A stretch of DNA of 64,000 nt from Lytechinus pictus. Taxonomy: Eukaryota. The translations under genes were made by a program, and so were the position numbers. The notes beneath the pieces were generated by a model. The model made no database searches, was not told where the DNA came from, and worked only from the letters and a program-made list of their open reading frames with translations. The DNA lies in the NCBI RefSeq assembly GCF_037042905.1, contig NC_087250.1:7008001-7072000 (forward strand). Reading direction: 5' to 3'. Every line of letters starts with the position of its first letter. Within the stretch, counting starts at the first letter, position 1. This document shows positions 1-64,000 of this stretch, in pieces.

Positions 1-147
1 AAATGGTGCTATTACAAAAGACCTTGCATGGATTTGATGACAAGGTAATTCCTAATAAGTCTTTCGCATTGCTGTTCCCGATGGCACAAGACGAGGCGTC
101 TGGACAAAAGCTGCAGATGAAACCTACTCTCAACGGAAAAGTGCTTT

Positions 148-410
148 CTACAAAAGACCTTGCCTGGATTTGGTGACAAGGTAATTCCTAATGAAGTCCT
201 TGACGTTGCTCCACGTCCGATGTCCCAGGACAGGCTGCCGCGCCAGAAGCTGTTGAATGGGACCCTTGCCAGGGAGTTTGTTCTGCAGGATCTCATGTTG
301 GAACATCTCAAAGACTGCCGCCTTCTCGTCGGGTGTCCAGGGGCGCTTCTGAGGCTTCTTGCGAGGGCTGTCAGATGACGAGGAGGACTTCGCCCGACTC
401 TTCTTTGAAC
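148..410 (-). CDS. Crypton-like gene, last exon (Myb/SANT-like KRPW...RTW domain, stop TAG)
   Basis: Acceptor ttccaaccag|GT at 411/410; frame of ORF 148..498. Confidence 0.85.
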
Positions 411-3400
411 CTGGTTGGAAAAAGAATGAAACGGATGTTAAAGTTTTGATCATCGACTCAAATTTACCTCTTGGCAGAGTGCTTGAATTCCATCCCACAA
501 TGCATTGCCTTTAAGAACTATGAAGGTAAAGTCCCCAGTTTCTGTGATACTGAACACAGAAAAATCCCACTGAATTTCTAAGAACATGGAATTAACACAA
601 TTTCAAGGAAAATGCCTTCTATCCGGCCAAAATAGTTAAATTTGGAAATTCACATTTAAAAAAGGTTGCAGTTTTTATTTGCATACTGTAATATGTAAAA
701 TTATCTAAACCTCCAATTTCTATATTTGTAACAGCTTTATCATTATTTGTATTTGTCACTTAAGAAAAAAAATTATGTACAGGAAAACTGGGGGCTTTCC
801 TACCTACCAACCCTGACTGCCGAGAAAATTACTAAGCAATCCCCAGATACAGACGCATTCTTACATTTCATTCAATACAACATTAAAAATATAACAAAAA
901 TAGGGAAACATGGGTTAAAATTGCAATTTTCTTTTCCCTGAAATAGGAATGATCCAATTGGAAAACTTCGCAGACATGGGCTATAGTATGGTAAAGTCCC
1001 CAAAGTCTGTTTAGTGCCCCTAGTCTGCGTATGCGCCATTCTTATAAAAGACACACAACAACTAAACTCGACACCTGCAACACATAGACAGATAATCAAT
1101 AAAAAAATCTGACTCAAAATGGTGCGGAAAAAAAAAATCGAATTTGTGACGACCTCAAAATGCAGCCTTTTCTCGTCAAAATCTCAGACTTTGGAGTAAA
1201 GCGAATGGGTGCGCAGACATGGGGCACGGTTTTTTTTCTTCAATTTGAAGATGACTGGCCGAGGCTTTTTTACAAGAAAATATTATGCCTTTCAAATTAT
1301 CATGAGATGTTTGGCACACTTACTCATAAGATTATAAAGAACATATCGAGTGATTTTTTTTGTGTAATACAAATACTCGTGTTTCATCTGAATCTAAATT
1401 CTTAGGTGTGCAGACAGGCCCCCCCCCCCCCCCCCACCATCCCCTTCATACATAAAGTCAGCTACTCTCCGCTGGCTACCGCTGTAATCTCTGAACATAA
1501 AAGATTTTCAGTTTGTTAAACGTCTGTACCGTATCAATAGTTCAAATTACTCTTGTCAGTCTACAATACACTAAATAACTGGCTCTAGAGTACTTGAATA
1601 ACTGTGCAACTTAGCATAATAATACTAATAACAATATAAATAGACATTTATATAGCACCATCTATCTAGAAATATTCTATTCAGTAGAGAACTGTGGTCA
1701 GTCTCCAAATAGTGAGAATATGTTTGGTCACATGATGCTACAGGAAAACATTTTTTTTTTTTCCCCCAAATAATAATAATAATAATTAGACTTATATCGT
1801 GCCAAATCCACTCTGTAGAGAGCTCAAGGCTCTTTTTAGGTAATTATAATAAAGGAAATTAAGAAGAATTGAAGAGAAATGTGTTAAGGTATTGTTTGAA
1901 AGTTTCTGAGGTCAAGCACTGTTTAATGTTTCCAGGGAGGCTATTCCATAACTTGTAGGATGAGTGAACAAATGATCTTTTACCCAGGTTTTGGAAACTT
2001 TGGGGGTAACGAGAGAATTGGAAGAGGAACGTAAGGATCTTGAAGGGGTATAACTTTTGATCAGTGAAATGAGGTACACTGGGAGAAGATGGGAATGATC
2101 TACTATAATTGGAAAACTTTGCAGATATGGGCTAGCCAGAGTCACCTCCTCTGGCTAGCAAGAAGCGGATACAGACCTGCCAACCTCTGGGAATGAAAAA
2201 CTGTATTCTGTGATAAAAAACCCTGTATTTTTCCCCAAAAAAGTTTATTTCATAATAAAATGCGTGGCGCACTCGCTCATGCAAGCTAAAATGCGCACTG
2301 CTCTTGCGAATGAAAAAAAACCAACATTGAAACATGTATGTATCTCACCCTGGCTTTAGCGAAACGATTGAAAAAAAAAACAAGCTACTTGAAATTACAT
2401 TGATCTAATTACCATATTTGTGTAAGTTTTATGAAATAGAGACATATAGAGATGATTTTCCTCAATAAATTACGATTTTGTAAAAAAATATTTAAAAATA
2501 TATATATATTTTTACAAAAACATATTTTTTAAAAGAGAAAACGTACTGACGAATTTTGGTTGCAAAAACGTACTGGTTGGCAGGTCTGCCGATAGACTCA
2601 CCTTTACTCTGTTTGGTGGAGTTAGATGAAGCTGAGGATGATTTATGCTTCTTCTTATGAGATTTCTTCTGTGACGACGACGATCGTCTCCTACTGCTGC
2701 TGCTGCTGCTCTGGACTGGTGAGATTCCAACCTGTGTCTCCAGGATCCCATCCTCCATGAAGTTATACTCAACTGTGATCTCTGGACATAAAAATACAAT
2801 CAATAATGAAATCAACTAGATGAACACATTCATATAAAACTGTATTCTCTGGAGAAAAAAATCAATTATGAAAATGACTTCAACCGGATGCACACATTGA
2901 CATATACATGTGTACTAAACTGTATTTTCTGGAAATAAAAAAAAATCATGAAATGAAATCAACCAGATCTGTGATCTCTGAACATAGAAAACAATCAATT
3001 ATAAAAATGACTTCAACCAGATGAATGTATTTACATATTTTTTACTTAATTGTATTCTCTGGAGATGAACACAATCTAGATATGAAATCAACCAGATGAA
3101 AACATTCACATATTTCTGCTTAACTGTATTCCCTGGAAATAATAACCAATCACTAAATCACTAATGAAATCAAATCAATCAGATCAGTACATTAAAATAT
3201 ATTATGCTTCACAGTAATATCTAGAAATGGGTAAATGAAACCTTTTCATAACATCAGGGTCTCAACAGAAATCTCTGGAAATAAAAAAAAAAGGAATATG
3301 AAATGAAATGAACCAGATGAATGCATTCACAAGTGTCTTATACTCCACTCTAAAGTTGTTCATATCGTCAGGACCATGGAAGAAAAAACAAATCGATTAT

Positions 3401-6400
3401 TATTAAAATCATATGAACCAGATGATTAGTAACAAGTCCCTCAAGGCCTGGCTTTGCCTAAAAAAAAATAATATGACCTTTGACTAGTCTAAGGTAGCTC
3501 TTATAGAAAAAGCAGGGGCGAGACTAGGAGATATTGCAGAAATAATAAGATAATCTATTTTTCATGTCAAATGATGATAATGATGATCCACGGCATTTAT
3601 ATTCCGCCATATTTCTGTTATAAATATTCATAGGCGCAAATCATTTCAATAATCTTGTAATCCTCATGTCCAAACTCTGATAGTCTAGCCACATCCTTGA
3701 TTTTGTGGGCTTGTGCACAACACTTTATCTCATGCTCTACAGCAATCTCTGGAAAAAAAAAAATGTTGTAACATCTAAACCATGTAAAATGGGGGGATGA
3801 ATCATTTTGCGGGTACTTATACCCACATAAAAAAAAATTTCCAATTACTTTTGAGAGAGATTTTTACACATGATCGTACAGGTGCATCATTTCTCTTGAA
3901 ATCCATTGACCTACAAAACACAAAAACTTCAAAAAGTGGGGCACACTTTTCCTCACTGTAGTGCATTCCGCATACAACGTTGATGTCACGTCATATACAT
4001 TGACAAATAATAAATCTTGAATCTTTTCACAGTGAATCAATATTTTGGGGGTGGAATAATTGGCACACCCTTATTGCACTGGCAAATCAGAAACATCTTG
4101 TTTAGACTGCATTATACAGCAGTTTGATAGAGTGTATCTGCGGTCTTACCCTCATCTCTGAATAGGGGGATGTCATCTAGTGACTGGGCAACGAGTCTAG
4201 TCCGGTCTCCATTCTCTATTGATATCAGCACCTTGCAAAGTTTGATCACCTGTACCACGAAACAAAAAGAAAAAATGTAAAGCGGAGATAAGAAAAGAAG
4301 ATACGGAGCAGAGACGACGTAAAGGAAAATTACAAATAGGAGGAAGTAAACAAAGAGATAAGGAAGGGGAGATGGTACTGTATATTCAGAGGAGCCAGAA
4401 AATAAAACGGGGGAAAAAGAGCATGAAGAGAGAGAGACAGAGGGTGACAATAAGAGACGGAACAACAAAGATGTGATTAGAAAGAGTAAATGAGAAGAAA
4501 AACTAGCACATCACTGATGTGGAGCTCATCCGGCATCTCGCAAAGAAATTTAACACAATTTTTAATTTCAGCCCAGTTGACACTGTAGTGAATTATATCG
4601 TTGACATAAATTAAGGAAACAGAATAGAAATTGATGAATGACAGAGAAGAAGCATTTTTGTGATTTAAGAATAAATTTTGTATAGACAAGCATAAATAAT
4701 GTTCTAGTCATTTCTAAATTCTGTGTAGAACCTTGGTGGACCTCATGTACATGTAGCTCTCAGATGGAACAAAAAAAATCAAAATCTGTCAAAAAATAAA
4801 TTAGAAGCATTTTAAAAAAAATACTAGAGATGAAGACGGGGGAAGATGGCAAGGAGTTCAGGAGGGAGAGAGAGAGGACAGAGGGTGACAATAAGAAGAG
4901 ATGGAATAACAAGCATGTGATTAGAAAAGTAAAGAAGAAAAGACAAGATGAGAAAGAGGAGCATTTAGTTGTAACCCTAGATCAGAATGACTTGTAATAA
5001 AATTAAAAACTTTATCTAATACCGTGTGTTTACACGCTGCTTCAGAATTGAGAGCCGATGCAAAATCAGCCTTTTTTATGCATGTAAATGCGATCAACTT
5101 GCATCGGCTCTCGGTGCAGACACGGCAATTTTGCACCACCAAAACAGTTAGATCAGAACCGCGAGCCGTTGCAGACAGTAATTTTTCTATGTGTAAACAC
5201 GAAGCTGAGTCTGCACCGGCAATAGCTGATTGCTCACCTCTTCGCTTATTATGACGTCAATGTGAATGGCGTAAAATATGCGCAGATAGAATCCACTGAT
5301 TTGTGTTTTTGCCCCATGAGCAGATTCTACCCTGCGAGCTGGGACAGCGTGTAAAATGTTGTTTTTTCCAAAACACAGAATATCATCTCTAGTATTTCTT
5401 ACCTGCTTCTTGTCTTCTTTCTCACTGACCTTTACCAAGAGACCTCAGTAAAGGCCATGATAAGTGCATTTTTTAAATTTTAAAAACCATTTATACGCAA
5501 AACATGTGGATTACTGTAGTGTAAAGAACACCCATCAATTTTAGATCAACGCTCTGTAACATAAAGCTTGCAATCAATCGCTGAATGCTATAAATGACCA
5601 ATCAAGATCATCAATGTAAGCACATTTTCTTTTGAACACTGACCAGGATCCAATCAGAATGGATCTTTCATAATTTGCAATCCATTGCAATTCTTACATT
5701 ACAGGATCTAGATTGGTGACACTGGGGGTGAGAACTCACCTGCAGCATAGCATCGGGACCAATCATAAGCATAGCATGCTAATGACCCAACGTTCTCGCT
5801 ACCACGCGTCACGGTTGGCGGGCGCCGCCAAGCCTGAAAATTTTCAGGGCAAATCCGCCAACCCTGAACTTCACCGACAACCGTGGCCGACAACTGTAAA
5901 GCAGGCCTAGATCTACACAAAAACTGAATAATATATAAAAAATAATCTGCTTTTCAGATCCTAAAATAAACTTGTCGATTATTTCGTCCACGATTTCTTC
6001 CCGGGATTTCTTTGACTCACTCACTACTACTAGTGCGCTATATACGATACGACCTCGACTCGAGGCCCAATCTCTTTTGTGGGAAGCGCGAAGATGTTTA
6101 CCTCGCATTTGCGTATCGCATTGCTCACATTATTTACGTCTTTAAAATGGTAGTAAATACGCTCAAAAACAAGTGAGGGGAGAGGGGTATCGTGGGTTAT
6201 TACTGGCTTGGGCAATGTAATTTAGATTATTACGAATTTCAGTTGATATTGTCACTTATTATGTCAAAAATAAAGTGTGTCAAAATTACTATCAAAATTC
6301 GATCGAAATATAGTTTCATCTCGTCCCAGGCCCCAGCCTTTATAGCTACATCTACATGAATTCATTGAATGCATTTCTGATGACACTGCCGTAGAGCGAA

Positions 6401-9400
6401 TTGAGAAAAACTATTCAAAGATCACGTTAATAATGACAAAGCCAATGGAATGGATTGATATAATGTCCAACTCATTTACTTACATCAAAATGATTTATTC
6501 ACATTTAAATTCCGATTTTACTCCATTATTTCCAAAGTCTCTACGTGGATCTTTTGAAACTGTTGATTAATTTCGCGACGGTGTGTCTACCAAGTTCTGT
6601 GCCACTGCACTCGCGCTCGCAACGGTCACATTCATAATACAAATCGCACATGGCATCAAAATCCTTGATCCAGGGATCCGATAGTCTTCCAAAATAAGAT
6701 GGGATCCAAAACTAATTTAATTTGATTTTTTTCATATATTCATTGAATCTGTTATAATTTCATAATTAATAATCTTTATTAATATTATTCACACTTTTTA
6801 TCATATTACGACTCATTTTTTAATGTGAGTTATACATATGTACAGTGTATTTTCATTTCATTGTTCTTTATTACTCTTTGCCTGCCAATTAAAATAATGA
6901 GCGCACCTGTCGCGGGCCTGAGAAATGTTTTTAGTCATCACAGTGAATGCTTTATGAATTTGTTGTACAATTGCTTAACTACGATTTAAAACAAAATATC
7001 ATTTGAAATTAATTTGTGTAAAGGAAAAAAGGAGAATGGGGGGTGGCCGTGGGCAATGTAGATGAAAATGATGGGATGTTTGTGACTTTGTGGGGAGGCG
7101 ATTAAGTTCGTAGCGAATGAAATTAATATTCATTTATGGATGTGTCTACTGTGATTGTGGCTGCATAATCTTTATGGCGATTGAAAAATCCACCTTGGGT
7201 CGGGAGAGGTACGTGATTCAATAGATTTCGATAGAAGTACACATTCAACAAAGTGGAATTGGCAATTCATTCACAGATATTCGTTTCAAGTACGAATTAT
7301 TGAAGTTGATATGTGTGAAAGTTTTTGAGATATCGGATATGTATATCGTTTTTTCACGCCCACAACCACAATGAGTTGCTAGTATAATTTGAATATCGTT
7401 GGATGAATTTTTCAAGTTCACTTATGTCTTTATGTTTCATATCGGAATTGTGCTTTTAATATATAAGTTATATCTTGGCAACGTCGTTAGCCTAATTATA
7501 CTGCGAGTGGATGATATTTATGAAATGAGTTGGAATGTGAACGAGACGCCCCAAAGCCGATGGCACGTGATCTAATTAGTATTCACTTTCTGGGTCGAGC
7601 CAATCATTGTGCTTGAAAACGGGTTTCCCCGAATTCCCGCCCTTGGAATGTGTCCCACGTGTGTGACCTGTTAACCTGTTGTTTGAGTGCGAATCAGCTG
7701 ATTTCTTGACCTCAAAAACTCTTCATGGTGTTTACGCTGCATGGATGGGGGCTATAAAATTAAGAAGATCTTTCTCTTTTATTCATTTTTAATAAACTGT
7801 TCGTGATTTTCAAACTACACCTATAGTGATATTGTGATGCAATTTATTGAATCACGTACCTCGATCATCCCACTCATGGTGCAAGAAAATATTTTTTAAA
7901 TTCACCAAAATATACATGTAAGAAAGATTATTCGGCCGTCATCATCGGTAGAAGTATAGACAAGTCTATAAAAATGTATTCGCTTCGAATATTGACTTCT
8001 TCACCAATCCCACACACAAGATCTCAACATCCCCTTGTCATTGTCCACGCCACGACCCCTCCCCTATCGCTCTCTCCCTTCGACCATCCTACAACCCCAC
8101 CCCTCTTCCTCTCTTTCACACACGCTGTATTTGTAGGCCTACATAATGTATTATGTAAAAATAGAAATCTTATTTCCTGTCAATTAACCTATACTTTCAA
8201 AACATTTTAAATCGCAGTTAAGAAAAACAAATTCGTAATATTAGAGTATAATGAATGACTAAAAATATTTCTCATGCTCGTGATGAGCACAGCACATTCA
8301 TTATTTTATAGGTGAGTAACGAACAATACAAAGGAACACAGCAATAATTGACAGTGATAAAAGAATCTCGATTGGAAATTATTAGTATAAACATCATCAA
8401 CAGAAGTCTTATGAGAGTTATAGTTTCAGTGAGTATCGAATAAACCAAACAAAAAACCAAGCAAATTGTATAAGTTGGGGACCCCGTCTCATGAATACCG
8501 ATGCCCATTATTTGGAAGCCTCGGAAGAAAACCTCGGTCACATTTGCTCTACGGCGAGTCGAAAACAGCCGTTTTATTCATTTGTATTCAAACCACGGTA
8601 ACCACCTATATTCAGCTGGTACAAAAAATGTTAAAACGGCTGTTTTCGACTCGCCGTACGGCCGCCGTAGAACAAATGTGACCGAGGTATAAAGTCGAAA
8701 CAATCTTTGGATTTAGTAAGGGCGTGACGCAGCGCAAGCTCAAAGGGCTTCGCATGCGGTCCGTAGATGCAGTCGGTCATTGACATAAGAAACAACACGC
8801 ATTCACAAAATTAATCGCACTTTCTAAGGATGTAGCGATATCGATCTGAACATTGGAAAGTATGGAGTTAATTTATCGATGTAAATAGTCTATAAACTGT
8901 AAGTATAAAATGAGATTGACTTCAATTTTTAAGTTATCAGTAATTGCCTTTCTGCTTCAATCGCAATTTGCGCAACCGTTACGGCTGTGTGGCCGGAGAG
9001 GCATTAAATAGACATAAAATGTGGTGCATTTAGCAGCAATCTAAGCTCGTCGATATTGATATTTTCGATAGCTACCGCGCTTTGCGAGGGAGGGGGGACA
9101 CCCCCCTCCCGAACCCTCCCCCCGTGCGTGCTTCGCACGCACCGAGGCCGCTGCGCGGCTTGCGTCGCTTCGCGCCGCCAAGCGTCAGAGTGAACCTGGC
9201 GAGAACGTTGTAATGACCAATCAACATCATCGTTGCATGCACATTCTTTTTAAACACTGACCAGGATCCAATCAGAATGGATCTTTCATAATTTACAATC
9301 CATTGCAATTCTTATCTTACAAGGTCTAGATTGGTGACACAGGGGGTGAGAACTCACCTGCAGCATAGCATCGGGACCAACCATAAGCATAGCATGCTAA

Positions 9401-12400
9401 TGACCAATCAACATCATCGTTGCATGCACATTTTTTTTAAACACTGACCAGGATCCAATCAGAATGGATCTTTTATAATTTGCAATCCATTGCAATTCTT
9501 ACATTGGTGACACAGGGGGTGAGAACTCACCTGCAGCATAGCATCAGGACCGTGTATCCTGACGTCATGTCCCGTCAGTCGAGCCACAATGCACAACTCA
9601 TTGTCCTTCAGATTCAAGATCTGACTTAGTGTAGCAATGTGGTTCTTCAGCTGCTTGCACTGAAGGTTCTCCGGACTGCTGGCCCCGCACTCAAAGGCAA
9701 ACCGCTGCAGACACTCCAGACCTCTTACCGTGTTGGACACCCGAGAATCGGGCTGAATCATCGGGAAGAGGTACTCATTGGTATCCGGGATGCCTACATC
9801 GTGGCGCTTCGCGACCAGGATATCGATCCAGAGCTTGATCTCGTCGGTCAGGAGTACAGGTACGACCTTGCCTTTCTTTCCGATGACCTCGATGCGCGTG
9901 AGCTTCTTGCAAAGTTCCTTCTCGAAGAGACTCATGGCGTCGTAGACGACGTGAACGTCCGGGTGAAGCGGTTGGTGCTTGCGCGCATAGTCACTGAGCT
10001 TCATTTTGGCGATGCTTCCAAGCCGCCGTCGGTTAAAGAGTATGACTTGTGTGAGGGCAATCTCGCTGAGATTGAGCCATGCATCATAGATATCTTCATT
10101 GGTGTGAAGCATTCGCATTTGTTCATGAGCTATCCTCTTGAGGTACGATGTCAGGCAAGCTACATCCTGCGCTAGCGATAACCACTTAGGGTTCCCTCGA
10201 CCTTCGTCTAAAATGCTTCCAAAGTGCGGCAAGGTGGTTTCTTCATGGAACTGGAATTCGAGCATGTCATGGAATTCTGAAGCCCGCTTGTAAGCGAGTG
10301 TGTCCCCAAGGGTCGACGCCTTGGCCTGTAAGATGTATGTGCATTTCTTGAGCGAGTACCCAACATTGGTGTTAAGACTCGGCGAGGAGTTGTTGTATCT
10401 CCGATGGTTAAACCCTGCTAAGCGCCTCGCAGCAATCACAACATTTTGAAACTTGGCAGGGTCAATGAAGGTGTGTAACGTCGCTAGAGGATCTCCACTC
10501 ACAAACCTGAGCTCTAACAACAGTCTACCCAACTCACGGAGTCTTAGCTTTATAGAGACCGCCTCCTCGCGATCATGATTCAACTTCAGACACTCTTTCT
10601 GCGCAATCTCCAATATGAGCGGATCGTAACTGATACAGTGCGACACGTCATCCATTTTGTTGATTCCGAGCACGTCCCCGCGTAACTCCTCCAACGTGCA
10701 CTCCCGGTGCGCGACGGAAAGCACGCCCTCATCAGACGAAACTGATCCTTTTTGTTTGGTCTTTTCGCGAAGTCCATTAAGAGGGCACTCGTGCTTCCAG
10801 AGATCCCGCTTGACATAGTATGCATAGCAGTAGGAGCATGGAATGTATTCGCGAGGGTCTGCTCCCAACGTCGGTCGTTTCTTCACGATCAGACTTCCCT
10901 TGCCTTTCTGTAGGACGTGCATGTTGTGTCTATGATTACCTGCAAATGAAGAGGAAAAAAAAACATAGCTAAAGGATCATCACCTCAAACACATAGGTGT
11001 AACAAAGTCAATTCAAGACTAGACATGATAGATCTGGGGCCCGTTTCATTAAGGACTTGCAACTGTTGTAATGTTGCCACTATGTCAACTACCATGGTAA
11101 CAGGGCTCAGCAGACAATCAGAATCAAGGTTGCCATGGTAGTTGCCATAATGGCAAAGTTACAACAGTTGTAACTCTTTATGAAATGGGTCCCTAAAGTG
11201 GCCTAGTTACAATGGTCACAGTTCGTGAAGGTGCCCTAGCAAAGTGGTCTAAGGCGCCTGACTAGACATTTGCAAGTCCTGGGGGGCGTTTCATGAAAGG
11301 ACTTGTCGGACGTTTTATCCGACAAGTCCCATTTTATCCGACAGTTACCATAGTAACAGTACCTCTCAGCCAATCAACATCAGAGAAAGATGTCAGATCT
11401 GACAACTTGTCGGATGAAAATGTTGATGAAACACTCCCCTGGGCTCGATCCCCGGCCACGGCACCTATGCCCGTGAGCAAGGCATCTAATCAACAATGCT
11501 CTTTTCTCCTAAAATCAAATAAATGGAACTGATACACGCATTCTTGATGATTGCTTTTAAAAAATTCAAAATCAATAACATTACAATGGCCATAAAATAA
11601 ACATTTTGTCTATATTATATTACCCATATCAGACATCTGAGCTGGCCATTTATCAAAACGTGTTGCCCTAGATTTTAAGAATATCGGAAGGAAATCGGAA
11701 TAGGCATATTATTTGTATTTTGCTTGGTACCTACGCGCATACCGACTATTTCCCATCAAACTCACCGAGATTTCTTAACTTTGCCAGCTTGGCATCCTTG
11801 AGAATGGGATCTTTCTCATGCACAAAGTCAATGACTGCCGCCTCTGTGTAGTGGAGTTTGACCAGATGGCGCGGGATCTTGGAGACGGATTTCTCACAGT
11901 ACAGGCAGAAATATTTCTTGTCAAACTTTCTCCTCCCGTCCTCGTAGTTGTTCGTTGACATGACGATAACGTTCTGAAGATCTGGGATCGGACATGGGGG
12001 CAAAGGAAGAAAGAAGAAATAAAAAACTTGACATTGACGTTTCGGAGCAAGTAATAAATAAATCCTCAAAAATCATTCCTTTAAGTTATCATTCAGTAAC
12101 GAGACACCTCCATATTTCACTACTTGGTCATCTAAAAAAAAAAAATCTATATATTGATGTTGATCCTAAATATCATGCAATGTTTTGCAGTGTAACCAGA
12201 GTCAATTATGCAATCAATCCAAAACAAAGTTCTACTATGATTGCTATGCTTTTTGTCACAGGTACCAAGTTATACTCACTGTTTTTAGATTTAGGAATGA
12301 TGACGGCTTCATGATCGTCGTCCAGAGAATTCTCATCTACCGCCTTCACCGTATTGTTAGCCTGTGCCTAAAAACAAATATTTTACAGATAAATAACAAT

Positions 12401-15400
12401 TGGAGTACTGTAATGATCTTAAAGGTGACAGAAAGTAGTTGCAGCAAACAATAATTTCATGAGAATGTCTTTAAAATCAAGGTTTAAATGCTACCATATT
12501 ATCATAGATCTAGTGTATTTTGAGTGTATTAATATTGTTTGGAAAAATACCCGACATATTAAGGAATTCCGTGCTTATTTTGCTCATTTCTCAGCAATTA
12601 CACATTTTTTTACAGAGCCATTTGGCACCTACTTTTCATTCATACATACAAACACTTGGGTGGTCACTTTATTGGATTCTGTTTCGAACTCATTTTGAGA
12701 TCATTACCACAACTGGTATTTATCTTTAAACAGAATCCAATAAAAAAACAACCTAAGTATTTGTAATTAGAAATGGAAATACGTGCCAAATCACTCTCAT
12801 AAAAAAAGAGAATTTTATTTCTAAAACGTTCCACGTTGCTCTTTGATGTAATACCTTGATCAGATAAAATGACTTGGGCATAACAAACTTCTGTTTCTTT
12901 AATGAAATGCTCAAATTTAGACAATTTACCAAGCGAAGATGTTTTCACTAGTTGCTTTTCACATTTTCTAACCAATCCAGCAAGAACTTATTTTTTCACT
13001 AGACTCAGAAGAGGTATATAACCGCAACTATGGAAAGCCAGCAATGTCAACATTTAAATGCATGTTTGTTCAAAAATGTTTTCCAGACAGGATATCGTCG
13101 TCTTGACAATTCAGCGTGCTTCTCCTCATTTACATAAAGGACATTGTGCAAATTTCCTGAAGAAAAAATAATGACATTGTTGGATTTCCATACAGTTAAG
13201 GTTGATCGGATCAATCGTACATGTAGCTCTTTGTAAGACGAGGCCCAGATCTTCTCTGTTCATTATCAAGATTAACAATCCCTGCACCCCTCCTCACCTG
13301 TAGATAAGCAGTCTCGTATACCAGAGGATCGATCGTAACGGTCGTGGTCCCTCCTATGTTGTTCCTGGCCGTGTTGACCCACTGGACATCGGCCATTACC
13401 TGGGCAGTTGCTTGCTTGACCGGTTGCTGCTGCTGATACCCGGTGGTCACTGCTTGGTAGAAGACCTGCGGCTGGACCTGGGCTTGGGTCTGGATTTGGA
13501 CCTACATGTGATTTTGATGGTCAATTAAGAATTAGGATAATATTATTTAACTAGTTATCTATAACAACAGGGGTGTGAGTGGTCACAAATATAAAGATCT
13601 GAAAAAAGCTGAAGAGTATTGAGGAAGTTTGAAATAGATAGAGCTCCCATCCTTTTTGTACCGAGAAGAGCCAAAAATAGGCTGAAATTAAACTGAAAAT
13701 AAAAATAAAATAATCTGAAATCAGCTAAAAATCTGAACTCTCACACCCCTGAACAAATATTAAATTCTCAGATGAATATGCTTATAACCAATCTAATTCA
13801 TTTTATATCATTACAAGGGATTTGTCTATAATTTGCACATTCCCTAGTAGAATGCAAACCAGAAAGAGAAGAAAAGAAAAGATTGAGAAGTAGGCAAGAT
13901 GAAAGGCTCGAGTAGAAGGCTGGCTTGAGTTGGAGAGTGGAGGTGTAGAGCACGGGTGGATGAGAAGACTTGGCATTTCTGGCAGGTTGACTGTCCGTCT
14001 TCAGAAGATTGATACATAGTATGTCAGGCAAAGTAAGTCAAGTTTGAGCATGCTCAATGTCTAAAATTTCTTCAGCCACTGGCTTTATATGTGCCACCCA
14101 TTGCCCCAACTATTATGATGTAAGTTCGAGTTTTGGTAAAGATATTCGATTCTGAAAGGAAATAGTTGATGCAATCCTGAAATGTTCATAAGCCAGAATG
14201 CTTATTTAGAAGAACAAGGTTTGATTAAAATCACTTAGGCTTGCTTAGAATTACATTCATTTCATGACCACATACTTTTACTGATGTAGCTAACACAAGA
14301 ATCAACAGGTGGGACCACACTATAAACGGACAGGCATTTTTCCATAGTTTTTCTGATCTTCATTTGAGCACTACTCAGTAATTATACATTTTCCCAAATT
14401 ATTGTTCGGCAGATATCATTTATGATCCTGTGAAAGTTTTGTTCATTTCTGTGAACATGTAATTTTCTGTCGTTCCCCATACATGTACCAGAGTTGATCT
14501 TTGACCTCTCACCTGTTGTATCGGAGTTTGCTGTTGAAGAGTTCCATTATTATCCCAGACGCCGCCTTCAGATTCTTCTTTGATAATGATAGCATCTACT
14601 AGTCCCAAGCAAGGGACATTGGCACCTGTACTTGCAGCTTCTGGGAGTGACTTTGCCTCGGCTTGCACAGCGGACTGCTCCATGTCCTGTTTTGATTGGA
14701 TACAACGAAATGAAGGAGAATACAATCATGTATCCAATCAAAAATGCAATCATACATGTACATGCCATCAAATACTAGTTGACAGCCAAAGACAGGAAAA
14801 ACCTGCTCCTGTACTCAAAGCATTAAGGGTGACTTTGCCTTGGGTGTGCACAGCAAACTGCTGTGTCCTGGTAGGGGACATTTCATGCAATCATACATGA
14901 AATCAAACACGTAATCAAACATGCCATCAAATACAAGTTCACAGTCTAAGACATGGAATACTTCTTTATCCCTGTACTTCCAGGCCAGCTTCTGAAAGTG
15001 ACTTTGACTCGGCTGGCACAGTGGACTGCTCCATGTCCTGTGTAAAAGAAACATACAATCATAAATGCAATTAAAAAAAATAAAAGTTCACAGTCCAAGA
15101 CAGGAAACACTTGCTCTTGTATTTGCAGCTTGTGGACGTTTTTTGCCTTGACAGCAAACCGCTCTGTGACAAAAACAATTGTGAACATTTAAATGTAATC
15201 ATTAAATGCAATCAAAGAAACATGCAATTATGATTTGATGTTCCTCAACAAAAAATACTTAATTTCATATAAAATAAGGTGAAAACCTTTTAGGCAATCA
15301 AATATAAGCAATGGACCTAGAAATCTAAGAGGGCAAAATTCAAATCAAGCAATTCAATCCAGTTTCCATTAAGCTTAAGACCAAGCTGGAAAATAACAAA

Positions 15401-18400
15401 CATTTGGAAATTTACTGTACTTGTAAATCATGCAGCTTAGGAACTGCAAATTAATCCTCCTGGTATGATAGATAAAAATTTATTTATGTATCAACAATAA
15501 AACACGCAATCATCATACCCAAAGGTCAGAAACACTTGTCACTGCATAATTTGCATCATAACAACAAACTGCTTTATACCGCCATCTATTACACTGTAGA
15601 TCTATAAAGAAATTATATCTCATTAATTAATGCATAATACTTAATAGATCATTCATTCGATCAATCAAAGATGCCATCCACAGACAATTCAATCCAAAAT
15701 GCATTCATTCATTCATTCAGGCAATCATTTAAGCAAGCATGCAATTGCAAATTTGCAATCAAACTGAATTAAGTAAATTCAGGCAAGGAACACTGATATC
15801 TTAGGGAGTGATACATACAGTACGTGCAATCAAAATTAAGTTCAAGTTCAAGTTCAATTCATTTCCAAATACAATCAACAGCACTGGCGGATCCAGGGGG
15901 GGCACAGCCAGCCCGTGCCCCCCTCCTTTTTGAGAAACAAAATTTAAATTTGTAATGTAAAATGCCGTTGAAACAGAAGTGTGCCCCCCCCCCCTTTGAA
16001 AATGAAGACTTTCTTTTTTTTCTTTTTTTTTTGCTTGTTAAATTTTTCCTCGGAAATATGTACCCCCCCCCCCTTTTGAAAAATCCTGGATCCGCCCCTG
16101 GAACAGAGCAATGCAATCAAACATACAATTAAACAAACGTATGCAATCAAAAGTTAATTCATTTTAAAGTCCCAGGCACAAAACACTTGCCCCTGTACTT
16201 GCAGCTTTAGGAAGTTGCTTAGTCTTGGTTTGTACAGCAGACTGCTCCATGTCCTAACAAAGATAGTGAAGGCCATAAATGTGCAAGTTTTTGGAAACCT
16301 TGACATTTCTACATATGTAGTTATCCAAGAGTACCGTAAGTAACGGTGTATTAACCGCACCTTTTTCTCGGCGGGACAGAATCAAAAGTCGGGGGTGCGG
16401 TTTATACACGGTGACAGGTCTGAGCCAAGCCAATCTCAGCCCGATACCACTACCAGTTTTCAACTCGCGTCGGGTGGCCGAGCGTAGCCGCTTGGGGCAA
16501 TCCCGTTTAGAGGGGTATGAGCCGCGGGTATAAAAGGGAAGCAACTATGACTACCGGTATCTGCCGTAAATGTCCCTCAAAGTTATATCACGGTAACAAA
16601 CGCACCTACCTTCATGAAACTGACTTTTTTTAATGGTGTGACTCTGTCTTTGTTGTCATTTTTTAGTCATCGCGGCAAAGTTCAGACGCCAATCGATCGC
16701 ACAGCGCGGTGCAGCTAGCCGAATAAGACATGCATGTGTAATGTTTATCGCAACGTCAACGTAAGCTGGCGCTTTACCTTTCCGTGGAAGTTATTTTGTT
16801 TGACAAATTATTGGTATTATTTGACAATTAATTTCTTTCATTTGCCTTTCCTTCATTTCTCTCTATCATCCATCATCTCAAAATCAATCTTCAATCCCCA
16901 TCTTCACTCCTTCCGACTTTTTATTTTTAATTATTATTCACTTTATTCCCGCCCAGAGCTCCCATTGAAAATACGGTATACCGGTACTAGCATTTTTTTT
17001 CCTATTTTGCTGTCTGTAAGATACCGCCACACACGTACTGAGAACTACCAGTAGTGGTTCAAAGCAGACAAGAAAAACACCTGAACAAAATCGCAAATTT
17101 CTCGTATCTTGAACCTTCCCGTATTCCCTTGTCTAAAATTCATGTCAAGACATTGAATGCTAGACAGAATTCTGAAAGCAAAAGTGGGGCTGTGATGCAG
17201 GAAATATGATATGAACGATCTTCTCGTATGGGTGAGCCCCCATGTTGATGCTGGTATCGGTACTTGCAATGAACACCAGTACCATATGTGTGTGTGTGAG
17301 GTGACTCGCAGTGTGGAAGTGGCCAATAATATCGGCAACTTGCAGATAAGTGACGAAGCGCTGATTTCCCATCATTTTTTACCAGTAATTCTTCGATATT
17401 TTTTGGTTCTTGACTCTTTTTTTTTTTTTTTTTTTTTCCATCCGAAAATGGGGGGTGCGGTTAATACACCGTTACTTACGGTATGTATACTGCACTACCA
17501 GTCATAAGTCTTTAAATCACTATTGCACTATGAAAGCAGAAAACAACAGGTTCAGTGAAGATGAGTGAACCGATTCTATGTGGTTTATTTCCAATTCGTC
17601 TCATGCCAATTCTTCCCATTGCCAACTCGTATACATGTACTATCATTTGGTCCGCTCACCACATGGTCTACTTTCATTTAGTCTAATGCCATTCCGTCTA
17701 ATAACCAGTTGGTCCAAGAGCCATTTACTCCATATACCATTTGGTCTAATTTGACTAAGTGTTAAATTGTGCAAAATGAATGAAAATGAAATGGATATTA
17801 GACCAACTGGTTATGAGACGAAATGGTCATAGACGAAATGGTGATTAGACAAAGTGATGATTGGACCAACTAGTTGGTACATGTAGACGAAATGCTGATG
17901 GACGGAATGGCATTAAAATGAAAGTAGACAATGAGGTGATTGGACGAGCTGGCAGTAGACGAATTGGCAATTTACCTTCTACAGTATGTAATGGCAAGAT
18001 TAAAAGAATATCTTTGCCTCTGCAATTGTTGTGTAAGGAGTCATTGCACTGTATTCCCATTGATTTTTTGTTGCTGTGGACAGTAAAAACTATATGAATT
18101 CATTAGTTCTACACTGCACTCACTTTACAAGGCATGGGTTCAAACTTCAAAACCCACTCTTCTTCGTTGATTCTTTATCTGTTAAAACATGTATGAATTC
18201 ATAACAGTATCATACATTCTGTTGGAAATCAGGCCAATTATTAAAGGGGAATGAAACCTTTGGAACAAGTAGGCTTGTGTCAAAACAGAAAAATAAAAGA
18301 ATAAGAACAAAGAAAGTTTGAGAAAAATCGGACAAATAATGAGAAAGTTATGAGCATTTGAATATTGCAATCGCTATAAATGCCCAGATCCTCCTATTGG

Positions 18401-21400
18401 CAATGCGACAAGGATGTATGATGTCACATGTGAACAACTTTCCCTTTGATGGACTATAAAATACCCCCAAAATTTCTCTTTTTGCTTTTTCTTATGGTGA
18501 AACAAACTCTTTATCCATGATGTATTCTTTAAAAATCTGTATTGTATTACATGCCCTCCTGTTGAAAGAACACATGGATCTATCCCTTCTTTCTGGACCC
18601 TGAAACTTCATTTTCAGTTGATGTCACTTTAGATCAACTAACATAAATGTCTACAAAATATTAAAAACTCGGGCAAAACAAATATTATCATTCCATTAAT
18701 AGACCTAAACTTACAATTATTTTGTGCTGATGGATAAGACAAGGATAAAGGATCTCTGAATCATTGATATTGAACTATTTATTCCTTTGGGGTCCTTTTC
18801 TCTATTTGAAAAAAAAAATTGTATCACTCAATAAACAATCAAGACAGAATCACAATACAATGAGGCTATAAATGAATTTTTGCTTTACTCATTAAAATGC
18901 ATACATTACAAATCCATCTTAAAGGTGATACCATTTCTTTTTAAGTCGAGAAAAGGCCTCCAAAGGTATAAATCAGGTCAATATTGAGTGGTACAAAACA
19001 AAAGTTTTGGTTGATTTTGGGAATGACGATAATTGATTTGCCCGAATTTCACACTGTGTTCCGACATGCAGAAATTCCAAACATTAATTTTAGTCGATCT
19101 AGTGTGACATCAACTGAAAACAATGTTTCAGGGTCAAGAAAGAAGGGAATATTCTTCATTTTCTTGACAGTTTCCACGGCCAAGTAAATAAAACTATTTC
19201 AAAGAAATGTGGAAAACTGATGGCCATTTCACAGATGAAAAAATGTGAAATTTCATCAACTGTGGGGTATTTTTTTTCTATTATTAAATAATCCCCTCAA
19301 ACAGTTGTCAAAATAGGAAACCTTTATTCTTTTATTAATGGTCATTTGAACAGCGTTTTCACATTTTGACTCAGCCCTAGTCTTGTTTTAAAAATTCTCA
19401 ACATTATCTTATTTACAATCAGACCTCAGCAGTCAACAGGCATTCGGGATAGCAGCTTGGAATCGAAACAAAATCAAAATTTGACAAAATGCAAATTCCC
19501 TTCAGCTTCAAAATCAAATAGCCTACAGACGCACTTGCTCACTGCAACCATCCTGCCTGTGGGGAATCTACAGGTAGGACAATGGTACTGTATGCCAATG
19601 CAGTACACAGCACACGCTTTTAAAAAAATCATTAAAATATTACTTTTATGACTTTATGACAAAGAAATACTACTTTCTATACAGTTGCAATTTATTTTTC
19701 ATTGGCATTTTGGGAATAATTTTTGTATTCACCAGAACGCTCAAAAACTTAAAATTTGGGCATATTTTTGCATACGCCCTCTTTAAGTGGAAAGTAAAAT
19801 GGCAAAAAAAAATTCATTTTTCAATCTCTATTTTTAATTAAGAAAAAAATAATTCAAAGAATCTAATTCATTTAGGAGCAAAGTTATATAATGAATAGCT
19901 GTAATACTAATAATATGGAAACTGAGTGTCAAAAAATCAAGCATTTGTCCCAAAGTCCCCAAAGAAAAAGATAAAATTAGTCAAACATTGCCAACCTTAT
20001 TTTGCCACACATGGAGTAGTAACAGAGAACAAGGTTATCATATAGATCTAACCTTCATGACCTTGTTCATTGAATGAGTGTATAGACGTAGACTTCTAAA
20101 TTGATTTTACCAAAAAAAAAATGCTCATCCCTTATCCCTTTCACTTCCTGTCCTCATCGTGAAATAAGTCGCCTCTCTCTTCTCGCATGTGCCATCAGCC
20201 TCGCATTGTGTAGATCTACAAGAGTAAGGCGTAAGTCCACAACAAAGTCTAATACCCCTTTCATAAACCCATCCTCCAATTATCCGCCTAAGAGTAATGC
20301 GGATAATTCAATAAAAATTGCATTCACAAACTCCGAAAATAATCCGCACTATTTTTTACGAGCGCCCGACCTGAAAAAGGCGGATAATTGTCACCTGTAC
20401 ACATCCCCCTCCCATGGGGTTGTGTTGGAAAAGGGTGACCTTGTGACCGCACCATGGCGATTATCCGCATTACTTTGGAAATGCGTTTATTAGGGTGTCT
20501 GGAGAAAAAAAATATTTTTCTTATTTCAAGGAAATATCGCATTTTCTTTGTGAATTTGAAGAGAAAAAACCTTCAGACTGACAGAAATATAATATTTTTT
20601 GAAAAAATCCAATTATTGGCTGCAAAAAAGAAGAATGAAATTAGGTCAATTTTCAGCATTTTCCTGCCATAGACTGTGTAGTTAAGAAATGGACACACAC
20701 AAATCCTAATTTTTAGCTTCCGAGAGCTGTCATAAATTTATTATTAATGCCAAAAACTTGTCCATAAAGTGTCTAATAGGAATTTTTATGCTCTTTCCGA
20801 TGGTATGATTTTTATAAAGATTTGGAAACCAGATCACAATGAAAAATTGCGACAAAAGTTAAAAAATTTGTGCAAAACAGAAATTTCATTTTCCCATAGA
20901 AAACGTATTGGGGAAATAACAATCTCAACACACACACAAATAAGGGTTTGCAATTTATCTCTAAATCCTTATTTCAAATAATCCTATAAACTTGTCCTTA
21001 CTGTCAAAAGAAGCCCCTTAATTTTCTCTTTCCATACATGCCAAACAAAAGTTAATAATCCATTCAGATCACATTTTTTAGCAGCCTGAATTTCCCGAAA
21101 AAAGTGTGCCATATTTTCCCCAAAATCAGCCTGTTTTATGCTGACACTTTTCAGTGTGGCTTCAGACACCCTACGTTTATAAAGTCAAAATCTGGTCCCG
21201 ATGCCGCTATTATGCGGATAATTGCAGCATCGAAATAATGCGGATAACTCTGGTCCCGCTCCGATTTTACGACCAAATTATGCGGATATTATCCGCATAA
21301 TGGGGTCTATGAAAGGGGTATAATTTACAGGCCTAACGACATTAGACCCAAAGTTACCGAACGTTACAAATGTGTCACCAGCTAGCAGTAGCAGCACTGC

Positions 21401-21848
21401 AAATTAAAATTAAAAACGGCAGTGAACACGGTGAAAAATGGACTGGCGACTTATTTCATGATAATGCCCACTTCCTTTACTAAGGACAAGGAAAGTGGGA
21501 CATTAATTAAATATAAGTGTGTATTTTAAATTCCAAATGGCAAGGTCTTGATTTAGGTCAATCTTGTTCAGTTTCTCATTCAGTCCCACGCACTCAAATT
21601 CAAGCGTCACCTTCACAATGAAAGCAATTTGCCCTTGCACCTGCACAATGCGCGCACGTATTGACCGACGCATGCATGCTGAACTGTCAGATGTCCACAC
21701 TCACATCACGATCTTAATGCGATCCAACACCACAAAATATTCAGATCACCTCATTTAAAAATCTTGTAATGTTAGTTGAACTGGTAACAGGCAAAATATA
21801 CAAATACTATCAAGATTCAGGAATAAAAATGAGAATATTTACCGTCAT
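148..21848 (-). CDS. Spliced gene, about 879 aa: CryptonV-type tyrosine-recombinase-like protein with C-terminal Myb/SANT-like helical domain, probably domesticated
   Basis: Exons on minus strand: 21848-21843 (MT, least certain), 14686-14513, 13501-13298, 12367-12280, 11981-11766, 10939-9531, 4249-4150, 2781-2602, 410-148. All introns are GT-AG with matching phases; total 2640 nt is open. Motifs: KKYFCLYCEKSVSKIPRHL, KLRNLGNHRHN, PCSYCYAYYVKRDLWKH, LRELGRLL, ILFNRRRLG, RIEVIGKKGKVVPVLLT, HIATLSQILNL, GHDVRIH, KRPWTPDEK...LPGK...RTWSNVKDFIRN. Family call is from motif recall, not a search. Confidence 0.8.
1790..2095 (-). mobile_element. Decayed 3' fragment of an L2/CR1-type LINE
   Basis: Translation PVYLISLIKSYTPSRSLRSS resembles the L2/CR1 ORF2 tail; next to an (AAT)n tract. 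Confidence 0.6.
2172..2588. mobile_element. MITE (hAT-like TIR)
   Basis: 14-bp TIR CAGACCTGCCAACC / GGTTGGCAGGTCTG; no clear TSD. Confidence 0.65.
2602..2781 (-). CDS. Crypton-like gene exon (S/K/R-rich, NLS-like)
   Basis: tgtccag| acceptor, G|GTGAGT donor, phase 1 to 1, frame of ORF 2492..2815. Confidence 0.8.
2774..3430. repeat. Degenerate 65-75 bp tandem repeat derived from the acceptor region of exon 2781-2602
   Basis: Recurring ctgt(g/a)..ctctgga...atgaaatcaaccagatgaa..cattca units. Confidence 0.7.
4150..4249 (-). CDS. Crypton-like gene exon (VIKLCKVLISIENG...SLDDI)
   Basis: gtacag| acceptor, G|GTAAGA donor, phase 0 to 1; continues the family motif after MLQ. Confidence 0.85.
5788..9210. 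mobile_element. 3.4-kb non-autonomous DNA transposon (hAT-like)
   Basis: Perfect 12-bp TIR CAACGTTCTCGC; 8-bp TSD TAATGACC at 5780-5787 and 9211-9218; no transposase ORF. Confidence 0.9.
8531..8688. mobile_element. Small foldback MITE nested in the hAT-like element
   Basis: ACCTCGGTCACATTTG ... CAAATGTGACCGAGGT termini and internal inverted arms. Confidence 0.7.
9211..9551. repeat. 187-bp tandem unit containing the exon donor; a third copy lies at about 5593-5787
   Basis: gagaactcacctgcagcatagcatc occurs at about 5730, 9349 and 9521. Confidence 0.9.
9531..10939 (-). CDS. Crypton-like gene, large exon carrying the tyrosine-recombinase-like core
   Basis: Mostly within ORF 9459..10922; tttgcag| acceptor, CAG|GTGAGT donor. 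Confidence 0.9.
11036..11193. mobile_element. Palindromic MITE (related copies near 48247, 50157, 53337)
   Basis: GGGGCCCGTTTCAT ... ATGAAATGGGTCCC termini. Confidence 0.7.
11230..11535 (+). mobile_element. tRNA-derived SINE interrupted by a MITE (about 11282-11438)
   Basis: A-box-like tagcaaagtggtctaagg and B-box-like gggctcgatccc are split by a GGGGGCGTTTCAT MITE of the same family as 43380-43632. Confidence 0.6.
11766..11981 (-). CDS. Crypton-like gene exon (CxxC...H zinc-finger-like motif)
   Basis: Frame of ORF 11746..12069; cccag| acceptor, G|GTGAGT donor. Confidence 0.85.
12280..12367 (-). CDS. Crypton-like gene exon (AQANNTVKAVDENSLDDDHEAVIIPKSKN)
   Basis: gtttttag| acceptor, A|GTGAGT donor; 88 nt, phase 0 to 1 bridges both neighbours. 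Confidence 0.75.
12422..12726. mobile_element. MITE with TTAA-like flanks (Kolobok-like); relatives at 40920-41266, 48355-48598, 53447-53685
   Basis: ttaaaggt...ctttaa ends and shared internal text across four copies. Confidence 0.6.
13298..13501 (-). CDS. Crypton-like gene exon (Q-rich)
   Basis: atgtag| acceptor, CAG|GTGAGG donor; 204 nt; frame of ORF 13211..13450. Confidence 0.75.
14513..14686 (-). CDS. Crypton-like gene exon (DMEQ...IIIKEE...QQ)
   Basis: aaacag| acceptor, CAG|GTGAGA donor; 174 nt; frame of ORF 14420..14725. Confidence 0.7.
16334..17481. mobile_element. Non-autonomous Tc1/mariner (pogo-like) element, 1148 bp
   Basis: 28-bp TIR CCGTAAGTAACGGTGTATTAACCGCACC, TA on both sides. 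Confidence 0.88.
17583..17973. repeat. Foldback repeat with about 16-bp internal subrepeats; second family member at about 46246-46668
   Basis: ccatttggtc(t/c)aa and ttagaccaa arms in inverted arrangement. Confidence 0.65.
18584..19147. mobile_element. TIR element nested in an older MITE that starts at about 18242
   Basis: CCCTTCTTTCTGGACCCTGAAAC / GTTTCAGGGTCAAGAAAGAAGGG; TSD unclear. Confidence 0.7.
19533..20080 (+). repeat. About 500-bp dispersed repeat, second copy at about 39672-40170, short fragment at about 26715-26750
   Basis: Both copies start acttgctcactgcaaccatcctgcctgtgggga and stay colinear to cattgaatgagtg. Confidence 0.85.
20253..21320. mobile_element. PIF/Harbinger-like MITE with a nested insertion
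   Basis: TIR TACCCCTTTCATA / TATGAAAGGGGTA; TAA TSD. Confidence 0.8.
20491..21173. mobile_element. Nested 683-bp TIR element
   Basis: TIR TAGGGTGTCTG / CAGACACCCTA; 7-bp TSD CGTTTAT at 20484-20490 and 21174-21180. Confidence 0.82.
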
Positions 21849-21910
21849 CTACTCGTGTACGGAACAAAGCATTCGGCTGCCGTCTTCAATTATTATTTTT
21901 CTTGGTAGGT

Positions 21911-21925
21911 CTGCTGCCCTCTACG
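21911..21925 (-). promoter_or_regulatory. CTCF-like motif just upstream of the Crypton-like gene first exon
   Basis: CGTAGAGGGCAGCAG on minus strand; the same 14-mer is on plus at 39270-39283. Confidence 0.4.
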
Positions 21926-22852
21926 AAATGTTATAACGGTGTACACAAAATTGAAGATTGACAAAGAATTATAAAAGAAAAAACTATGTGAATTAAAAAT
22001 GCCCATTACAAAAATACAGCATCAACAAAATCGATTTGACAGTTAGTGACGAAAAGTGAAAAGAAAAAAGAGACTAAAAAGAGAGTCAGGAAGAAGATAA
22101 TAAAAAAGTGTATGTCGTGTAACTGTAAATTAATTCAATAGAAAAAAAATTTGCTTTTATTTCATCTTCCACAGATGCAGTGGAGTAGATGGATGGAACA
22201 TTCTTTATACGTATTTATAAGAAAGAGTAATTAAATTAAGGCATATGGATCAAATATTAGCATTGATATTAACCTGTGTGCTAAAATAATTCTTTTTGAT
22301 AAAATTTTAATCCTAATGATAATAATTATCAAATTATCATCGATCTAAAGTTGAGTGCTAAAATTATTTTTAATAATGTATTTTTAGACAACTGTCACAA
22401 AAAAGAGCGTTTGTGATTTTTAGCATAATGTTTATCCCAATAAATGGGCAAATATTTGGCCCTGCTTCCATTCTGGTCCCAAATTCACCCTCAAACTACA
22501 GGGCCCTGTAAAAAAATTATCGGGGAGACAGGGCAACTGGTGGGGGACATGGTTTGATAATCAAACTCTAAAGACATTGATATCAAAATCAATTTCCAGG
22601 TATAGGCCCTATTGTTTATCACAAAATTATAAATTTCCATCTTTTCCAAAAAGGCGTGCAGTGGCGTAAATGAGCAAAAAAAATGAGGGGGCCCGACATG
22701 ACTGAAACAGAATATCTCTAAGGCCATGAGAAAGCGAAGCGCGCTAGCAAAATTTAGAAATAATGAAATACACAGTATAAATGCTATTTATTTTGTAGTA
22801 TACAAAGTGCCAAAACACTTAAGTCTTTAATATCTCAAGCAACAAAGTTTAA

Positions 22853-23525
22853 AGTTCGAGCTCAAAGTATTTATAGCTCAATAAATATAATAAAATTCAC
22901 TGATCAAAATGCCGAAAATTTCATCAAAATCGGATAACAAATAACAAAGTTATTGAATTTTAAAGTTTAGCAATAAGTGTAAAAACAGTCGTCATGAATA
23001 ATTACTATAAGTGGGCTTATGATGTCACATCTCCACTTGTTCTTTTGTATTTTATTATATGAAATTAGGTTTATTCATATTTTTTCCTCCAAGAACTAGA
23101 AAAATTTGATTGACAACTGATTTAGTGCATTAGATATTTATTGCTGCAACTTATTTCATTGTAAGGGAGACATATCATTCACACAAGTATGAAATAATGA
23201 AAAAAATATGATTTTATCTAATAACATAAGAAAACGAAAAGTGGAGCTGCAACTTATTTCATTATAAGGGAGACATATTATTCACACAAGTATGAAATAA
23301 TGAAAAAAATATGATTTTATCTAATAACAAAAGAAAACGGAAAGTGGAGATGTGACATCATCAGCCCACCTAATGAATATTCATGACGACTGTTTTCACA
23401 AAATATTGCTAAACTTTAAACTTCAATAACTTTATTATTTGTCATCCAATTTTGGTGAAATTTTTGTCATTTTGCTCAGTGTATTCTACTCCATGTATTA
23501 AGATATAAATATTTTCAGCCCGGAC
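22853..23525. mobile_element. Foldback MITE with an internal duplication of about 100 bp
   Basis: Inverted arms (aataacaaagttattgaa / ttcaataactttattatt); 23146-23245 is repeated at 23246-23347. Confidence 0.7.
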
Positions 23526-23814
23526 TTTTGACTCTCGAATAATCTAAAAAAATCAAACATGGCTGTTTTTAGTAAAGAACGATATACAGGTTGTATATAT
23601 TTTTTAACAGTGTTTTCACAAATAATAATGTGACAGACTTTAATAGTGCATGACATGATATTCAGAAAATGATATCACGGTTCGTCGTTTTCTTGTTTCT
23701 CATATTGCTCAGTTCACTGTTAATACTCCCATACAGTTTAAGTACACCAGTGCTAAATTAGGACTTAGGCCAATAGCTATAAATCTCGGTATACTGTTAA
23801 CAAAATTAGTCTTA

Positions 23815-24248
23815 AGCCCCCATCACACTTATTCGGAATCAGCAGGAATCAAGTAGAAGCTGGAACGAAAAAATAATTCAAAAAATCAAGAATTTGGGGG
23901 GAGGAACTTATGAATACACCAAACTGGAGTTGAAATTCAGTAAATTGACCAGGTGAATCATCATACACTAGTCAAAATGAACCGCAATGGAGTCAGATTG
24001 ATATTTCATGCTACATGAATCTTGGACATTCAAGGCGCATTCTAAATACTCTGACTGCATTCTGAGTGCATTCGAAATATTTTTGTCATTTCTTTTGGCC
24101 GTCCCGAAGGTTTTGGTCATGTTCAAAACATTCGAGGGGTATTTTCGAATGGTGTTCGAAGTAGATTTAAATGACCAACTGGTGGTCGAACAATAGTTCT
24201 TTCATTCTGGCCAATTCTGCTTGATTCGGAATAAGTGTGATGGGGGCT
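23815..24248. mobile_element. PIF/Harbinger-like MITE
   Basis: TIR AGCCCCCATCACACTTATTC; TTA TSD. Confidence 0.85.
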
Positions 24249-26414
24249 TTAGATAATTTGTTCCACTCTCAATTTTATTCTTTATATCGTAATTCAATTA
24301 AAAAATCCGACTAGCATCTTAATAAAGTTTTTTTTTTATGTAACTCCCTGAAACATCTAACTTTGGATTTTTTAATAGTCCAGTGGGGCCTGTTTTCTGA
24401 ACATTTATTCCGTTTTAAAAACAAAATTGAGCAACATGCATACTATTTCATGGCCCCTGTAGCACCCCCAAGATTTTCCTGGGGGTGTATGTATTATTCT
24501 CCATAGGCAGCACCCCCCAGGATTTTGGTATGTGTGACGAAATGGAGAAATGAAACGAAAATGATTTTCATTTTGTAGCGAAACCTCTTTTTTTTTTTTT
24601 TTTTTTTTTGGGGGGGGGGGGCTTGTAAAATGATTGACATTATAGCACCCCCTGTAAAACAATAATGTTCCCAAAGCATTGTACACTACTTTACTCCAAT
24701 ATTTAAACAAAATTTTCTAAAAATCAACAACAATGATAAACTTTTTATATTTTATACAGCATGTAGGCTATTCAGTAAACCAAAATCGTTTTGACTGTGG
24801 GATGGAGGCAAATAAATAATTGGCACAGAAATAAAGAAAAATCACCCTCTCCGTGAAATGCGGAACTTCCTGGTATTTATTTGAAAGAAGAAAAAAAAGT
24901 TTTGTACCCTTATTGATTTGTGTTTCCATGTTCGACTATGGCAACACTCGCTGCATACATGGCCATACTTTTTTAATTCATTTATTTTATAACGATGAGG
25001 AAAGACAATAAAGTAAGTTTATATAGAAAGCAAAATTTATGTTGGCTTATATTCAGTCAGAGATTGGGGAGAGATCGAATTATTAAAGAAAAATCTTAAG
25101 CTTTATTTTCACATTTTCTTTGTTTACTTTCAATTTCTTTTCCACCTCTCCCCCCTCCATTAATTTGAGGCGCCCCCGGGGCCGCTTTGCTATACTAGTT
25201 AGCCGATCATTACAACTCACTCGGTGCCTTTTCAAATATCTTTAAACTCATTAAAATCGGATCATGAGAAAGTTATGACATTTTTTTTAGTTTTGCTTAT
25301 TTTCACAAAACAGTTTTATGCATGAGCACAATCAATCAATAACTGAGCAAGATGATGTCACATAAAGGGTCTACTCACTATTTCTTTTGTATTTATTTCG
25401 TTTTACTTTACATAAAACTTTTGATTTTTGGAGATATGAAAATATCGAAATTCTTCGAGTCTCACAAGCTGCTATTGCTTCAAGCACCTCGATATGTGCT
25501 TAATCTTACTTATGATAGCTGGCCCCTGTATTTTACCGAACTCACTACTGTATATCACATCTTATGCATGGTTTAATTATCAGTCTTTTCTGTATTATTT
25601 ACAATGTATCTCTTCAATTGTCACATTTAAATTGTATTCATTTATATATGTTTGGTATTATGTGAACATGTTAATATATCATTGATTTATGAATAAAATG
25701 CAGAAACTCCTGCAAAAAACAAACAAACAAACAAAAAACCAATGCAAGTGTCACATCATTTCAGCCGGGCATTTCAGGGGGGGGGGGGATTTTTTTTTTT
25801 TACATTATATGAGGAAAAAATCCAACAATCCATAGGCCTAAAAAATGTAATAAAAATAGTGAGAGTCGGATCAGTTTCCTTAGTTATAGTATCCAAGACG
25901 TGCATAGGCCCATACATATTTTGTGAAAGTAAGCGAAATTTAATAATATCATAGCTTTCTCATTTTACTTCCGATTAGATGAAAAAAATTTCACTATTAT
26001 GTTTTTTTTTTACCTAGTTTATTCAAATCGACCTCCATTTCAGTAAGATAAGAGTGAGATTTTCGATGAGATACTAATTTTAATCGAAGAGATATGATGA
26101 ATTAATAGTCCCGCCAGTAGTATAGTAGTCAGTTACGTATTATTTTGGTTTTTTTTTAAGAAAATCACTGGACTAGAAACAATACAACAAGTTCAAGAAT
26201 GTGAATAACGAATAAAATTATATTACGAAAATAAAATGAGAATAGCCCTGTGGTGAGTCCAGGGGTGGGGTGCACAATGGACGTCTATATTCTTACAAAA
26301 TTCATTTCTTTTTAATTGTCACCTTTTTCAATAAAAAGATCATAACTTTTTTCTTACTAGGCATTATCAATGTTATTTCGAGCGCCACCATGGTCGATAA
26401 GCTGCTTATTCAAA

Positions 26415-26554
26415 ATGGCGACGCCCACAGCCCACCGGAAGCCGTCAATCTTGTCCATTATCAAAGGCGTTTCTGCCTTTGTAATGTACAGATTTCCATT
26501 TCTTTCTGCATTAGCACTAGCAATGCTTTGTTCTGAAAGGGAGCAAGAGCACAG
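26415..26554 (+). CDS. TMEM101: TMEM101 exon 1
   Basis: caaaATGGCG start, MATPTAHRKP..., AG|gtatgt donor. Confidence 0.85.
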
Positions 26555-29500
26555 GTATGTTTTAATGACAAATTAAAGCAGCATAGTTGATGAATAGTTC
26601 ACGTCTGTTAGTGTTATTCCTGACCTTAGCCCCTTAGCCTTAGCCCCACATGCTTGATTTCGTGTCTTGACCAACAAGGTTGTGGAAATTACAGTTCGAC
26701 TAGTCTAGGAAACGCTTGTTCATTGCCACCATCCTGCCTTTTGGGAATCTCCGAATCTACATGTAGATCTATGGTCATGATCTAGAATTGCATCGGTCCA
26801 GGCGGTTGATAGGGCGTACAATCCAATAGAGCTCCCTATTTTCCTCACTTTTTCTCATATTTTCATTTTCTTTTCGCAATTAGGCCTATATGATTTTATT
26901 TGCTCATAGTTTATTTTGCTTTCATTTGGATCCATGAACTTACTCTTTTTGTTGGATATTCACATCACCATTTTCATTCACAAAATACGCGGGAAGCTCA
27001 GTCAGATTCTACACTGTCCCACCTGTGGATATCCATGTCAGCTCTGTTCACATCTAGGCCTACTGCCCCTGCATGGTAACGCCGGTCGCCCAAGCCAAGG
27101 CTAGCAAAGGCCAAAGCATCGGTCAGCATTGACACATACACTGGGCCTTTTTACAAGCTCATTTGCAGTTGGACTTGGAGGCATCATCATACTATGGTCT
27201 TCTCTCTATCCTGAGCTGATGGTATTGTATAGAATTTGCGTAATAATTGTGTTGTTACATCAGTCATCAGTCCTGTACTGTACAGTGCATGCAATTGTGT
27301 CAGTGAGTCAGCTATAATTTCTACTGTTACTACCTGTCTGTCAGTGTCAATGTTTTGACTCTGTTAAATTGTATGTAACTATAAAGTAAGACAGAATTAC
27401 TACTGTGCTGTTAATGTTAGCTGTACCCTACCTGTGATCCTGTGTCTGTATTTGGAGCCCCTTGATCGATGTAGTGACTCTGTTTGTGAAGTAAAAAGCA
27501 TCAATGACCTTTTGTACCCCTGCATGCTACATGTTCTTCCCTGCTTCGTCACCCTGTGCACTGTGATGTATATCTACATGTAATGTTAATGTTATTATTG
27601 TGACACTGTGTGCTACCGGATCAGAGTATTAAATTTTATAAACTGTGCTACATGTATATAGACATCTTCCTATATTATTTATTCTGTGGAGCCCTTCAAT
27701 CCCTTGTTGCCTGCTACATGTCTTTCCGTACATGTCGTCTCCCTGTGAATGTGATGTACATGTGAAGTCCAGTAGTACCTGTTGTGTGATACTGAAACTA
27801 ATAACTGATGAACTGCTAGATCAATGTCATTCAGTATCTCTGTCTTTCGCCCGTCTATGCCAGAATTTTTTTGTGCAGCAGAAGCAAATTTCAGACTGAC
27901 ATAGACTGTGTATTAACTTTTCTTCACTTCAGTACTATAGCTGCTTTTTTGTGTGCAACAGGACATCAGTAACCTGGGAGTTACTACTCACACTACCTCT
28001 CATTTCATTCCTTACAAGCACTAGCCAGTTATTACCTGTCATTCATTTGCCTGAGCTACTTGTAGGTGTGCATCTGTGTATCAATAAACCAGGAAATCTC
28101 GGACCTTTATTTACGTAAGCTATATCCACATACGTACATGTAAAGCAGATGCTTTGAGGTCACCATTGTCAGAGGCTCCGAGATAAACATTCTGTGTGCT
28201 ACTGTATACATCTCGAGTATACTTTTATAAATAATCATGGCTTCACTAACAAGTACTATTTCTGCCTGCTCATCCCCATGTCTGGATTCAACTGTGGGTG
28301 TGAGTGAAGATGTTGCGACTACTCGAAATTACTCTCTCAATGAGACAAAAGCCATCAGGAAAAAGATGGATTCATGTCATAAGGAAACAATATTCCAACT
28401 TAAAGACAATGGAAAACAGTTAGTTGTCACATGTAGCACAGCAATGTATGAAGCTCTTAAACTTTGTATGTTCACTTATTTTAAGGATCTAGAAGGCAGA
28501 AATACACAAATAGCAGTTGAGATAAAAGATATCAAAGACAAGAAAGGCTTTCAAGTGGAGCACACTATTCGCATCACTAATCGGCTTGCTAGAACAGGAA
28601 ACCCTGGTCTGCGCACCAAGTATGTGATCAACCTTTATAATACTTCAAGTCGTATCCTTGCTAATGGAGGTTGCCTTAGTCTATTTCTCAAAGACCATCT
28701 CCCTCATATCCTGAAGGAGATTGCTGATAAGGGCAACCGCTCTATTTCTGAGGAGAACGCACATCTTCATGAACTTCTTCAAAAGGCAGTTGCTTCCTCA
28801 GGACATAGTGAGTCAAAGATTCCACTGAGGGCAATATCGGCTTCTTCGTCAAAAAGTAGGGTGTCCTCCAATAGTGCTGGGATAGATGTTACAAAGACAA
28901 AGGAAAGGAACCCAGATGAGACAAGAGCGTCCACTTTAGATGTTGAAGAGGAATGTCCTTGCTTGGAAGATGACCGTAAGCTTCTCTGTCCGGCCTGCCT
29001 GACACATTCCTGCCTAGATACTATTGAGTGTGAACTCTGTAACTCCTGGTATCATTTCCAATGTTCACATCTCTCTGAAACTGAGTTAGCCAAGCATTCT
29101 GCCAACAAATCATTATCCTATGTCTGTTCAGCTTGCTCTAATCTGGACCAAAATCCTACTCTTGGAAAGGTATCCCGGAGCTCCTCACCTCCTCCTGTTG
29201 TACATGTATGTGACTCTCCAAGTGGGAACTCTGACAATGTCAGCTCTGTTATTAATATAAGTGATTCGGTCTCTAATTCCAAGGAGTCCACTTTTCAAGA
29301 TAGCAGTGCCACTGTGTGTCAGTCACCCAAAGACCCAAAGGTAACAATTATGCAGGTTTTAAGGACTTTGGAAGAAGCTTCTACTCCTGGAACATGTAAG
29401 TCCTGTATTGTTGGACCTTCCTCAACCTTGGGTAGCCTGTCTGAGCATAAGTCCACACAAACAACCTCAAACATAATGGAAAGATCCCCTAGACTACATG

Positions 29501-32500
29501 TAGCTGATGCGTTTACGCAGGTACATGTATCTTCAAATTTAAAGGATAGGTGTGTACTGGTGGATGCATCCACTCAGTCTTCTTCTCCTCCCCCTGCCTG
29601 TAGAGTGTGCCCTAAACTGGAAGGTATTGCCAACAACCGGCAACAAGAAATTAAGGTGATTCGAACTGTCAATGAGAACTTGCAGAAAGATAATGAAGCT
29701 TTGTTGAGCTCTGTTAAGTTTTTAAAGAAGGAGCTAGCTCAGGCAGAGGATAATCTAACCACAGTTAGGCGTCAGCTGAGTCAGCTCAGTGAAGGTAATC
29801 GGGCTCTTATCCATAGTAATCAGCAACTGAGACTTACCTCAGAATCTCTTCAATGTCGTTGTGACCATCTGACTGCTTTGTGCCTTAACAATGGCCTTGA
29901 GGTACTTGGTGAAGAACAGACTACAGCAGATCCGTATGTAAAGAAGACTTACGACAAATACTCAGTTCCCACTACCACAAGTAATAGGTTTGGAGCCCTC
30001 TGGGATGAAGCTTCTGATCTCTCTGGTGATGACTGTAATGCGGAGCCGACTCAGACGAGGAGCCAAAGAACTGGTGCAAAACGAAGGCGTAGAAAATCCC
30101 ATGAAGGGGGTTACCCCTCTCCGCCACAACCAACAAGGAAGTGTACTACACCAAAGAACCAAAGAACTCGGTTGAATACTCCAAGACCCACAGGTTCAGG
30201 AGCCCATTTAAGAGTTACACCTCCATCTAGACCTGGTCATCACAACCCCCAGAACAACAGAAACAGGACCTCGCATTCGTTAAGACCAGAAATATCAAGA
30301 TCACAACCCTCATTCGCATCACAGCAGCCCTCACCTCCAACCCAGACCAACAGGAACAGGACGTCACATACAGTACAGGAAAAAAGACCAGAGGTGCCAA
30401 GACCGCAACCCTCATTGGCACCAGAGCAGCCCTCACCTTCGACTATTTCACAGGAACACTACCCCCTCTACTCAACCGTGTTGAACAGGAACAAGGTATA
30501 CTCTAATCACTCCATACCCACACAAAGGAGAGATAGCAGTGTAATTGGCAACAAGTTTTGTGCAGATGATAACTCAATGTCTCCTCCATCGAACCAGGTT
30601 TTTCGGCACGGTCGGAACACTCAAATAGCTGCACCGATAATTCTCCGAGCAGCGTCAGCTGCCCTAAATCTTGTCCTGTCAGACCCAACTATTCCACAAG
30701 TCAACAGCCTCCTTATACAGAGTCACCTACAGGTCATTCTACATCATGCCCTTCTTCTGAATCAAGAATCTCGCCCCACCAGTCTCACAACACCCCCCCA
30801 GCAGCCATCAACACAATCCCCTCCACGTATAAGAATTTTGTCGTTCAACATGAGAGGTTTTGAACCAAATAAGTTCTACCTTTTTAAACTATTAGAATCA
30901 GTTGATATTGTAGCAGTACAGGAGCATTGGCTGCAGAGCTTCTCAGAACACAAACTTACTGAGCTTAAAGACACCCATATTGTTTATGCCAAATCTTTTG
31001 ATAACGGATTGTCCAGCCCATCACTCACTCGTCGTGGAAAAGGTGGTGTAGCCCTTTTCCTTCATCGCCGTTTTCAAGCAGCCTGTGCCATTGTAGATAC
31101 CACATCCAACAGATTGCTGTGTGCACATATTTGTGATAAGGACTGTTCTGGGAGTTTACTATTTGTGAATGTATATATGCCCTCTGGAAGTAGTGCAGCT
31201 GACCATGCTGAATATGCTGATATCCTGACAGAAATTTCGTCCCTAATTGGTCAGTACCCTAGTGCTAAAGTAATACTTATGGGAGACTTTAATGCTGATA
31301 TCACAGGACTGCCTTCTTCTTGGAACAGGAAAGCCCAACTATTGCAGCATTATCTCACAGAGAATAGTTTGGTTAGTATGATGACGATCTATCAAAATTC
31401 CAGTGATTACACCTACATGAGTGATGACGGATCAAAGAAATCCTACATTGACCACATCATTACTCACTCTGCTAATGTAGGCTCATTCTTCGAGTACATG
31501 GTGGTTCCTGAAGACCCTCTCAATACCTCAGATCACCTGCCAATACAAGCTTCATTCATGTCCCACTTGCACCCATGTAAGGAGGCGAGACAGGAGATTA
31601 ACATGACAAACCACAAGTATAACCATATTCGTATTAAGTGGAACCAGGCCTCTTCGCAAGAGATTCAGGAGGTATACTCAACAGCTATTGACGACATCTG
31701 TGACCAGCTTTTGTCCAGCCTACCTGATGAAGCCTCCTTGACAGGAAAACATGCTGAGTACATGCTTAATACATTATCTCAAGCGATGTTGAATGTGAGC
31801 ATGAGAAATCTGCCATATGCCTCTGGTAAGAAGCGTAAGCGTCAGAAACCTGAATGGAGCACATCAGTTGACTCAACATACAAGGCCATGAAACTCTCTT
31901 GGAAGAAGTGGAAGCTAGGTGGCAAAAATAGATCACAAGCAAACCCTTTGTGGATAAGATATAGATCGGACAAGGCAGCTTTTCGTAAGCAGCTCAGGAA
32001 ACAAAGGCATAACCTAGAGAGCAGCCGGCTTCTACAAATTGAGAGAGCCAAGAAAGGGGACGACAGGCTGTTTTATAAGTTAATCAAGGAAAGAAGATCT
32101 CGTGCAGATGCCTCTCCTGTGGACACACTCATAGTCAATGGTAAGAGCTACACAGGAAAGGCTACCATTCAAGGTTTTGAAGAGTACTTCAAGATGCTAT
32201 CCATGCCCAACCCTGGTAATAATTATCAATCAACCATTACTGATACAGTGGAGAAACTGGCTAATGTAATCAGTACATGTACTCCGAACCAAAGACCTTT
32301 CACAAGAACGGACTTAGATAAAGCCATAGGACAGCTTAAGAAGAACAAGGCTGCTGGAGCTGACCAGATATCGGCTGAGCATGTGCTCTTTGGTGGTGAA
32401 AAGGCAAGAAATCTTCTCTTAGTCATTATGAACACCTTTGTTGCTCACAGCTTCATTCCAGATGCCTTTAAATATGGAATAATTCTACCACTACACAAGG

Positions 32501-35500
32501 GGAATGGTAAACCTCTCACTGATCCCTCTTGTTACAGAGGAATAACCCTGTCATCTACTTTCTGCAAAGTATTGGAGTTGCTTATAAAACCCAAACTTCT
32601 AGAACAGCTTCATCAAAGAGGGATCCCTGATGAGCTACAGAGTGGTTTCCAAGAAGAGCACTCCTGTTCCTTAACAGCAGCCTCTCTCAACCTCATCATC
32701 GAAGCTAATACTAAAAATGGTAGAACAACGTATGCATCATTCCTCGACGCTGCCAAGGCATTTGACACAGTGTGGCACGATGGTCTTCTTTACAAGCTCT
32801 ATCATGATGGGGTGACAGGTTATCTGTGGAACATCCTTTTTCAGCTGTATCAAGGTCTTCTTGGAGCTGTTGCATGGAAGGACAGACAGAGCAACTGGTT
32901 TCCTATCCGACAAGGTGTACGTCAAGGAGGAATCCTCTCTCCCCTTCTTTATTTGATCTACATCGATGGACTCATACAGAAGCTGAGGAAGAGTGGCATA
33001 GGCTGTAAAGTACTTTCCAGATACACAGGAACTCTTGTGCTTGCCGATGACGTAGTACTCCTCGCCAACCTCCCTGAAGATCTACAGCGTATGCTTGATA
33101 TTGTCTTGGAGTACACCAAACAGTGGCACTACACCATCAATCCCTCCAAAAGTGCTGTAGTGATTTTCAACCTAGGACGTAACTCTGCAGATTTCCAATG
33201 GCACTTTGGTTCAGACATCATTCCTGTTCAGGCCTGCCATCCTCACCTTGGTGTCTTGCGCTCCTCTAATAAACTGAATCGCACCCATGAGATCTTTCAA
33301 AAGGGTAATAAGGCCCTGTACAGCTTGACAGGTACTGGTGCTTACCGGAGTGGTTTGTCCCCTGTCATTGTTTCCTCACTGTGGAAAACATTCTGTACGC
33401 CCAGAATGTTGTACGGAACTGAGGCTCTTAACCTACCGGATAGAGATAAGAGGGCCTTGGATGTGATGCAGAGCCACCTTTTCAAAAAGCTACTTGGTCT
33501 TCCAAGGACAACTGCACAGGAGGCTGTTCCTTTGCTTACAGGGATTCCCCTTCTATCTGACTCAATTAATCTCCTACATCTGCGTCTTTTGGGAAAGATT
33601 ATCTCTCTACCTCAGGATAGAATTGAGCACAGGATCTTTTCGAGTGTTGTCTGCCAGGAGCCTACTATACCTACCATCAAAGTCCTCAAGGTTCTTCTAG
33701 AGAAGTACAATCTTCCATCTCTACCGGATCTCCTGCAGCAAGGTTGCTCGTATCTGACATGGAAGAAGAGAGTAACAAATGCAGTGGAAAGTAAAGTCCT
33801 TGCATCCCTCTCCGAAGAAACCTCCCTTAAGTCGTCCCTTCTTCTGTTCCATGATATTGACTTGGTGCTTCCCTATCATGTATTCCCGTCCGTCATTCAC
33901 CCTGCACATCTCCGGATAGCCATCAATATGAAAGCTCAGCTTCTTACCAGCACCTATCTCACCCAAAGTCGACTGTGCAAGATCTCCAGACTAGTTTCCG
34001 ACCCAAGTTGTCCTGCTTGCCATGCACCTGTGGAAACTGTCTTTCACTTTGTTAGTGAATGCATAGCCTATACCCATCTTAGAAATAATCTTCTGAATCA
34101 TTTTCAAGAGGATGCCATTAAAGTGCTCTCAAGCTTTTCAAATACAGACTCCTATCTTCATGTTGCAAGAACCAGACTTATCCTCCTTGGTGTCATTGGC
34201 AATGTCTCGTATCAGTTTCCTGACTTTCATCCTGTTACTCTTCAATTTGTGTTTGATATACATTTCTCAAGACAGCGCCTTGTTGATCAAGCGGCTGCAA
34301 ACAGTGACTAATAGCTCATTATTTTTACCATGCTGTACTGCAACTAAAGGCTTGCAGTTCTCCGGTGAACGGAGGAATTCAACACAGAAGAAGAAGAAGA
34401 AGATAGATCTATGCCAAGTGCGGCAGACAGCACCAGCATGACCAGGGTCCAGGCACGGCCAGATTTCACAAAATGAGATATGGATTAGGCCTATGGGACA
34501 ATCGACAGAGCCTCAGACTGAGGCACTCCTAGTACCAATGAGGTCCAACATTACATGTATGGACCTCATAGGCGACATCAGTAGTATTTTTGGTTAGAAA
34601 TCTCTGAGAACAGGATATTTATATATTATATCACAAGTGCAAGCTATATTCCTTTCTCTTATTTAAATTATAATTTTATAGTGTAAATGCATCGTTAGCA
34701 ACAACAAAAAATGAAAGAAATGAAGGGGAACTTACATTTTCACGGCTTTTTCCTGATTTTCTGGGCAGCTGCTCTTCTCTTCTGACTCGCGATCGAAGCT
34801 GATATGAAGATCACGTGATTCGCGTTCTCGTCAGCTGATCGGTTGGTTATTCTTTTCGTCAGACGTTAATAATATATATTTTATAATGCTAGCATTCATC
34901 GCTAATTTAGGTGAAAGAGATTGAAGTTAAACAGCGCCAGGTCGGAATCATAATTATTTTGGAAGAGTGTATTTATACACTCGATCTCATACCTGACGTA
35001 GACGGCGCTATTCAACAAATGCACAATCTTCAATATAAAAAATAAAACAGAAAGAACGCCTTGAACACAGGCCAAAATGCCTAACGATTTCTCCGCGGCA
35101 TTAACAACTATCGTAAAGGGCGCTCCATTTATCAATAAAGATGGATGCTAAGCTGTCTATGGCGACAAAATTTGCCGCAAATATTTACGAAGAATTGTGA
35201 GAAATGGTCTGAAAATGCAACAAAAGAACCGGTGAGTACCGATTAAACATTATCAATTTATTTAATAGAACATATTAAATGACTACAATGTAACAATTTC
35301 TAGATAATATTGCTTAGTTCTAAGCTAGGGCGGCCCAAATGCGCGTGAGTGGAGTCCCAGTTTATTAGCACGGGTAAGTATTGGGGTGTCGCCTAGAGTG
35401 GACTGAGGCTTAGATTTTTTAGAGATAATTTTAGTATACAAATAATGCATGCAGCCGAGTGCGTTAGTGGAAATGCAGAGCACGCGAGGTTTCTTTACTT

Positions 35501-38500
35501 AGATAGGTGCCGCACTGTGCACGAGCCGCTGGCACTCCTAGTACCAATGAGGTCCAACATTACATGTATGGACCTCATAGGCGACATCAGTAGTATTTTT
35601 GGTTAGAAATCTCTGAGAACAGGATATTTATATATTATATCACAAGTACAAGCTATATTCCTTTCTCTTATTTAAATTATAATTTTATAGTGTAAATGCA
35701 TCATTAGCAACAACAAAAAATGAAAGAAATGAAGGGGAACTTACATTTTCACGGCTTTTTCCTGATTTTCTGGGCAGCTGCTCTTCTCTTCTGACTCGCG
35801 ATCGAAGCTGATATGAAGATCACGTGATTCGCGTTCTCGTCAGCTGATCGGTTGGTTATTCTTTTCGTCAGACGTTAATAATATATATTTTATAATGCTA
35901 GCATTCATCGCTAATTTAGGTGAAAGAGATTGAAGTTAAACAGCGCCAGGTCGGAATCATAATTATTTTGGAAGAGTGTATTTATACACTCGATCTCATA
36001 CCTGACGTAGACGGCGCTATTCAACAAATGCACAATCTTCAATGTAAAAAATAAAACAGAAAGAACGCCTTGAACACAGGCCAAAATGCCTAACGATTTC
36101 TCCGCGGCATTAACAACTATCGTAAAGGGCGCTCCATTTATCAATAAAGATGGATGCTAAGCTGTCTATGGCGACAAAATTTGCCGCAAATATTTACGAA
36201 GAATTGTGAGAAATGGTCTGAAAATGCAACAAAAGAACCGGTGAGTACCGATTAAACATTATCAATTTATTTAATAGAACATATTTAATGACTACAATGT
36301 AACAATTTCTAGATAATATTGCTTAGTTCTAAGCTAGGGCGGCCCAAATGCGCGTGAGTGGAGTCCCAGTTTATTAGCACGGGTAAGTATTGGGGTGTCG
36401 CCTAGAGTGGACTGAGGCTTAGATTTTTTAGAGATAATTTTAGTATACAAATAATGCATGCAGCCGAGTGCGTTAGTGGAAATGCAGAGCACGCGAGGTT
36501 TCTTTACTTAGATAGGTGCCGCACTGTGCACGAGCCGCTGGCACTCCTAGTACCAATGAGGTCCAACATTACATGTATGGACCTCATAGGCGACATCAGT
36601 AGTATTTTTGGTTAGAAATCTCTGAGAACAGGATATTTATATATTATATCACAAGTACAAGCTATATTCCTTTCTCTTATTTAAATTATAATTTTATAGT
36701 GTAAATGCATCATTAGCAACAACAAAAAATGAAAGAAATGAAGGGGAACTTACATTTTCACGGCTTTTTCCTGATTTTCTGGGCAGCTGCTCTTCTCTTC
36801 TGACTCGCGATCGAAGCTGATATGAAGATCACGTGATTCGCGTTCTCGTCAGCTGATCGGTTGGTTATTCTTTTCGTCAGACGTTAATAATATATATTTT
36901 ATAATGCTAGCATTCATCGCTAATTTAGGTGAAAGAGATTGAAGTTAAACAGCGCCAGGTCGGAATCATAATTATTTTGGAAGAGTGTATTTATACACTC
37001 GATCTCATACCTGACGTAGACGGCGCTATTCAACAAATGCACAATCTTCAATATAAAAAATAAAACAGAAAGAACGCCTTGAACACAGGCCAAAATGCCT
37101 AACGATTTCTCCGCGGCATTAACAACTATCGTAAAGGGCGCTCCATTTATCAATAAAGATGGATGCTAAGCTGTCTATGGCGACAAAATTTGCCGCAAAT
37201 ATTTACGAAGAATTGTGAGAAATGGTCTGAAAATGCAACAAAAGAACCGGTGAGTACCGATTAAACATTTCAATTTATTTAATAGAACATATTAAATGAC
37301 TACAATGTAACAATTTCTAGATAATATTGCTTAGTTCTAAGCTAGGGCGGCCCAAATGCGCGTGAGTGGAGTCCCAGTTTATTAGCACGGGTAAGTATTG
37401 GGGTGTCGCCTAGAGTGGCCGCTGGCGGCGAGTGCCCAGTGTGCACCATCTGAACTGAAGAAACCGAGCTTTCTCTGCATTTACTTTTACGCACGACAGA
37501 GCAAGTGCATTATTTGTTTTATAAAATAGCAACACAGAAACAAATTCTAGAAAAAATACAGTACAGTTTTGTTGGACTTCTCCCGGGACTTCTACCGCAC
37601 TGGTTTGCTTGAGCGTGCAATGTCAATTTTCGTTGCGCACCTTTTGCACTGCCAGTGCCATGCAGTGCACCAAAAAAGTTGGATGTCGTGACGCGTATTG
37701 GCCAATCGCGATGCTTGAAATAATACACCTATTTTATAAAAGTTATTAAGTATGATTCACGAGTGGATCGACCAATCCAGGTCTGACTTAATAAAACAAT
37801 CAACAAATAAGGCTACACAGTGTTAGATTTGCACAAAAAATACAAAGTAGAGGAAGGGAGGGTGAAGGAGAGAAAGAAAAGAGATGAATTGAGAGGAAAG
37901 AAAGAAGAAAATGAAGGGGAAAATGAAGTAAAGAAAATTAAGGAAACAAGAAAAAATAGAAAGAAAGTTAGAATAAGAGAAGGATGATAGAATTAAAAAG
38001 AATAAAAGAAAGAGAAAAGGTTTCCTTCATTTAAAAGGAAGAAAGGGAATTAATGTGTGAAAGAAAATAAAGGAAAGAAAGGAAAAAGGAGGAAGAAAGA
38101 ATTAAAGAATGAAGGAAAGAAAATGTTTCCTTCATTCTTTGAAAGAAAGAAGAAAACAGGAAGGGAGGAAGGAAAGACGGGAAAGAAAGAAAGAATAAGG
38201 GGAAAGATTTGGAAGGAAAAAATGAAATCAAGAACGAAAGAAAGGATAAAATAAAATTGAGGGAAAAAAGAATTAAGGGATAAGAGAATGAAAAAAGAGA
38301 GAAAATAATGGAAGGGGAGAAAGATATAGAAAAAGGAGAGGAAGGCGGAGAAGGAAGCAAAGAAAAGTTTAAGGAAAGAAAGAATGAAGGAAATAAAAAC
38401 AAGGAAATTCAAAAAAGAAGGAAAGAAAGAAAAAAACAAACAGAGAGAGAAAGGATCAGAAAAAGAATGATTGGAAATACAGATACAAACTGTAGATGGA

Positions 38501-41500
38501 ACAAACAAATAAGGCAAGCAGGAAGGATAGAAGGATGAAGAAAGAAAGATAGAAAAGAAAGAAAAAAAAAGAATGAGGAAAAAGATCAAACTTACAAAGT
38601 TACAGCATACAAAAAAATTTAAATTATTTTAACAAAAATCTATCATGAGGTTGTTTTTTTTTAAATATATTTCAGAAATGAATAAAATTCAAAATTAAAC
38701 ATTGTCAAACTTCACAGCATCACACACAGGCATCTCTCATCCCATTACAAGTTTGCACCGATCACAACAAGACTCAAAACAAAAGCTGAAACAACTAGAT
38801 CTAGTTATGAAAACCGAACAACTTTCTTCTCCGATTACATCACCCAATCAGTAATCTGAGAATCCATATAATTATAAAAATTTCCTGCTGATTTTGTGAT
38901 TATTTTGATGGAAAACTGTTTATCATATGAGATTTTTTTCACCATTGAGAAAAAACTACTCCGATCCTACACGCCTAGCTATAGTCATGATTGTAGCCTG
39001 CCACTCACAGTCAGGAGGCCAGTTCGTTTGCATGTATTGGGAAGCAAGAAAATCACTGCAGAACTTGCAAAAGTTAACAGTTATTGATTTTATTGTTATC
39101 TCTGTTCGTCATCTGTTGGTTATTTGATGAAAATTCTTTACTTTTCCATGTATTACTTATACTTTGTTCAATATTCTGAAATACGGGACAGAATATGTCG
39201 CTCGCATTTATTGGCCAGGATATTGAAAATTCTAATCGGAAAGCCTTGATAAAACCCTAACTCAACGAACGTAGAGGGCAGCAACACACTGCTGCCAGTT
39301 TTTCCTCTCCGGCAGAAAATTTAAAAAAAAAAGGAATAAATCATCGTTAACGTATATTTTCGAAATTTTATTTGAAAAGGCGTTGTATCAAAAGAAAGAT
39401 TAGAGTCGAACAAAAATAGTGGGCCATCGTTCAAGATAATATAATGTCATTTAGGCCTTTAAAAAGGTTAATTCTAGACAAAACACTATCGGCCCGAATT
39501 GGGAGAACTGATTACACATGAGGGCTCGTACTACCGTCGGTGAATGGGGATGATAGTAAAATGTCAGAAATTGTTAACTTAAATAAATCCCCCAAAACGA
39601 CGGTTATTCCTGTCTAGGTTAGGCTATATTTTGGGTTACAAAAATAGTGATACTTTTTTGGGCTTAAGCCTACTTGCTCACTGCAACCATCCTGCCTGTG
39701 GGGAAACTACAGGTAGGACTATGGTATGCTAATGCTGTAGACAGCACACATTTTTTAAAAATCATTAAAATATCACTTTTATGATAAATAAATACTAATT
39801 TCCATACAGTTGCAATTTATTTGTCATTAGTAACTTGGAGTAATTTTTGTATTCACCAGAGCCCTCAAAAACTTGAATTTTGGAAATATTTTTGTCTACG
39901 TCCTCTATTGATGGAAAGTAGTAATTGCAAGAAAATTTTCATTTTTCAATCTCTATTTTTAATTAAGAAAAATAATTAAAAGAATGAAATTTACTTAAGA
40001 GCCAAGTTATATGATGAATAGCTGTAATGGAAACTGACAGTGTAAAAAAATCAAGCATTTTTCCCAAAGAAAAATAGGAAATAAACCAAACAGTGCCAAC
40101 TTTATTTCGCCACACATGGAGTAGTAATTGAGAGAACAAGGTTATATCATAACCTTGTACATTGAATGAGTGCCTAAGCCTAGCTGCCGGCCAGCGGCTA
40201 GCCTACACTACACTACCTCAAGTGATGTTCGTGTAGGCTCCAATCCACTTCACTACCGCTACACCTACCCGAACATCAAGGTGATGAACTCGCTCTGATA
40301 CTCTGAGTGACAAAGGTGGGATTTTATGGGGGGAGCTATAAAACTCATGCACCAACACGATGTTAAGAAGAATAAAAAACTTATCTTCCTACTTTTCATT
40401 CTAATTTCACTCCATATCCATCCTACGGTTAGTCTCAAAATGTGTGATTTAGAGCCAGTATCGGGTTCCTCACACGTATTAATTCACTGCCGATTCCACC
40501 ATGGCTGGGAATCGAAACCATGTCCCCCTCATCGAAAGACGAGGGTCTTAATCACCAGACCATGATGCCCCACAAATGATACTTTATTGATACTCAAATG
40601 GCACTCAAACGACAGCTCTTCTCTACTTCATTATCTAGATCGGAAGGATTCCCGCTGGTTTACATTTACATTCACATCTTTGTCCTGTTCACGTCTGGGA
40701 CGATGATGTCATTCGGGTCACAGAGGTCACTTTGGGCCATCGTCACGGCTGTTTCCATGGCAATCTTCACCACGATCACCCAGAGTCAGCAGCCAAAGAC
40801 CAAGATGTGGCTCGTGGTAAGATCTTTCACTCATTTAACTTTTTGCCTGTTGGAACTGGGTATATTCCTTGTACAAAGTCTATGGAAATAACTGAATTCG
40901 TTAGTCAACAGGTTAACTTAAAGGTAAAAGACAGTAGTTGCAAGCAAACAATTATTTTGTGAGAAAGTCGTTTTAATCAAGGTTAATTGTCAAAATATTA
41001 TCATACATCTAGATCTGGTACATTAATGTCAACTTATATTTGTAAAATCATGAATTCTTATCTCAAATTGATAACTCTGATGATCACTAACACAGAAAAG
41101 CATATGTGGGACAGTGTATTAATATTGCTTCGAAAAATACCTGACATTTGATGGAATTCCATGCTTATCTGGCACATATTTTTCAATTTTAAACATTTTG
41201 GTGGTAATTTCACTTGAATTTGTTCGAATTCATTTTGAGATCATTACTACAGCTGGTACTTATCTTTAACACATTTTCTACTGCAACAGGGTGAACTCTG
41301 TACAAATTCTATGGGAATTAGAGAATTCATTAGTCAAAAGGCTTAACACATTGGCCCGTATTCTGAACTTGGGTTTAAATTAAAATCGTGGTTTAAAGTT
41401 GTGGTTTAACTATGGATAGTCAATTGCAGCACAATTCTCTATTAATATGCATTCAATTCATTAGCTCACTCGACACTCAAATCATTCATAACTGCTGGGA

Positions 41501-43102
41501 ATGATAACTGAAGTAGTTTTCTTCGTTATGAAAGCAGCTGGAAACGAAACAGTACACATATGAAATATACAATGTAAACAGAAGTTTTGAGTTTTTGGCT
41601 CCCCATGATTCTAGCAGAGAGTTAGACCGTGGTCTAAGTTAAACCAAACTTCAGATATGGGCCCCTGTGTATAAACATTATAATGATTTCAGATAATTAT
41701 ATACTTAATCACACATCGCAGACGGTCTCATCAGGCACGCAATGTCTGCTCAAAAGGGTTCACAGTGTGTTCATAGTGTGTTCAAAGTGTGTTCATAGTG
41801 TGTTCATAGTGTGTTCAAAGTGTGTTCAAAGTGTGTTCAAAGTGTGTTCATAGTGTGTTCATAGTGTGTTCATAGTGTGTTCATAGTGTGTTCAAAGTGT
41901 GTTCAAAGTGTGTTCAAAGTGTGTTCATAGTGTGTTCATAGTATGTTCATAGTGTGTTCAAAGTGTGTTCATAGTGTGTTCATAGTGTGTTCATAGTGTG
42001 TTCATAGTGTGTTCATAGTGTGTTCAAAGTGTGTTCAAAGTGTGTTCATAGTGTGTTCATAGTGTGTTCAAAGTGTGTTCATAGTGTGTTCACATAGCCT
42101 TCTGGCACTGAGTGGTTCCTGGGGAAAGACTGTCAGAAATCTGCAACAATGTCCATTTTGGCATCACTTGGGTACCTTTTACCATTTTAGTATCTTTTCA
42201 TCATTTGAGAATCATTCTCTTTTTCCCTTCTATCCTCACCTCACCAGGCAAGGATCGCATCTCACGAACTGGGTAGTCCTTGTACAAAATCTGTGGAAAT
42301 ATTTGAATTCGGTAGTCAACAGGTTAACACATTGCCTACTGCAACAGGGTGAACTCTGTACAAAGTCTACGGGAATTAGATAATTCAAGAGTTAACAAGT
42401 CAACCTATTACCATCAGGAACTTGGTGGCTCTTGTTCAAAGCCTATGGGTTGTAGAGAATTCATTGTCAAAAGGTTGCCTTCTGGAACTGAGTAGTTCAT
42501 GTGCAAAGACTGTCAGAAATATGCAACATTGTGAATTTTAGAATCATTTGGGTACCTTGTTCAGTACCATTTTAGTATATCTTCGTCATCGTTCGAGAAT
42601 CATTCTCTCTTTCCCTTCTCTCCTCCCTCCAAACAACTTTTTATCTCACCAGGCACGGATCGCATCTCACGATATCGGAGTCATCGGAGTATTCCTCATC
42701 CTCGCCAGCCGCGTCGGAGAAGACCTCGGCAAGAAATACCGCCTCCACTTCCTCTTCCCCTACGGCAAGAACCTCATCTCCATCTTCTGCATCATCAACT
42801 CCGTCCAGCTCTACCGGACGCCCGAGGAACGCCGTGCCTTCCTCTCGACGCTCCCCCACGGCGAGACGGCCATGGTCCTCCTGGGCGTGGCCCTGCTCAT
42901 GGGCGGGTTCCTCTTCTCCTCCGAGTTCCAGACTAAACGCATCAGTGCATTTTTAGCCGTCGCTCTGTTGTTTTTTATCCTGACCATAGAAGGTAACCTT
43001 CATTATTGGCACATGAAAGCGAGATTAGAATACTGGATGCAAATGAATATGGTTCTGAATAGTGTCACTGTTCTGTGTAGCTTGATCTTCATGGCAACAT
43101 GA
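26415..43102 (+). CDS. TMEM101: Transmembrane protein 101 orthologue, 3 exons, 255 aa
   Basis: Exons 26415-26554, 40639-40816, 42653-43102 (768 nt, phases 2 and 0). Motifs RFPF...MLCSER, MMSFG.QR, ERRAFL..LPHGE, IEGNLHYWH..ARLEYWMQM align by eye with human TMEM101. Confidence 0.9.
26774..34403 (+). mobile_element. Apparently full-length non-LTR retrotransposon (LINE; RTE-X or L2-group-like, clade uncertain) in TMEM101 intron 1
   Basis: Intact 2024-aa ORF, short 3' UTR, (AAG)n tail ending at 34403. Candidate 10-bp TSD TAGATCTATG at 26764-26773 and 34404-34413; the 5' end rests on this TSD. Confidence 0.85.
28237..34311 (+). CDS. LINE polyprotein: ORF1-like part (PHD finger, coiled coil) fused to AP endonuclease, reverse transcriptase and C-terminal CCHC finger
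   Basis: PHD C4HC3 at about 28987-29136. APE motifs SFNMRG, AVQEHW, MGDFNA, YIDHI, SDHLPI at about 30830-31550. RT motifs YRGITL, LDAAKAFD, GVRQGGILSP, LADD. CPAC...ETVFHFVSEC at about 34008-34063. Confidence 0.95.
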   Translation: MASLTSTISACSSPCLDSTVGVSEDVATTRNYSLNETKAIRKKMDSCHKETIFQLKDNGKQLVVTCSTAMYEALKLCMFTYFKDLEGRNTQIAVEIKDIKDKKGFQVEHTIRITNRLARTGNPGLRTKYVINLYNTSSRILANGGCLSLFLKDHLPHILKEIADKGNRSISEENAHLHELLQKAVASSGHSESKIPLRAISASSSKSRVSSNSAGIDVTKTKERNPDETRASTLDVEEECPCLEDDRKLLCPACLTHSCLDTIECELCNSWYHFQCSHLSETELAKHSANKSLSYVCSACSNLDQNPTLGKVSRSSSPPPVVHVCDSPSGNSDNVSSVINISDSVSNSKESTFQDSSATVCQSPKDPKVTIMQVLRTLEEASTPGTCKSCIVGPSSTLGSLSEHKSTQTTSNIMERSPRLHVADAFTQVHVSSNLKDRCVLVDASTQSSSPPPACRVCPKLEGIANNRQQEIKVIRTVNENLQKDNEALLSSVKFLKKELAQAEDNLTTVRRQLSQLSEGNRALIHSNQQLRLTSESLQCRCDHLTALCLNNGLEVLGEEQTTADPYVKKTYDKYSVPTTTSNRFGALWDEASDLSGDDCNAEPTQTRSQRTGAKRRRRKSHEGGYPSPPQPTRKCTTPKNQRTRLNTPRPTGSGAHLRVTPPSRPGHHNPQNNRNRTSHSLRPEISRSQPSFASQQPSPPTQTNRNRTSHTVQEKRPEVPRPQPSLAPEQPSPSTISQEHYPLYSTVLNRNKVYSNHSIPTQRRDSSVIGNKFCADDNSMSPPSNQVFRHGRNTQIAAPIILRAASAALNLVLSDPTIPQVNSLLIQSHLQVILHHALLLNQESRPTSLTTPPQQPSTQSPPRIRILSFNMRGFEPNKFYLFKLLESVDIVAVQEHWLQSFSEHKLTELKDTHIVYAKSFDNGLSSPSLTRRGKGGVALFLHRRFQAACAIVDTTSNRLLCAHICDKDCSGSLLFVNVYMPSGSSAADHAEYADILTEISSLIGQYPSAKVILMGDFNADITGLPSSWNRKAQLLQHYLTENSLVSMMTIYQNSSDYTYMSDDGSKKSYIDHIITHSANVGSFFEYMVVPEDPLNTSDHLPIQASFMSHLHPCKEARQEINMTNHKYNHIRIKWNQASSQEIQEVYSTAIDDICDQLLSSLPDEASLTGKHAEYMLNTLSQAMLNVSMRNLPYASGKKRKRQKPEWSTSVDSTYKAMKLSWKKWKLGGKNRSQANPLWIRYRSDKAAFRKQLRKQRHNLESSRLLQIERAKKGDDRLFYKLIKERRSRADASPVDTLIVNGKSYTGKATIQGFEEYFKMLSMPNPGNNYQSTITDTVEKLANVISTCTPNQRPFTRTDLDKAIGQLKKNKAAGADQISAEHVLFGGEKARNLLLVIMNTFVAHSFIPDAFKYGIILPLHKGNGKPLTDPSCYRGITLSSTFCKVLELLIKPKLLEQLHQRGIPDELQSGFQEEHSCSLTAASLNLIIEANTKNGRTTYASFLDAAKAFDTVWHDGLLYKLYHDGVTGYLWNILFQLYQGLLGAVAWKDRQSNWFPIRQGVRQGGILSPLLYLIYIDGLIQKLRKSGIGCKVLSRYTGTLVLADDVVLLANLPEDLQRMLDIVLEYTKQWHYTINPSKSAVVIFNLGRNSADFQWHFGSDIIPVQACHPHLGVLRSSNKLNRTHEIFQKGNKALYSLTGTGAYRSGLSPVIVSSLWKTFCTPRMLYGTEALNLPDRDKRALDVMQSHLFKKLLGLPRTTAQEAVPLLTGIPLLSDSINLLHLRLLGKIISLPQDRIEHRIFSSVVCQEPTIPTIKVLKVLLEKYNLPSLPDLLQQGCSYLTWKKRVTNAVESKVLASLSEETSLKSSLLLFHDIDLVLPYHVFPSVIHPAHLRIAINMKAQLLTSTYLTQSRLCKISRLVSDPSCPACHAPVETVFHFVSECIAYTHLRNNLLNHFQEDAIKVLSSFSNTDSYLHVARTRLILLGVIGNVSYQFPDFHPVTLQFVFDIHFSRQRLVDQAAANSD
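34522..37417. repeat. Tandem array of a 1009-bp unit, about 2.9 copies, near-identical
   Basis: Units start ggcactcctagtacc at 34522, 35531, 36540; only about 5 substitutions seen by eye. Confidence 0.97.
37845..38590. repeat. Polypurine (GA-rich) low-complexity tract
   Basis: Base composition. Confidence 0.9.
40639..40816 (+). CDS. TMEM101: TMEM101 exon 2
   Basis: ttatctag| acceptor, GTG|gtaaga donor; frame of ORF 40598..40891. Confidence 0.88.
41764..42092. repeat. 11-bp minisatellite AGTGTGTTCA(T/A), about 30 copies
   Basis: Read directly. Confidence 0.95.
42653..43102 (+). CDS. TMEM101: TMEM101 exon 3
   Basis: Pyrimidine tract and ctcaccag| acceptor; frame of ORF 42548..43102. Confidence 0.9.
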   Translation, partial: ARIASHDIGVIGVFLILASRVGEDLGKKYRLHFLFPYGKNLISIFCIINSVQLYRTPEERRAFLSTLPHGETAMVLLGVALLMGGFLFSSEFQTKRISAFLAVALLFFILTIEGNLHYWHMKARLEYWMQMNMVLNSVTVLCSLIFMAT

Positions 43103-43379
43103 TAGTAGTTTGATTCAGGGGACAGTTTCATTGAGCTCATTGTAAGTCATGCACAACTTTACATAAGAAACTAAATCTGTTTTGGCAAGTTTTTGTAGAT
43201 ATTTGGGAGAAAAGTCAACTTGAACAGTTTCACCAAAAATCAGCATTCTACTTGCTATTCAAAGTGAGTTAAAGAAAAACAAATGCATAACTGATTACTT
43301 AAATATTTCAGAAATCAATCTTTTCACTATACAGTCTTGTGGTGATCACATGATCTGAAGTTGAGATCAGGGGGGGGGG

Positions 43380-43632
43380 GGGCGTTTCATGAAAGGACTT
43401 GTCGGACGTTTTAGCCAATCAACATCAGAGAAAGATGTCAGATCTGACAACTTGTCGGATGAAAATGTTGATGAAACACTCCCCGGGGAGCGTTTCATCA
43501 ACATTTTTGTCCGACAAGTTGTCAGATCTTACAATTTTCCCTGATTCTGATTGGGCGAGAGGTACTGTTACTATGGTAATTGTCGGATAAAACAGGACTT
43601 GTCGGATAAAATCCTTTCATGAAACGCTCCCC
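43380..43632. mobile_element. Two inverted copies of the GGGGGCGTTTCAT MITE
   Basis: Matches 11282-11438 in both orientations. Confidence 0.75.
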
Positions 43633-44181
43633 TGATAAGGTTGTAAAAGCCTGGTCTGAAATAAAGCAGAAAAAATAGGGTTAACCCTAATCAAATTTTG
43701 ACAAATTCAAACCTTGGCTTCAGATGTTAAAATGTTAACTACACAAATTTTGATGTATAAACATTGGGTTTCAAGTTGAGTGGATTAGATTGAGATTCAA
43801 ATTGAATTAAATTGAATTGAATTGGACTGACCTGAATTGAATTTATTAAGCTGAATTGAATTAACTTGAATTGAATTGAACTGTTCTGAATTGAATTGAA
43901 TTTAACACCCCATAACAGGTTACCAGTTGTGTGTAAAATTATGCGTCACTTCCGACAGCTTTATGAAAAACCTCTCAGAATTATAAGCTTTACTTAAGCA
44001 TTAATTATTTTGTGGCATGCCACTTAGGAATGCCTCTCTCTGCCCAGGTGAGAAATGGCTGACCAAAAAGAAGCAAGCATGGAAGTAGTTTGCTCTGAGT
44101 CATTCTGATGGTAACTGGTTTACATTGCTCCAAAGGGAGTGGAGAAAGTATTAAAGCAATAATCTTATAGGGGAAGGGAAT

Positions 44182-44661
44182 TAAAGGGGAAGTTTATACC
44201 CTGATGAAAAGTTTGTTGTAAATATAGTGGAAAAAATGATTAAAAATATTGGTGAAGATTTGAGGAAAATCCACTATAGATTGAGAAAGCTATTAGAAGT
44301 TTAAGTTTAGGATTTGTGACATCATAAGTGAGCAGCTGCTACATTATGTAACATAAAATGCATAAATATCAATTTTAAAATGGTTCTTCTGTTTAGGAAC
44401 GGGTGTGAAATGATTTGTCTATTACTGAAGGTACAGGAATAAACATTTTCAATTTTCTGAGAAAATGACATTTCATTGATTTTTTACCAGTATGATGTAT
44501 AGAAAAGATGATTGCATAATATGACGTCACAAATCAAATAATTAGAATTCTGTAAGTTTTTTATTCTTTGATACATTTTACTCAAACCTTCACCATTGTT
44601 CTTTTAAATTAATTTTTTCTATTTTACTATCAAATTTTTGTCAGGGTAAACTTCCCCTTTA
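44182..44661. mobile_element. TTAA-flanked MITE (Kolobok-like)
   Basis: ttaaaggggaagtttataccctga ... tcagggtaaacttcccctttaa. Confidence 0.75.
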
Positions 44662-45145
44662 ATAAATGTGACTCAACATTTTCCCTTATTACATTCTCCT
44701 AGTTACACAGTTGTATTCATATATTTGATAGATATACCTACATGTAATATACGGATTCATTTCATGTAAGGTTTTGAGTACGATCATGATTGCAAAAGTT
44801 ATTATCAATTTACAAAATTTTGACTATTTTTCAATGACGTATGCAATTAAATCTGTTTAAATGTTAAATATCGGAGCACTGAAATGTTTTAATAAGAAAA
44901 GGTTTGACTTTAAAGAGGCTAATAACATGTTTTACATGATAATAAAACAAGGAATGGAATGGATGATGTGGGCTGAAAAAATGTTTGACTGGTGTATACA
45001 GTGTGTCTCAAAAAAAAATATATATATATATACGCTTTTGAAATGACTGCCAAGTAAACGGATAACACTATTGGGGGAAGGTATATGTAGAAATCCGATA
45101 ACTTTTTGAGACACACTGTAGAGATACAGTGTCTCCCTTATGCAT

Positions 45146-45640
45146 TTTTTGTCTCGCCTGAACAAAGTTTTTTTTGCTTGAACGAAGTTTGGTAGAGACC
45201 TAGTGATCATTTTTCCTGTTAGTCTTTTACAAAAATGTTAAGTTTTTGTTTAATTTACTCTGATTTCTTTATTACTTTATATGTTTGTCATTTTGCCTCC
45301 GACGAAGATTCTGCTAGGATCGAAAGCTTAGGCCCCTTTTGACTTTCTTCTTTATTACTGCATCAATTATGATCCCACTTGGTACAAATGATCTTTGGGT
45401 AACACCACATGTGTGTCAAGGAGGATGATGGGGTCAAAGGTCATCTAGGGGTGAAAAGGTCAAGTTTTTGTTAAACCTGCTTTCATTTCTTTATTTCCAC
45501 ATCAATTGTGTTTACACTTGGTACATGTGTGTTCACAAGGATCATTAGGTCAAAGGTCATCTAGGGGTCAAATGATCATATTGCATATTTTATTGATCAA
45601 GAAATCAGGCGAGACTTGTGGACGTGAACCATCTTGTCTT
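45146..45640 (+). mobile_element. Decayed HINE/DINE-like element
   Basis: tttttgtctcgcctg ... caggcgagac subterminal inverted repeat with ggtcaaaggtca core repeats. Confidence 0.55.
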
Positions 45641-47190
45641 TATATTGAATGCTAGTATTCGTATACGGGATATAATTAGAAAGACAAATTAACAATTATT
45701 GTCAACTTGAGAAAGAAAAGCAGATTAATCTGAAAAATGAAGAAAAAAAATTATATTAAAAATTATAATGAACAAAAATCATGATCTTCTGTTTCATGTA
45801 ATTATTTAGTGGAAAATATGATGTAAATTGCCACTTTATTTTCTGCATGGTCACATTTGAAATTAGACTATATGGCTTTAGACCAAAAAAGCGTATTCTT
45901 ACTGTCGATATTTGAAGCTTTGAATTTGAATAAAACACAAGATACATGTCCAAGAGTTTCGTTAGCATCATTTTTAGGGAACCGCTTGGAAGTTTCACCA
46001 AGATTGCACAGTATACACATCTCATACTTCGGTGAACCCTGAACTTCAAACCTTATTTTCTCCTTATTTTTGAAGCTTTCACTGAATTTCTTCTGCATTC
46101 AATCAAGTATTTGTTTGGGTTATTGTTTATCAAGTTATAGATCATTCAAACCTTAAGATGTGCTTTCTCAAGCTTAATAAAAATGTCAACATTCATGTTG
46201 GGTGACCTATAGTATTGTTGGTCTGGGGGTGGCAGATAACATGGAAAATTGCCAGTTTGTCTACTACCAGCTCGTTCACTCACCACATGGTATAACCTTC
46301 ATTTAGTCTAATGCCATTCCGTCCATCAACATTTCGTCTAACAACCATTTGTTCCAATAACCATTTGGTCCAATCATCACTTCATCTAATCGCCAGTTTG
46401 TCTATGACCATTTTGTCTCATAACCATTTGGTCTAATATTTGTTTTATTTTCATTCATTTTGCCCAATTAACACTTAGTCTTATTAGACCAAATGGTATA
46501 TGGACTAAATGGCTATTGGACCAACTGGTTATTAGACGAAATGGTGTGTGGACGAAATGGCAGTGGCATTTAGACTATGTGGATATTAGACGAACTTATA
46601 GTTGACCAAATGATAGTGGACGAGTTGGCAATTGGACGAATTGGCATTGGACCAAATGAAAATAAACAATGAACATATTTGTATGTGAGGGATTATAAAG
46701 GCAAGCTTATAATTCAGTTTTTATCATACATATAACTTTTTTGTGTCGGTGCAAGAATGCCCTTAGCAAACATTTTCATGCACTGCTTTGGTGCAGAAAC
46801 ACCCTTACGCAATGCACTTATGCGCACTGCTAAGTGCGTTTTTGCACACACGCAATGCATGAAAGTGTTGTGTTATCGTGTTCTGGCATTGACACAGCAT
46901 TTTGTTTTCATCTACATGTTAATGAAAAAATTTCAAAAGCCAAAGGAGAGATGAAATATGTACAATGTCATGTATGCCTTTTTATCAACCTAAAAAACTC
47001 TAAAACCAACAAAAAAATTAAAAGAAATGCTTTTGATATGTTATAATCGAAGATTTTGTGTAATTTCTATCATGCTGATAATAATAGAACACATAAGTCT
47101 ATGTGATGAAATGAAGATGGTGTTTCCGGTCACTTTATATTTCACTTTTTAGAAGCACTACTGTTAATAATGATTTTCTGACGCAATTTG

Positions 47191-49064
47191 TTTTTTCTAT
47201 ATTCAGAAGAGAAAGTGCACCAAAAGTCTTGAGACCAAGAATTTGAAGGAAAAAACAGTTTCCCATTTGAAATTACAACAAATGGTGTCCCGTGACTGCG
47301 CAAAGCAGGGCACCCAATTCTTAGGTGCCTAAGGATGCAATACCCGAAATCTCAACATTTATCACCATTTTGAGTCAGATTTTTAAAACATCTGTCGCTA
47401 TATTGAAAATGTAAATTTATTGGTTCGGTAGTTGGATTTCTTTTATTATATTAGAATTGGGCAGACACCGGTACACATATTTCAGACATAGGGCACCACA
47501 TATATATATACAGGTGCAAGAACAATGTCACAAATACATGTATTGCATAGTTTACATGTATATCAAATTTGAAATATTGAGAGGTGACTGTTTTGAAAAA
47601 TATATGGTGGATTTAGAACAAAAAAAAATAATCAATGATTCATCTGAATATAATAAATACTATAGATAATTGTATAGCTTATTGTCTTTTATCTGGTATA
47701 GTCTAGACAATTACTCATTCATGCACGAGTGAGTAAATTTATTTGAAGAAAAAAGACACTGAAATCATTTGGCAGATAGTACCTGAAAGAAAATCATGTC
47801 TATTAATTTCCTTGTCTGTTCCTGAAATGCGATTCCTCAATTATTCTCAAGAGTCGCGACTTCTAATCCTGCCACGGCCTACATGTACTTCTACGACGAT
47901 ACTCGGCAGGATCCATAAGTCAGGATGTAGTGCTAAGGAAATATCTTGGGTGCTCATCTGCAGTGCATACTTGTCGATGCTACCTTCATGAATGTTGTGT
48001 ACATGCAGAATCCTATTTTGAAGTACCCTTTTATCATTTGTAACACAGAACAGAAACAGTTTATCAATGGACGGAAAATAATTTTTTTTAAACACACTAC
48101 ATTGCATAAAATACAAATATCTCTTTATAATACTTCGGCAAATATGCTTGGACGGAACAAGGAAGTCTTCTGTGTCACTGCAAAACTACAAAATGAATTT
48201 CATTCATATATACATGGCACATTTCTCATAAAGTCACTCTTACATCAGGGGCCCATTTCATAAAGAGGCACAACTGTTGTAACTTTGTCATTATGGCAAC
48301 TTCCATAGAAGCCTTGATTATGATTGGCTGCTGAGCCCGGTTACCATGATTGATAATTCTGATGATCACTAACACGGAAAAGCATATGTGGGACGGTGTA
48401 TTAATATTGCTTTGAAAAAATACCCGACATTTGATGGAATTCCGTGCTTATTTTGCTCATTTCTCAGCAATAGCGCATTTTCTTCCAGAGCTATTTGGCA
48501 CATACTTTTTATTCATACATACAAATACTTTGAGGGTAATTTCATTGGATTCTGTTTGAACTCATTTTGAGATCGTTACCACAACTGGTATTTACCTTTA
48601 AGTTGAAATGCACACAAAGTTGGCAGCAAGGATAATTTGATAGAGAGCTAGGGGGAGGGGGCAAGTCATTTTTTCTCTCTTTCAATTGGATAGGGGTAAT
48701 ACAGACTTGGATGATCCCTATTTGTTACTCTTCTTTTTCTTCCTCTTTCTCTTCTTTTCCTGTCTTAATTTACAATCATTACTTGAAATACCACAGGGTA
48801 GTAATGTCCCCTGACCCCTGTAGTATCACCCGAATGAACTTGCATGTAATTTCATTAATAATAACAATGATAATTATAATAAACAGCTCTTGTACAGTTT
48901 GTCCCAGAAAAAAAGGAAACCGGGATTCCCACATCTTATTTCCTCAAAGGCAAACTCTCACTGACCCTGGAATGAGATGGATTCAGATAAGCATGTGAGT
49001 TTCTGCGCAAATCGTTTCTGATAGACCTCAATATTTATTGTCTGTAATCTGCCATGAATGATTT
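47191..49064 (+). repeat. Local duplication of about 51824-54154, flanked by a 22-bp direct repeat
   Basis: Colinear text; AATGATTTTCTGACGCAATTTG at 47169-47190 and 49057-49078. Confidence 0.88.
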
Positions 49065-50640
49065 TCTGACGCAATTTGGTGGCAGCGGTGGGATTCGAAC
49101 CCATGCCATCAAAATATATTTCGAGTGTTAGGACAGAGTCTTTGATTGAGACAAGGATATAATAAGCCAGTTCACGGCTAGCTCATGATCAACTTTTCTC
49201 AAATGACCTTTGTGATTTTTCATTAGGATAAGCACTATCATTTTCAAATGTAGATGTTGCGTAAGCTTTACCGGCAGAGTATTCAAATTCTAAGAACAAA
49301 AGGCATTGTATAGACCAGGTGACTTGAATAGTACATCAGGGATAAAGTTTGGAAATCTGTTTTATTGTCTGCCTTTGGCACATTTGACTATTGTTTAGGC
49401 TCCTGTCAAATACCAGTGATTATGAAGGCTCTATTTATTACTCTTCAGCTTGGATGTGATAAAATAGTTTGAAAGGAATACATGAATAATCATCAAATCA
49501 CAAATGCCTATGACAGTGAATTTGAAAGCCACCTTCATGGTTTATCTCAAATGACCTTTTTCTGCTCGTGCGCAGTTTACAACCGTGAACAGGCTTATTC
49601 ATTATTGTAACATATCACAGACACAGTTGACAAGTTGGACCTCGCAGCTCAGATTTTTTACAAGTCAAATCGATGTTAGCCGATGCCTTCAAATGACTCA
49701 AAGTCACACAAGACACTATTCAAGCGTTCATGTCCACTGAAATGGTTTTCATTTTAATACAAAATTGGAGGGAAAATATCTTGTTTTTTGTCTAATGAGA
49801 TATTTAAATAGATTACAACTTTGGAAAGCACAAGTGATCTTGATTAAATATTCATATAATTACATGTACATCAAGTAATTGGTAAAAAATAAATAATTTC
49901 AGTTTTGACAAAATTATCTGTACAAATTGATAATATATAAATATACGTATGTATTTGAATTGATATAATTATAAAATGTAACACCACTGCAAATCAATTA
50001 ATCTACTGAAGTTGATGAATTTTTACACAAATTAAAAACATGAAATGCTCATTATGTTTACAGAAAGACTTAGGGTTATGTTCAAATAATTGTATGTACT
50101 TAATAAATAATACATGTACATGATTGGAATATCTGCGCTCTGTTGGCTAAAACATCTGGACCTTGTTGCATAAAAGTTACCATTATGGTAACTTTGCAAT
50201 CCAATGGTAACTACCATTGTAACGCTGATCAACAGCCAGTAAAAATCAAGGATTTCATGCAAGTTACCATTGGATAACTTTTATGCAACGGGGCCCTGAT
50301 ATAATAGAATACAAGCATCTGATTTTCATAATTTAATATCTCAATGATAAAACCAAAATATGTTCATAGCAACACTATTTACATGTGTCTTGACTTTCAT
50401 GCATTATTTTACATCAATTGAAATTTTCAAGACCTGATGGAATTCAATGTAAAAAAATAGGTCTGCAATAGCCTCTCACCCTCTACAGATTCTACAATAA
50501 TAGGGTTGATCACCATAACATTTTACACAAACATTAAAATGATGTGTAGCATTGGTTTGTATTTATCATATTCAGGGGCCAACAAACGGTTTTGGAAGTG
50601 GGGGTGCTGACCTTGCAAAATATCACAATCAGAAGGCCAT

Positions 50641-51599
50641 TTTTGTCTCACCTGCATAGCAGAGTGAGACTATAGGCGCCGCTTTTCCGACGGCGGCGGC
50701 GACGGCGGCGTCAACACCAAATCTTAACCTGAGGTTAAGTTTTTGAAATGACAGCATAACTTAGAAAGTATATGGACCTAGTTCATGAAACTTGGCCATA
50801 AGGTTAATCAAGTATTACTGAACATCCTGCCTGAGTTTCATGTCACATGACCATGCAAGGTCAAAGGTCATTTAGGGTCAATGAACTTAGACCATGTTGG
50901 GGGAATCAACATCAAAATCTTAACCTAAGGTTAAGTTTTTGAAATGTCATAACTTAGAAAATATATGGACCTAGTTCATGAAACTTATACATAAGGTTAA
51001 TCAAGTATCAATGAACATCCTGCTTGAGTTTCACATCACATGACCAAGGTCAAAGGTCATTTAGGGTCAATGAACTTTGGCCGAATTGGGGGTATCTGTT
51101 GAATTACCATCATAACTTTGAAAGTTTATGGATCTGATTCATGAAACTTGGACATAATAGTAATCAAGTATTACTGAACATCCTGTGCAAGTTTCAGGTC
51201 ACATGATCAAGGTCAAAGGTCATTTAGGGTCAATGAACTTTGGCCAAATTGGGGTATTTGTTGAATTACAGCCATAAATTTGAAAGTGTGTTGGTCTAGT
51301 TCATAAAACTTGGACATAATAGTAATCAAGTATCACTGAACATCCTGTGCAAGTTTCAGGTCACATGATCAAGGTCAAAGGTCATGTTAAGGTCAAAGAA
51401 CTTTGGCCACGTTGGGGGTATTTGTTGAATTGCCATCATATCTCTATAAGTGTATTGGTCTAGTTCATAAAACGTGGAAATAAGAGTAACCAAGTATCAC
51501 TGAACATCTTGTGCGAGTTATAGTAGTTTTCAAAATCAGCACTGCTGCTATATTGAATCGCGTGATGCAGGTGAGACGGCCAGAGGCATTCCACTTGTT
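50641..51599 (+). mobile_element. Helentron-associated (HINE/DINE-1-like) non-autonomous element with about five internal 175-190 bp repeats
   Basis: Subterminal IR GTCTCACCTGCAT / ATGCAGGTGAGAC, (GGC)n tract, ggtcaaaggtcatttagggtcaatgaac repeats, T-rich ends. Confidence 0.8.
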
Positions 51600-52546
51600 A
51601 TGTTTTTGTATACAGTTTTTGAAAAGGGGGGGGGGGGCTGAAGCACACCCAGCCCCAGCAACCTCCCCCCCCCCCTTCCTTCACGGCCCCTGATATTAAA
51701 CTATAAAATAAGATGGAAAGAGGGCAAAATGGAGAAATGCTGTGAAGGGGGCCCATTTTTTGCGCAGCTAAAATTCGACTGAAATATTTTTAAATTTTAC
51801 AAAAGCTTCATTCAGAATTTTTATTTTTTCTATATTTAGAAGAGAAAGTGTGCCAAAAATCTTGTTTAAGTAAGAAGAATTTGATTGAAAAAAAAAAACA
51901 GTTTTCAATTTGTAATTACACAAAAAATGGTGGCCCATGACTGCGCACAACATTGTGCCTGATTCTTACGTGCCTCAGGATGAAATACCTCAAATCTTAA
52001 CATTTTTCACCATTTTGACTAAGAATTTTTCAATATCTGTCTCTACATTGAAAATGAAAATTTGTTTGTTTGGTAGTTGGTTTCCTTTTCTTATATTAGA
52101 ATTGGGCAGATACCAGTATACATATGTGCAGACATAATACTTATTGCATAGTTTATATCAAATTCGAAATATTGAGAAATCACTGTTTTGGGGAAATATA
52201 TGGTGAAATAAAATAAACAAAAACGAGAATTATCAATGATTTATCTGAACCTACTCACAAATACTATAAATGACCTATTAATTTTAAAACTAAGAATAAT
52301 GTCTTTTATCTGGCAGTCTAGACAATTCCTCATTCATGCACGAGTGAGTAAATTTATTTGAAGAAAAAAGACACACTGAAATCATTTGGCAGATAGTACC
52401 TGAAAGAAAATCATGTCTATTAATTTCCATGTCTGTTCCTGAAATGCGATTCCTCAATTATTCTCAAGAGTCGCGACTTCTAATCCTGCCACGGCCTACA
52501 TGTACTTCTACGACGATACTCGGCAGGATCCATAAGTCAGGATGTA

Positions 52547-53011
52547 GGTGTCACGCGCGTAAAACATTCCCCATAGACTTGTGTGTTAAAATGGCACTTA
52601 AGAAAAATTCATAACAAATAAATGTGAAATTAGAGGGTCGAATGTTTACTACCTTTGGATAGGATATATATCTGACATTCCATATCTGACCAGAGAAGGG
52701 TATCGTAGCCAGCTCATTTTAAAAATAAATCGCCATTTATGAAGATAACTATGATGGGATCAAATTCATCAACTGAAACAGTAAAATAGCCCCAATTCTT
52801 CCGGCAGTCAAAAAATAGTTCCAAATCATTGATATATCTTCCCAATTTGGGCAAAGGAAGTTCAGTAGTTACCATTTCTAGAATCAGTGTTAGATTTTGA
52901 ATCACATTCATACACTTTTGTCGAATCAGCAATATCAAATTTAAAAAATTCGAATGGGTTGGGTCGAACGAATATCTTTAGCCCTCCTGATGTAATTAGG
53001 CTCATGGCACC
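52547..53011. mobile_element. 465-bp TIR element, empty site visible in the paralogous copy
   Basis: GGTGTCACG ... CATGGCACC termini, TGTA duplicated; empty site ggatgtagtgc at about 47923. Confidence 0.88.
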
Positions 53012-53981
53012 TGTAGTGCTAAGGAAATATCTTGGGTGCTCATCTGCAGTGCATACTTGTCGATGCTACCTTCATGAATGTTGTGTACATGCAGAATCAT
53101 ATTTTGAAGTACCCTTTTATCATTTGTAACATAGAACACAAACAGTTTATTAATGGACGGAAAATAATTTTTTTTAAACACACTACATTGCATAAAATAC
53201 AAAAATCTCTTCATAATGCTTCGGCAAATACACTTGGACGGAATATGGAAGTCTTCTCTGTGTCACTGCAAAACTACTAAATGAATTTCATTCATATATA
53301 CATGGCACATTTCTCATAAAGTCACTCTTACATCAGGGGCCCATTTCATAAAGAGGTACAACTGTTGTAACTTTGTCATAACGGCAACTTCCATAGAAGC
53401 CTTGATTATGATTGGCTGCTGAGCCCTGTTACCATGATTGATAATTCTGATGATCACTAACACGGAAAAGCATATGTGGGACGGTGTATTACTATTGCTT
53501 CGAAAAAATACCCGACATTTGATGGAATTCCTTTCTTATTTTGCTCATTTCTCAGCAATAGCGCATTTTCTTCCAGAGCTATTTGGCACATACTTTTATT
53601 CATACATACAAATACTTTGAGGGTAATTTCATTGGATTCTGTTTGAACTCATTTTGAAATCGTTACCACAACTGGTATTTATCTGCAGTAGTGGCAGCAA
53701 GGGTAATTCAATGGAGAGAGAGGGGGGTGGGAGGCAAGAAGACAACCGAAAGGTAAAGTCATTTTTTATTTTTCTTAATTGGATAAGGGTAATACAGACT
53801 TGGATGATCCCTGTTTGTTACTCTTCTTTTTCTTCCTCTTTCTCTTCTTTTCCTGTCTTTACAGTCATTACTTGAAATACCACAGGGTAGTAATGTCCCC
53901 TGACCCCTGTAGTATCACCCGAATGATCATTTAATTTTATTAATGATGAAAATAATGATAATTATAATAAACAGTTCTTGC

Positions 53982-54287
53982 ACAGTGTGTCCCAGAAAAA
54001 AAGGAAACCGGGATTCCCACATCTTATTTCTTCAAAGGCAAACTCTCTCACTGACCCTGGAATGAGGTGGATTCAGATAAGCATGTGAGTTTCTGCGCAA
54101 ATCGTTTCTGATAGACCTCAATATTAATTGTCTGTAATCTGCCATGAATGATTTGCAAAGCTGTTGGTCTCAAATTAAAGATGAGTTTCCACTCTTATCA
54201 TAAGTATAAAATTCATAGAAAAACAGGTTTACTAAATTGTGAAATCAATCTCTGATCACGGGTTTCCTTTTTTGTGGGGCACACTGT
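53982..54287. mobile_element. Tc1/mariner-type MITE
   Basis: CAGTGTGTCCCAGAAAAAAAGGAAACC / GGTTTCCTTTTTTGTGGGGCACACTG. Confidence 0.75.
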
Positions 54288-54358
54288 ATAGCGTATATCA
54301 CATTATGATTATAATATCTCTATAGATGCGCTTCCAAAGGATTTGGATATTATAAACC

Positions 54359-55221
54359 TGGGGCCGTATTCTGAAAATTGTCTTAAGAGAAATATTCTTG
54401 TATCTTTAGAGTTACAATAAAATCGGTATTCTGAAAATTCTTGTATCTTTTCTAGTAAATTTTCTTGTAACTTTCGCTGAGCGCGTATGATGTCAGAGCT
54501 AGAATTATGTGTAGAGTTAAAAACGGCGCCTAAATATCCCTTTGCACAAGATAACATCGAGATAAAAGGTATTCTGAAAATTCTCTTATCTTTGCGTTCT
54601 GTTAACTTCCTTGCAAAATACAAGAAAATTTACAAGAGGTAGGGGGCTATTGTAACGTATTGTTGCATGCGATATTTGTCCGTCTGTAATAATCATTTCT
54701 TGCTGCATCCCGCAAGAACATCTTGTTTTACAAAAGGAGACATTCCAAAGACATTATAACGACGGATTGGTAGACTTAAATTGGTGTTCGAGACGATGAA
54801 TCTTTTCAGAGAAAATATATCTTTGAGAAGAGCTACGTGTATTTTTAGCACAGAAGCGCACAAGCATAGGCGTCGGGGGCGCAAGGAAATTACGCATCAT
54901 ATCAACAATGCGCTTCATTATTTTTCAGAAGAGACGCTTCTATTGGTTGACCTAAGCATATAACGACAAGCTTAATGATTGGTTGATGATGAAATATTGG
55001 ACGTGTCAGAGGTGAAATAGGGGACGTCCTTACAGAGATAAGTCAATTTTCAGAATACCAATTTAAGAGAATTTTAGTGAGCTGTTACATTGCTGACTTA
55101 CAAGAAAAGTTACAAGAAAAGTTAAGACAATTTTCAGAATACCAATTCAAGAGAATTTTAGTGAGCTGTTATATTGCTGACTTACAAGAAAAGTTAAGAC
55201 AATTTTCAGAATACCACCCCA
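54359..55221. mobile_element. MITE with repeated subterminal GTATTCTGAAAATT motifs
   Basis: gtattctgaaaatt three times at left; aattttcagaatac three times at right. Confidence 0.75.
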
Positions 55222-55445
55222 GGTTGAAGCTTGGTGGCAGTGATTCCTTACAGCACACACATATTTCAAGGGTCTAATTTCTACCAGATACCCAGGGATA
55301 CTGTACCTCACCTGGGTCAAGTGCAGCACAATAGGGATAAATTTATTGCTGAAGGAACCATTGAACTACGCCATGGCTGGGATTTGAACCCGCAACCCTC
55401 TGTTTCAAACTGAAGACTAATCCACTTGGCCAGAATGCTCCACAT
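55222..55445 (-). mobile_element. tRNA-derived SINE remnant
   Basis: Reverse B-box gggatttgaacccgc and SINE-like body. Confidence 0.5.
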
Positions 55446-55959
55446 CAATATTACATTTTTATCATTATTAAGTTTGTCATAAGTTCAATATAAAGCAATA
55501 ATGCTCAGTACAAAATGTCTGGGTTATCTTTGGCATACAAGACATTCCAGTTTGTAAAAATCATGTATATGTTTGTGTACATCATCTAAGAATAGAACAG
55601 ACACCTGAAACCATTTCTTTGTCTAGATTTGGACGGTATAGCCTCAATGTACTTCAACAAGAAACATCAAAGCTCTTCTTTGTCTCAGAGTTCATTCAAT
55701 ATCTACAGTTCACATTCAATATAAATGTTTTATACATATCTTATCAAATAAGAAAGGTTTGGGCATTGCATTTAAAAATAAATAAAAAAAATATAAGTAT
55801 TTTTCAGTCCCTCTGACAGCTTAGTACACTCGGTACAAATTATGGATCTATTTTCTTCATATTGCCTGTTCATTAATCCATACATGTACAAAGTCTTTTT
55901 GATCATGCATGCTTGAACTACTCAAGTCATTAAAAAAACTGAGCAATGAAAAGAAGTTC

Positions 55960-56735
55960 TCTCCTTTTTCGATAGGTACGATCGTATATCTGTATGTCTA
56001 TTGACATTCCTCCTCCTTCTCGAGTCTGGATAGGTTACTTCAAAACTACCAGAATATAGTGTACTCTGTACAAATACTTGACCTAATCCATTTTTCAAAC
56101 TGCCTTAGCAATTAAATGAGTTCACTCCACTTTCGATAGTATTGATCATAGTTCCGTATATCTATCAATACTTCTCTTTCGTTTTGAGTCTGCATAACTT
56201 CAAACCTACCTGCGTCCAGTTTACTTGGTATCAATGCTTGATCTACTGAAGTCATATAAAACACTGAGGAATGAAAACAGATCTCTCCACTTTCGATAGG
56301 TTTGATCATAATTCTGTATGTCTGTCAATACTTCTTCTTCTTTGTCTCGAGTCTAGACAGGTTATTCCCAACCTACCAACGTTAAATGTACTTGATACAA
56401 ATCCTGTACTTGATCTAATCCATGTATAAAGCTGCTTGTGCATTAAGATGAGTTCTTTCAGCATTTGTTAGTTTTGATCATAATTCTATATGTCTATCGA
56501 TACTCCTTCTTCTTGAGTCAGGGTAAGTCACCTCAAACCTTCCACTGTACAGCGTGCTTGATACAAATCCTGTACTTGATCTTATCAATGTATAAAACTG
56601 CTTGTGCATTAGTTAATTCAGCATTTATTAGCTTTGATCATAATTCTGTATGTCTATCAATACTCCTCCTTCTTCTCCTTCGTCTTGAGTCAGGGTAAGT
56701 CACTTCAAACCTTCCAGCGTCCAGCGTACTTGGTA
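55960..56735 (-). repeat. About 165-bp degenerate tandem copies of the end of the TSP-like last exon in the 3' UTR
   Basis: tttgatcataattct.tatgtct.tc.atact...gagtc...caaacct units at about 56634, 56473, 56301, 56142, 55978. Confidence 0.85.
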
Positions 56736-56804
56736 TAAACGTTGCGTCTCCCATAATCATTCCATGATTGTCGTACAGTGAATCATCAACCAGCATGGTG
56801 GATC
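56638..56804 (-). CDS. TSP-like last exon
   Basis: ttgtag| acceptor; STMLVDDSLYDNHG...DSRRRRRRRSIDRHTEL then TGA. Confidence 0.85.
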
Positions 56805-59800
56805 CTACAAAACAATGAAAAGGTGAAATTTCATGATATAACCTGCAGATTTGCTATGAAATCATCTGAGGAAGTTGGGATGTACTCATGTGATGATTAA
56901 CAACAACGAAATATAATGTTTAGTGTTTCATCATTTTCTTTATTTAAAATCACTTTAGTTAATTTAACACTAAGCCAACTTAGATCACACTTTTAAGGAG
57001 TGCCGTTTGCCACCTAGCTATGTCATCACCATTATCACCACCATCATTGTCATCACCAACATCATTGTCATCACCAACATCATCCTTATCATCTTCACCA
57101 ACATCATCATCATAATCATTATCATCACCACCATCTCTATCTTTCTCATTACAACCATTATCAGCAACATCATAGTCATGCCATCATCATTATCATCATC
57201 ATCCTAACCATAGTCATCCCCATCACCACCACCAACATTAACATCTTCATCATTACCACCACCCCCACCTTCGACATCATCATCACAATCATCATCATCA
57301 CCACCACCACAATCATCGATCATCATCATTACCACCATCATCATCATCATTACCACCACCGACATCACCACCCCCGACTCATACTACTCACCATCACTCT
57401 CAGTGTCCATAGTATAATGACCATCCAGTAGTTTCTTGTGTTTCTGCCAGTCCAGACCAGCTAGCTGCATGTGCTCCTCAATCTCAGAGTCTAATAGAGC
57501 TAGCCCCCATATTCTAACCTCATCCATAGTTCCTTCAAACAGATTGCTGCTATTATCAGCTCCAAGATACAGATCCACATCAGAGTTCTAGACAACAACA
57601 TAAAGATATCAAGGAAAAGGTGTTTGAAAATTTAGGATATCATGAAATTTGATCTGCCAATAATCTCTCCTGACAATAAAGGACAGCGATACATGTACAA
57701 GCATTTTATTAGGATTAGGTTAATCTGTTTTCTCTCCAAAAATTGACAACAAGAATTCATTCCCAGATTACATGGATTGAACAGATCGTCGCTTCATTTC
57801 ATAACTTTTATTTTTCAGTTCATTACTCTTTTCTTTCAAGTCTTGCGCAACTCTCGAGACTAAATTTGTGACGTTTACTCATGCTGTTCTGAAAATATGC
57901 AATATTTTTTTAAGTGCTTTCCAAATGTTGTTTTCTAGCCAAAAAATCATATATCGATAATAGACGGTCCTTACTTTTAATGATTATTTTACTTATTCTG
58001 TTTTCCATTTCATTTATTCCATGTTTTTATGATTGAAATATTTCACCCTTGAAGCATTGATCTCAATACCAATGAAGACAGTTTATAAGATTGGATGTTT
58101 ATAAGATTGGATTACAGTTTACAGATTACTAAATTTGTGAAGTTTACTCATGCTGTTCTGAAAATACGCAATATTTTGTAAGTGCTTTCCAAATGTTGTT
58201 TTCTGGCAAAAAAAAAAATATATCTATAACAGACAGTCCTTTCTTTTAATGATTAAAAGCAACTTATTCCATTTTTTATGATTGAAATATTTCACCCTTG
58301 ACGCATTGGTTTATAAGATTGGATGTTCATTACATACCCACGTCAGACCAGGTACGCTAGTAGTATCATCCTCTAATGTTCCATTCACAAATAAGGACAA
58401 GATGCAATCTACATGAATCAATAGAAAAGCAGCTCTAGTCATTAGGGTCTAAATTTTATACAGTGAATATGCAATCAAGTCAATTCAAAATGCAATCAAA
58501 GTAAGTATAAGAAGATGCAATCAAATCAATTCCAAGAAAATGCAATCAATTCAATGAATTGAGAATGCAATCAAATCAATTCATTCAAAAGTAGTATCAA
58601 ATCAATTCATTGAAAGTGATATCATATCAATTCCTTGAAGTTGCATTAATTAATTGAAAATGAAATGAAATGAATATATTTTAGATGCAATTAAATCAAT
58701 TAATTGAAAATTGTATCAAATCAATTATTGAAAATTAACCCATCACTAAAAATGCAATCAAATTAATTCATTGAAAATGCAACACAATCAATTAATTGAA
58801 CATGCAATCAAATCAATTCCATGGAAATACAATCAAAACTAATTGACAATCAAATCCACTGGAAATACATACACATATTAACCTGACATAAACTTTCCTG
58901 AAAACAAAACATTGTTTACTGAACATACTTCTGCACAACTTGATAGGATAATGAATGCCTTTTTTATTCAATATATCATTGTGGGGGTGTTGTTGCCCTC
59001 TAGAATAAACATTATGGCCAGTATTCTGAAGTCAGGTTTAACTTAGACCATGGTCTAACTCTGTACTAAAATTATGGAAAGCCAAAAGTGTCAAAATTTT
59101 TATTAATTTGTATGTTTCTTATACATGTATTTACTGTGCTCTTTCCTGATTCTTCAATTGTGAAGACAATCATATATTTATACTTCCTAGACAATTATTA
59201 ATGATTTGAGAGCCAAATGGGCTTAAATATGATATCTCTACTGTTACTGATTTATGTAACAATTGGCTATCCATACTTAAACTACAACTTTAAACCTGAG
59301 TTTAAGTTAAACCCGACTTCAGAATACAGGCCTATACCTTGTGCATCTAGTCTGAGAGCTACATGGTTCCAGGCATCTTCTACAAGTGGACTGCTTGTAG
59401 CATTCACATAAAAGCTCCCATATTTCCCATAGACATAGCTGCAACAATAGAAAAGAATCCAAAATAAAACAAGAAATCGATAAAAGAATAAATGGTAGTC
59501 ATCATCATTCTTTAAACCCTTGTCATCCTGTATTTCTTTTCCCCTCTATCATTCCTCTTATCATATAATTATCAAAACCAGGAACCTAAATTACAATGAA
59601 CTGTGATTATTCTAATCATTCACAACTATGGAAAGCCAGCAATAAATTGTATAGTCAGGGCTTCACACCAACCTGCTCCTGTCGGACCAGTAGATATACC
59701 CAGTTTTTCAATGAGAATTAGAAAGACTATCATTCGCTGCCCAAAACACTGGTAGTAGGCCGGGAACCAAGATCCACCATCTCTAGTTATTACCAAGCTT

Positions 59801-62800
59801 CAAATGTAAACCTCTCATTATCATATTACCATTCTTCTATGACGAGAGACTATTATCAGCTGCCCAAAACAGCAGTAGCTTAGGACGAGGATACTCCGTC
59901 TCTAGGTAACACTATACTTCTAATGTAAATCTTATAAACTACCCATCTTCTATGATGAGAGAAAGACTATCATCAGCTGCCCCAAACCCGGTAGCATGGA
60001 CCAAAGAGACCCTATCTCAAAGTAACACCAAACTTCTAATGTAAATCTAATCATCCTACCCATCTTCTATGATAAGAGAAAGACTATCATCAGCCGCTCC
60101 AAACACTGGTAGCGTGGAACTTAGAGATCCTGTCTCTAGGTAACACCAAGCTTCTAATGTAAAGCTCTCATCGATATCAAGCGACTGGATACCGGGTAGT
60201 ATCACATAATCATCGTCCCCATCGAATTGGAGAGCTTGGTTTAATCTGATAAAGTAAGAAGAAAAATAAAATAATTATATTGCATAACAGTTTGTTTGAA
60301 CTTTTATGGTATAAATGTCGGAGTTGGTTTCTAATCCAGACCCTTTGACGGGTTCAAATTGAAATGAATAGAGAAAGACACGGCAATTTCATACCATCAG
60401 TGCATTCAGTGATGCGATAACACATTACCTACTATATTTAATCGTTTCAAAAGTAGGTTTCGGTTTAAGAACTTAGGTTTTTAAACTCAAAGAACTCTAA
60501 GTTGAAAGACTATTCCTAAACGAATGCATATTCAAACTTGTAAATATATACCTTGTAACTTGTAAATGTCTTGACAAACTGCATAACTGAGATACCTCTA
60601 CACAAAAACATGATTATCAAATGACCTCAACTGGTATAATACACGTGTATGGTTTAGGCCACAAGGGGACTGATGGCTTATCATCCTTTCCAAGGGACAC
60701 TGATGTGCTAATTTTCAAATAGCACTTGATGCATAAAGACGAATCGTTCTACCATTGAATGAATGTACCTCTATACTAACTAGACATTTTAGAACACACA
60801 TATGACCAAAACTGATTTAAGAGTTGAAATTCTTACCTATCAGCACATTCATATTTCATATGGGAGAAGGTGACATCGGGCTGGTCATAAACAAAGACAC
60901 CAAGACGACCTCCGAGAAAGGTCGTGTCGTAAAGGTCACCAGAATCCGTCAAAGTTACATCTCCAGATTTGATTGTGACCCTGCAGAGATGGAGGAAAAA
61001 AATTATAGCTGTCACCAGGCTTGAAAGAAAAACTAGAATTAATGATTGTATTTGCCATTTTAGGCATGTCATCACTATCATCCCCATCAGGGCTATTCTA
61101 CTCTTCCTCCTCCTCAACATCATCATTATTATCAGTTTCACCCTCATCCACCTCTTTCTCATCATCACTTTCAATATCATGATCATCACCATCATCATCA
61201 TTAATATTACAATCATTATCATTATGAACCTCATCCCTCTCCTCCTCCTCATTGTAATCACCATCAATATCATCATCATCATCACCACAATCACCATCAC
61301 CATCAACCATCATCACTATCATAATCACCATCATCATCATGGCTATCATCTTTATTATTATCACCATCATAATTATCACCCCACCATCAGCATTATCATT
61401 ATTGTCATTATCATAATCATCATCATCATCACCACCATCATCATCATCATCACCATCGACACGACAACCACCACTACTATCACCAAAATCACAGTCATTC
61501 TTTCCATAACTTTCACCATCACAATCATCATCATTATTATTACCACCATCATAGTCACCATTATCTTCCTCCTCCTCCTCATCATCATCGTCATCATCAC
61601 AACCATCACCATCATTATCATCTTCACCATCATCACCACCTCCATATTTTCATCATCATCACCTATGGCACCATGACCACCACCACTCTCACCAAAATCA
61701 GTCATTCTTTCCATAACTTTCACCACTACAATCGTCATCATCATCACCATCACTATCATCACCATCATCACTATAATTACTATCATCATCATCATCACCA
61801 TTTTCATTGTTATTATTATCATCATCATTATCACCATCACCATCGCCATGATCGTCACCATCATCACTATTATCGCAAAAATTATCAACATTACCATCAT
61901 CACCACAACCACCAACACTATCACCAAATCATCATTGTTTCCATAACTTTCACCATCACAATAATAATCATCATCACCACTACCATGACCATTATCAACA
62001 TCATCATCACCATTGTCATTATCATCATCATCCTCCTCATTATCACCAATATCATCATCATCATCAAAACCATCAATAACACCATCTTTCTCTTCCCCCA
62101 TCACCATCACAGTGCATACCTCATAATCCCAATAGATGGTCTATATGTTAGATCATACCTCATAATCCCAATAGAAGGCCTATACGTAAGTCTCCATAGA
62201 TATGCTGTCCTGTGCTGCCACCCCTGCATCAGGGGGTCATGCCACATCAGTTCTACTTCATTTGATGTGGTGTACGAGTGCCACAGAGCGTTGGCTAACG
62301 TGGTCCCTGGGCCTGTTGTAGAGTGCACCTTCTGCATATCAATGAACACATTTCACAATAGGTGGTTTCAGACCGCCTCGAAGTTCGTCAGTTCCAGGTA
62401 TTCTCCGATCGGGAAATTTACCCCGATCAGAAAATACCAGGTATTTTGGTAATGTGAAAGCAAACTACGCGTAATTTCCCCGAAAGAAAATACCCGCTAA
62501 ATAGTAGGTACTTGGCGAAATTACGAGAACTTTCGCGGGGATTTTTCCAAGGTCGTAGGTATTTTGGCGATGTGAAAGCAAATTACGGGAACTTTTAGCC
62601 CAGCGTGTCGTTGTGTGCGGCGCCGTGGGTGGCTGCTGGGATAGGGATTTTGAATCTCGCGCCTTGCCTGCTTATCAGACCATACTGCGCATGCTCGTAA
62701 CTTCAGGAACTTATCCCGAAGGGTCTGTTTCAGGGCGGTGTGAATGCAGGAATAATTAATGGGTATTTTTTCAGCCTAAAAAAGTTCTCGTAATTTAACG

Positions 62801-63520
62801 GGGATTCTTGTGATCGAGGCGGTTTGAAACCACCTAATGAGTGATTTCAAGCTCAGTGAAATATGAACCAGTAATCTTGCATATCACCAAGTTGCTGCAA
62901 GCCCTCAACCATTCATATTTGGTTTTTATTTATTTATTGTATTTATTCATTCAGTATAAAACAAAAATACAGGATAGAAAGGTCCAAGGACCAAAATGAA
63001 CACGTTTACAGAAATTGCAACACAATAGTAAACAAAATGAACAGTAACAACCAATATAATTACATCCATACAAAAATATTCAAGGTTTATAATGATAATC
63101 ATATCATTTCAAATACTAATTCCATTTATGTGATTTTCTTCATAATTCTATTTCAGGTAGATATATGTTTGTTGCATAACAATACTATAAAAATATAGGA
63201 AATTGCAATCAGTTCCTTCAGACGATTTCAATTCCTACATTACCATCAGATTAAATAAAAGTGTGAACACGACTTGCCTTGATCTGTAATCCCTTTAATC
63301 CAGCATATTGGGTATCCTTGTTCAAGTTGGTGTGTTTCCACATCGCTACATAGAACTTCCTATTGCTCTGATAGCCATAGACGAAGCCCATGTAGTTGCC
63401 CCCGTCGTCACCATTCACGTACATGGTGCAGCGGAAGTCTACCGGTCCTAAGGTATCATAGCCGATCAACATCACAGGGGAAGAGATGAAGGAGGAGTTG
63501 AAGAGGTGAACTTCTTTACC
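56638..63520 (-). CDS. Thrombospondin-superfamily gene, 3' part (TSP C-terminal L-lectin domain plus LamG/concanavalin-like domain); 5' end is outside the window
   Basis: Exons 63520-63278, 62331-62159, 60980-60837, 60245-60060, 59438-59338, 58408-58338, 57587-57392, 56804-56638 give 426 aa in frame. TSP_C motifs GFVYGYQSNRKFYVAMWK, VHSTTGPG..LANALWH, WHDP...GW, GGRLGVF. LamG motifs ALQFDGDDDYV, FTLEAW, WNHVA, LFVNG, FEGTMDEVRIW. Confidence 0.9.
57020..57375. repeat. (CAT/CAC)n degenerate microsatellite
   Basis: Read directly. Confidence 0.9.
57392..57587 (-). CDS. TSP-like exon (LamG)
   Basis: gtctag| acceptor, G|GTGAGT donor; LYLG...FEGTMDEVRIW. Confidence 0.85.
58338..58408 (-). CDS. TSP-like exon (LamG)
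   Basis: atgtag| acceptor, TGG|GTATGT donor; LSLFVNG. Confidence 0.8.
58465..58865. repeat. Degenerate aatgcaatcaaatcaatt repeat of about 25 bp
   Basis: Read directly. Confidence 0.75.
59338..59438 (-). CDS. TSP-like exon (LamG)
   Basis: ttgcag| acceptor, G|GTATAG donor; DAWNHVAL. Confidence 0.82.
59705..60170 (-). repeat. About 117-bp tandem copies of the 3' half of exon 60245-60060
   Basis: gactatcatcagc..c.c.aaacac.ggtagc...gtaacacca.acttctaatgtaaa occurs four times. Confidence 0.88.
60060..60245 (-). CDS. TSP-like exon (start of LamG)
   Basis: ttatcag| acceptor, GG|GTAGGA donor; LNQALQFDGDDDYV...FTLEAW. Confidence 0.82.
60837..60980 (-). CDS. TSP-like exon (end of TSP_C)
   Basis: ctgcag| acceptor, AG|GTAAGA donor; DSGDLYDTTFLGGRLGVF. 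Confidence 0.88.
61065..62110. repeat. (CAT/CAC/TAT)n degenerate microsatellite making up most of an intron
   Basis: Read directly. Confidence 0.92.
62159..62331 (-). CDS. TSP-like exon (TSP_C)
   Basis: atgcag| acceptor, AG|GTATGA donor; frame of ORF 62107..62349. Confidence 0.88.
62360..62835. mobile_element. TIR MITE (Harbinger-like) 26 nt from a splice acceptor
   Basis: AGGTGGTTTCAGACCGCCTCGA / TCGAGGCGGTTTGAAACCACCT; AAT on both flanks. Confidence 0.8.
63278..63520 (-). CDS. TSP-like exon (TSP_C), with GC donor
   Basis: cttcag| acceptor, AAG|GCAAGT donor; frame of ORF 63251..63475. Confidence 0.88.
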
Positions 63521-63664
63521 CTGAAGAAAAAAGGGGGGAGGGGTGTTAATAAAAATTTAAAAAAATTATATAATTTTTTCGTTTTTGTCTGAAAGAAAAG
63601 GTGGGAGCAGTACAAACAAAGAGTTTAATGCATCTCATACAAAATCCAGTGCTTAGAAACATTT

Positions 63665-63703
63665 ATATCATCACCACCATCATCACCCTTAGTAGTACTA
63701 TTT

Positions 63704-63743
<40 letters not shown>

Positions 63744-63935
63744 TGTTATTATAGTCATTATTATTATGACTATTGATACTATTATTGTTATTATAGTCAT
63801 TATTATCATCATTATTTTATCAGTATCATTATTGCTATTACTGTTATCATCATCATCATCATCATAATCATCTTTATGATTATTATTATTATCATTACCA
63901 TCATAACTACTATCATTTTTTTAATCATTATCATT
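63665..63935. repeat. (ATT/CAT)n microsatellite
   Basis: Read directly. Confidence 0.9.
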
Positions 63936-64000
63936 ATGAATACCATTTATTCACAGTAAAGATAGCCCCTATACAAACAGTATGATTTCTGCTGTCTATA

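Follow-up and report, generated by a model that had tools for sequence, protein, structure and literature searches.

The question raised by this locus is whether a gene of the sea urchin Lytechinus pictus that resembles the tyrosine recombinase of a transposon has become a host gene, and what its protein could do with a damaged active site. The window analyzed here, meaning the whole stretch of DNA, spans 64,000 nucleotides. A preliminary description, made from the sequence, had proposed an intron-rich and catalytically dead recombinase gene near one end of the window, and we followed up that proposal with RNA reads, family alignments, structure models and genome searches.

Structure and transcription of the gene

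The gene lies on the minus strand, with a start codon at 21848 and a stop at 148, and its nine exons join into an open frame of 879 aa, as originally proposed. Translated from the ATG at 14683 onwards, the joined exons stay open for 876 aa; the annotated "uncharacterized" L. pictus protein P0091 (879 aa) equals the joined frame except for its first three residues, MTD. With exon 1 included, the 879-aa frame agrees with P0091 at every residue. The ATG ACG of exon 1 (21848-21843) fits the M and T of the MTD N-terminus in annotated orthologues. The exons, introns and junction copies are as follows.

21843-21848, minus strand: exon 1, coding end; ATG ACG (Met-Thr) with a GT donor at 21842-21841, as read from the sequence
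14513-14686, minus strand: exon 2; beginning of the Q-rich disordered N-terminus, with a conserved IKEE motif; read joint 13499>14511
13298-13501, minus strand: exon 3; Q-rich region, placed by read joints and translation
12280-12367, minus strand: exon 4; short linker exon of 88 nt; read joints 11981>12280 and 12366>13297
11766-11981, minus strand: exon 5; C2H2-type zinc finger 1 (C183, C186, H196, H201)
9531-10939, minus strand: exon 6 (1409 nt); zinc finger 2, core-binding domain and the larger part of the dead catalytic-fold domain
4150-4249, minus strand: exon 7; helix after the lost tyrosine segment (VIKLCKVLISIENGD...); read joint 4245>9527
2602-2781, minus strand: exon 8; Ser/Lys/Arg-rich disordered stretch resembling a nuclear localisation signal; pLDDT <50
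148-410, minus strand: exon 9; predicted C-terminal three-helix homeodomain/Myb-like domain; stop TAG at 148-150
411-2601, 2782-4149, 4250-9530 and 10940-11765, minus strand: GT..AG introns confirmed by RNA reads
11982-12279, 12368-13297 and 13502-14512, minus strand: GT..AG introns confirmed by RNA reads
9211-9551, minus strand: exon-6 donor junction and start of intron 6; has local copies and adjoins a dispersed repeat of about 100 bp
9211-9405 and 5593-5787: second and third copies of the donor junction

The gene is transcribed and spliced. The RNA evidence consisted of stranded reads of runs X19 and X20 together with contigs of X1 and of X5, the latter from a close relative, examined over a 20-kb stretch ending at 20000, beyond which intron 1 extends. 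Seven of the eight introns were confirmed by reads in two runs, each of the seven GT..AG joints being supported by 35-91 reads in each raw-read run, so that the RNA-seq check called for in the preliminary description upheld these junctions. The counts were even over all seven joints, joint 4245>9527 having 69 reads in one raw-read run and 88 in the other, and the close relative's contigs show five of the seven. Exon bins held about 30-130 reads (about 32 in the exon-2 and exon-7 bins), compared to about 0-5 in repeat-free intron bins. The 3' UTR runs on from exon 9 towards position 1. The Q-rich N-terminal exons with the IKEE motif and the Ser/Lys/Arg-rich exon, both anticipated from the sequence, were seen in exons 2-3 and 8; the exon-2 region has pLDDT <50 and its sequence matches are orthologues only.

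The recombinase fold and its active site

Residues 331-743 are predicted by the AlphaFold model, with VIA-align as a second look, to form a two-domain tyrosine-recombinase fold comprising a core-binding and a catalytic domain. The model aligned with XerH (5jk0_D) at Z 12.4 and rmsd 4.1 A over 272 residues; other matches included Cre (about Z 11), an integron integrase (10.8) and the C-terminal domain of XerD (10.6), so that the suggested structural comparison with Cre and XerD did recover the recombinase fold. All 50 matches listed were tyrosine recombinases, type IB topoisomerases or recombinase-fold repressors. Foldseek by itself gave a best recombinase match of only E 4.7e-3, and no Pfam family was found on the protein at cut-off.

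The protein contains the motifs NRRRLGS, CKQLKNHIAT and GHDVRIHGPDAMLQ/VIKLCK, the 3' end of exon 6 encoding GHDVRIHGPDAMLQ. We scored the active-site lesions in a family alignment of 71 sequences, of which 67 are non-orthologous members. At position 661, the place of the second catalytic Arg in the LRK box, the four orthologues have K, against R in 66 of the 67 other members; the same 66 possess the Tyr nucleophile, which all four orthologues have lost within a 5-column deletion. The change of LRK to LKN and the missing tyrosine segment noticed at first are both real. A search of residues 686-737 found no Tyr; the next one, Y738, lies in a low-confidence stretch of the model and is Phe in Diadema. 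The host protein also has S538 at a position occupied by E in 67/67 other members. Residues of the catalytic set that are kept include R533, R535 and H687 (67/67 each in the family), in agreement with the first-noted retention of the first R and the GH, and K584, the beta-hairpin Lys (65/67). Which of R533 and R535 is the presumptive catalytic Arg is read from the R-x-x-E pattern. Compared to an active tyrosine recombinase, the protein has the fold and the first Arg, the Lys and the His, but the Tyr and the second Arg are missing. We infer that it is unable to cut or rejoin DNA.

Zinc fingers and C-terminal domain

The zinc-finger motifs and the Myb-like C-terminus pointed out earlier are also retained. 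Both fingers keep their ligands, the C183/C186/H196/H201 set in finger 1 and C264/C267/H279/C281 in finger 2. Finger 1 (exon 5) matched paralogue proteins with a tblastn E of 1.3e-11, its ligands are present in 61/67 other family members, and it was modeled as a beta-beta-alpha unit with pLDDT 86-97. Exon 7 matched a paralogue C-terminus (tblastn E 2.6e-4).

The model of the C-terminal 75 aa (pLDDT 89.3) aligned with HOXB13 at Z 8.0 and rmsd 1.8 A over 60/60 residues, and all 50 matches listed by the fold search were homeodomain-like, including TRF1, TBF1, ARR1, SANT and Zeste. On the scale given for the tool itself, Z values of 5-8 count as middling, and the Foldseek E values were at least 0.7. 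Pfam searches up to E 1 gave no Myb, SANT or homeobox match; an atlas lead pointed to the Rap1 Myb cluster (score 0.77). On the strength of the model, the domain is predicted to adopt a three-helix homeodomain/Myb-like fold that includes a recognition helix. Among the family proteins collected, 106 that are not orthologues have it too.

Copy number and surrounding sequence

The gene is a single-copy host gene and not a mobile element. Its 100% match occupies one place in the 812-Mb genome, the next best match being 37% identical, so that the copy-number check revealed no near-identical dispersed copies. Since a mobile Crypton element would have several copies and an intact recombinase, the single genomic place and the broken catalytic set set the gene apart from such elements. 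In a single repeat scan covering positions 1-23000, neither a direct nor an inverted pair was seen on the flanks of the gene. TMEM101 was confirmed at 42542-43102 of this window.

The introns had been described as full of old transposons and do contain repeats: one stretch of about 100 bp gave 820 first-look candidates in the genome, and several intron bins carried very deep reads on both strands. The gene is surrounded by repeats and adjoins a LINE.

Orthologues and selection

Orthologues with the same active-site lesions were found in Lytechinus variegatus, Strongylocentrotus purpuratus and two Diadema species, and a further four genomic ORFs have the same lesions and the same read-on past AMLQ. 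In protein searches the dead-recombinase gene was found only in echinoids. The L. variegatus orthologue differs by four substitutions and one indel, and that species has two annotated loci on one contig, one residue apart. Protein identity is 96% with S. purpuratus and 86% with Diadema antillarum; the best conserved part of the protein is the dead catalytic-fold domain, with 254/255 residues identical in S. purpuratus and 243/255 in Diadema.

Fifteen coding differences from the close relative's contigs were listed, of which 13 are synonymous, one is TAG>TAA and one is non-synonymous, with 587 synonymous and 2041 non-synonymous sites available; the estimate of selection covers these 15, and 726 more differences exist over all runs and positions. 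The tree unites the orthologues in a single clade (SH-aLRT 100). Its stem measures 0.83 and the paths within it 0.021 and 0.10, compared to a median end branch of 0.43 over all 73 tree rows. The clade is nested among element-like relatives, and its sister group consists of sea-cucumber proteins (support 91). The count of silent differences, the protein identity and the short inner branches point to strong purifying selection on the gene. With its single copy, its spliced transcription, orthologues that share derived changes, a clade of its own and the signature of purifying selection, the gene is a domesticated host gene, and the original proposal is sustained that the host took over a recombinase gene, now without catalytic activity, from a Crypton-like lineage other than that of DUF3504/CryptonA.

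The element-like parent family

The relatives of the protein, among them P0004 of Apostichopus japonicus, come from fish, molluscs, echinoderms, hemichordates and nemerteans. Commonly, they combine a SET domain (PF00856) with two zinc fingers, a recombinase of the tyrosine type and, at the C-terminus, a Myb-like domain. They are 25-42% identical to the host protein over the zinc fingers, recombinase and C-terminal domain, and share its zinc ligands and its FNRRR and GH motifs. As in the host gene, two paralogues of the L. pictus genome encode the C-terminal domain in a downstream exon of its own. However, R661, E538 and the Tyr, which the host protein has lost, are present in 66-67/67 other family members, and where the family commonly has a SET domain, the host gene has none and possesses a new Q-rich N-terminus. 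The frame from zinc finger to recombinase is unbroken in the paralogue examined, whereas the host gene has two introns inside it.

In some genomes, family members occur as several near-identical loci. The closest relative checked in L. pictus (G000:C21), with a 1069-aa frame, is present as only one full copy and one fragment elsewhere that is 97-98% identical, too few to define element ends. Tandem repeats lie near this full copy. The number of the relatives, their patchy spread and their near-identical copies in some genomes suggest that they are mobile elements.

The parent family may be the CryptonV of Repbase; motif strings given as CryptonV in the preliminary description match the family consensus computed here (alignment A3). 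In the accessible parts of the literature, the CryptonV label is confined to classification tables and one reference to a Repbase Report of 2012 about cnidarian elements, and an excerpt of one paper states insertion into microsatellites for some families (PMC8869645).

A probable role and its alternatives

We consider it probable that the locus is an echinoid host gene derived from a domesticated Crypton-like recombinase that has lost catalysis and now serves as a DNA-binding nuclear regulator, a function suggested by its features. The ancestor would have been a Crypton-like element protein in which a SET domain and two zinc fingers were joined to a recombinase and a C-terminal Myb/homeodomain-like domain. 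The host copy would have lost the SET part and gained the Q-rich disordered N-terminus, while retaining both zinc fingers, the two-domain recombinase clamp and the C-terminal helix-turn-helix. The chemistry would have been lost through the change of the second catalytic Arg to Lys and of the Glu after the first Arg to Ser, and through deletion of five residues including the Tyr. The clamp, zinc fingers and helix-turn-helix would bind DNA in the nucleus, making the protein a regulator of transcription or chromatin whose Q-rich tail could serve for interaction or activation. The role as a nuclear DNA or chromatin factor is thus what the domain content suggests; because the catalytic residues are lost and the protein is near-unchanged in distant urchins, it is most likely a DNA-binding nuclear protein now.

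An unlikely alternative is that the protein tames its own relatives, by binding the ends or recombination sites of intact SET-recombinase elements or by joining their recombinases, and does not regulate host genes. The genome does contain relatives whose catalytic motifs are intact and whose open frames are long (for example G000:C21), every DNA-recognition module of the parent family is retained, and there is a precedent in MrpR of phage SPbeta, described in the accessible part of PMC10516654 as a DNA-binding repressor with a recombinase fold but no recombination, which represses the mobile element encoding it. Against this stands the 95-100% conservation of the recombinase domain over a very deep split, while the elements are at most 37% identical to the protein and mutually divergent. 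Factors in conflict with elements usually evolve fast, and the slow change of this protein therefore counts against a taming function.

It is likewise doubtful, and we give the idea little weight, that the clamp still pairs two DNA sites, acting as a sequence-specific bridging or looping factor or as a non-catalytic partner guiding live SET-recombinase enzymes to chosen sites; if true, such pairing would explain why the whole catalytic-fold domain, and not just its DNA-facing side, is held at 95-100% identity. Very improbable is an enzyme that uses another nucleophile or a catalytic partner in trans. Retention of R533/R535, K584 and His687 would suit it, and the extreme conservation of the catalytic fold also fits an active pocket, but the Tyr segment is deleted in 4/4 orthologues with no substitute in 686-737 and with Y738 replaced by Phe in Diadema, Lys stands in place of the second Arg and Ser in place of the conserved Glu, and known Crypton-derived host genes lost the same residues, according to the part of PMC3212892 available. 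A decaying or defective element copy or pseudogene transcribed by chance, which the origin from an element family, the missing catalytic residues and the nearby repeats and LINE might suggest, is refuted for practical purposes by 879 codons open over nine exons, orthologues 86-96% identical in three genera, 14/15 listed differences silent, a single copy and even counts over seven splice joints.

Comparison with known recombinase-derived proteins

The favored reading, a domesticated DNA-binding regulator, has parallels among the Crypton-derived DUF3504 host genes, which the accessible part of Kojima and Jurka (2011; PMC3212892) gives as ZMYM2, ZMYM3, ZMYM4, QRICH1, KCTD1, KIAA1958 and, in flies, WOC. 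The same part of that paper reports that the vertebrate genes lost the same two catalytic residues, that the host genes also contain zinc fingers or Q-rich regions, and that a role in transcription or chromatin is proposed for them. In both cases a Crypton tyrosine recombinase became a conserved, expressed host gene. The urchin gene differs in its recombinase lineage and its restriction to echinoids, and unlike the DUF3504 genes it keeps the element architecture (two zinc fingers and a C-terminal helix-turn-helix) minus SET. PF12012 (DUF3504) did not match P0001, P0091 or P0246 at E up to 1, and its model matches 30 places in the L. pictus genome, none of them at the dead-recombinase locus; profile comparison with DUF3504 elements of L. 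pictus gave a probability of 0.1, the DUF3504 profile comprising three sequences. The lack of a DUF3504 match indicates that the urchin gene is independent of the ZMYM, QRICH1 and KCTD1 domestications, consistent with the separate lineage first suggested for it.

XerH, XerD, Cre, the integron integrase and lambda Int have the same two-domain fold (Z 10-12.4, 250-277 aligned residues) but are only 8-17% identical to the urchin protein, which is missing the Tyr nucleophile and second Arg of these active enzymes. MrpR/YopR of Bacillus phage SPbeta and SroF of phi3T, as far as the accessible part of their descriptions goes, are recombinase-fold proteins that lost recombination and act as sequence-specific DNA-binding regulators. 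As bacterial phage proteins without zinc fingers or a helix-turn-helix tail, they resemble the urchin protein by functional analogy only. Phage repressor structures were among the fold matches of the urchin model: 8a0a, 8bj6 and 9rd5, with Z values of 8.6, 7.8 and 9.2, respectively.

The gene and its protein

The minus-strand gene with its start codon at 21848 and its stop at 148 is an ancient, single-copy, expressed echinoid gene derived from a Crypton-like recombinase outside the DUF3504 lineage, and its active site has been dismantled. Single copy number, expression, constraint, orthologues in several urchins and the dismantled active site together support the proposal of the preliminary description that it is a domesticated Crypton-like recombinase. 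The gene is annotated only as "uncharacterized", and a search of the open literature (Repbase Reports and subscription journals lie outside this scope) by its four identifiers found no paper on it.

The largest open frame of the gene lies at 9459-10976 on the minus strand and contains the motifs quoted in the preliminary description. We placed reads of two stranded RNA raw-read runs (X19 and X20), together with contigs of the same organism (X1) and of a close relative (X5), on positions 1-20000 of the window. Seven splice joints were recovered, whose skipped parts begin with CT and end with AC on the plus strand, that is, GT..AG for a minus-strand gene. Each raw-read run contributed 35-91 reads per joint, every pair had its first mate on the plus strand, and the relative's contigs contain five of the seven joints.

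Introns of the gene supported by RNA joints, with cuts set on the dinucleotides
13502-14512, minus strand, intron 2
12368-13297, minus strand, intron 3
11982-12279, minus strand, intron 4
10940-11765, minus strand, intron 5
4250-9530, minus strand, intron 6
2782-4149, minus strand, intron 7
411-2601, minus strand, intron 8

Read depth was ~30-130 in exon bins (~32 in the exon-2 and exon-7 bins) versus ~0-5 in repeat-free intron bins; this evidence of expression comes from X19 and X20, and among the listed runs holding the exon, none is recorded as RNA. With the ATG at 14683 as start, the joined exons form an open frame of 876 residues, identical to the annotated 879-aa L. pictus protein P0091 except for the first three residues of the latter, MTD. 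An ATG ACG directly followed by a GT donor lies at 21848-21843 and fits the M and T of MTD. The seven RNA joints, the identity with P0091 and the ATG at 21848 confirm the nine exons, the 879 residues and the upper coordinate first proposed; the reads support seven of the eight introns, the first extending beyond the 20000 limit of read placement.

Recombinase fold and loss of the active site

Pfam scans of the exons and of the whole protein yielded no family above the cut-off, and a profile search of PDB sequences returned nothing beyond a low-complexity match and weak zinc-finger rows (E 0.2-0.7). An AlphaFold model from a 71-sequence alignment (mean pLDDT 71.7) was confident over residues ~160-735 and 812-879 and disordered over 1-156 and 738-811. 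Tyrosine recombinases were top-ranked but weak in Foldseek (XerD, E 4.7e-3). VIA-align matched the model to XerH (Z 12.4, rmsd 4.1 Å, 272 residues over model residues 334-743), Cre (Z ~11), an integron integrase (Z 10.8) and the C-terminal domain of XerD (Z 10.6), and all 50 of the 50 listed rows were tyrosine recombinases, type IB topoisomerases or recombinase-fold phage repressors. By these matches, the core-binding and catalytic domains are both present in the predicted structure.

We compared the catalytic positions across the 71-row family alignment (A3), which holds four orthologues and 67 other members. Position 661 is R in 66 of the 67 non-orthologous members and K in the four orthologues; the neighbouring position 662 is K in 66 of 67 and N in the orthologues. 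Every non-orthologous member has E at 538 and R at 693 (67/67 each), where the orthologues have S and G, respectively. The catalytic tyrosine, found in 66 of the 67, is missing from the orthologues along with four neighbouring residues. The orthologues retain R533, R535, K584 and H687, as well as the full set of eight zinc ligands. No other Tyr occurs in residues 686-737, and Y738 is Phe in Diadema and falls within a low-confidence stretch of the model. Judged from these residues, the protein very probably could not form a covalent tyrosine-DNA link. The earlier reading of a dead tyrosine recombinase is thus borne out by K661, the 5-residue tyrosine deletion and the recombinase fold of the model.

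The sequence PDAMLQ aligns with PDxTLQ of the family, and the tyrosine was lost through a deletion that keeps the frame and lies seven codons upstream of the intron. No leftover tyrosine segment was found when paralogue proteins were compared with the window by tblastn at a loose threshold, which returned three known exon matches only, and a tblastn search of the window for a SET remnant gave a chance-level match (E 4.5). We considered a transposon at the tyrosine position as the source of the exon-6 donor, since the last 21 nt of exon 6 and the start of the intron recur, and rejected it: PDAMLQ is native to the family, and the dispersed repeat (820 first-look candidates in the genome) is confined to the ~100 bp alongside. 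The copies, compared with 9398-9551, are therefore best read from their sequence as local duplications of the junction. Both lie inside intron 6, one in tandem and the other 3.6 kb downstream.

Copies of the exon-6 junction
9211-9405, minus strand, last 21 nt of the exon, GT donor and first ~30 nt of the intron
5593-5787, minus strand, last 21 nt of the exon, GT donor and first ~30 nt of the intron

Since each copy includes the GT donor, intron 6 would hold two decoy donor sites. The start of exon 2 (MEQSAVQAEAK..., 14601-14688) also has two degenerate copies upstream in intron 1, at 14952-15039 and 16168-16255 (61% and 78% identity). This duplication may be old, since a duplicated stretch of this kind opens an older S. 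purpuratus protein model, P0094.

Zinc fingers and C-terminal domain

The first zinc finger is a classical C-x2-C-x9-H-x4-H, modelled as beta-beta-alpha, and the second is C-x2-C-x11-H-x-C. The C-terminal exon, modelled alone from a 26-row alignment (pLDDT 89.3), matched HOXB13 (Z 8.0, rmsd 1.8 Å, 60/60 residues) as well as TRF1, TBF1, ARR1, SANT and Zeste, the fold being common to 50/50 rows. The Z values are middling by the tool's own note and Foldseek gave E of at least 0.7, and for this reason we name the modelled exon a homeodomain/Myb-like three-helix domain from its fold alone. The domain is present in 114 of the 246 family proteins collected, eight of them orthologues. The C-terminal domain of an unnamed protein of 1334 aa, P0123, matched the urchin one at 82.7 bits versus at most 59 for the other non-orthologous proteins; its recombinase region is only 36% identical to the urchin protein.

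Copy number, orthologues and constraint

A six-frame search of the 812-Mb L. pictus assembly with the large exon gave 32 matches; the sole 100% match was the gene locus and the next best was 37%, establishing a single copy. The 90%-identity cluster of the protein includes named proteins of L. variegatus (two loci, one contig), L. pictus and Strongylocentrotus purpuratus, and four unnamed genomic open frames of the same cluster have the same motifs and likewise continue beyond AMLQ. The Diadema proteins form a second cluster, with a partial model of 643 aa for Diadema setosum and a protein of 870 aa for Diadema antillarum. The L. variegatus protein differs from that of the window by four substitutions and one indel, and identity to the window's protein is 96% in S. 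purpuratus (gene LOC100892319) and 86% in D. antillarum. The two annotated L. variegatus loci (P0002 and P0090) lie on the same 47.8-Mb contig, one residue apart (Gly or Ala), and reflect a recent duplication or else a duplicate in the assembly.

Searches of large protein collections gave only the Lytechinus/Strongylocentrotus and Diadema clusters above 42% identity, and all further relatives were at or below that value; the gap concerns those collections and not cidaroids, sea stars or sea cucumbers themselves. Matches to the N-terminal 160 residues were likewise limited to the two orthologue clusters. Diadema split from the camarodont urchins in the early Mesozoic, which would put the age of the gene at around 200 million years or more.

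The coding differences listed against the relative's contigs numbered 15, comprising 13 synonymous third-position changes, one stop change (TAG to TAA) and one Asp to Glu. With 587 synonymous and 2041 non-synonymous sites in the gene, the ratio is roughly 0.02, a rough value from these 15 best-supported differences only. The gene is strongly constrained, and we would expect its protein to be among the more conserved ones between these urchins.

Identity of the L. pictus protein, by region, to S. purpuratus and to D. antillarum
Q-rich N-terminus: 94%, 71%
Zinc-finger region: 96%, 84%
Core-binding domain: 99%, 92%
Catalytic-fold domain (identical residues): 254/255, 243/255
Ser/Lys/Arg-rich stretch: 83%, 71%
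C-terminal domain: 99%, 97%

In a maximum-likelihood tree (quick method, LG+G4) of 73 sequences, namely the 71 rows of A3 and two own-genome paralogues with none dropped, the four orthologues formed one clade (SH-aLRT 100) whose sister group was a set of Apostichopus japonicus proteins (support 91). The median end branch in the whole tree of 73 rows was 0.43; the stem of the clade measured 0.83 changes per site and its inner paths 0.021 and 0.10. Fast change on the stem followed by near stasis is the mark expected of a co-opted gene.

Parent family and origin

Relatives at E <= 0.001 numbered 3958 (50%-identity representatives), the named ones coming from teleosts, bivalves, gastropods, a nemertean, hemichordates, a sea cucumber and urchins. 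Many have a SET domain and some genomes have several loci of near-identical score; we infer that the relatives are mobile. The A. japonicus family member P0004 has the full layout, with an N-terminal SET domain (E 6.2e-13), the same C-terminal domain and a weak Phage_integrase match below the cut-off (E 5.5e-4). The parent family, combining SET, recombinase and Myb-like domains, seems poorly described: in the open literature, as distinct from Repbase Reports and subscription journals, we found no description of a Crypton with a SET domain, apart from two articles on these subjects that are, by their titles, reviews. One relative, on contig C21, has an intact frame.

Relative on contig C21
2431-7882 of locus L015 (G000:C21:10268500-10278400), minus strand, 1069-aa unbroken frame with all catalytic motifs

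This frame starts inside a SET-like region and includes a 129-bp unit repeated 5.9 times; downstream are an acidic exon-like frame and then, ~2 kb away, a separate C-terminal (Myb-like) frame, with a 278-bp tandem array of 3.6 copies beyond. The genome has one full copy of this relative and one fragment (97-98% identity, contig C10). Because that frame is unbroken, the two introns that follow LRNLG and AMLQ in the host gene look gained, and those before the tail exons may be inherited.

Comparison with known systems and predicted function

To our knowledge, Crypton-derived host genes have so far come from one lineage only, the DUF3504 lineage of ZMYM2/3/4, QRICH1, KCTD1, KIAA1958 and WOC. The sea-urchin gene differs in not being DUF3504: PF12012 found 30 other places in the same genome and not the gene locus, upholding the earlier suggestion of a lineage separate from the CryptonA-derived genes, and a profile comparison with DUF3504, whose profile has three sequences only, gave a probability of 0.1. 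In the accessible text of Kojima and Jurka, the Crypton-derived host genes described all carry DUF3504, and they have lost the same two catalytic residues as the sea-urchin gene (PMC3212892). As for the name CryptonV, the accessible portions of the open literature give it nowhere but in classification tables of Repbase and where a 2012 Repbase Report on cnidarian elements is cited once; some of these elements are reported to target microsatellites. MrpR of phage SPbeta has, according to the available part of its description, a tyrosine-recombinase fold that has lost recombination and acts as a DNA-binding master repressor (PMC10516654); MrpR and its relatives are among the structural matches of the gene's protein and serve as a functional model only.

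Considering its domains and this precedent, the protein most likely binds DNA without cutting it, through four putative nucleic-acid-binding modules, and the disordered Q-rich region would serve partners. The gene is an independent second case of a Crypton-derived host gene, and both its recombinase family and its phylum differ from those of the DUF3504 genes. That it lost the same two catalytic residues as they did suggests that the path from recombinase to DNA-binding factor can be taken repeatedly. Knock-down, knock-out and the mapping of binding sites are routine in L. pictus and S. purpuratus, both laboratory models, making this putative, probably important nuclear factor directly testable.

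Other features of the window

The preliminary description had named TMEM101 as a neighbour, and an exon-like frame of that gene was found.

28231-34311, plus strand, unbroken non-LTR retrotransposon frame of 2026 aa (endonuclease E 2.2e-15, reverse transcriptase E 6.2e-29, weak PHD-like match)
42542-43102, plus strand, TMEM101 exon-like frame (Pfam TMEM101 E 2e-28, profile positions 102-250 of 252)
57018-62452, both strands, long low-complexity open frames (His-rich, Ile/Thr-rich, Asp-rich) with strong negative GC skew

The last of these is probably a simple-repeat region.

What the first reader, a model, noticed from the sequence alone, without database searches (positions are those of the whole stretch)
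56638..56690. Thrombospondin-like protein ends in a poly-Arg furin-type site followed by a KDEL-like HTEL signal
Seen: the C-terminus is ...YPDSRRRRRRRSIDRHTEL*. Known: HTEL is a working KDEL-receptor retrieval variant (e.g. in carboxylesterases), and R-X-R/K-R is the furin consensus. Inference: a cleavable ER-retrieval tag, holding the protein in the early secretory pathway until a proprotein convertase removes the tail and allows secretion. This would be an unusual gate for a matrix-type protein.
Basis: partly seen in the sequence, partly recalled or inferred. Interest (0 to 1): 0.7.

Follow-up and report, generated by a model that had tools for sequence, protein, structure and literature searches.

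The report
Cleavable ER-retrieval tail on mega-thrombospondin
A giant matrix-type protein of sea urchins ends in a protease cut site followed by a 'return to the ER' tag; the pair is kept from corals to lancelets and lost together in molluscs, which suggests an unnoticed control on when the protein leaves the cell.

Summary
The tail is real and transcribed. It ends a sea-urchin mega-thrombospondin (mega-TSP): eight window exons splice to 426 open codons, identical to a Lytechinus pictus model. Stranded RNA reads cover the tail.

Of 97 retrieved mega-TSPs that reach the end of the last domain, 65 carry both an R-x-K/R-R run and a terminal [H/K/R]xEL (23 named genera: cnidarians, echinoderms, hemichordates, lancelets, a brachiopod). 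The other 32 carry neither, and none has only one. Thirty-one of those 32 are mollusc or Owenia proteins that stop at, or just before, the cut site. The spacer varies (2-13 residues), while E and L are invariant and the -3 position is free but never Pro, matching published KDEL-receptor rules.

The family's defining paper calls this end 'nonconserved', and my searches found no report of it. Best reading: a KDEL-receptor tag that holds the protein in the early secretory pathway, removed by a convertase once it escapes, making exit one-way. Binding, cleavage and the order of events are inferred, not shown.

The parts
63278..63520 (-). mega-TSP exon, TSP_C (first ConA-like) domain; followed by a GC donor
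   Evidence: Pfam TSP_C E 4.9e-20; splice frame
62159..62331 (-). mega-TSP exon, TSP_C
   Evidence: tblastn; splice frame
60837..60980 (-). mega-TSP exon, end of TSP_C
60060..60245 (-). exon, start of the second ConA/LamG-like domain
   Evidence: same region named for NvMT in PMC6526912
59338..59438 (-). exon, second ConA/LamG-like domain
58338..58408 (-). exon, second ConA/LamG-like domain
57392..57587 (-). exon, second ConA/LamG-like domain
   Evidence: Pfam Laminin_G_3 E 2.2e-5, under the curated cut-off
56638..56804 (-). last coding exon: end of the domain plus the tail and stop
   Evidence: RNA cover; identical in P0219, P0256-P0259 tails
56665..56685 (-). seven-Arg run: overlapping R-x-K/R-R proprotein-convertase sites, followed by Ser-Ile
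   Evidence: only R-x-K/R-R place in the 2,911-aa model P0219; outside the confident fold
56653..56664 (-). spacer SIDR (variable among orthologues, 2-13 residues)
56641..56652 (-). HTEL, KDEL-type retrieval motif at the extreme C-terminus
   Evidence: PMC2140024
56638..56640 (-). TGA stop
55915..56585 (-). 3'UTR: four decayed tandem copies (spacing 160-172 nt) of the exon end plus the first UTR bases
   Evidence: RNA cover

Best explanation
The tail is a removable ER-retrieval tag. Newly made mega-TSP (about 2,900 aa, signal peptide, no membrane anchor) ends in HxEL, so KDEL receptors return it from the intermediate compartment/cis-Golgi to the ER. This slows export and builds an intracellular pool of a very large, disulfide- and calcium-dependent protein. 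Molecules that get past retrieval (leak, receptor saturation, or a stimulus such as ER calcium loss) meet a furin-type convertase in the late Golgi or at the surface. It cuts after the Arg run, drops the short HxEL peptide and makes export one-way. The mature protein ends at or just after YPxx, the end that molluscs and Owenia encode directly. Shown: sequence, transcription, conservation pattern, co-loss, position outside the fold. Inferred: receptor binding, cleavage, compartment, order of events and purpose.
For: (1) 65 of 97 complete ends have both motifs, 32 neither, 0 only one; 23 named genera across four phyla plus lancelets. (2) In 42 distinct tails -1 is L 42/42, -2 E 42/42, -4 H 40, R 1, K 1, and -3 takes ten residues but never Pro; this matches the reported receptor code (PMC2140024), and His at -4 gives the higher-affinity signal (KD 0.26 vs 1.9 uM, PMC8248988). 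(3) Spacer length 2-13 with free sequence, so selection is on the two motifs and on the free C-terminus. (4) After the basic run: S 30, D 7, N 3, H 1, G 1; next residue V/L/I/A in 40 of 42, the pattern typical of furin substrates (recalled; PMC3281273 passages confirm only that P1' volume and flank accessibility count). (5) It is the only R-x-K/R-R site in full-length P0219 and NvMT P0201. (6) AlphaFold model: domain pLDDT mostly above 89, tail about 60 and without stable structure. (7) All 31 complete mollusc and Owenia proteins end at or a few residues before the cut position, several on a remnant R, K, KR or RR; the brachiopod Lingula keeps the tail, so it was lost secondarily. (8) Removing KDEL by proteolysis releases a lumenal cargo 20-fold in an engineered system (bioRxiv 10.1101/2021.10.19.464966).
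Against: No protein-level data: no localisation, no cleaved end, no receptor binding. Efficient retrieval should keep the protein away from furin, so the route from retrieval to cleavage is unexplained. Molluscs and Owenia do without the tail, so it is dispensable there. Truncation inside an Arg run is also mutationally easy (CGA to TGA; inference), so the shared end point is weaker evidence than it looks. The 65 proteins are not independent (isoforms, paralogues, shared ancestry). A Ciona TSP-DD protein was reported secreted from cells (cited in PMC6526912; original not read, Ciona tail not examined). Receptor rules come from vertebrate receptors.
Confidence: 0.62

Rival explanations
1. Cleavage is the trigger: a convertase active early in the pathway, or switched on by a signal, cuts the tag while the protein is cycling between ER and cis-Golgi, and that cut starts secretion.
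For: Same sequence evidence. Very long Arg runs (4-9) would favour cutting under poor conditions (inference). For plant SH-EP, KDEL removal in or just after the ER was proposed to permit exit (PMC2174809). The engineered lumER switch works this way.
Against: Furin is a TGN/endosome enzyme; ER-retained peroxidasin was cleaved less; no early convertase was identified here.
Confidence: 0.15
2. Mega-TSP with the tail works mainly inside the ER/early Golgi (for example as a scaffold or chaperone for matrix assembly). HxEL is an ordinary retention signal; the Arg run only marks escaped molecules for tag removal, or is a flexible or glycan-binding linker that is seldom cut.
For: HxEL is the strongest class of signal. 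Published mega-TSP data are transcript-level and knock-down only in the sections read.
Against: No protein has HxEL without the basic run (0 of 97). Residues after the run look like a protease subsite. Tail-less orthologues with the same domains (P0062) would be secreted by default.
Confidence: 0.13
3. The tail matters outside the cell or as a released peptide: the basic run binds sulfated glycans or exposes a C-terminal Arg ligand, and the HxEL peptide signals through surface or Golgi KDEL receptors or drives re-uptake to the ER.
For: The basic run could bind polyanions; C-terminal basic, convertase-cut ends occur in reelin and PDGF-B (recalled, no call).
Against: The released peptide has no conserved length or sequence apart from the receptor motif; it does not explain why both motifs vanish together better than the main reading.
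Confidence: 0.08
4. Coincidence or annotation artefact: a simple purine-rich repeat and a chance terminal tetrapeptide, or a wrong last exon.
For: Arg codons are repeat-like and the run length varies; this exon end has been tandemly copied in the UTR; one Diadema model (P0254) runs on past the motif.
Against: Conservation from cnidarians to lancelets, RNA cover, identity to a named model.
Confidence: 0.02

Closest known systems
Mega-thrombospondin family (Shoemark et al. 2019, PMC6526912)
   Same: Signal peptide, LRRs, cadherin, discoidin, EGF, type 3 repeats, TSP_C and second ConA-like domain in the near-identical full model P0219; best fold match 4DQA, the template that paper used.
   Different: The paper describes 'a terminal, nonconserved sequence' and its main text has 0 hits for KDEL, furin, cleavage and endoplasmic. 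Here that terminus holds two conserved motifs.
Plant KDEL-tailed cysteine endopeptidases (SH-EP, ricinosome CysEP)
   Same: A non-resident protein carries a C-terminal KDEL that delays or concentrates it in the ER and is later removed (PMC2174809, passages).
   Different: Unrelated proteins; vacuolar proteases leaving by Golgi-bypassing vesicles; no furin-type site reported in the passages read; said there to be plant-only.
Engineered lumER secretion switch (bioRxiv 10.1101/2021.10.19.464966)
   Same: Signal peptide - cargo - protease site - KDEL; cleavage releases cargo.
   Different: Synthetic, and uses an ER-placed viral protease; here the site suits an endogenous late-Golgi convertase.
ER-retention-sequence proteins released on ER calcium loss ('exodosis', PMC8276033)
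   Same: KDEL-type tails allow stimulus-dependent secretion, a possible route past retrieval.
   Different: Those proteins are not described as losing the tail in the passages read.
Canonical thrombospondins
   Same: Share the EGF - type 3 - TSP_C region.
   Different: End after TSP_C; the one example retrieved (Tupaia TSP2 model P0233) has neither motif.

Membership tests
mega-TSP | TSP C-terminal region followed by a second ConA-like domain | tested here: met
   Pfam TSP_C and Laminin_G_3 on window exons and P0219; fold match to 4DQA and pentraxins
mega-TSP | Signal peptide, N-terminal LRRs, cadherin, discoidin, length above 2,700 aa | tested here: met
   Not in the window (the gene runs off its end); met in P0219, 2,911 aa, 425 of 426 identical over the window part; signal peptide judged by hydropathy only
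mega-TSP | Groups with named mega-TSPs in a tree of the C-terminal region | tested here: inconclusive
   Tree of 43 homologues holds NvMT and the urchin orthologues but had no canonical-TSP outgroup and not the window protein itself
KDEL-receptor ligand | [K/H/R]-x(not P)-E-L at the free C-terminus | tested here: met
   AHTEL, AHEEL, AREEL reported to match AKDEL on ERD21; HTEL does not fit the old Prosite pattern
KDEL-receptor ligand | Soluble lumenal protein (signal peptide, no transmembrane segment) | tested here: met
   P0219 hydropathy peak 1.87 at residue 9, next peaks 1.45 or less; simple scan, no dedicated predictor
KDEL-receptor ligand | Binding to the receptor and ER retrieval in cells | not testable with these tools
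   No assay; no receptor sequence was on hand for a complex prediction
Furin-type convertase substrate | R-x-K/R-R core with small P1' and accessible flanks | tested here: met
   criteria from PMC3281273; no ProP/PiTou score could be run
Furin-type convertase substrate | Cleavage shown | not testable with these tools
   needs proteomics or an enzyme assay
Plant KDEL-tailed cysteine endopeptidase | Papain-family protease domain | tested here: not met
   No such Pfam family among the 16 hits of P0219; analogy of mechanism only

The most novel reading that the evidence does not exclude
Mega-TSPs carry an endogenous, convertase-removable KDEL-receptor tag dating from before the cnidarian-bilaterian split. 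It lets cells stock a giant matrix protein in the ER and release it irreversibly on demand, for instance during regeneration, where Hydra mega-TSP is required. It would be a natural animal version of the engineered KDEL-cleavage secretion switch, and may be used by other invertebrate matrix proteins.
Probability: 0.4. Interest if true: 0.85.

Novelty: new variant of a known kind. Interest (0 to 1): 0.74.

Why it matters
KDEL-type tags are taken to mark ER residents, and matrix proteins are taken to leave constitutively. A tag with its own removal site, kept across cnidarians, deuterostomes and a brachiopod, points to a control step on matrix secretion that has not been described for this family. 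It gives direct tests, and molluscs supply a natural tail-less comparison. It also warns that C-terminal tags on expression constructs would mask the signal, and suggests a proteome-wide search for 'basic run + short spacer + HxEL' ends.

Tried and rejected
No whole genome is held, so no genome-wide control for such tails could be run. The first homologue search, limited to 143-2,000 aa, gave 5 proteins, only one with a complete end. The profile search was crowded by multi-LamG proteins without TSP_C: 15 new TSP-type hits among the best 150. Control: 0 of 158 such non-TSP proteins end in EL and 2 of 158 have R-x-K/R-R near the end; a weak control, as they look mostly prokaryotic. Dropped before the main count: 18 of 115 classified proteins that stop before the end of the second ConA domain (including both Saccoglossus models), and 12 other fragments or non-members. 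No Hydra, Ciona, sponge, ctenophore, placozoan, nemertean or phoronid protein was identified among the named hits, so the tail's age beyond cnidarians is open. The tree needs 3 changes of the tail label but starred branches force only 1, so the number of losses is unresolved. No indexed holder run was on record as RNA; no evidence either way. Run X5 (organism B) gave no cover of the last exon. Stop read-through rejected: the frame beyond TGA is UTR-repeat sequence and closes after 34 codons, and orthologues end at the motif. The UTR copies as alternative ends: frameshifts and stops, no full exon; cryptic use untested. PDZ, nuclear or cytosolic Arg-based signals rejected because the protein is lumenal (established knowledge). 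Earlier scan notes: nothing found. Literature searches for a prior report: mega-TSP papers: only PMC6526912 and PMC3575656 relevant; furin plus KDEL-like tails: listings show toxins, viral and engineered cases, no animal matrix protein; judged from listings. The library lacks most subscription papers. Supplements: alignments in PMC6526912's supplement are images and could not be read; PMC2140024's tables with per-motif retention values were not available and may bear on HSEL, HGEL and HQEL. HTEL in carboxylesterases not found in PMC8276033.

Full report
Observation. The minus strand at 56697-56638 reads YPDSRRRRRRRSIDRHTEL*. It closes the last of eight exons (63520-63278, 62331-62159, 60980-60837, 60245-60060, 59438-59338, 58408-58338, 57587-57392, 56804-56638). 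These splice at AG acceptors and GT donors (one GC) into 426 codons with a single stop. The product is 426/426 identical to Lytechinus pictus model P0256, 425/426 to P0219, 424/426 to a second L. pictus model and 416-417/426 to two L. variegatus models; all end in the same tail.

Transcription. I laid four runs on 53300-57015. Contig 8 of X1 (guessed RNA; 4,153 nt) lies on 56805-56209 from record position 3559, so it arrives from upstream sequence at the acceptor and runs through the stop; X1 depth in the intron bin is 0. Stranded RNA runs X20 and X21 (about 6% read) give depth 5.65 and 10.5 at 56648-56771, all in one orientation, as expected for a minus-strand RNA. The only listed variant in the exon is synonymous (56746). 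Limits: the upstream donor was outside the stretch, tables were truncated, the contig's 3 gaps were not placed, and reads could come from the near-identical paralogue. X5 did not cover the exon.

Identity. The gene is a mega-thrombospondin. P0219 (2,911 aa) has LRRs, a weak cadherin hit, discoidin, EGF, type 3 repeats, TSP_C and a second ConA/LamG domain, an N-terminal hydrophobic stretch and no later membrane-like segment. This is the architecture given in PMC6526912 (seen: abstract, sections 5 and 6, part 1 of 2 of the Discussion, passages, supplement text). An AlphaFold model of P0219's last 243 residues has mean pLDDT 90.3, with 75, 60 and 59 over residues 221-243; its best PDB match is 4DQA, the template used in that paper. 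The Arg run and HTEL hang outside the fold.

Conservation. Of 115 classified proteins, 18 stop before the end of the second ConA domain and were dropped; 12 other fragments or non-members were not classed. Of the 97 left, 65 have both an R-x-K/R-R site and a terminal [H/K/R]-x-E-L, 32 have neither and none has one alone. Both: cnidarians 16 of 16 (8 genera, including an octocoral and a scyphozoan), echinoderms 30 of 31 (11 genera), hemichordates 2 of 2, lancelets 6 of 6, Lingula 1 of 1, unnamed 10 of 10. Neither: molluscs 29 of 29 (11 genera), Owenia 2 of 2, and one Diadema model that contains the motif but runs on past it. Many rows are isoforms or close paralogues; the deep spread is what counts.

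The shape of the conservation is informative. Among 42 distinct tails (before the proteins were added) L and E are invariant, -4 is H in 40, R in 1 and K in 1, and -3 takes ten residues but never Pro. PMC2140024 (passages) reports that -3 tolerates all residues but proline, -2 favours E, and AHTEL, AHEEL and AREEL match AKDEL on human receptor ERD21. PMC8248988 (passages) gives KD 0.26 uM for HDEL against 1.9 uM for KDEL. The basic run is 4-9 long; the next residue is S, D, N, H or G and the one after is V, L, I or A in 40 of 42, as in furin substrates (recalled; PMC3281273, passages, supports only the role of P1' volume and accessible flanks). The spacer varies from 2 to 13 residues. In P0219 and NvMT this is the only R-x-K/R-R site in about 2,800-2,900 residues; P0009 and P0212 have one more elsewhere.

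Loss. Mollusc and Owenia proteins end at or a few residues before the aligned YPxx, some with a remnant R, K, KR or RR. That is the end a convertase, with or without carboxypeptidase trimming (recalled), would leave. Lingula keeps the tail, so it was lost secondarily. The tree (43 rows, quick IQ-TREE, tail columns left out) needs 3 changes against a shuffled mean of about 12, but does not exclude one. A stop gained in an Arg run is mutationally easy, so the end point alone proves little; the absence of any HxEL-only or Arg-only end is the stronger point.

Mechanism. Shown: sequence, RNA, conservation, co-loss, exposure. Inferred: HxEL binds KDEL receptors and returns the protein to the ER; the Arg run is cut by a furin-type enzyme. 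Retrieval works at the intermediate compartment/cis-Golgi and furin marks the TGN (PMC6182704, passages). KDEL added to peroxidasin cut its secretion and its convertase processing (PMC8533639, passages). I therefore favour retention with one-way release after escape (0.62) over cleavage as the trigger (0.15). Escape could be leak, saturation or stimulus; ER calcium loss releases KDEL-type cargo (PMC8276033, passages). An ER-resident role (0.13), an extracellular or peptide role (0.08) and artefact (0.02) remain. Against strict retention: a Ciona TSP-DD protein was reported secreted (cited in PMC6526912; original not read).

Comparison with what is known. The gene is a member of a known family. 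The mechanism resembles plant KDEL-tailed cysteine endopeptidases (PMC2174809, passages) and the engineered lumER switch (bioRxiv 10.1101/2021.10.19.464966, passages), but it belongs to neither. The family paper calls the terminus nonconserved and does not mention KDEL, furin or cleavage in its main text. Searches listed no report of this tail or of a natural furin-removable KDEL tail on an animal matrix protein; that is from listings of an open-licence library, so a report elsewhere is possible.

Verdict. A real, transcribed, deeply conserved two-part signal on a known protein family, apparently unreported. New variant of a known kind; interest 0.74. Function awaits the reporter and proteomic tests.

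Noticed in passing
window 55915-56585, 59697-60048, 62120-62158 (minus strand): Three of the eight exons have their 3' end copied in tandem just downstream: four ~165-nt copies of the last exon end in the 3'UTR, ~117-nt copies after exon 60245-60060, and a 39-nt copy after exon 62331-62159 that recreates an in-frame GT donor. Two UTR copies still read as Arg run plus HxEL-stop.
   Followed up: partly
window 63276-63277: GC donor (GC-AG intron) after the TSP_C exon; the spliced frame matches the named model.
   Followed up: partly
window 28231-34311 (+): Unbroken 2,026-codon frame with endonuclease and reverse-transcriptase domains, a LINE-type retrotransposon.
   Followed up: partly
window 9459-10976 (-): 505-codon open frame with no Pfam hit at E 0.001; looks transposon-derived by eye, untested.
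   Followed up: partly
window 42542-43102 (+): TMEM101-family coding stretch, Pfam E 2e-28.
   Followed up: partly
window 55284-55430: Short high-copy repeat with very high, strand-biased read depth in RNA runs, SINE-like.
   Followed up: no
proteins P0096, P0137, P0189, P0242: A fast-evolving sea-urchin mega-TSP paralogue group (long branches) still keeps the basic run and HTEL/HDEL; sea urchins, sea stars and corals carry several paralogues.
   Followed up: partly
coral proteins P0010, P0193-P0197: Stony-coral spacers share a W-A-x-R or W-x-R pattern just before HxEL, more conserved than in other groups.
   Followed up: no
protein P0254: Diadema antillarum model continues 244 residues past an intact tail into a cysteine-rich sequence; probably a fused gene prediction.
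   Followed up: no
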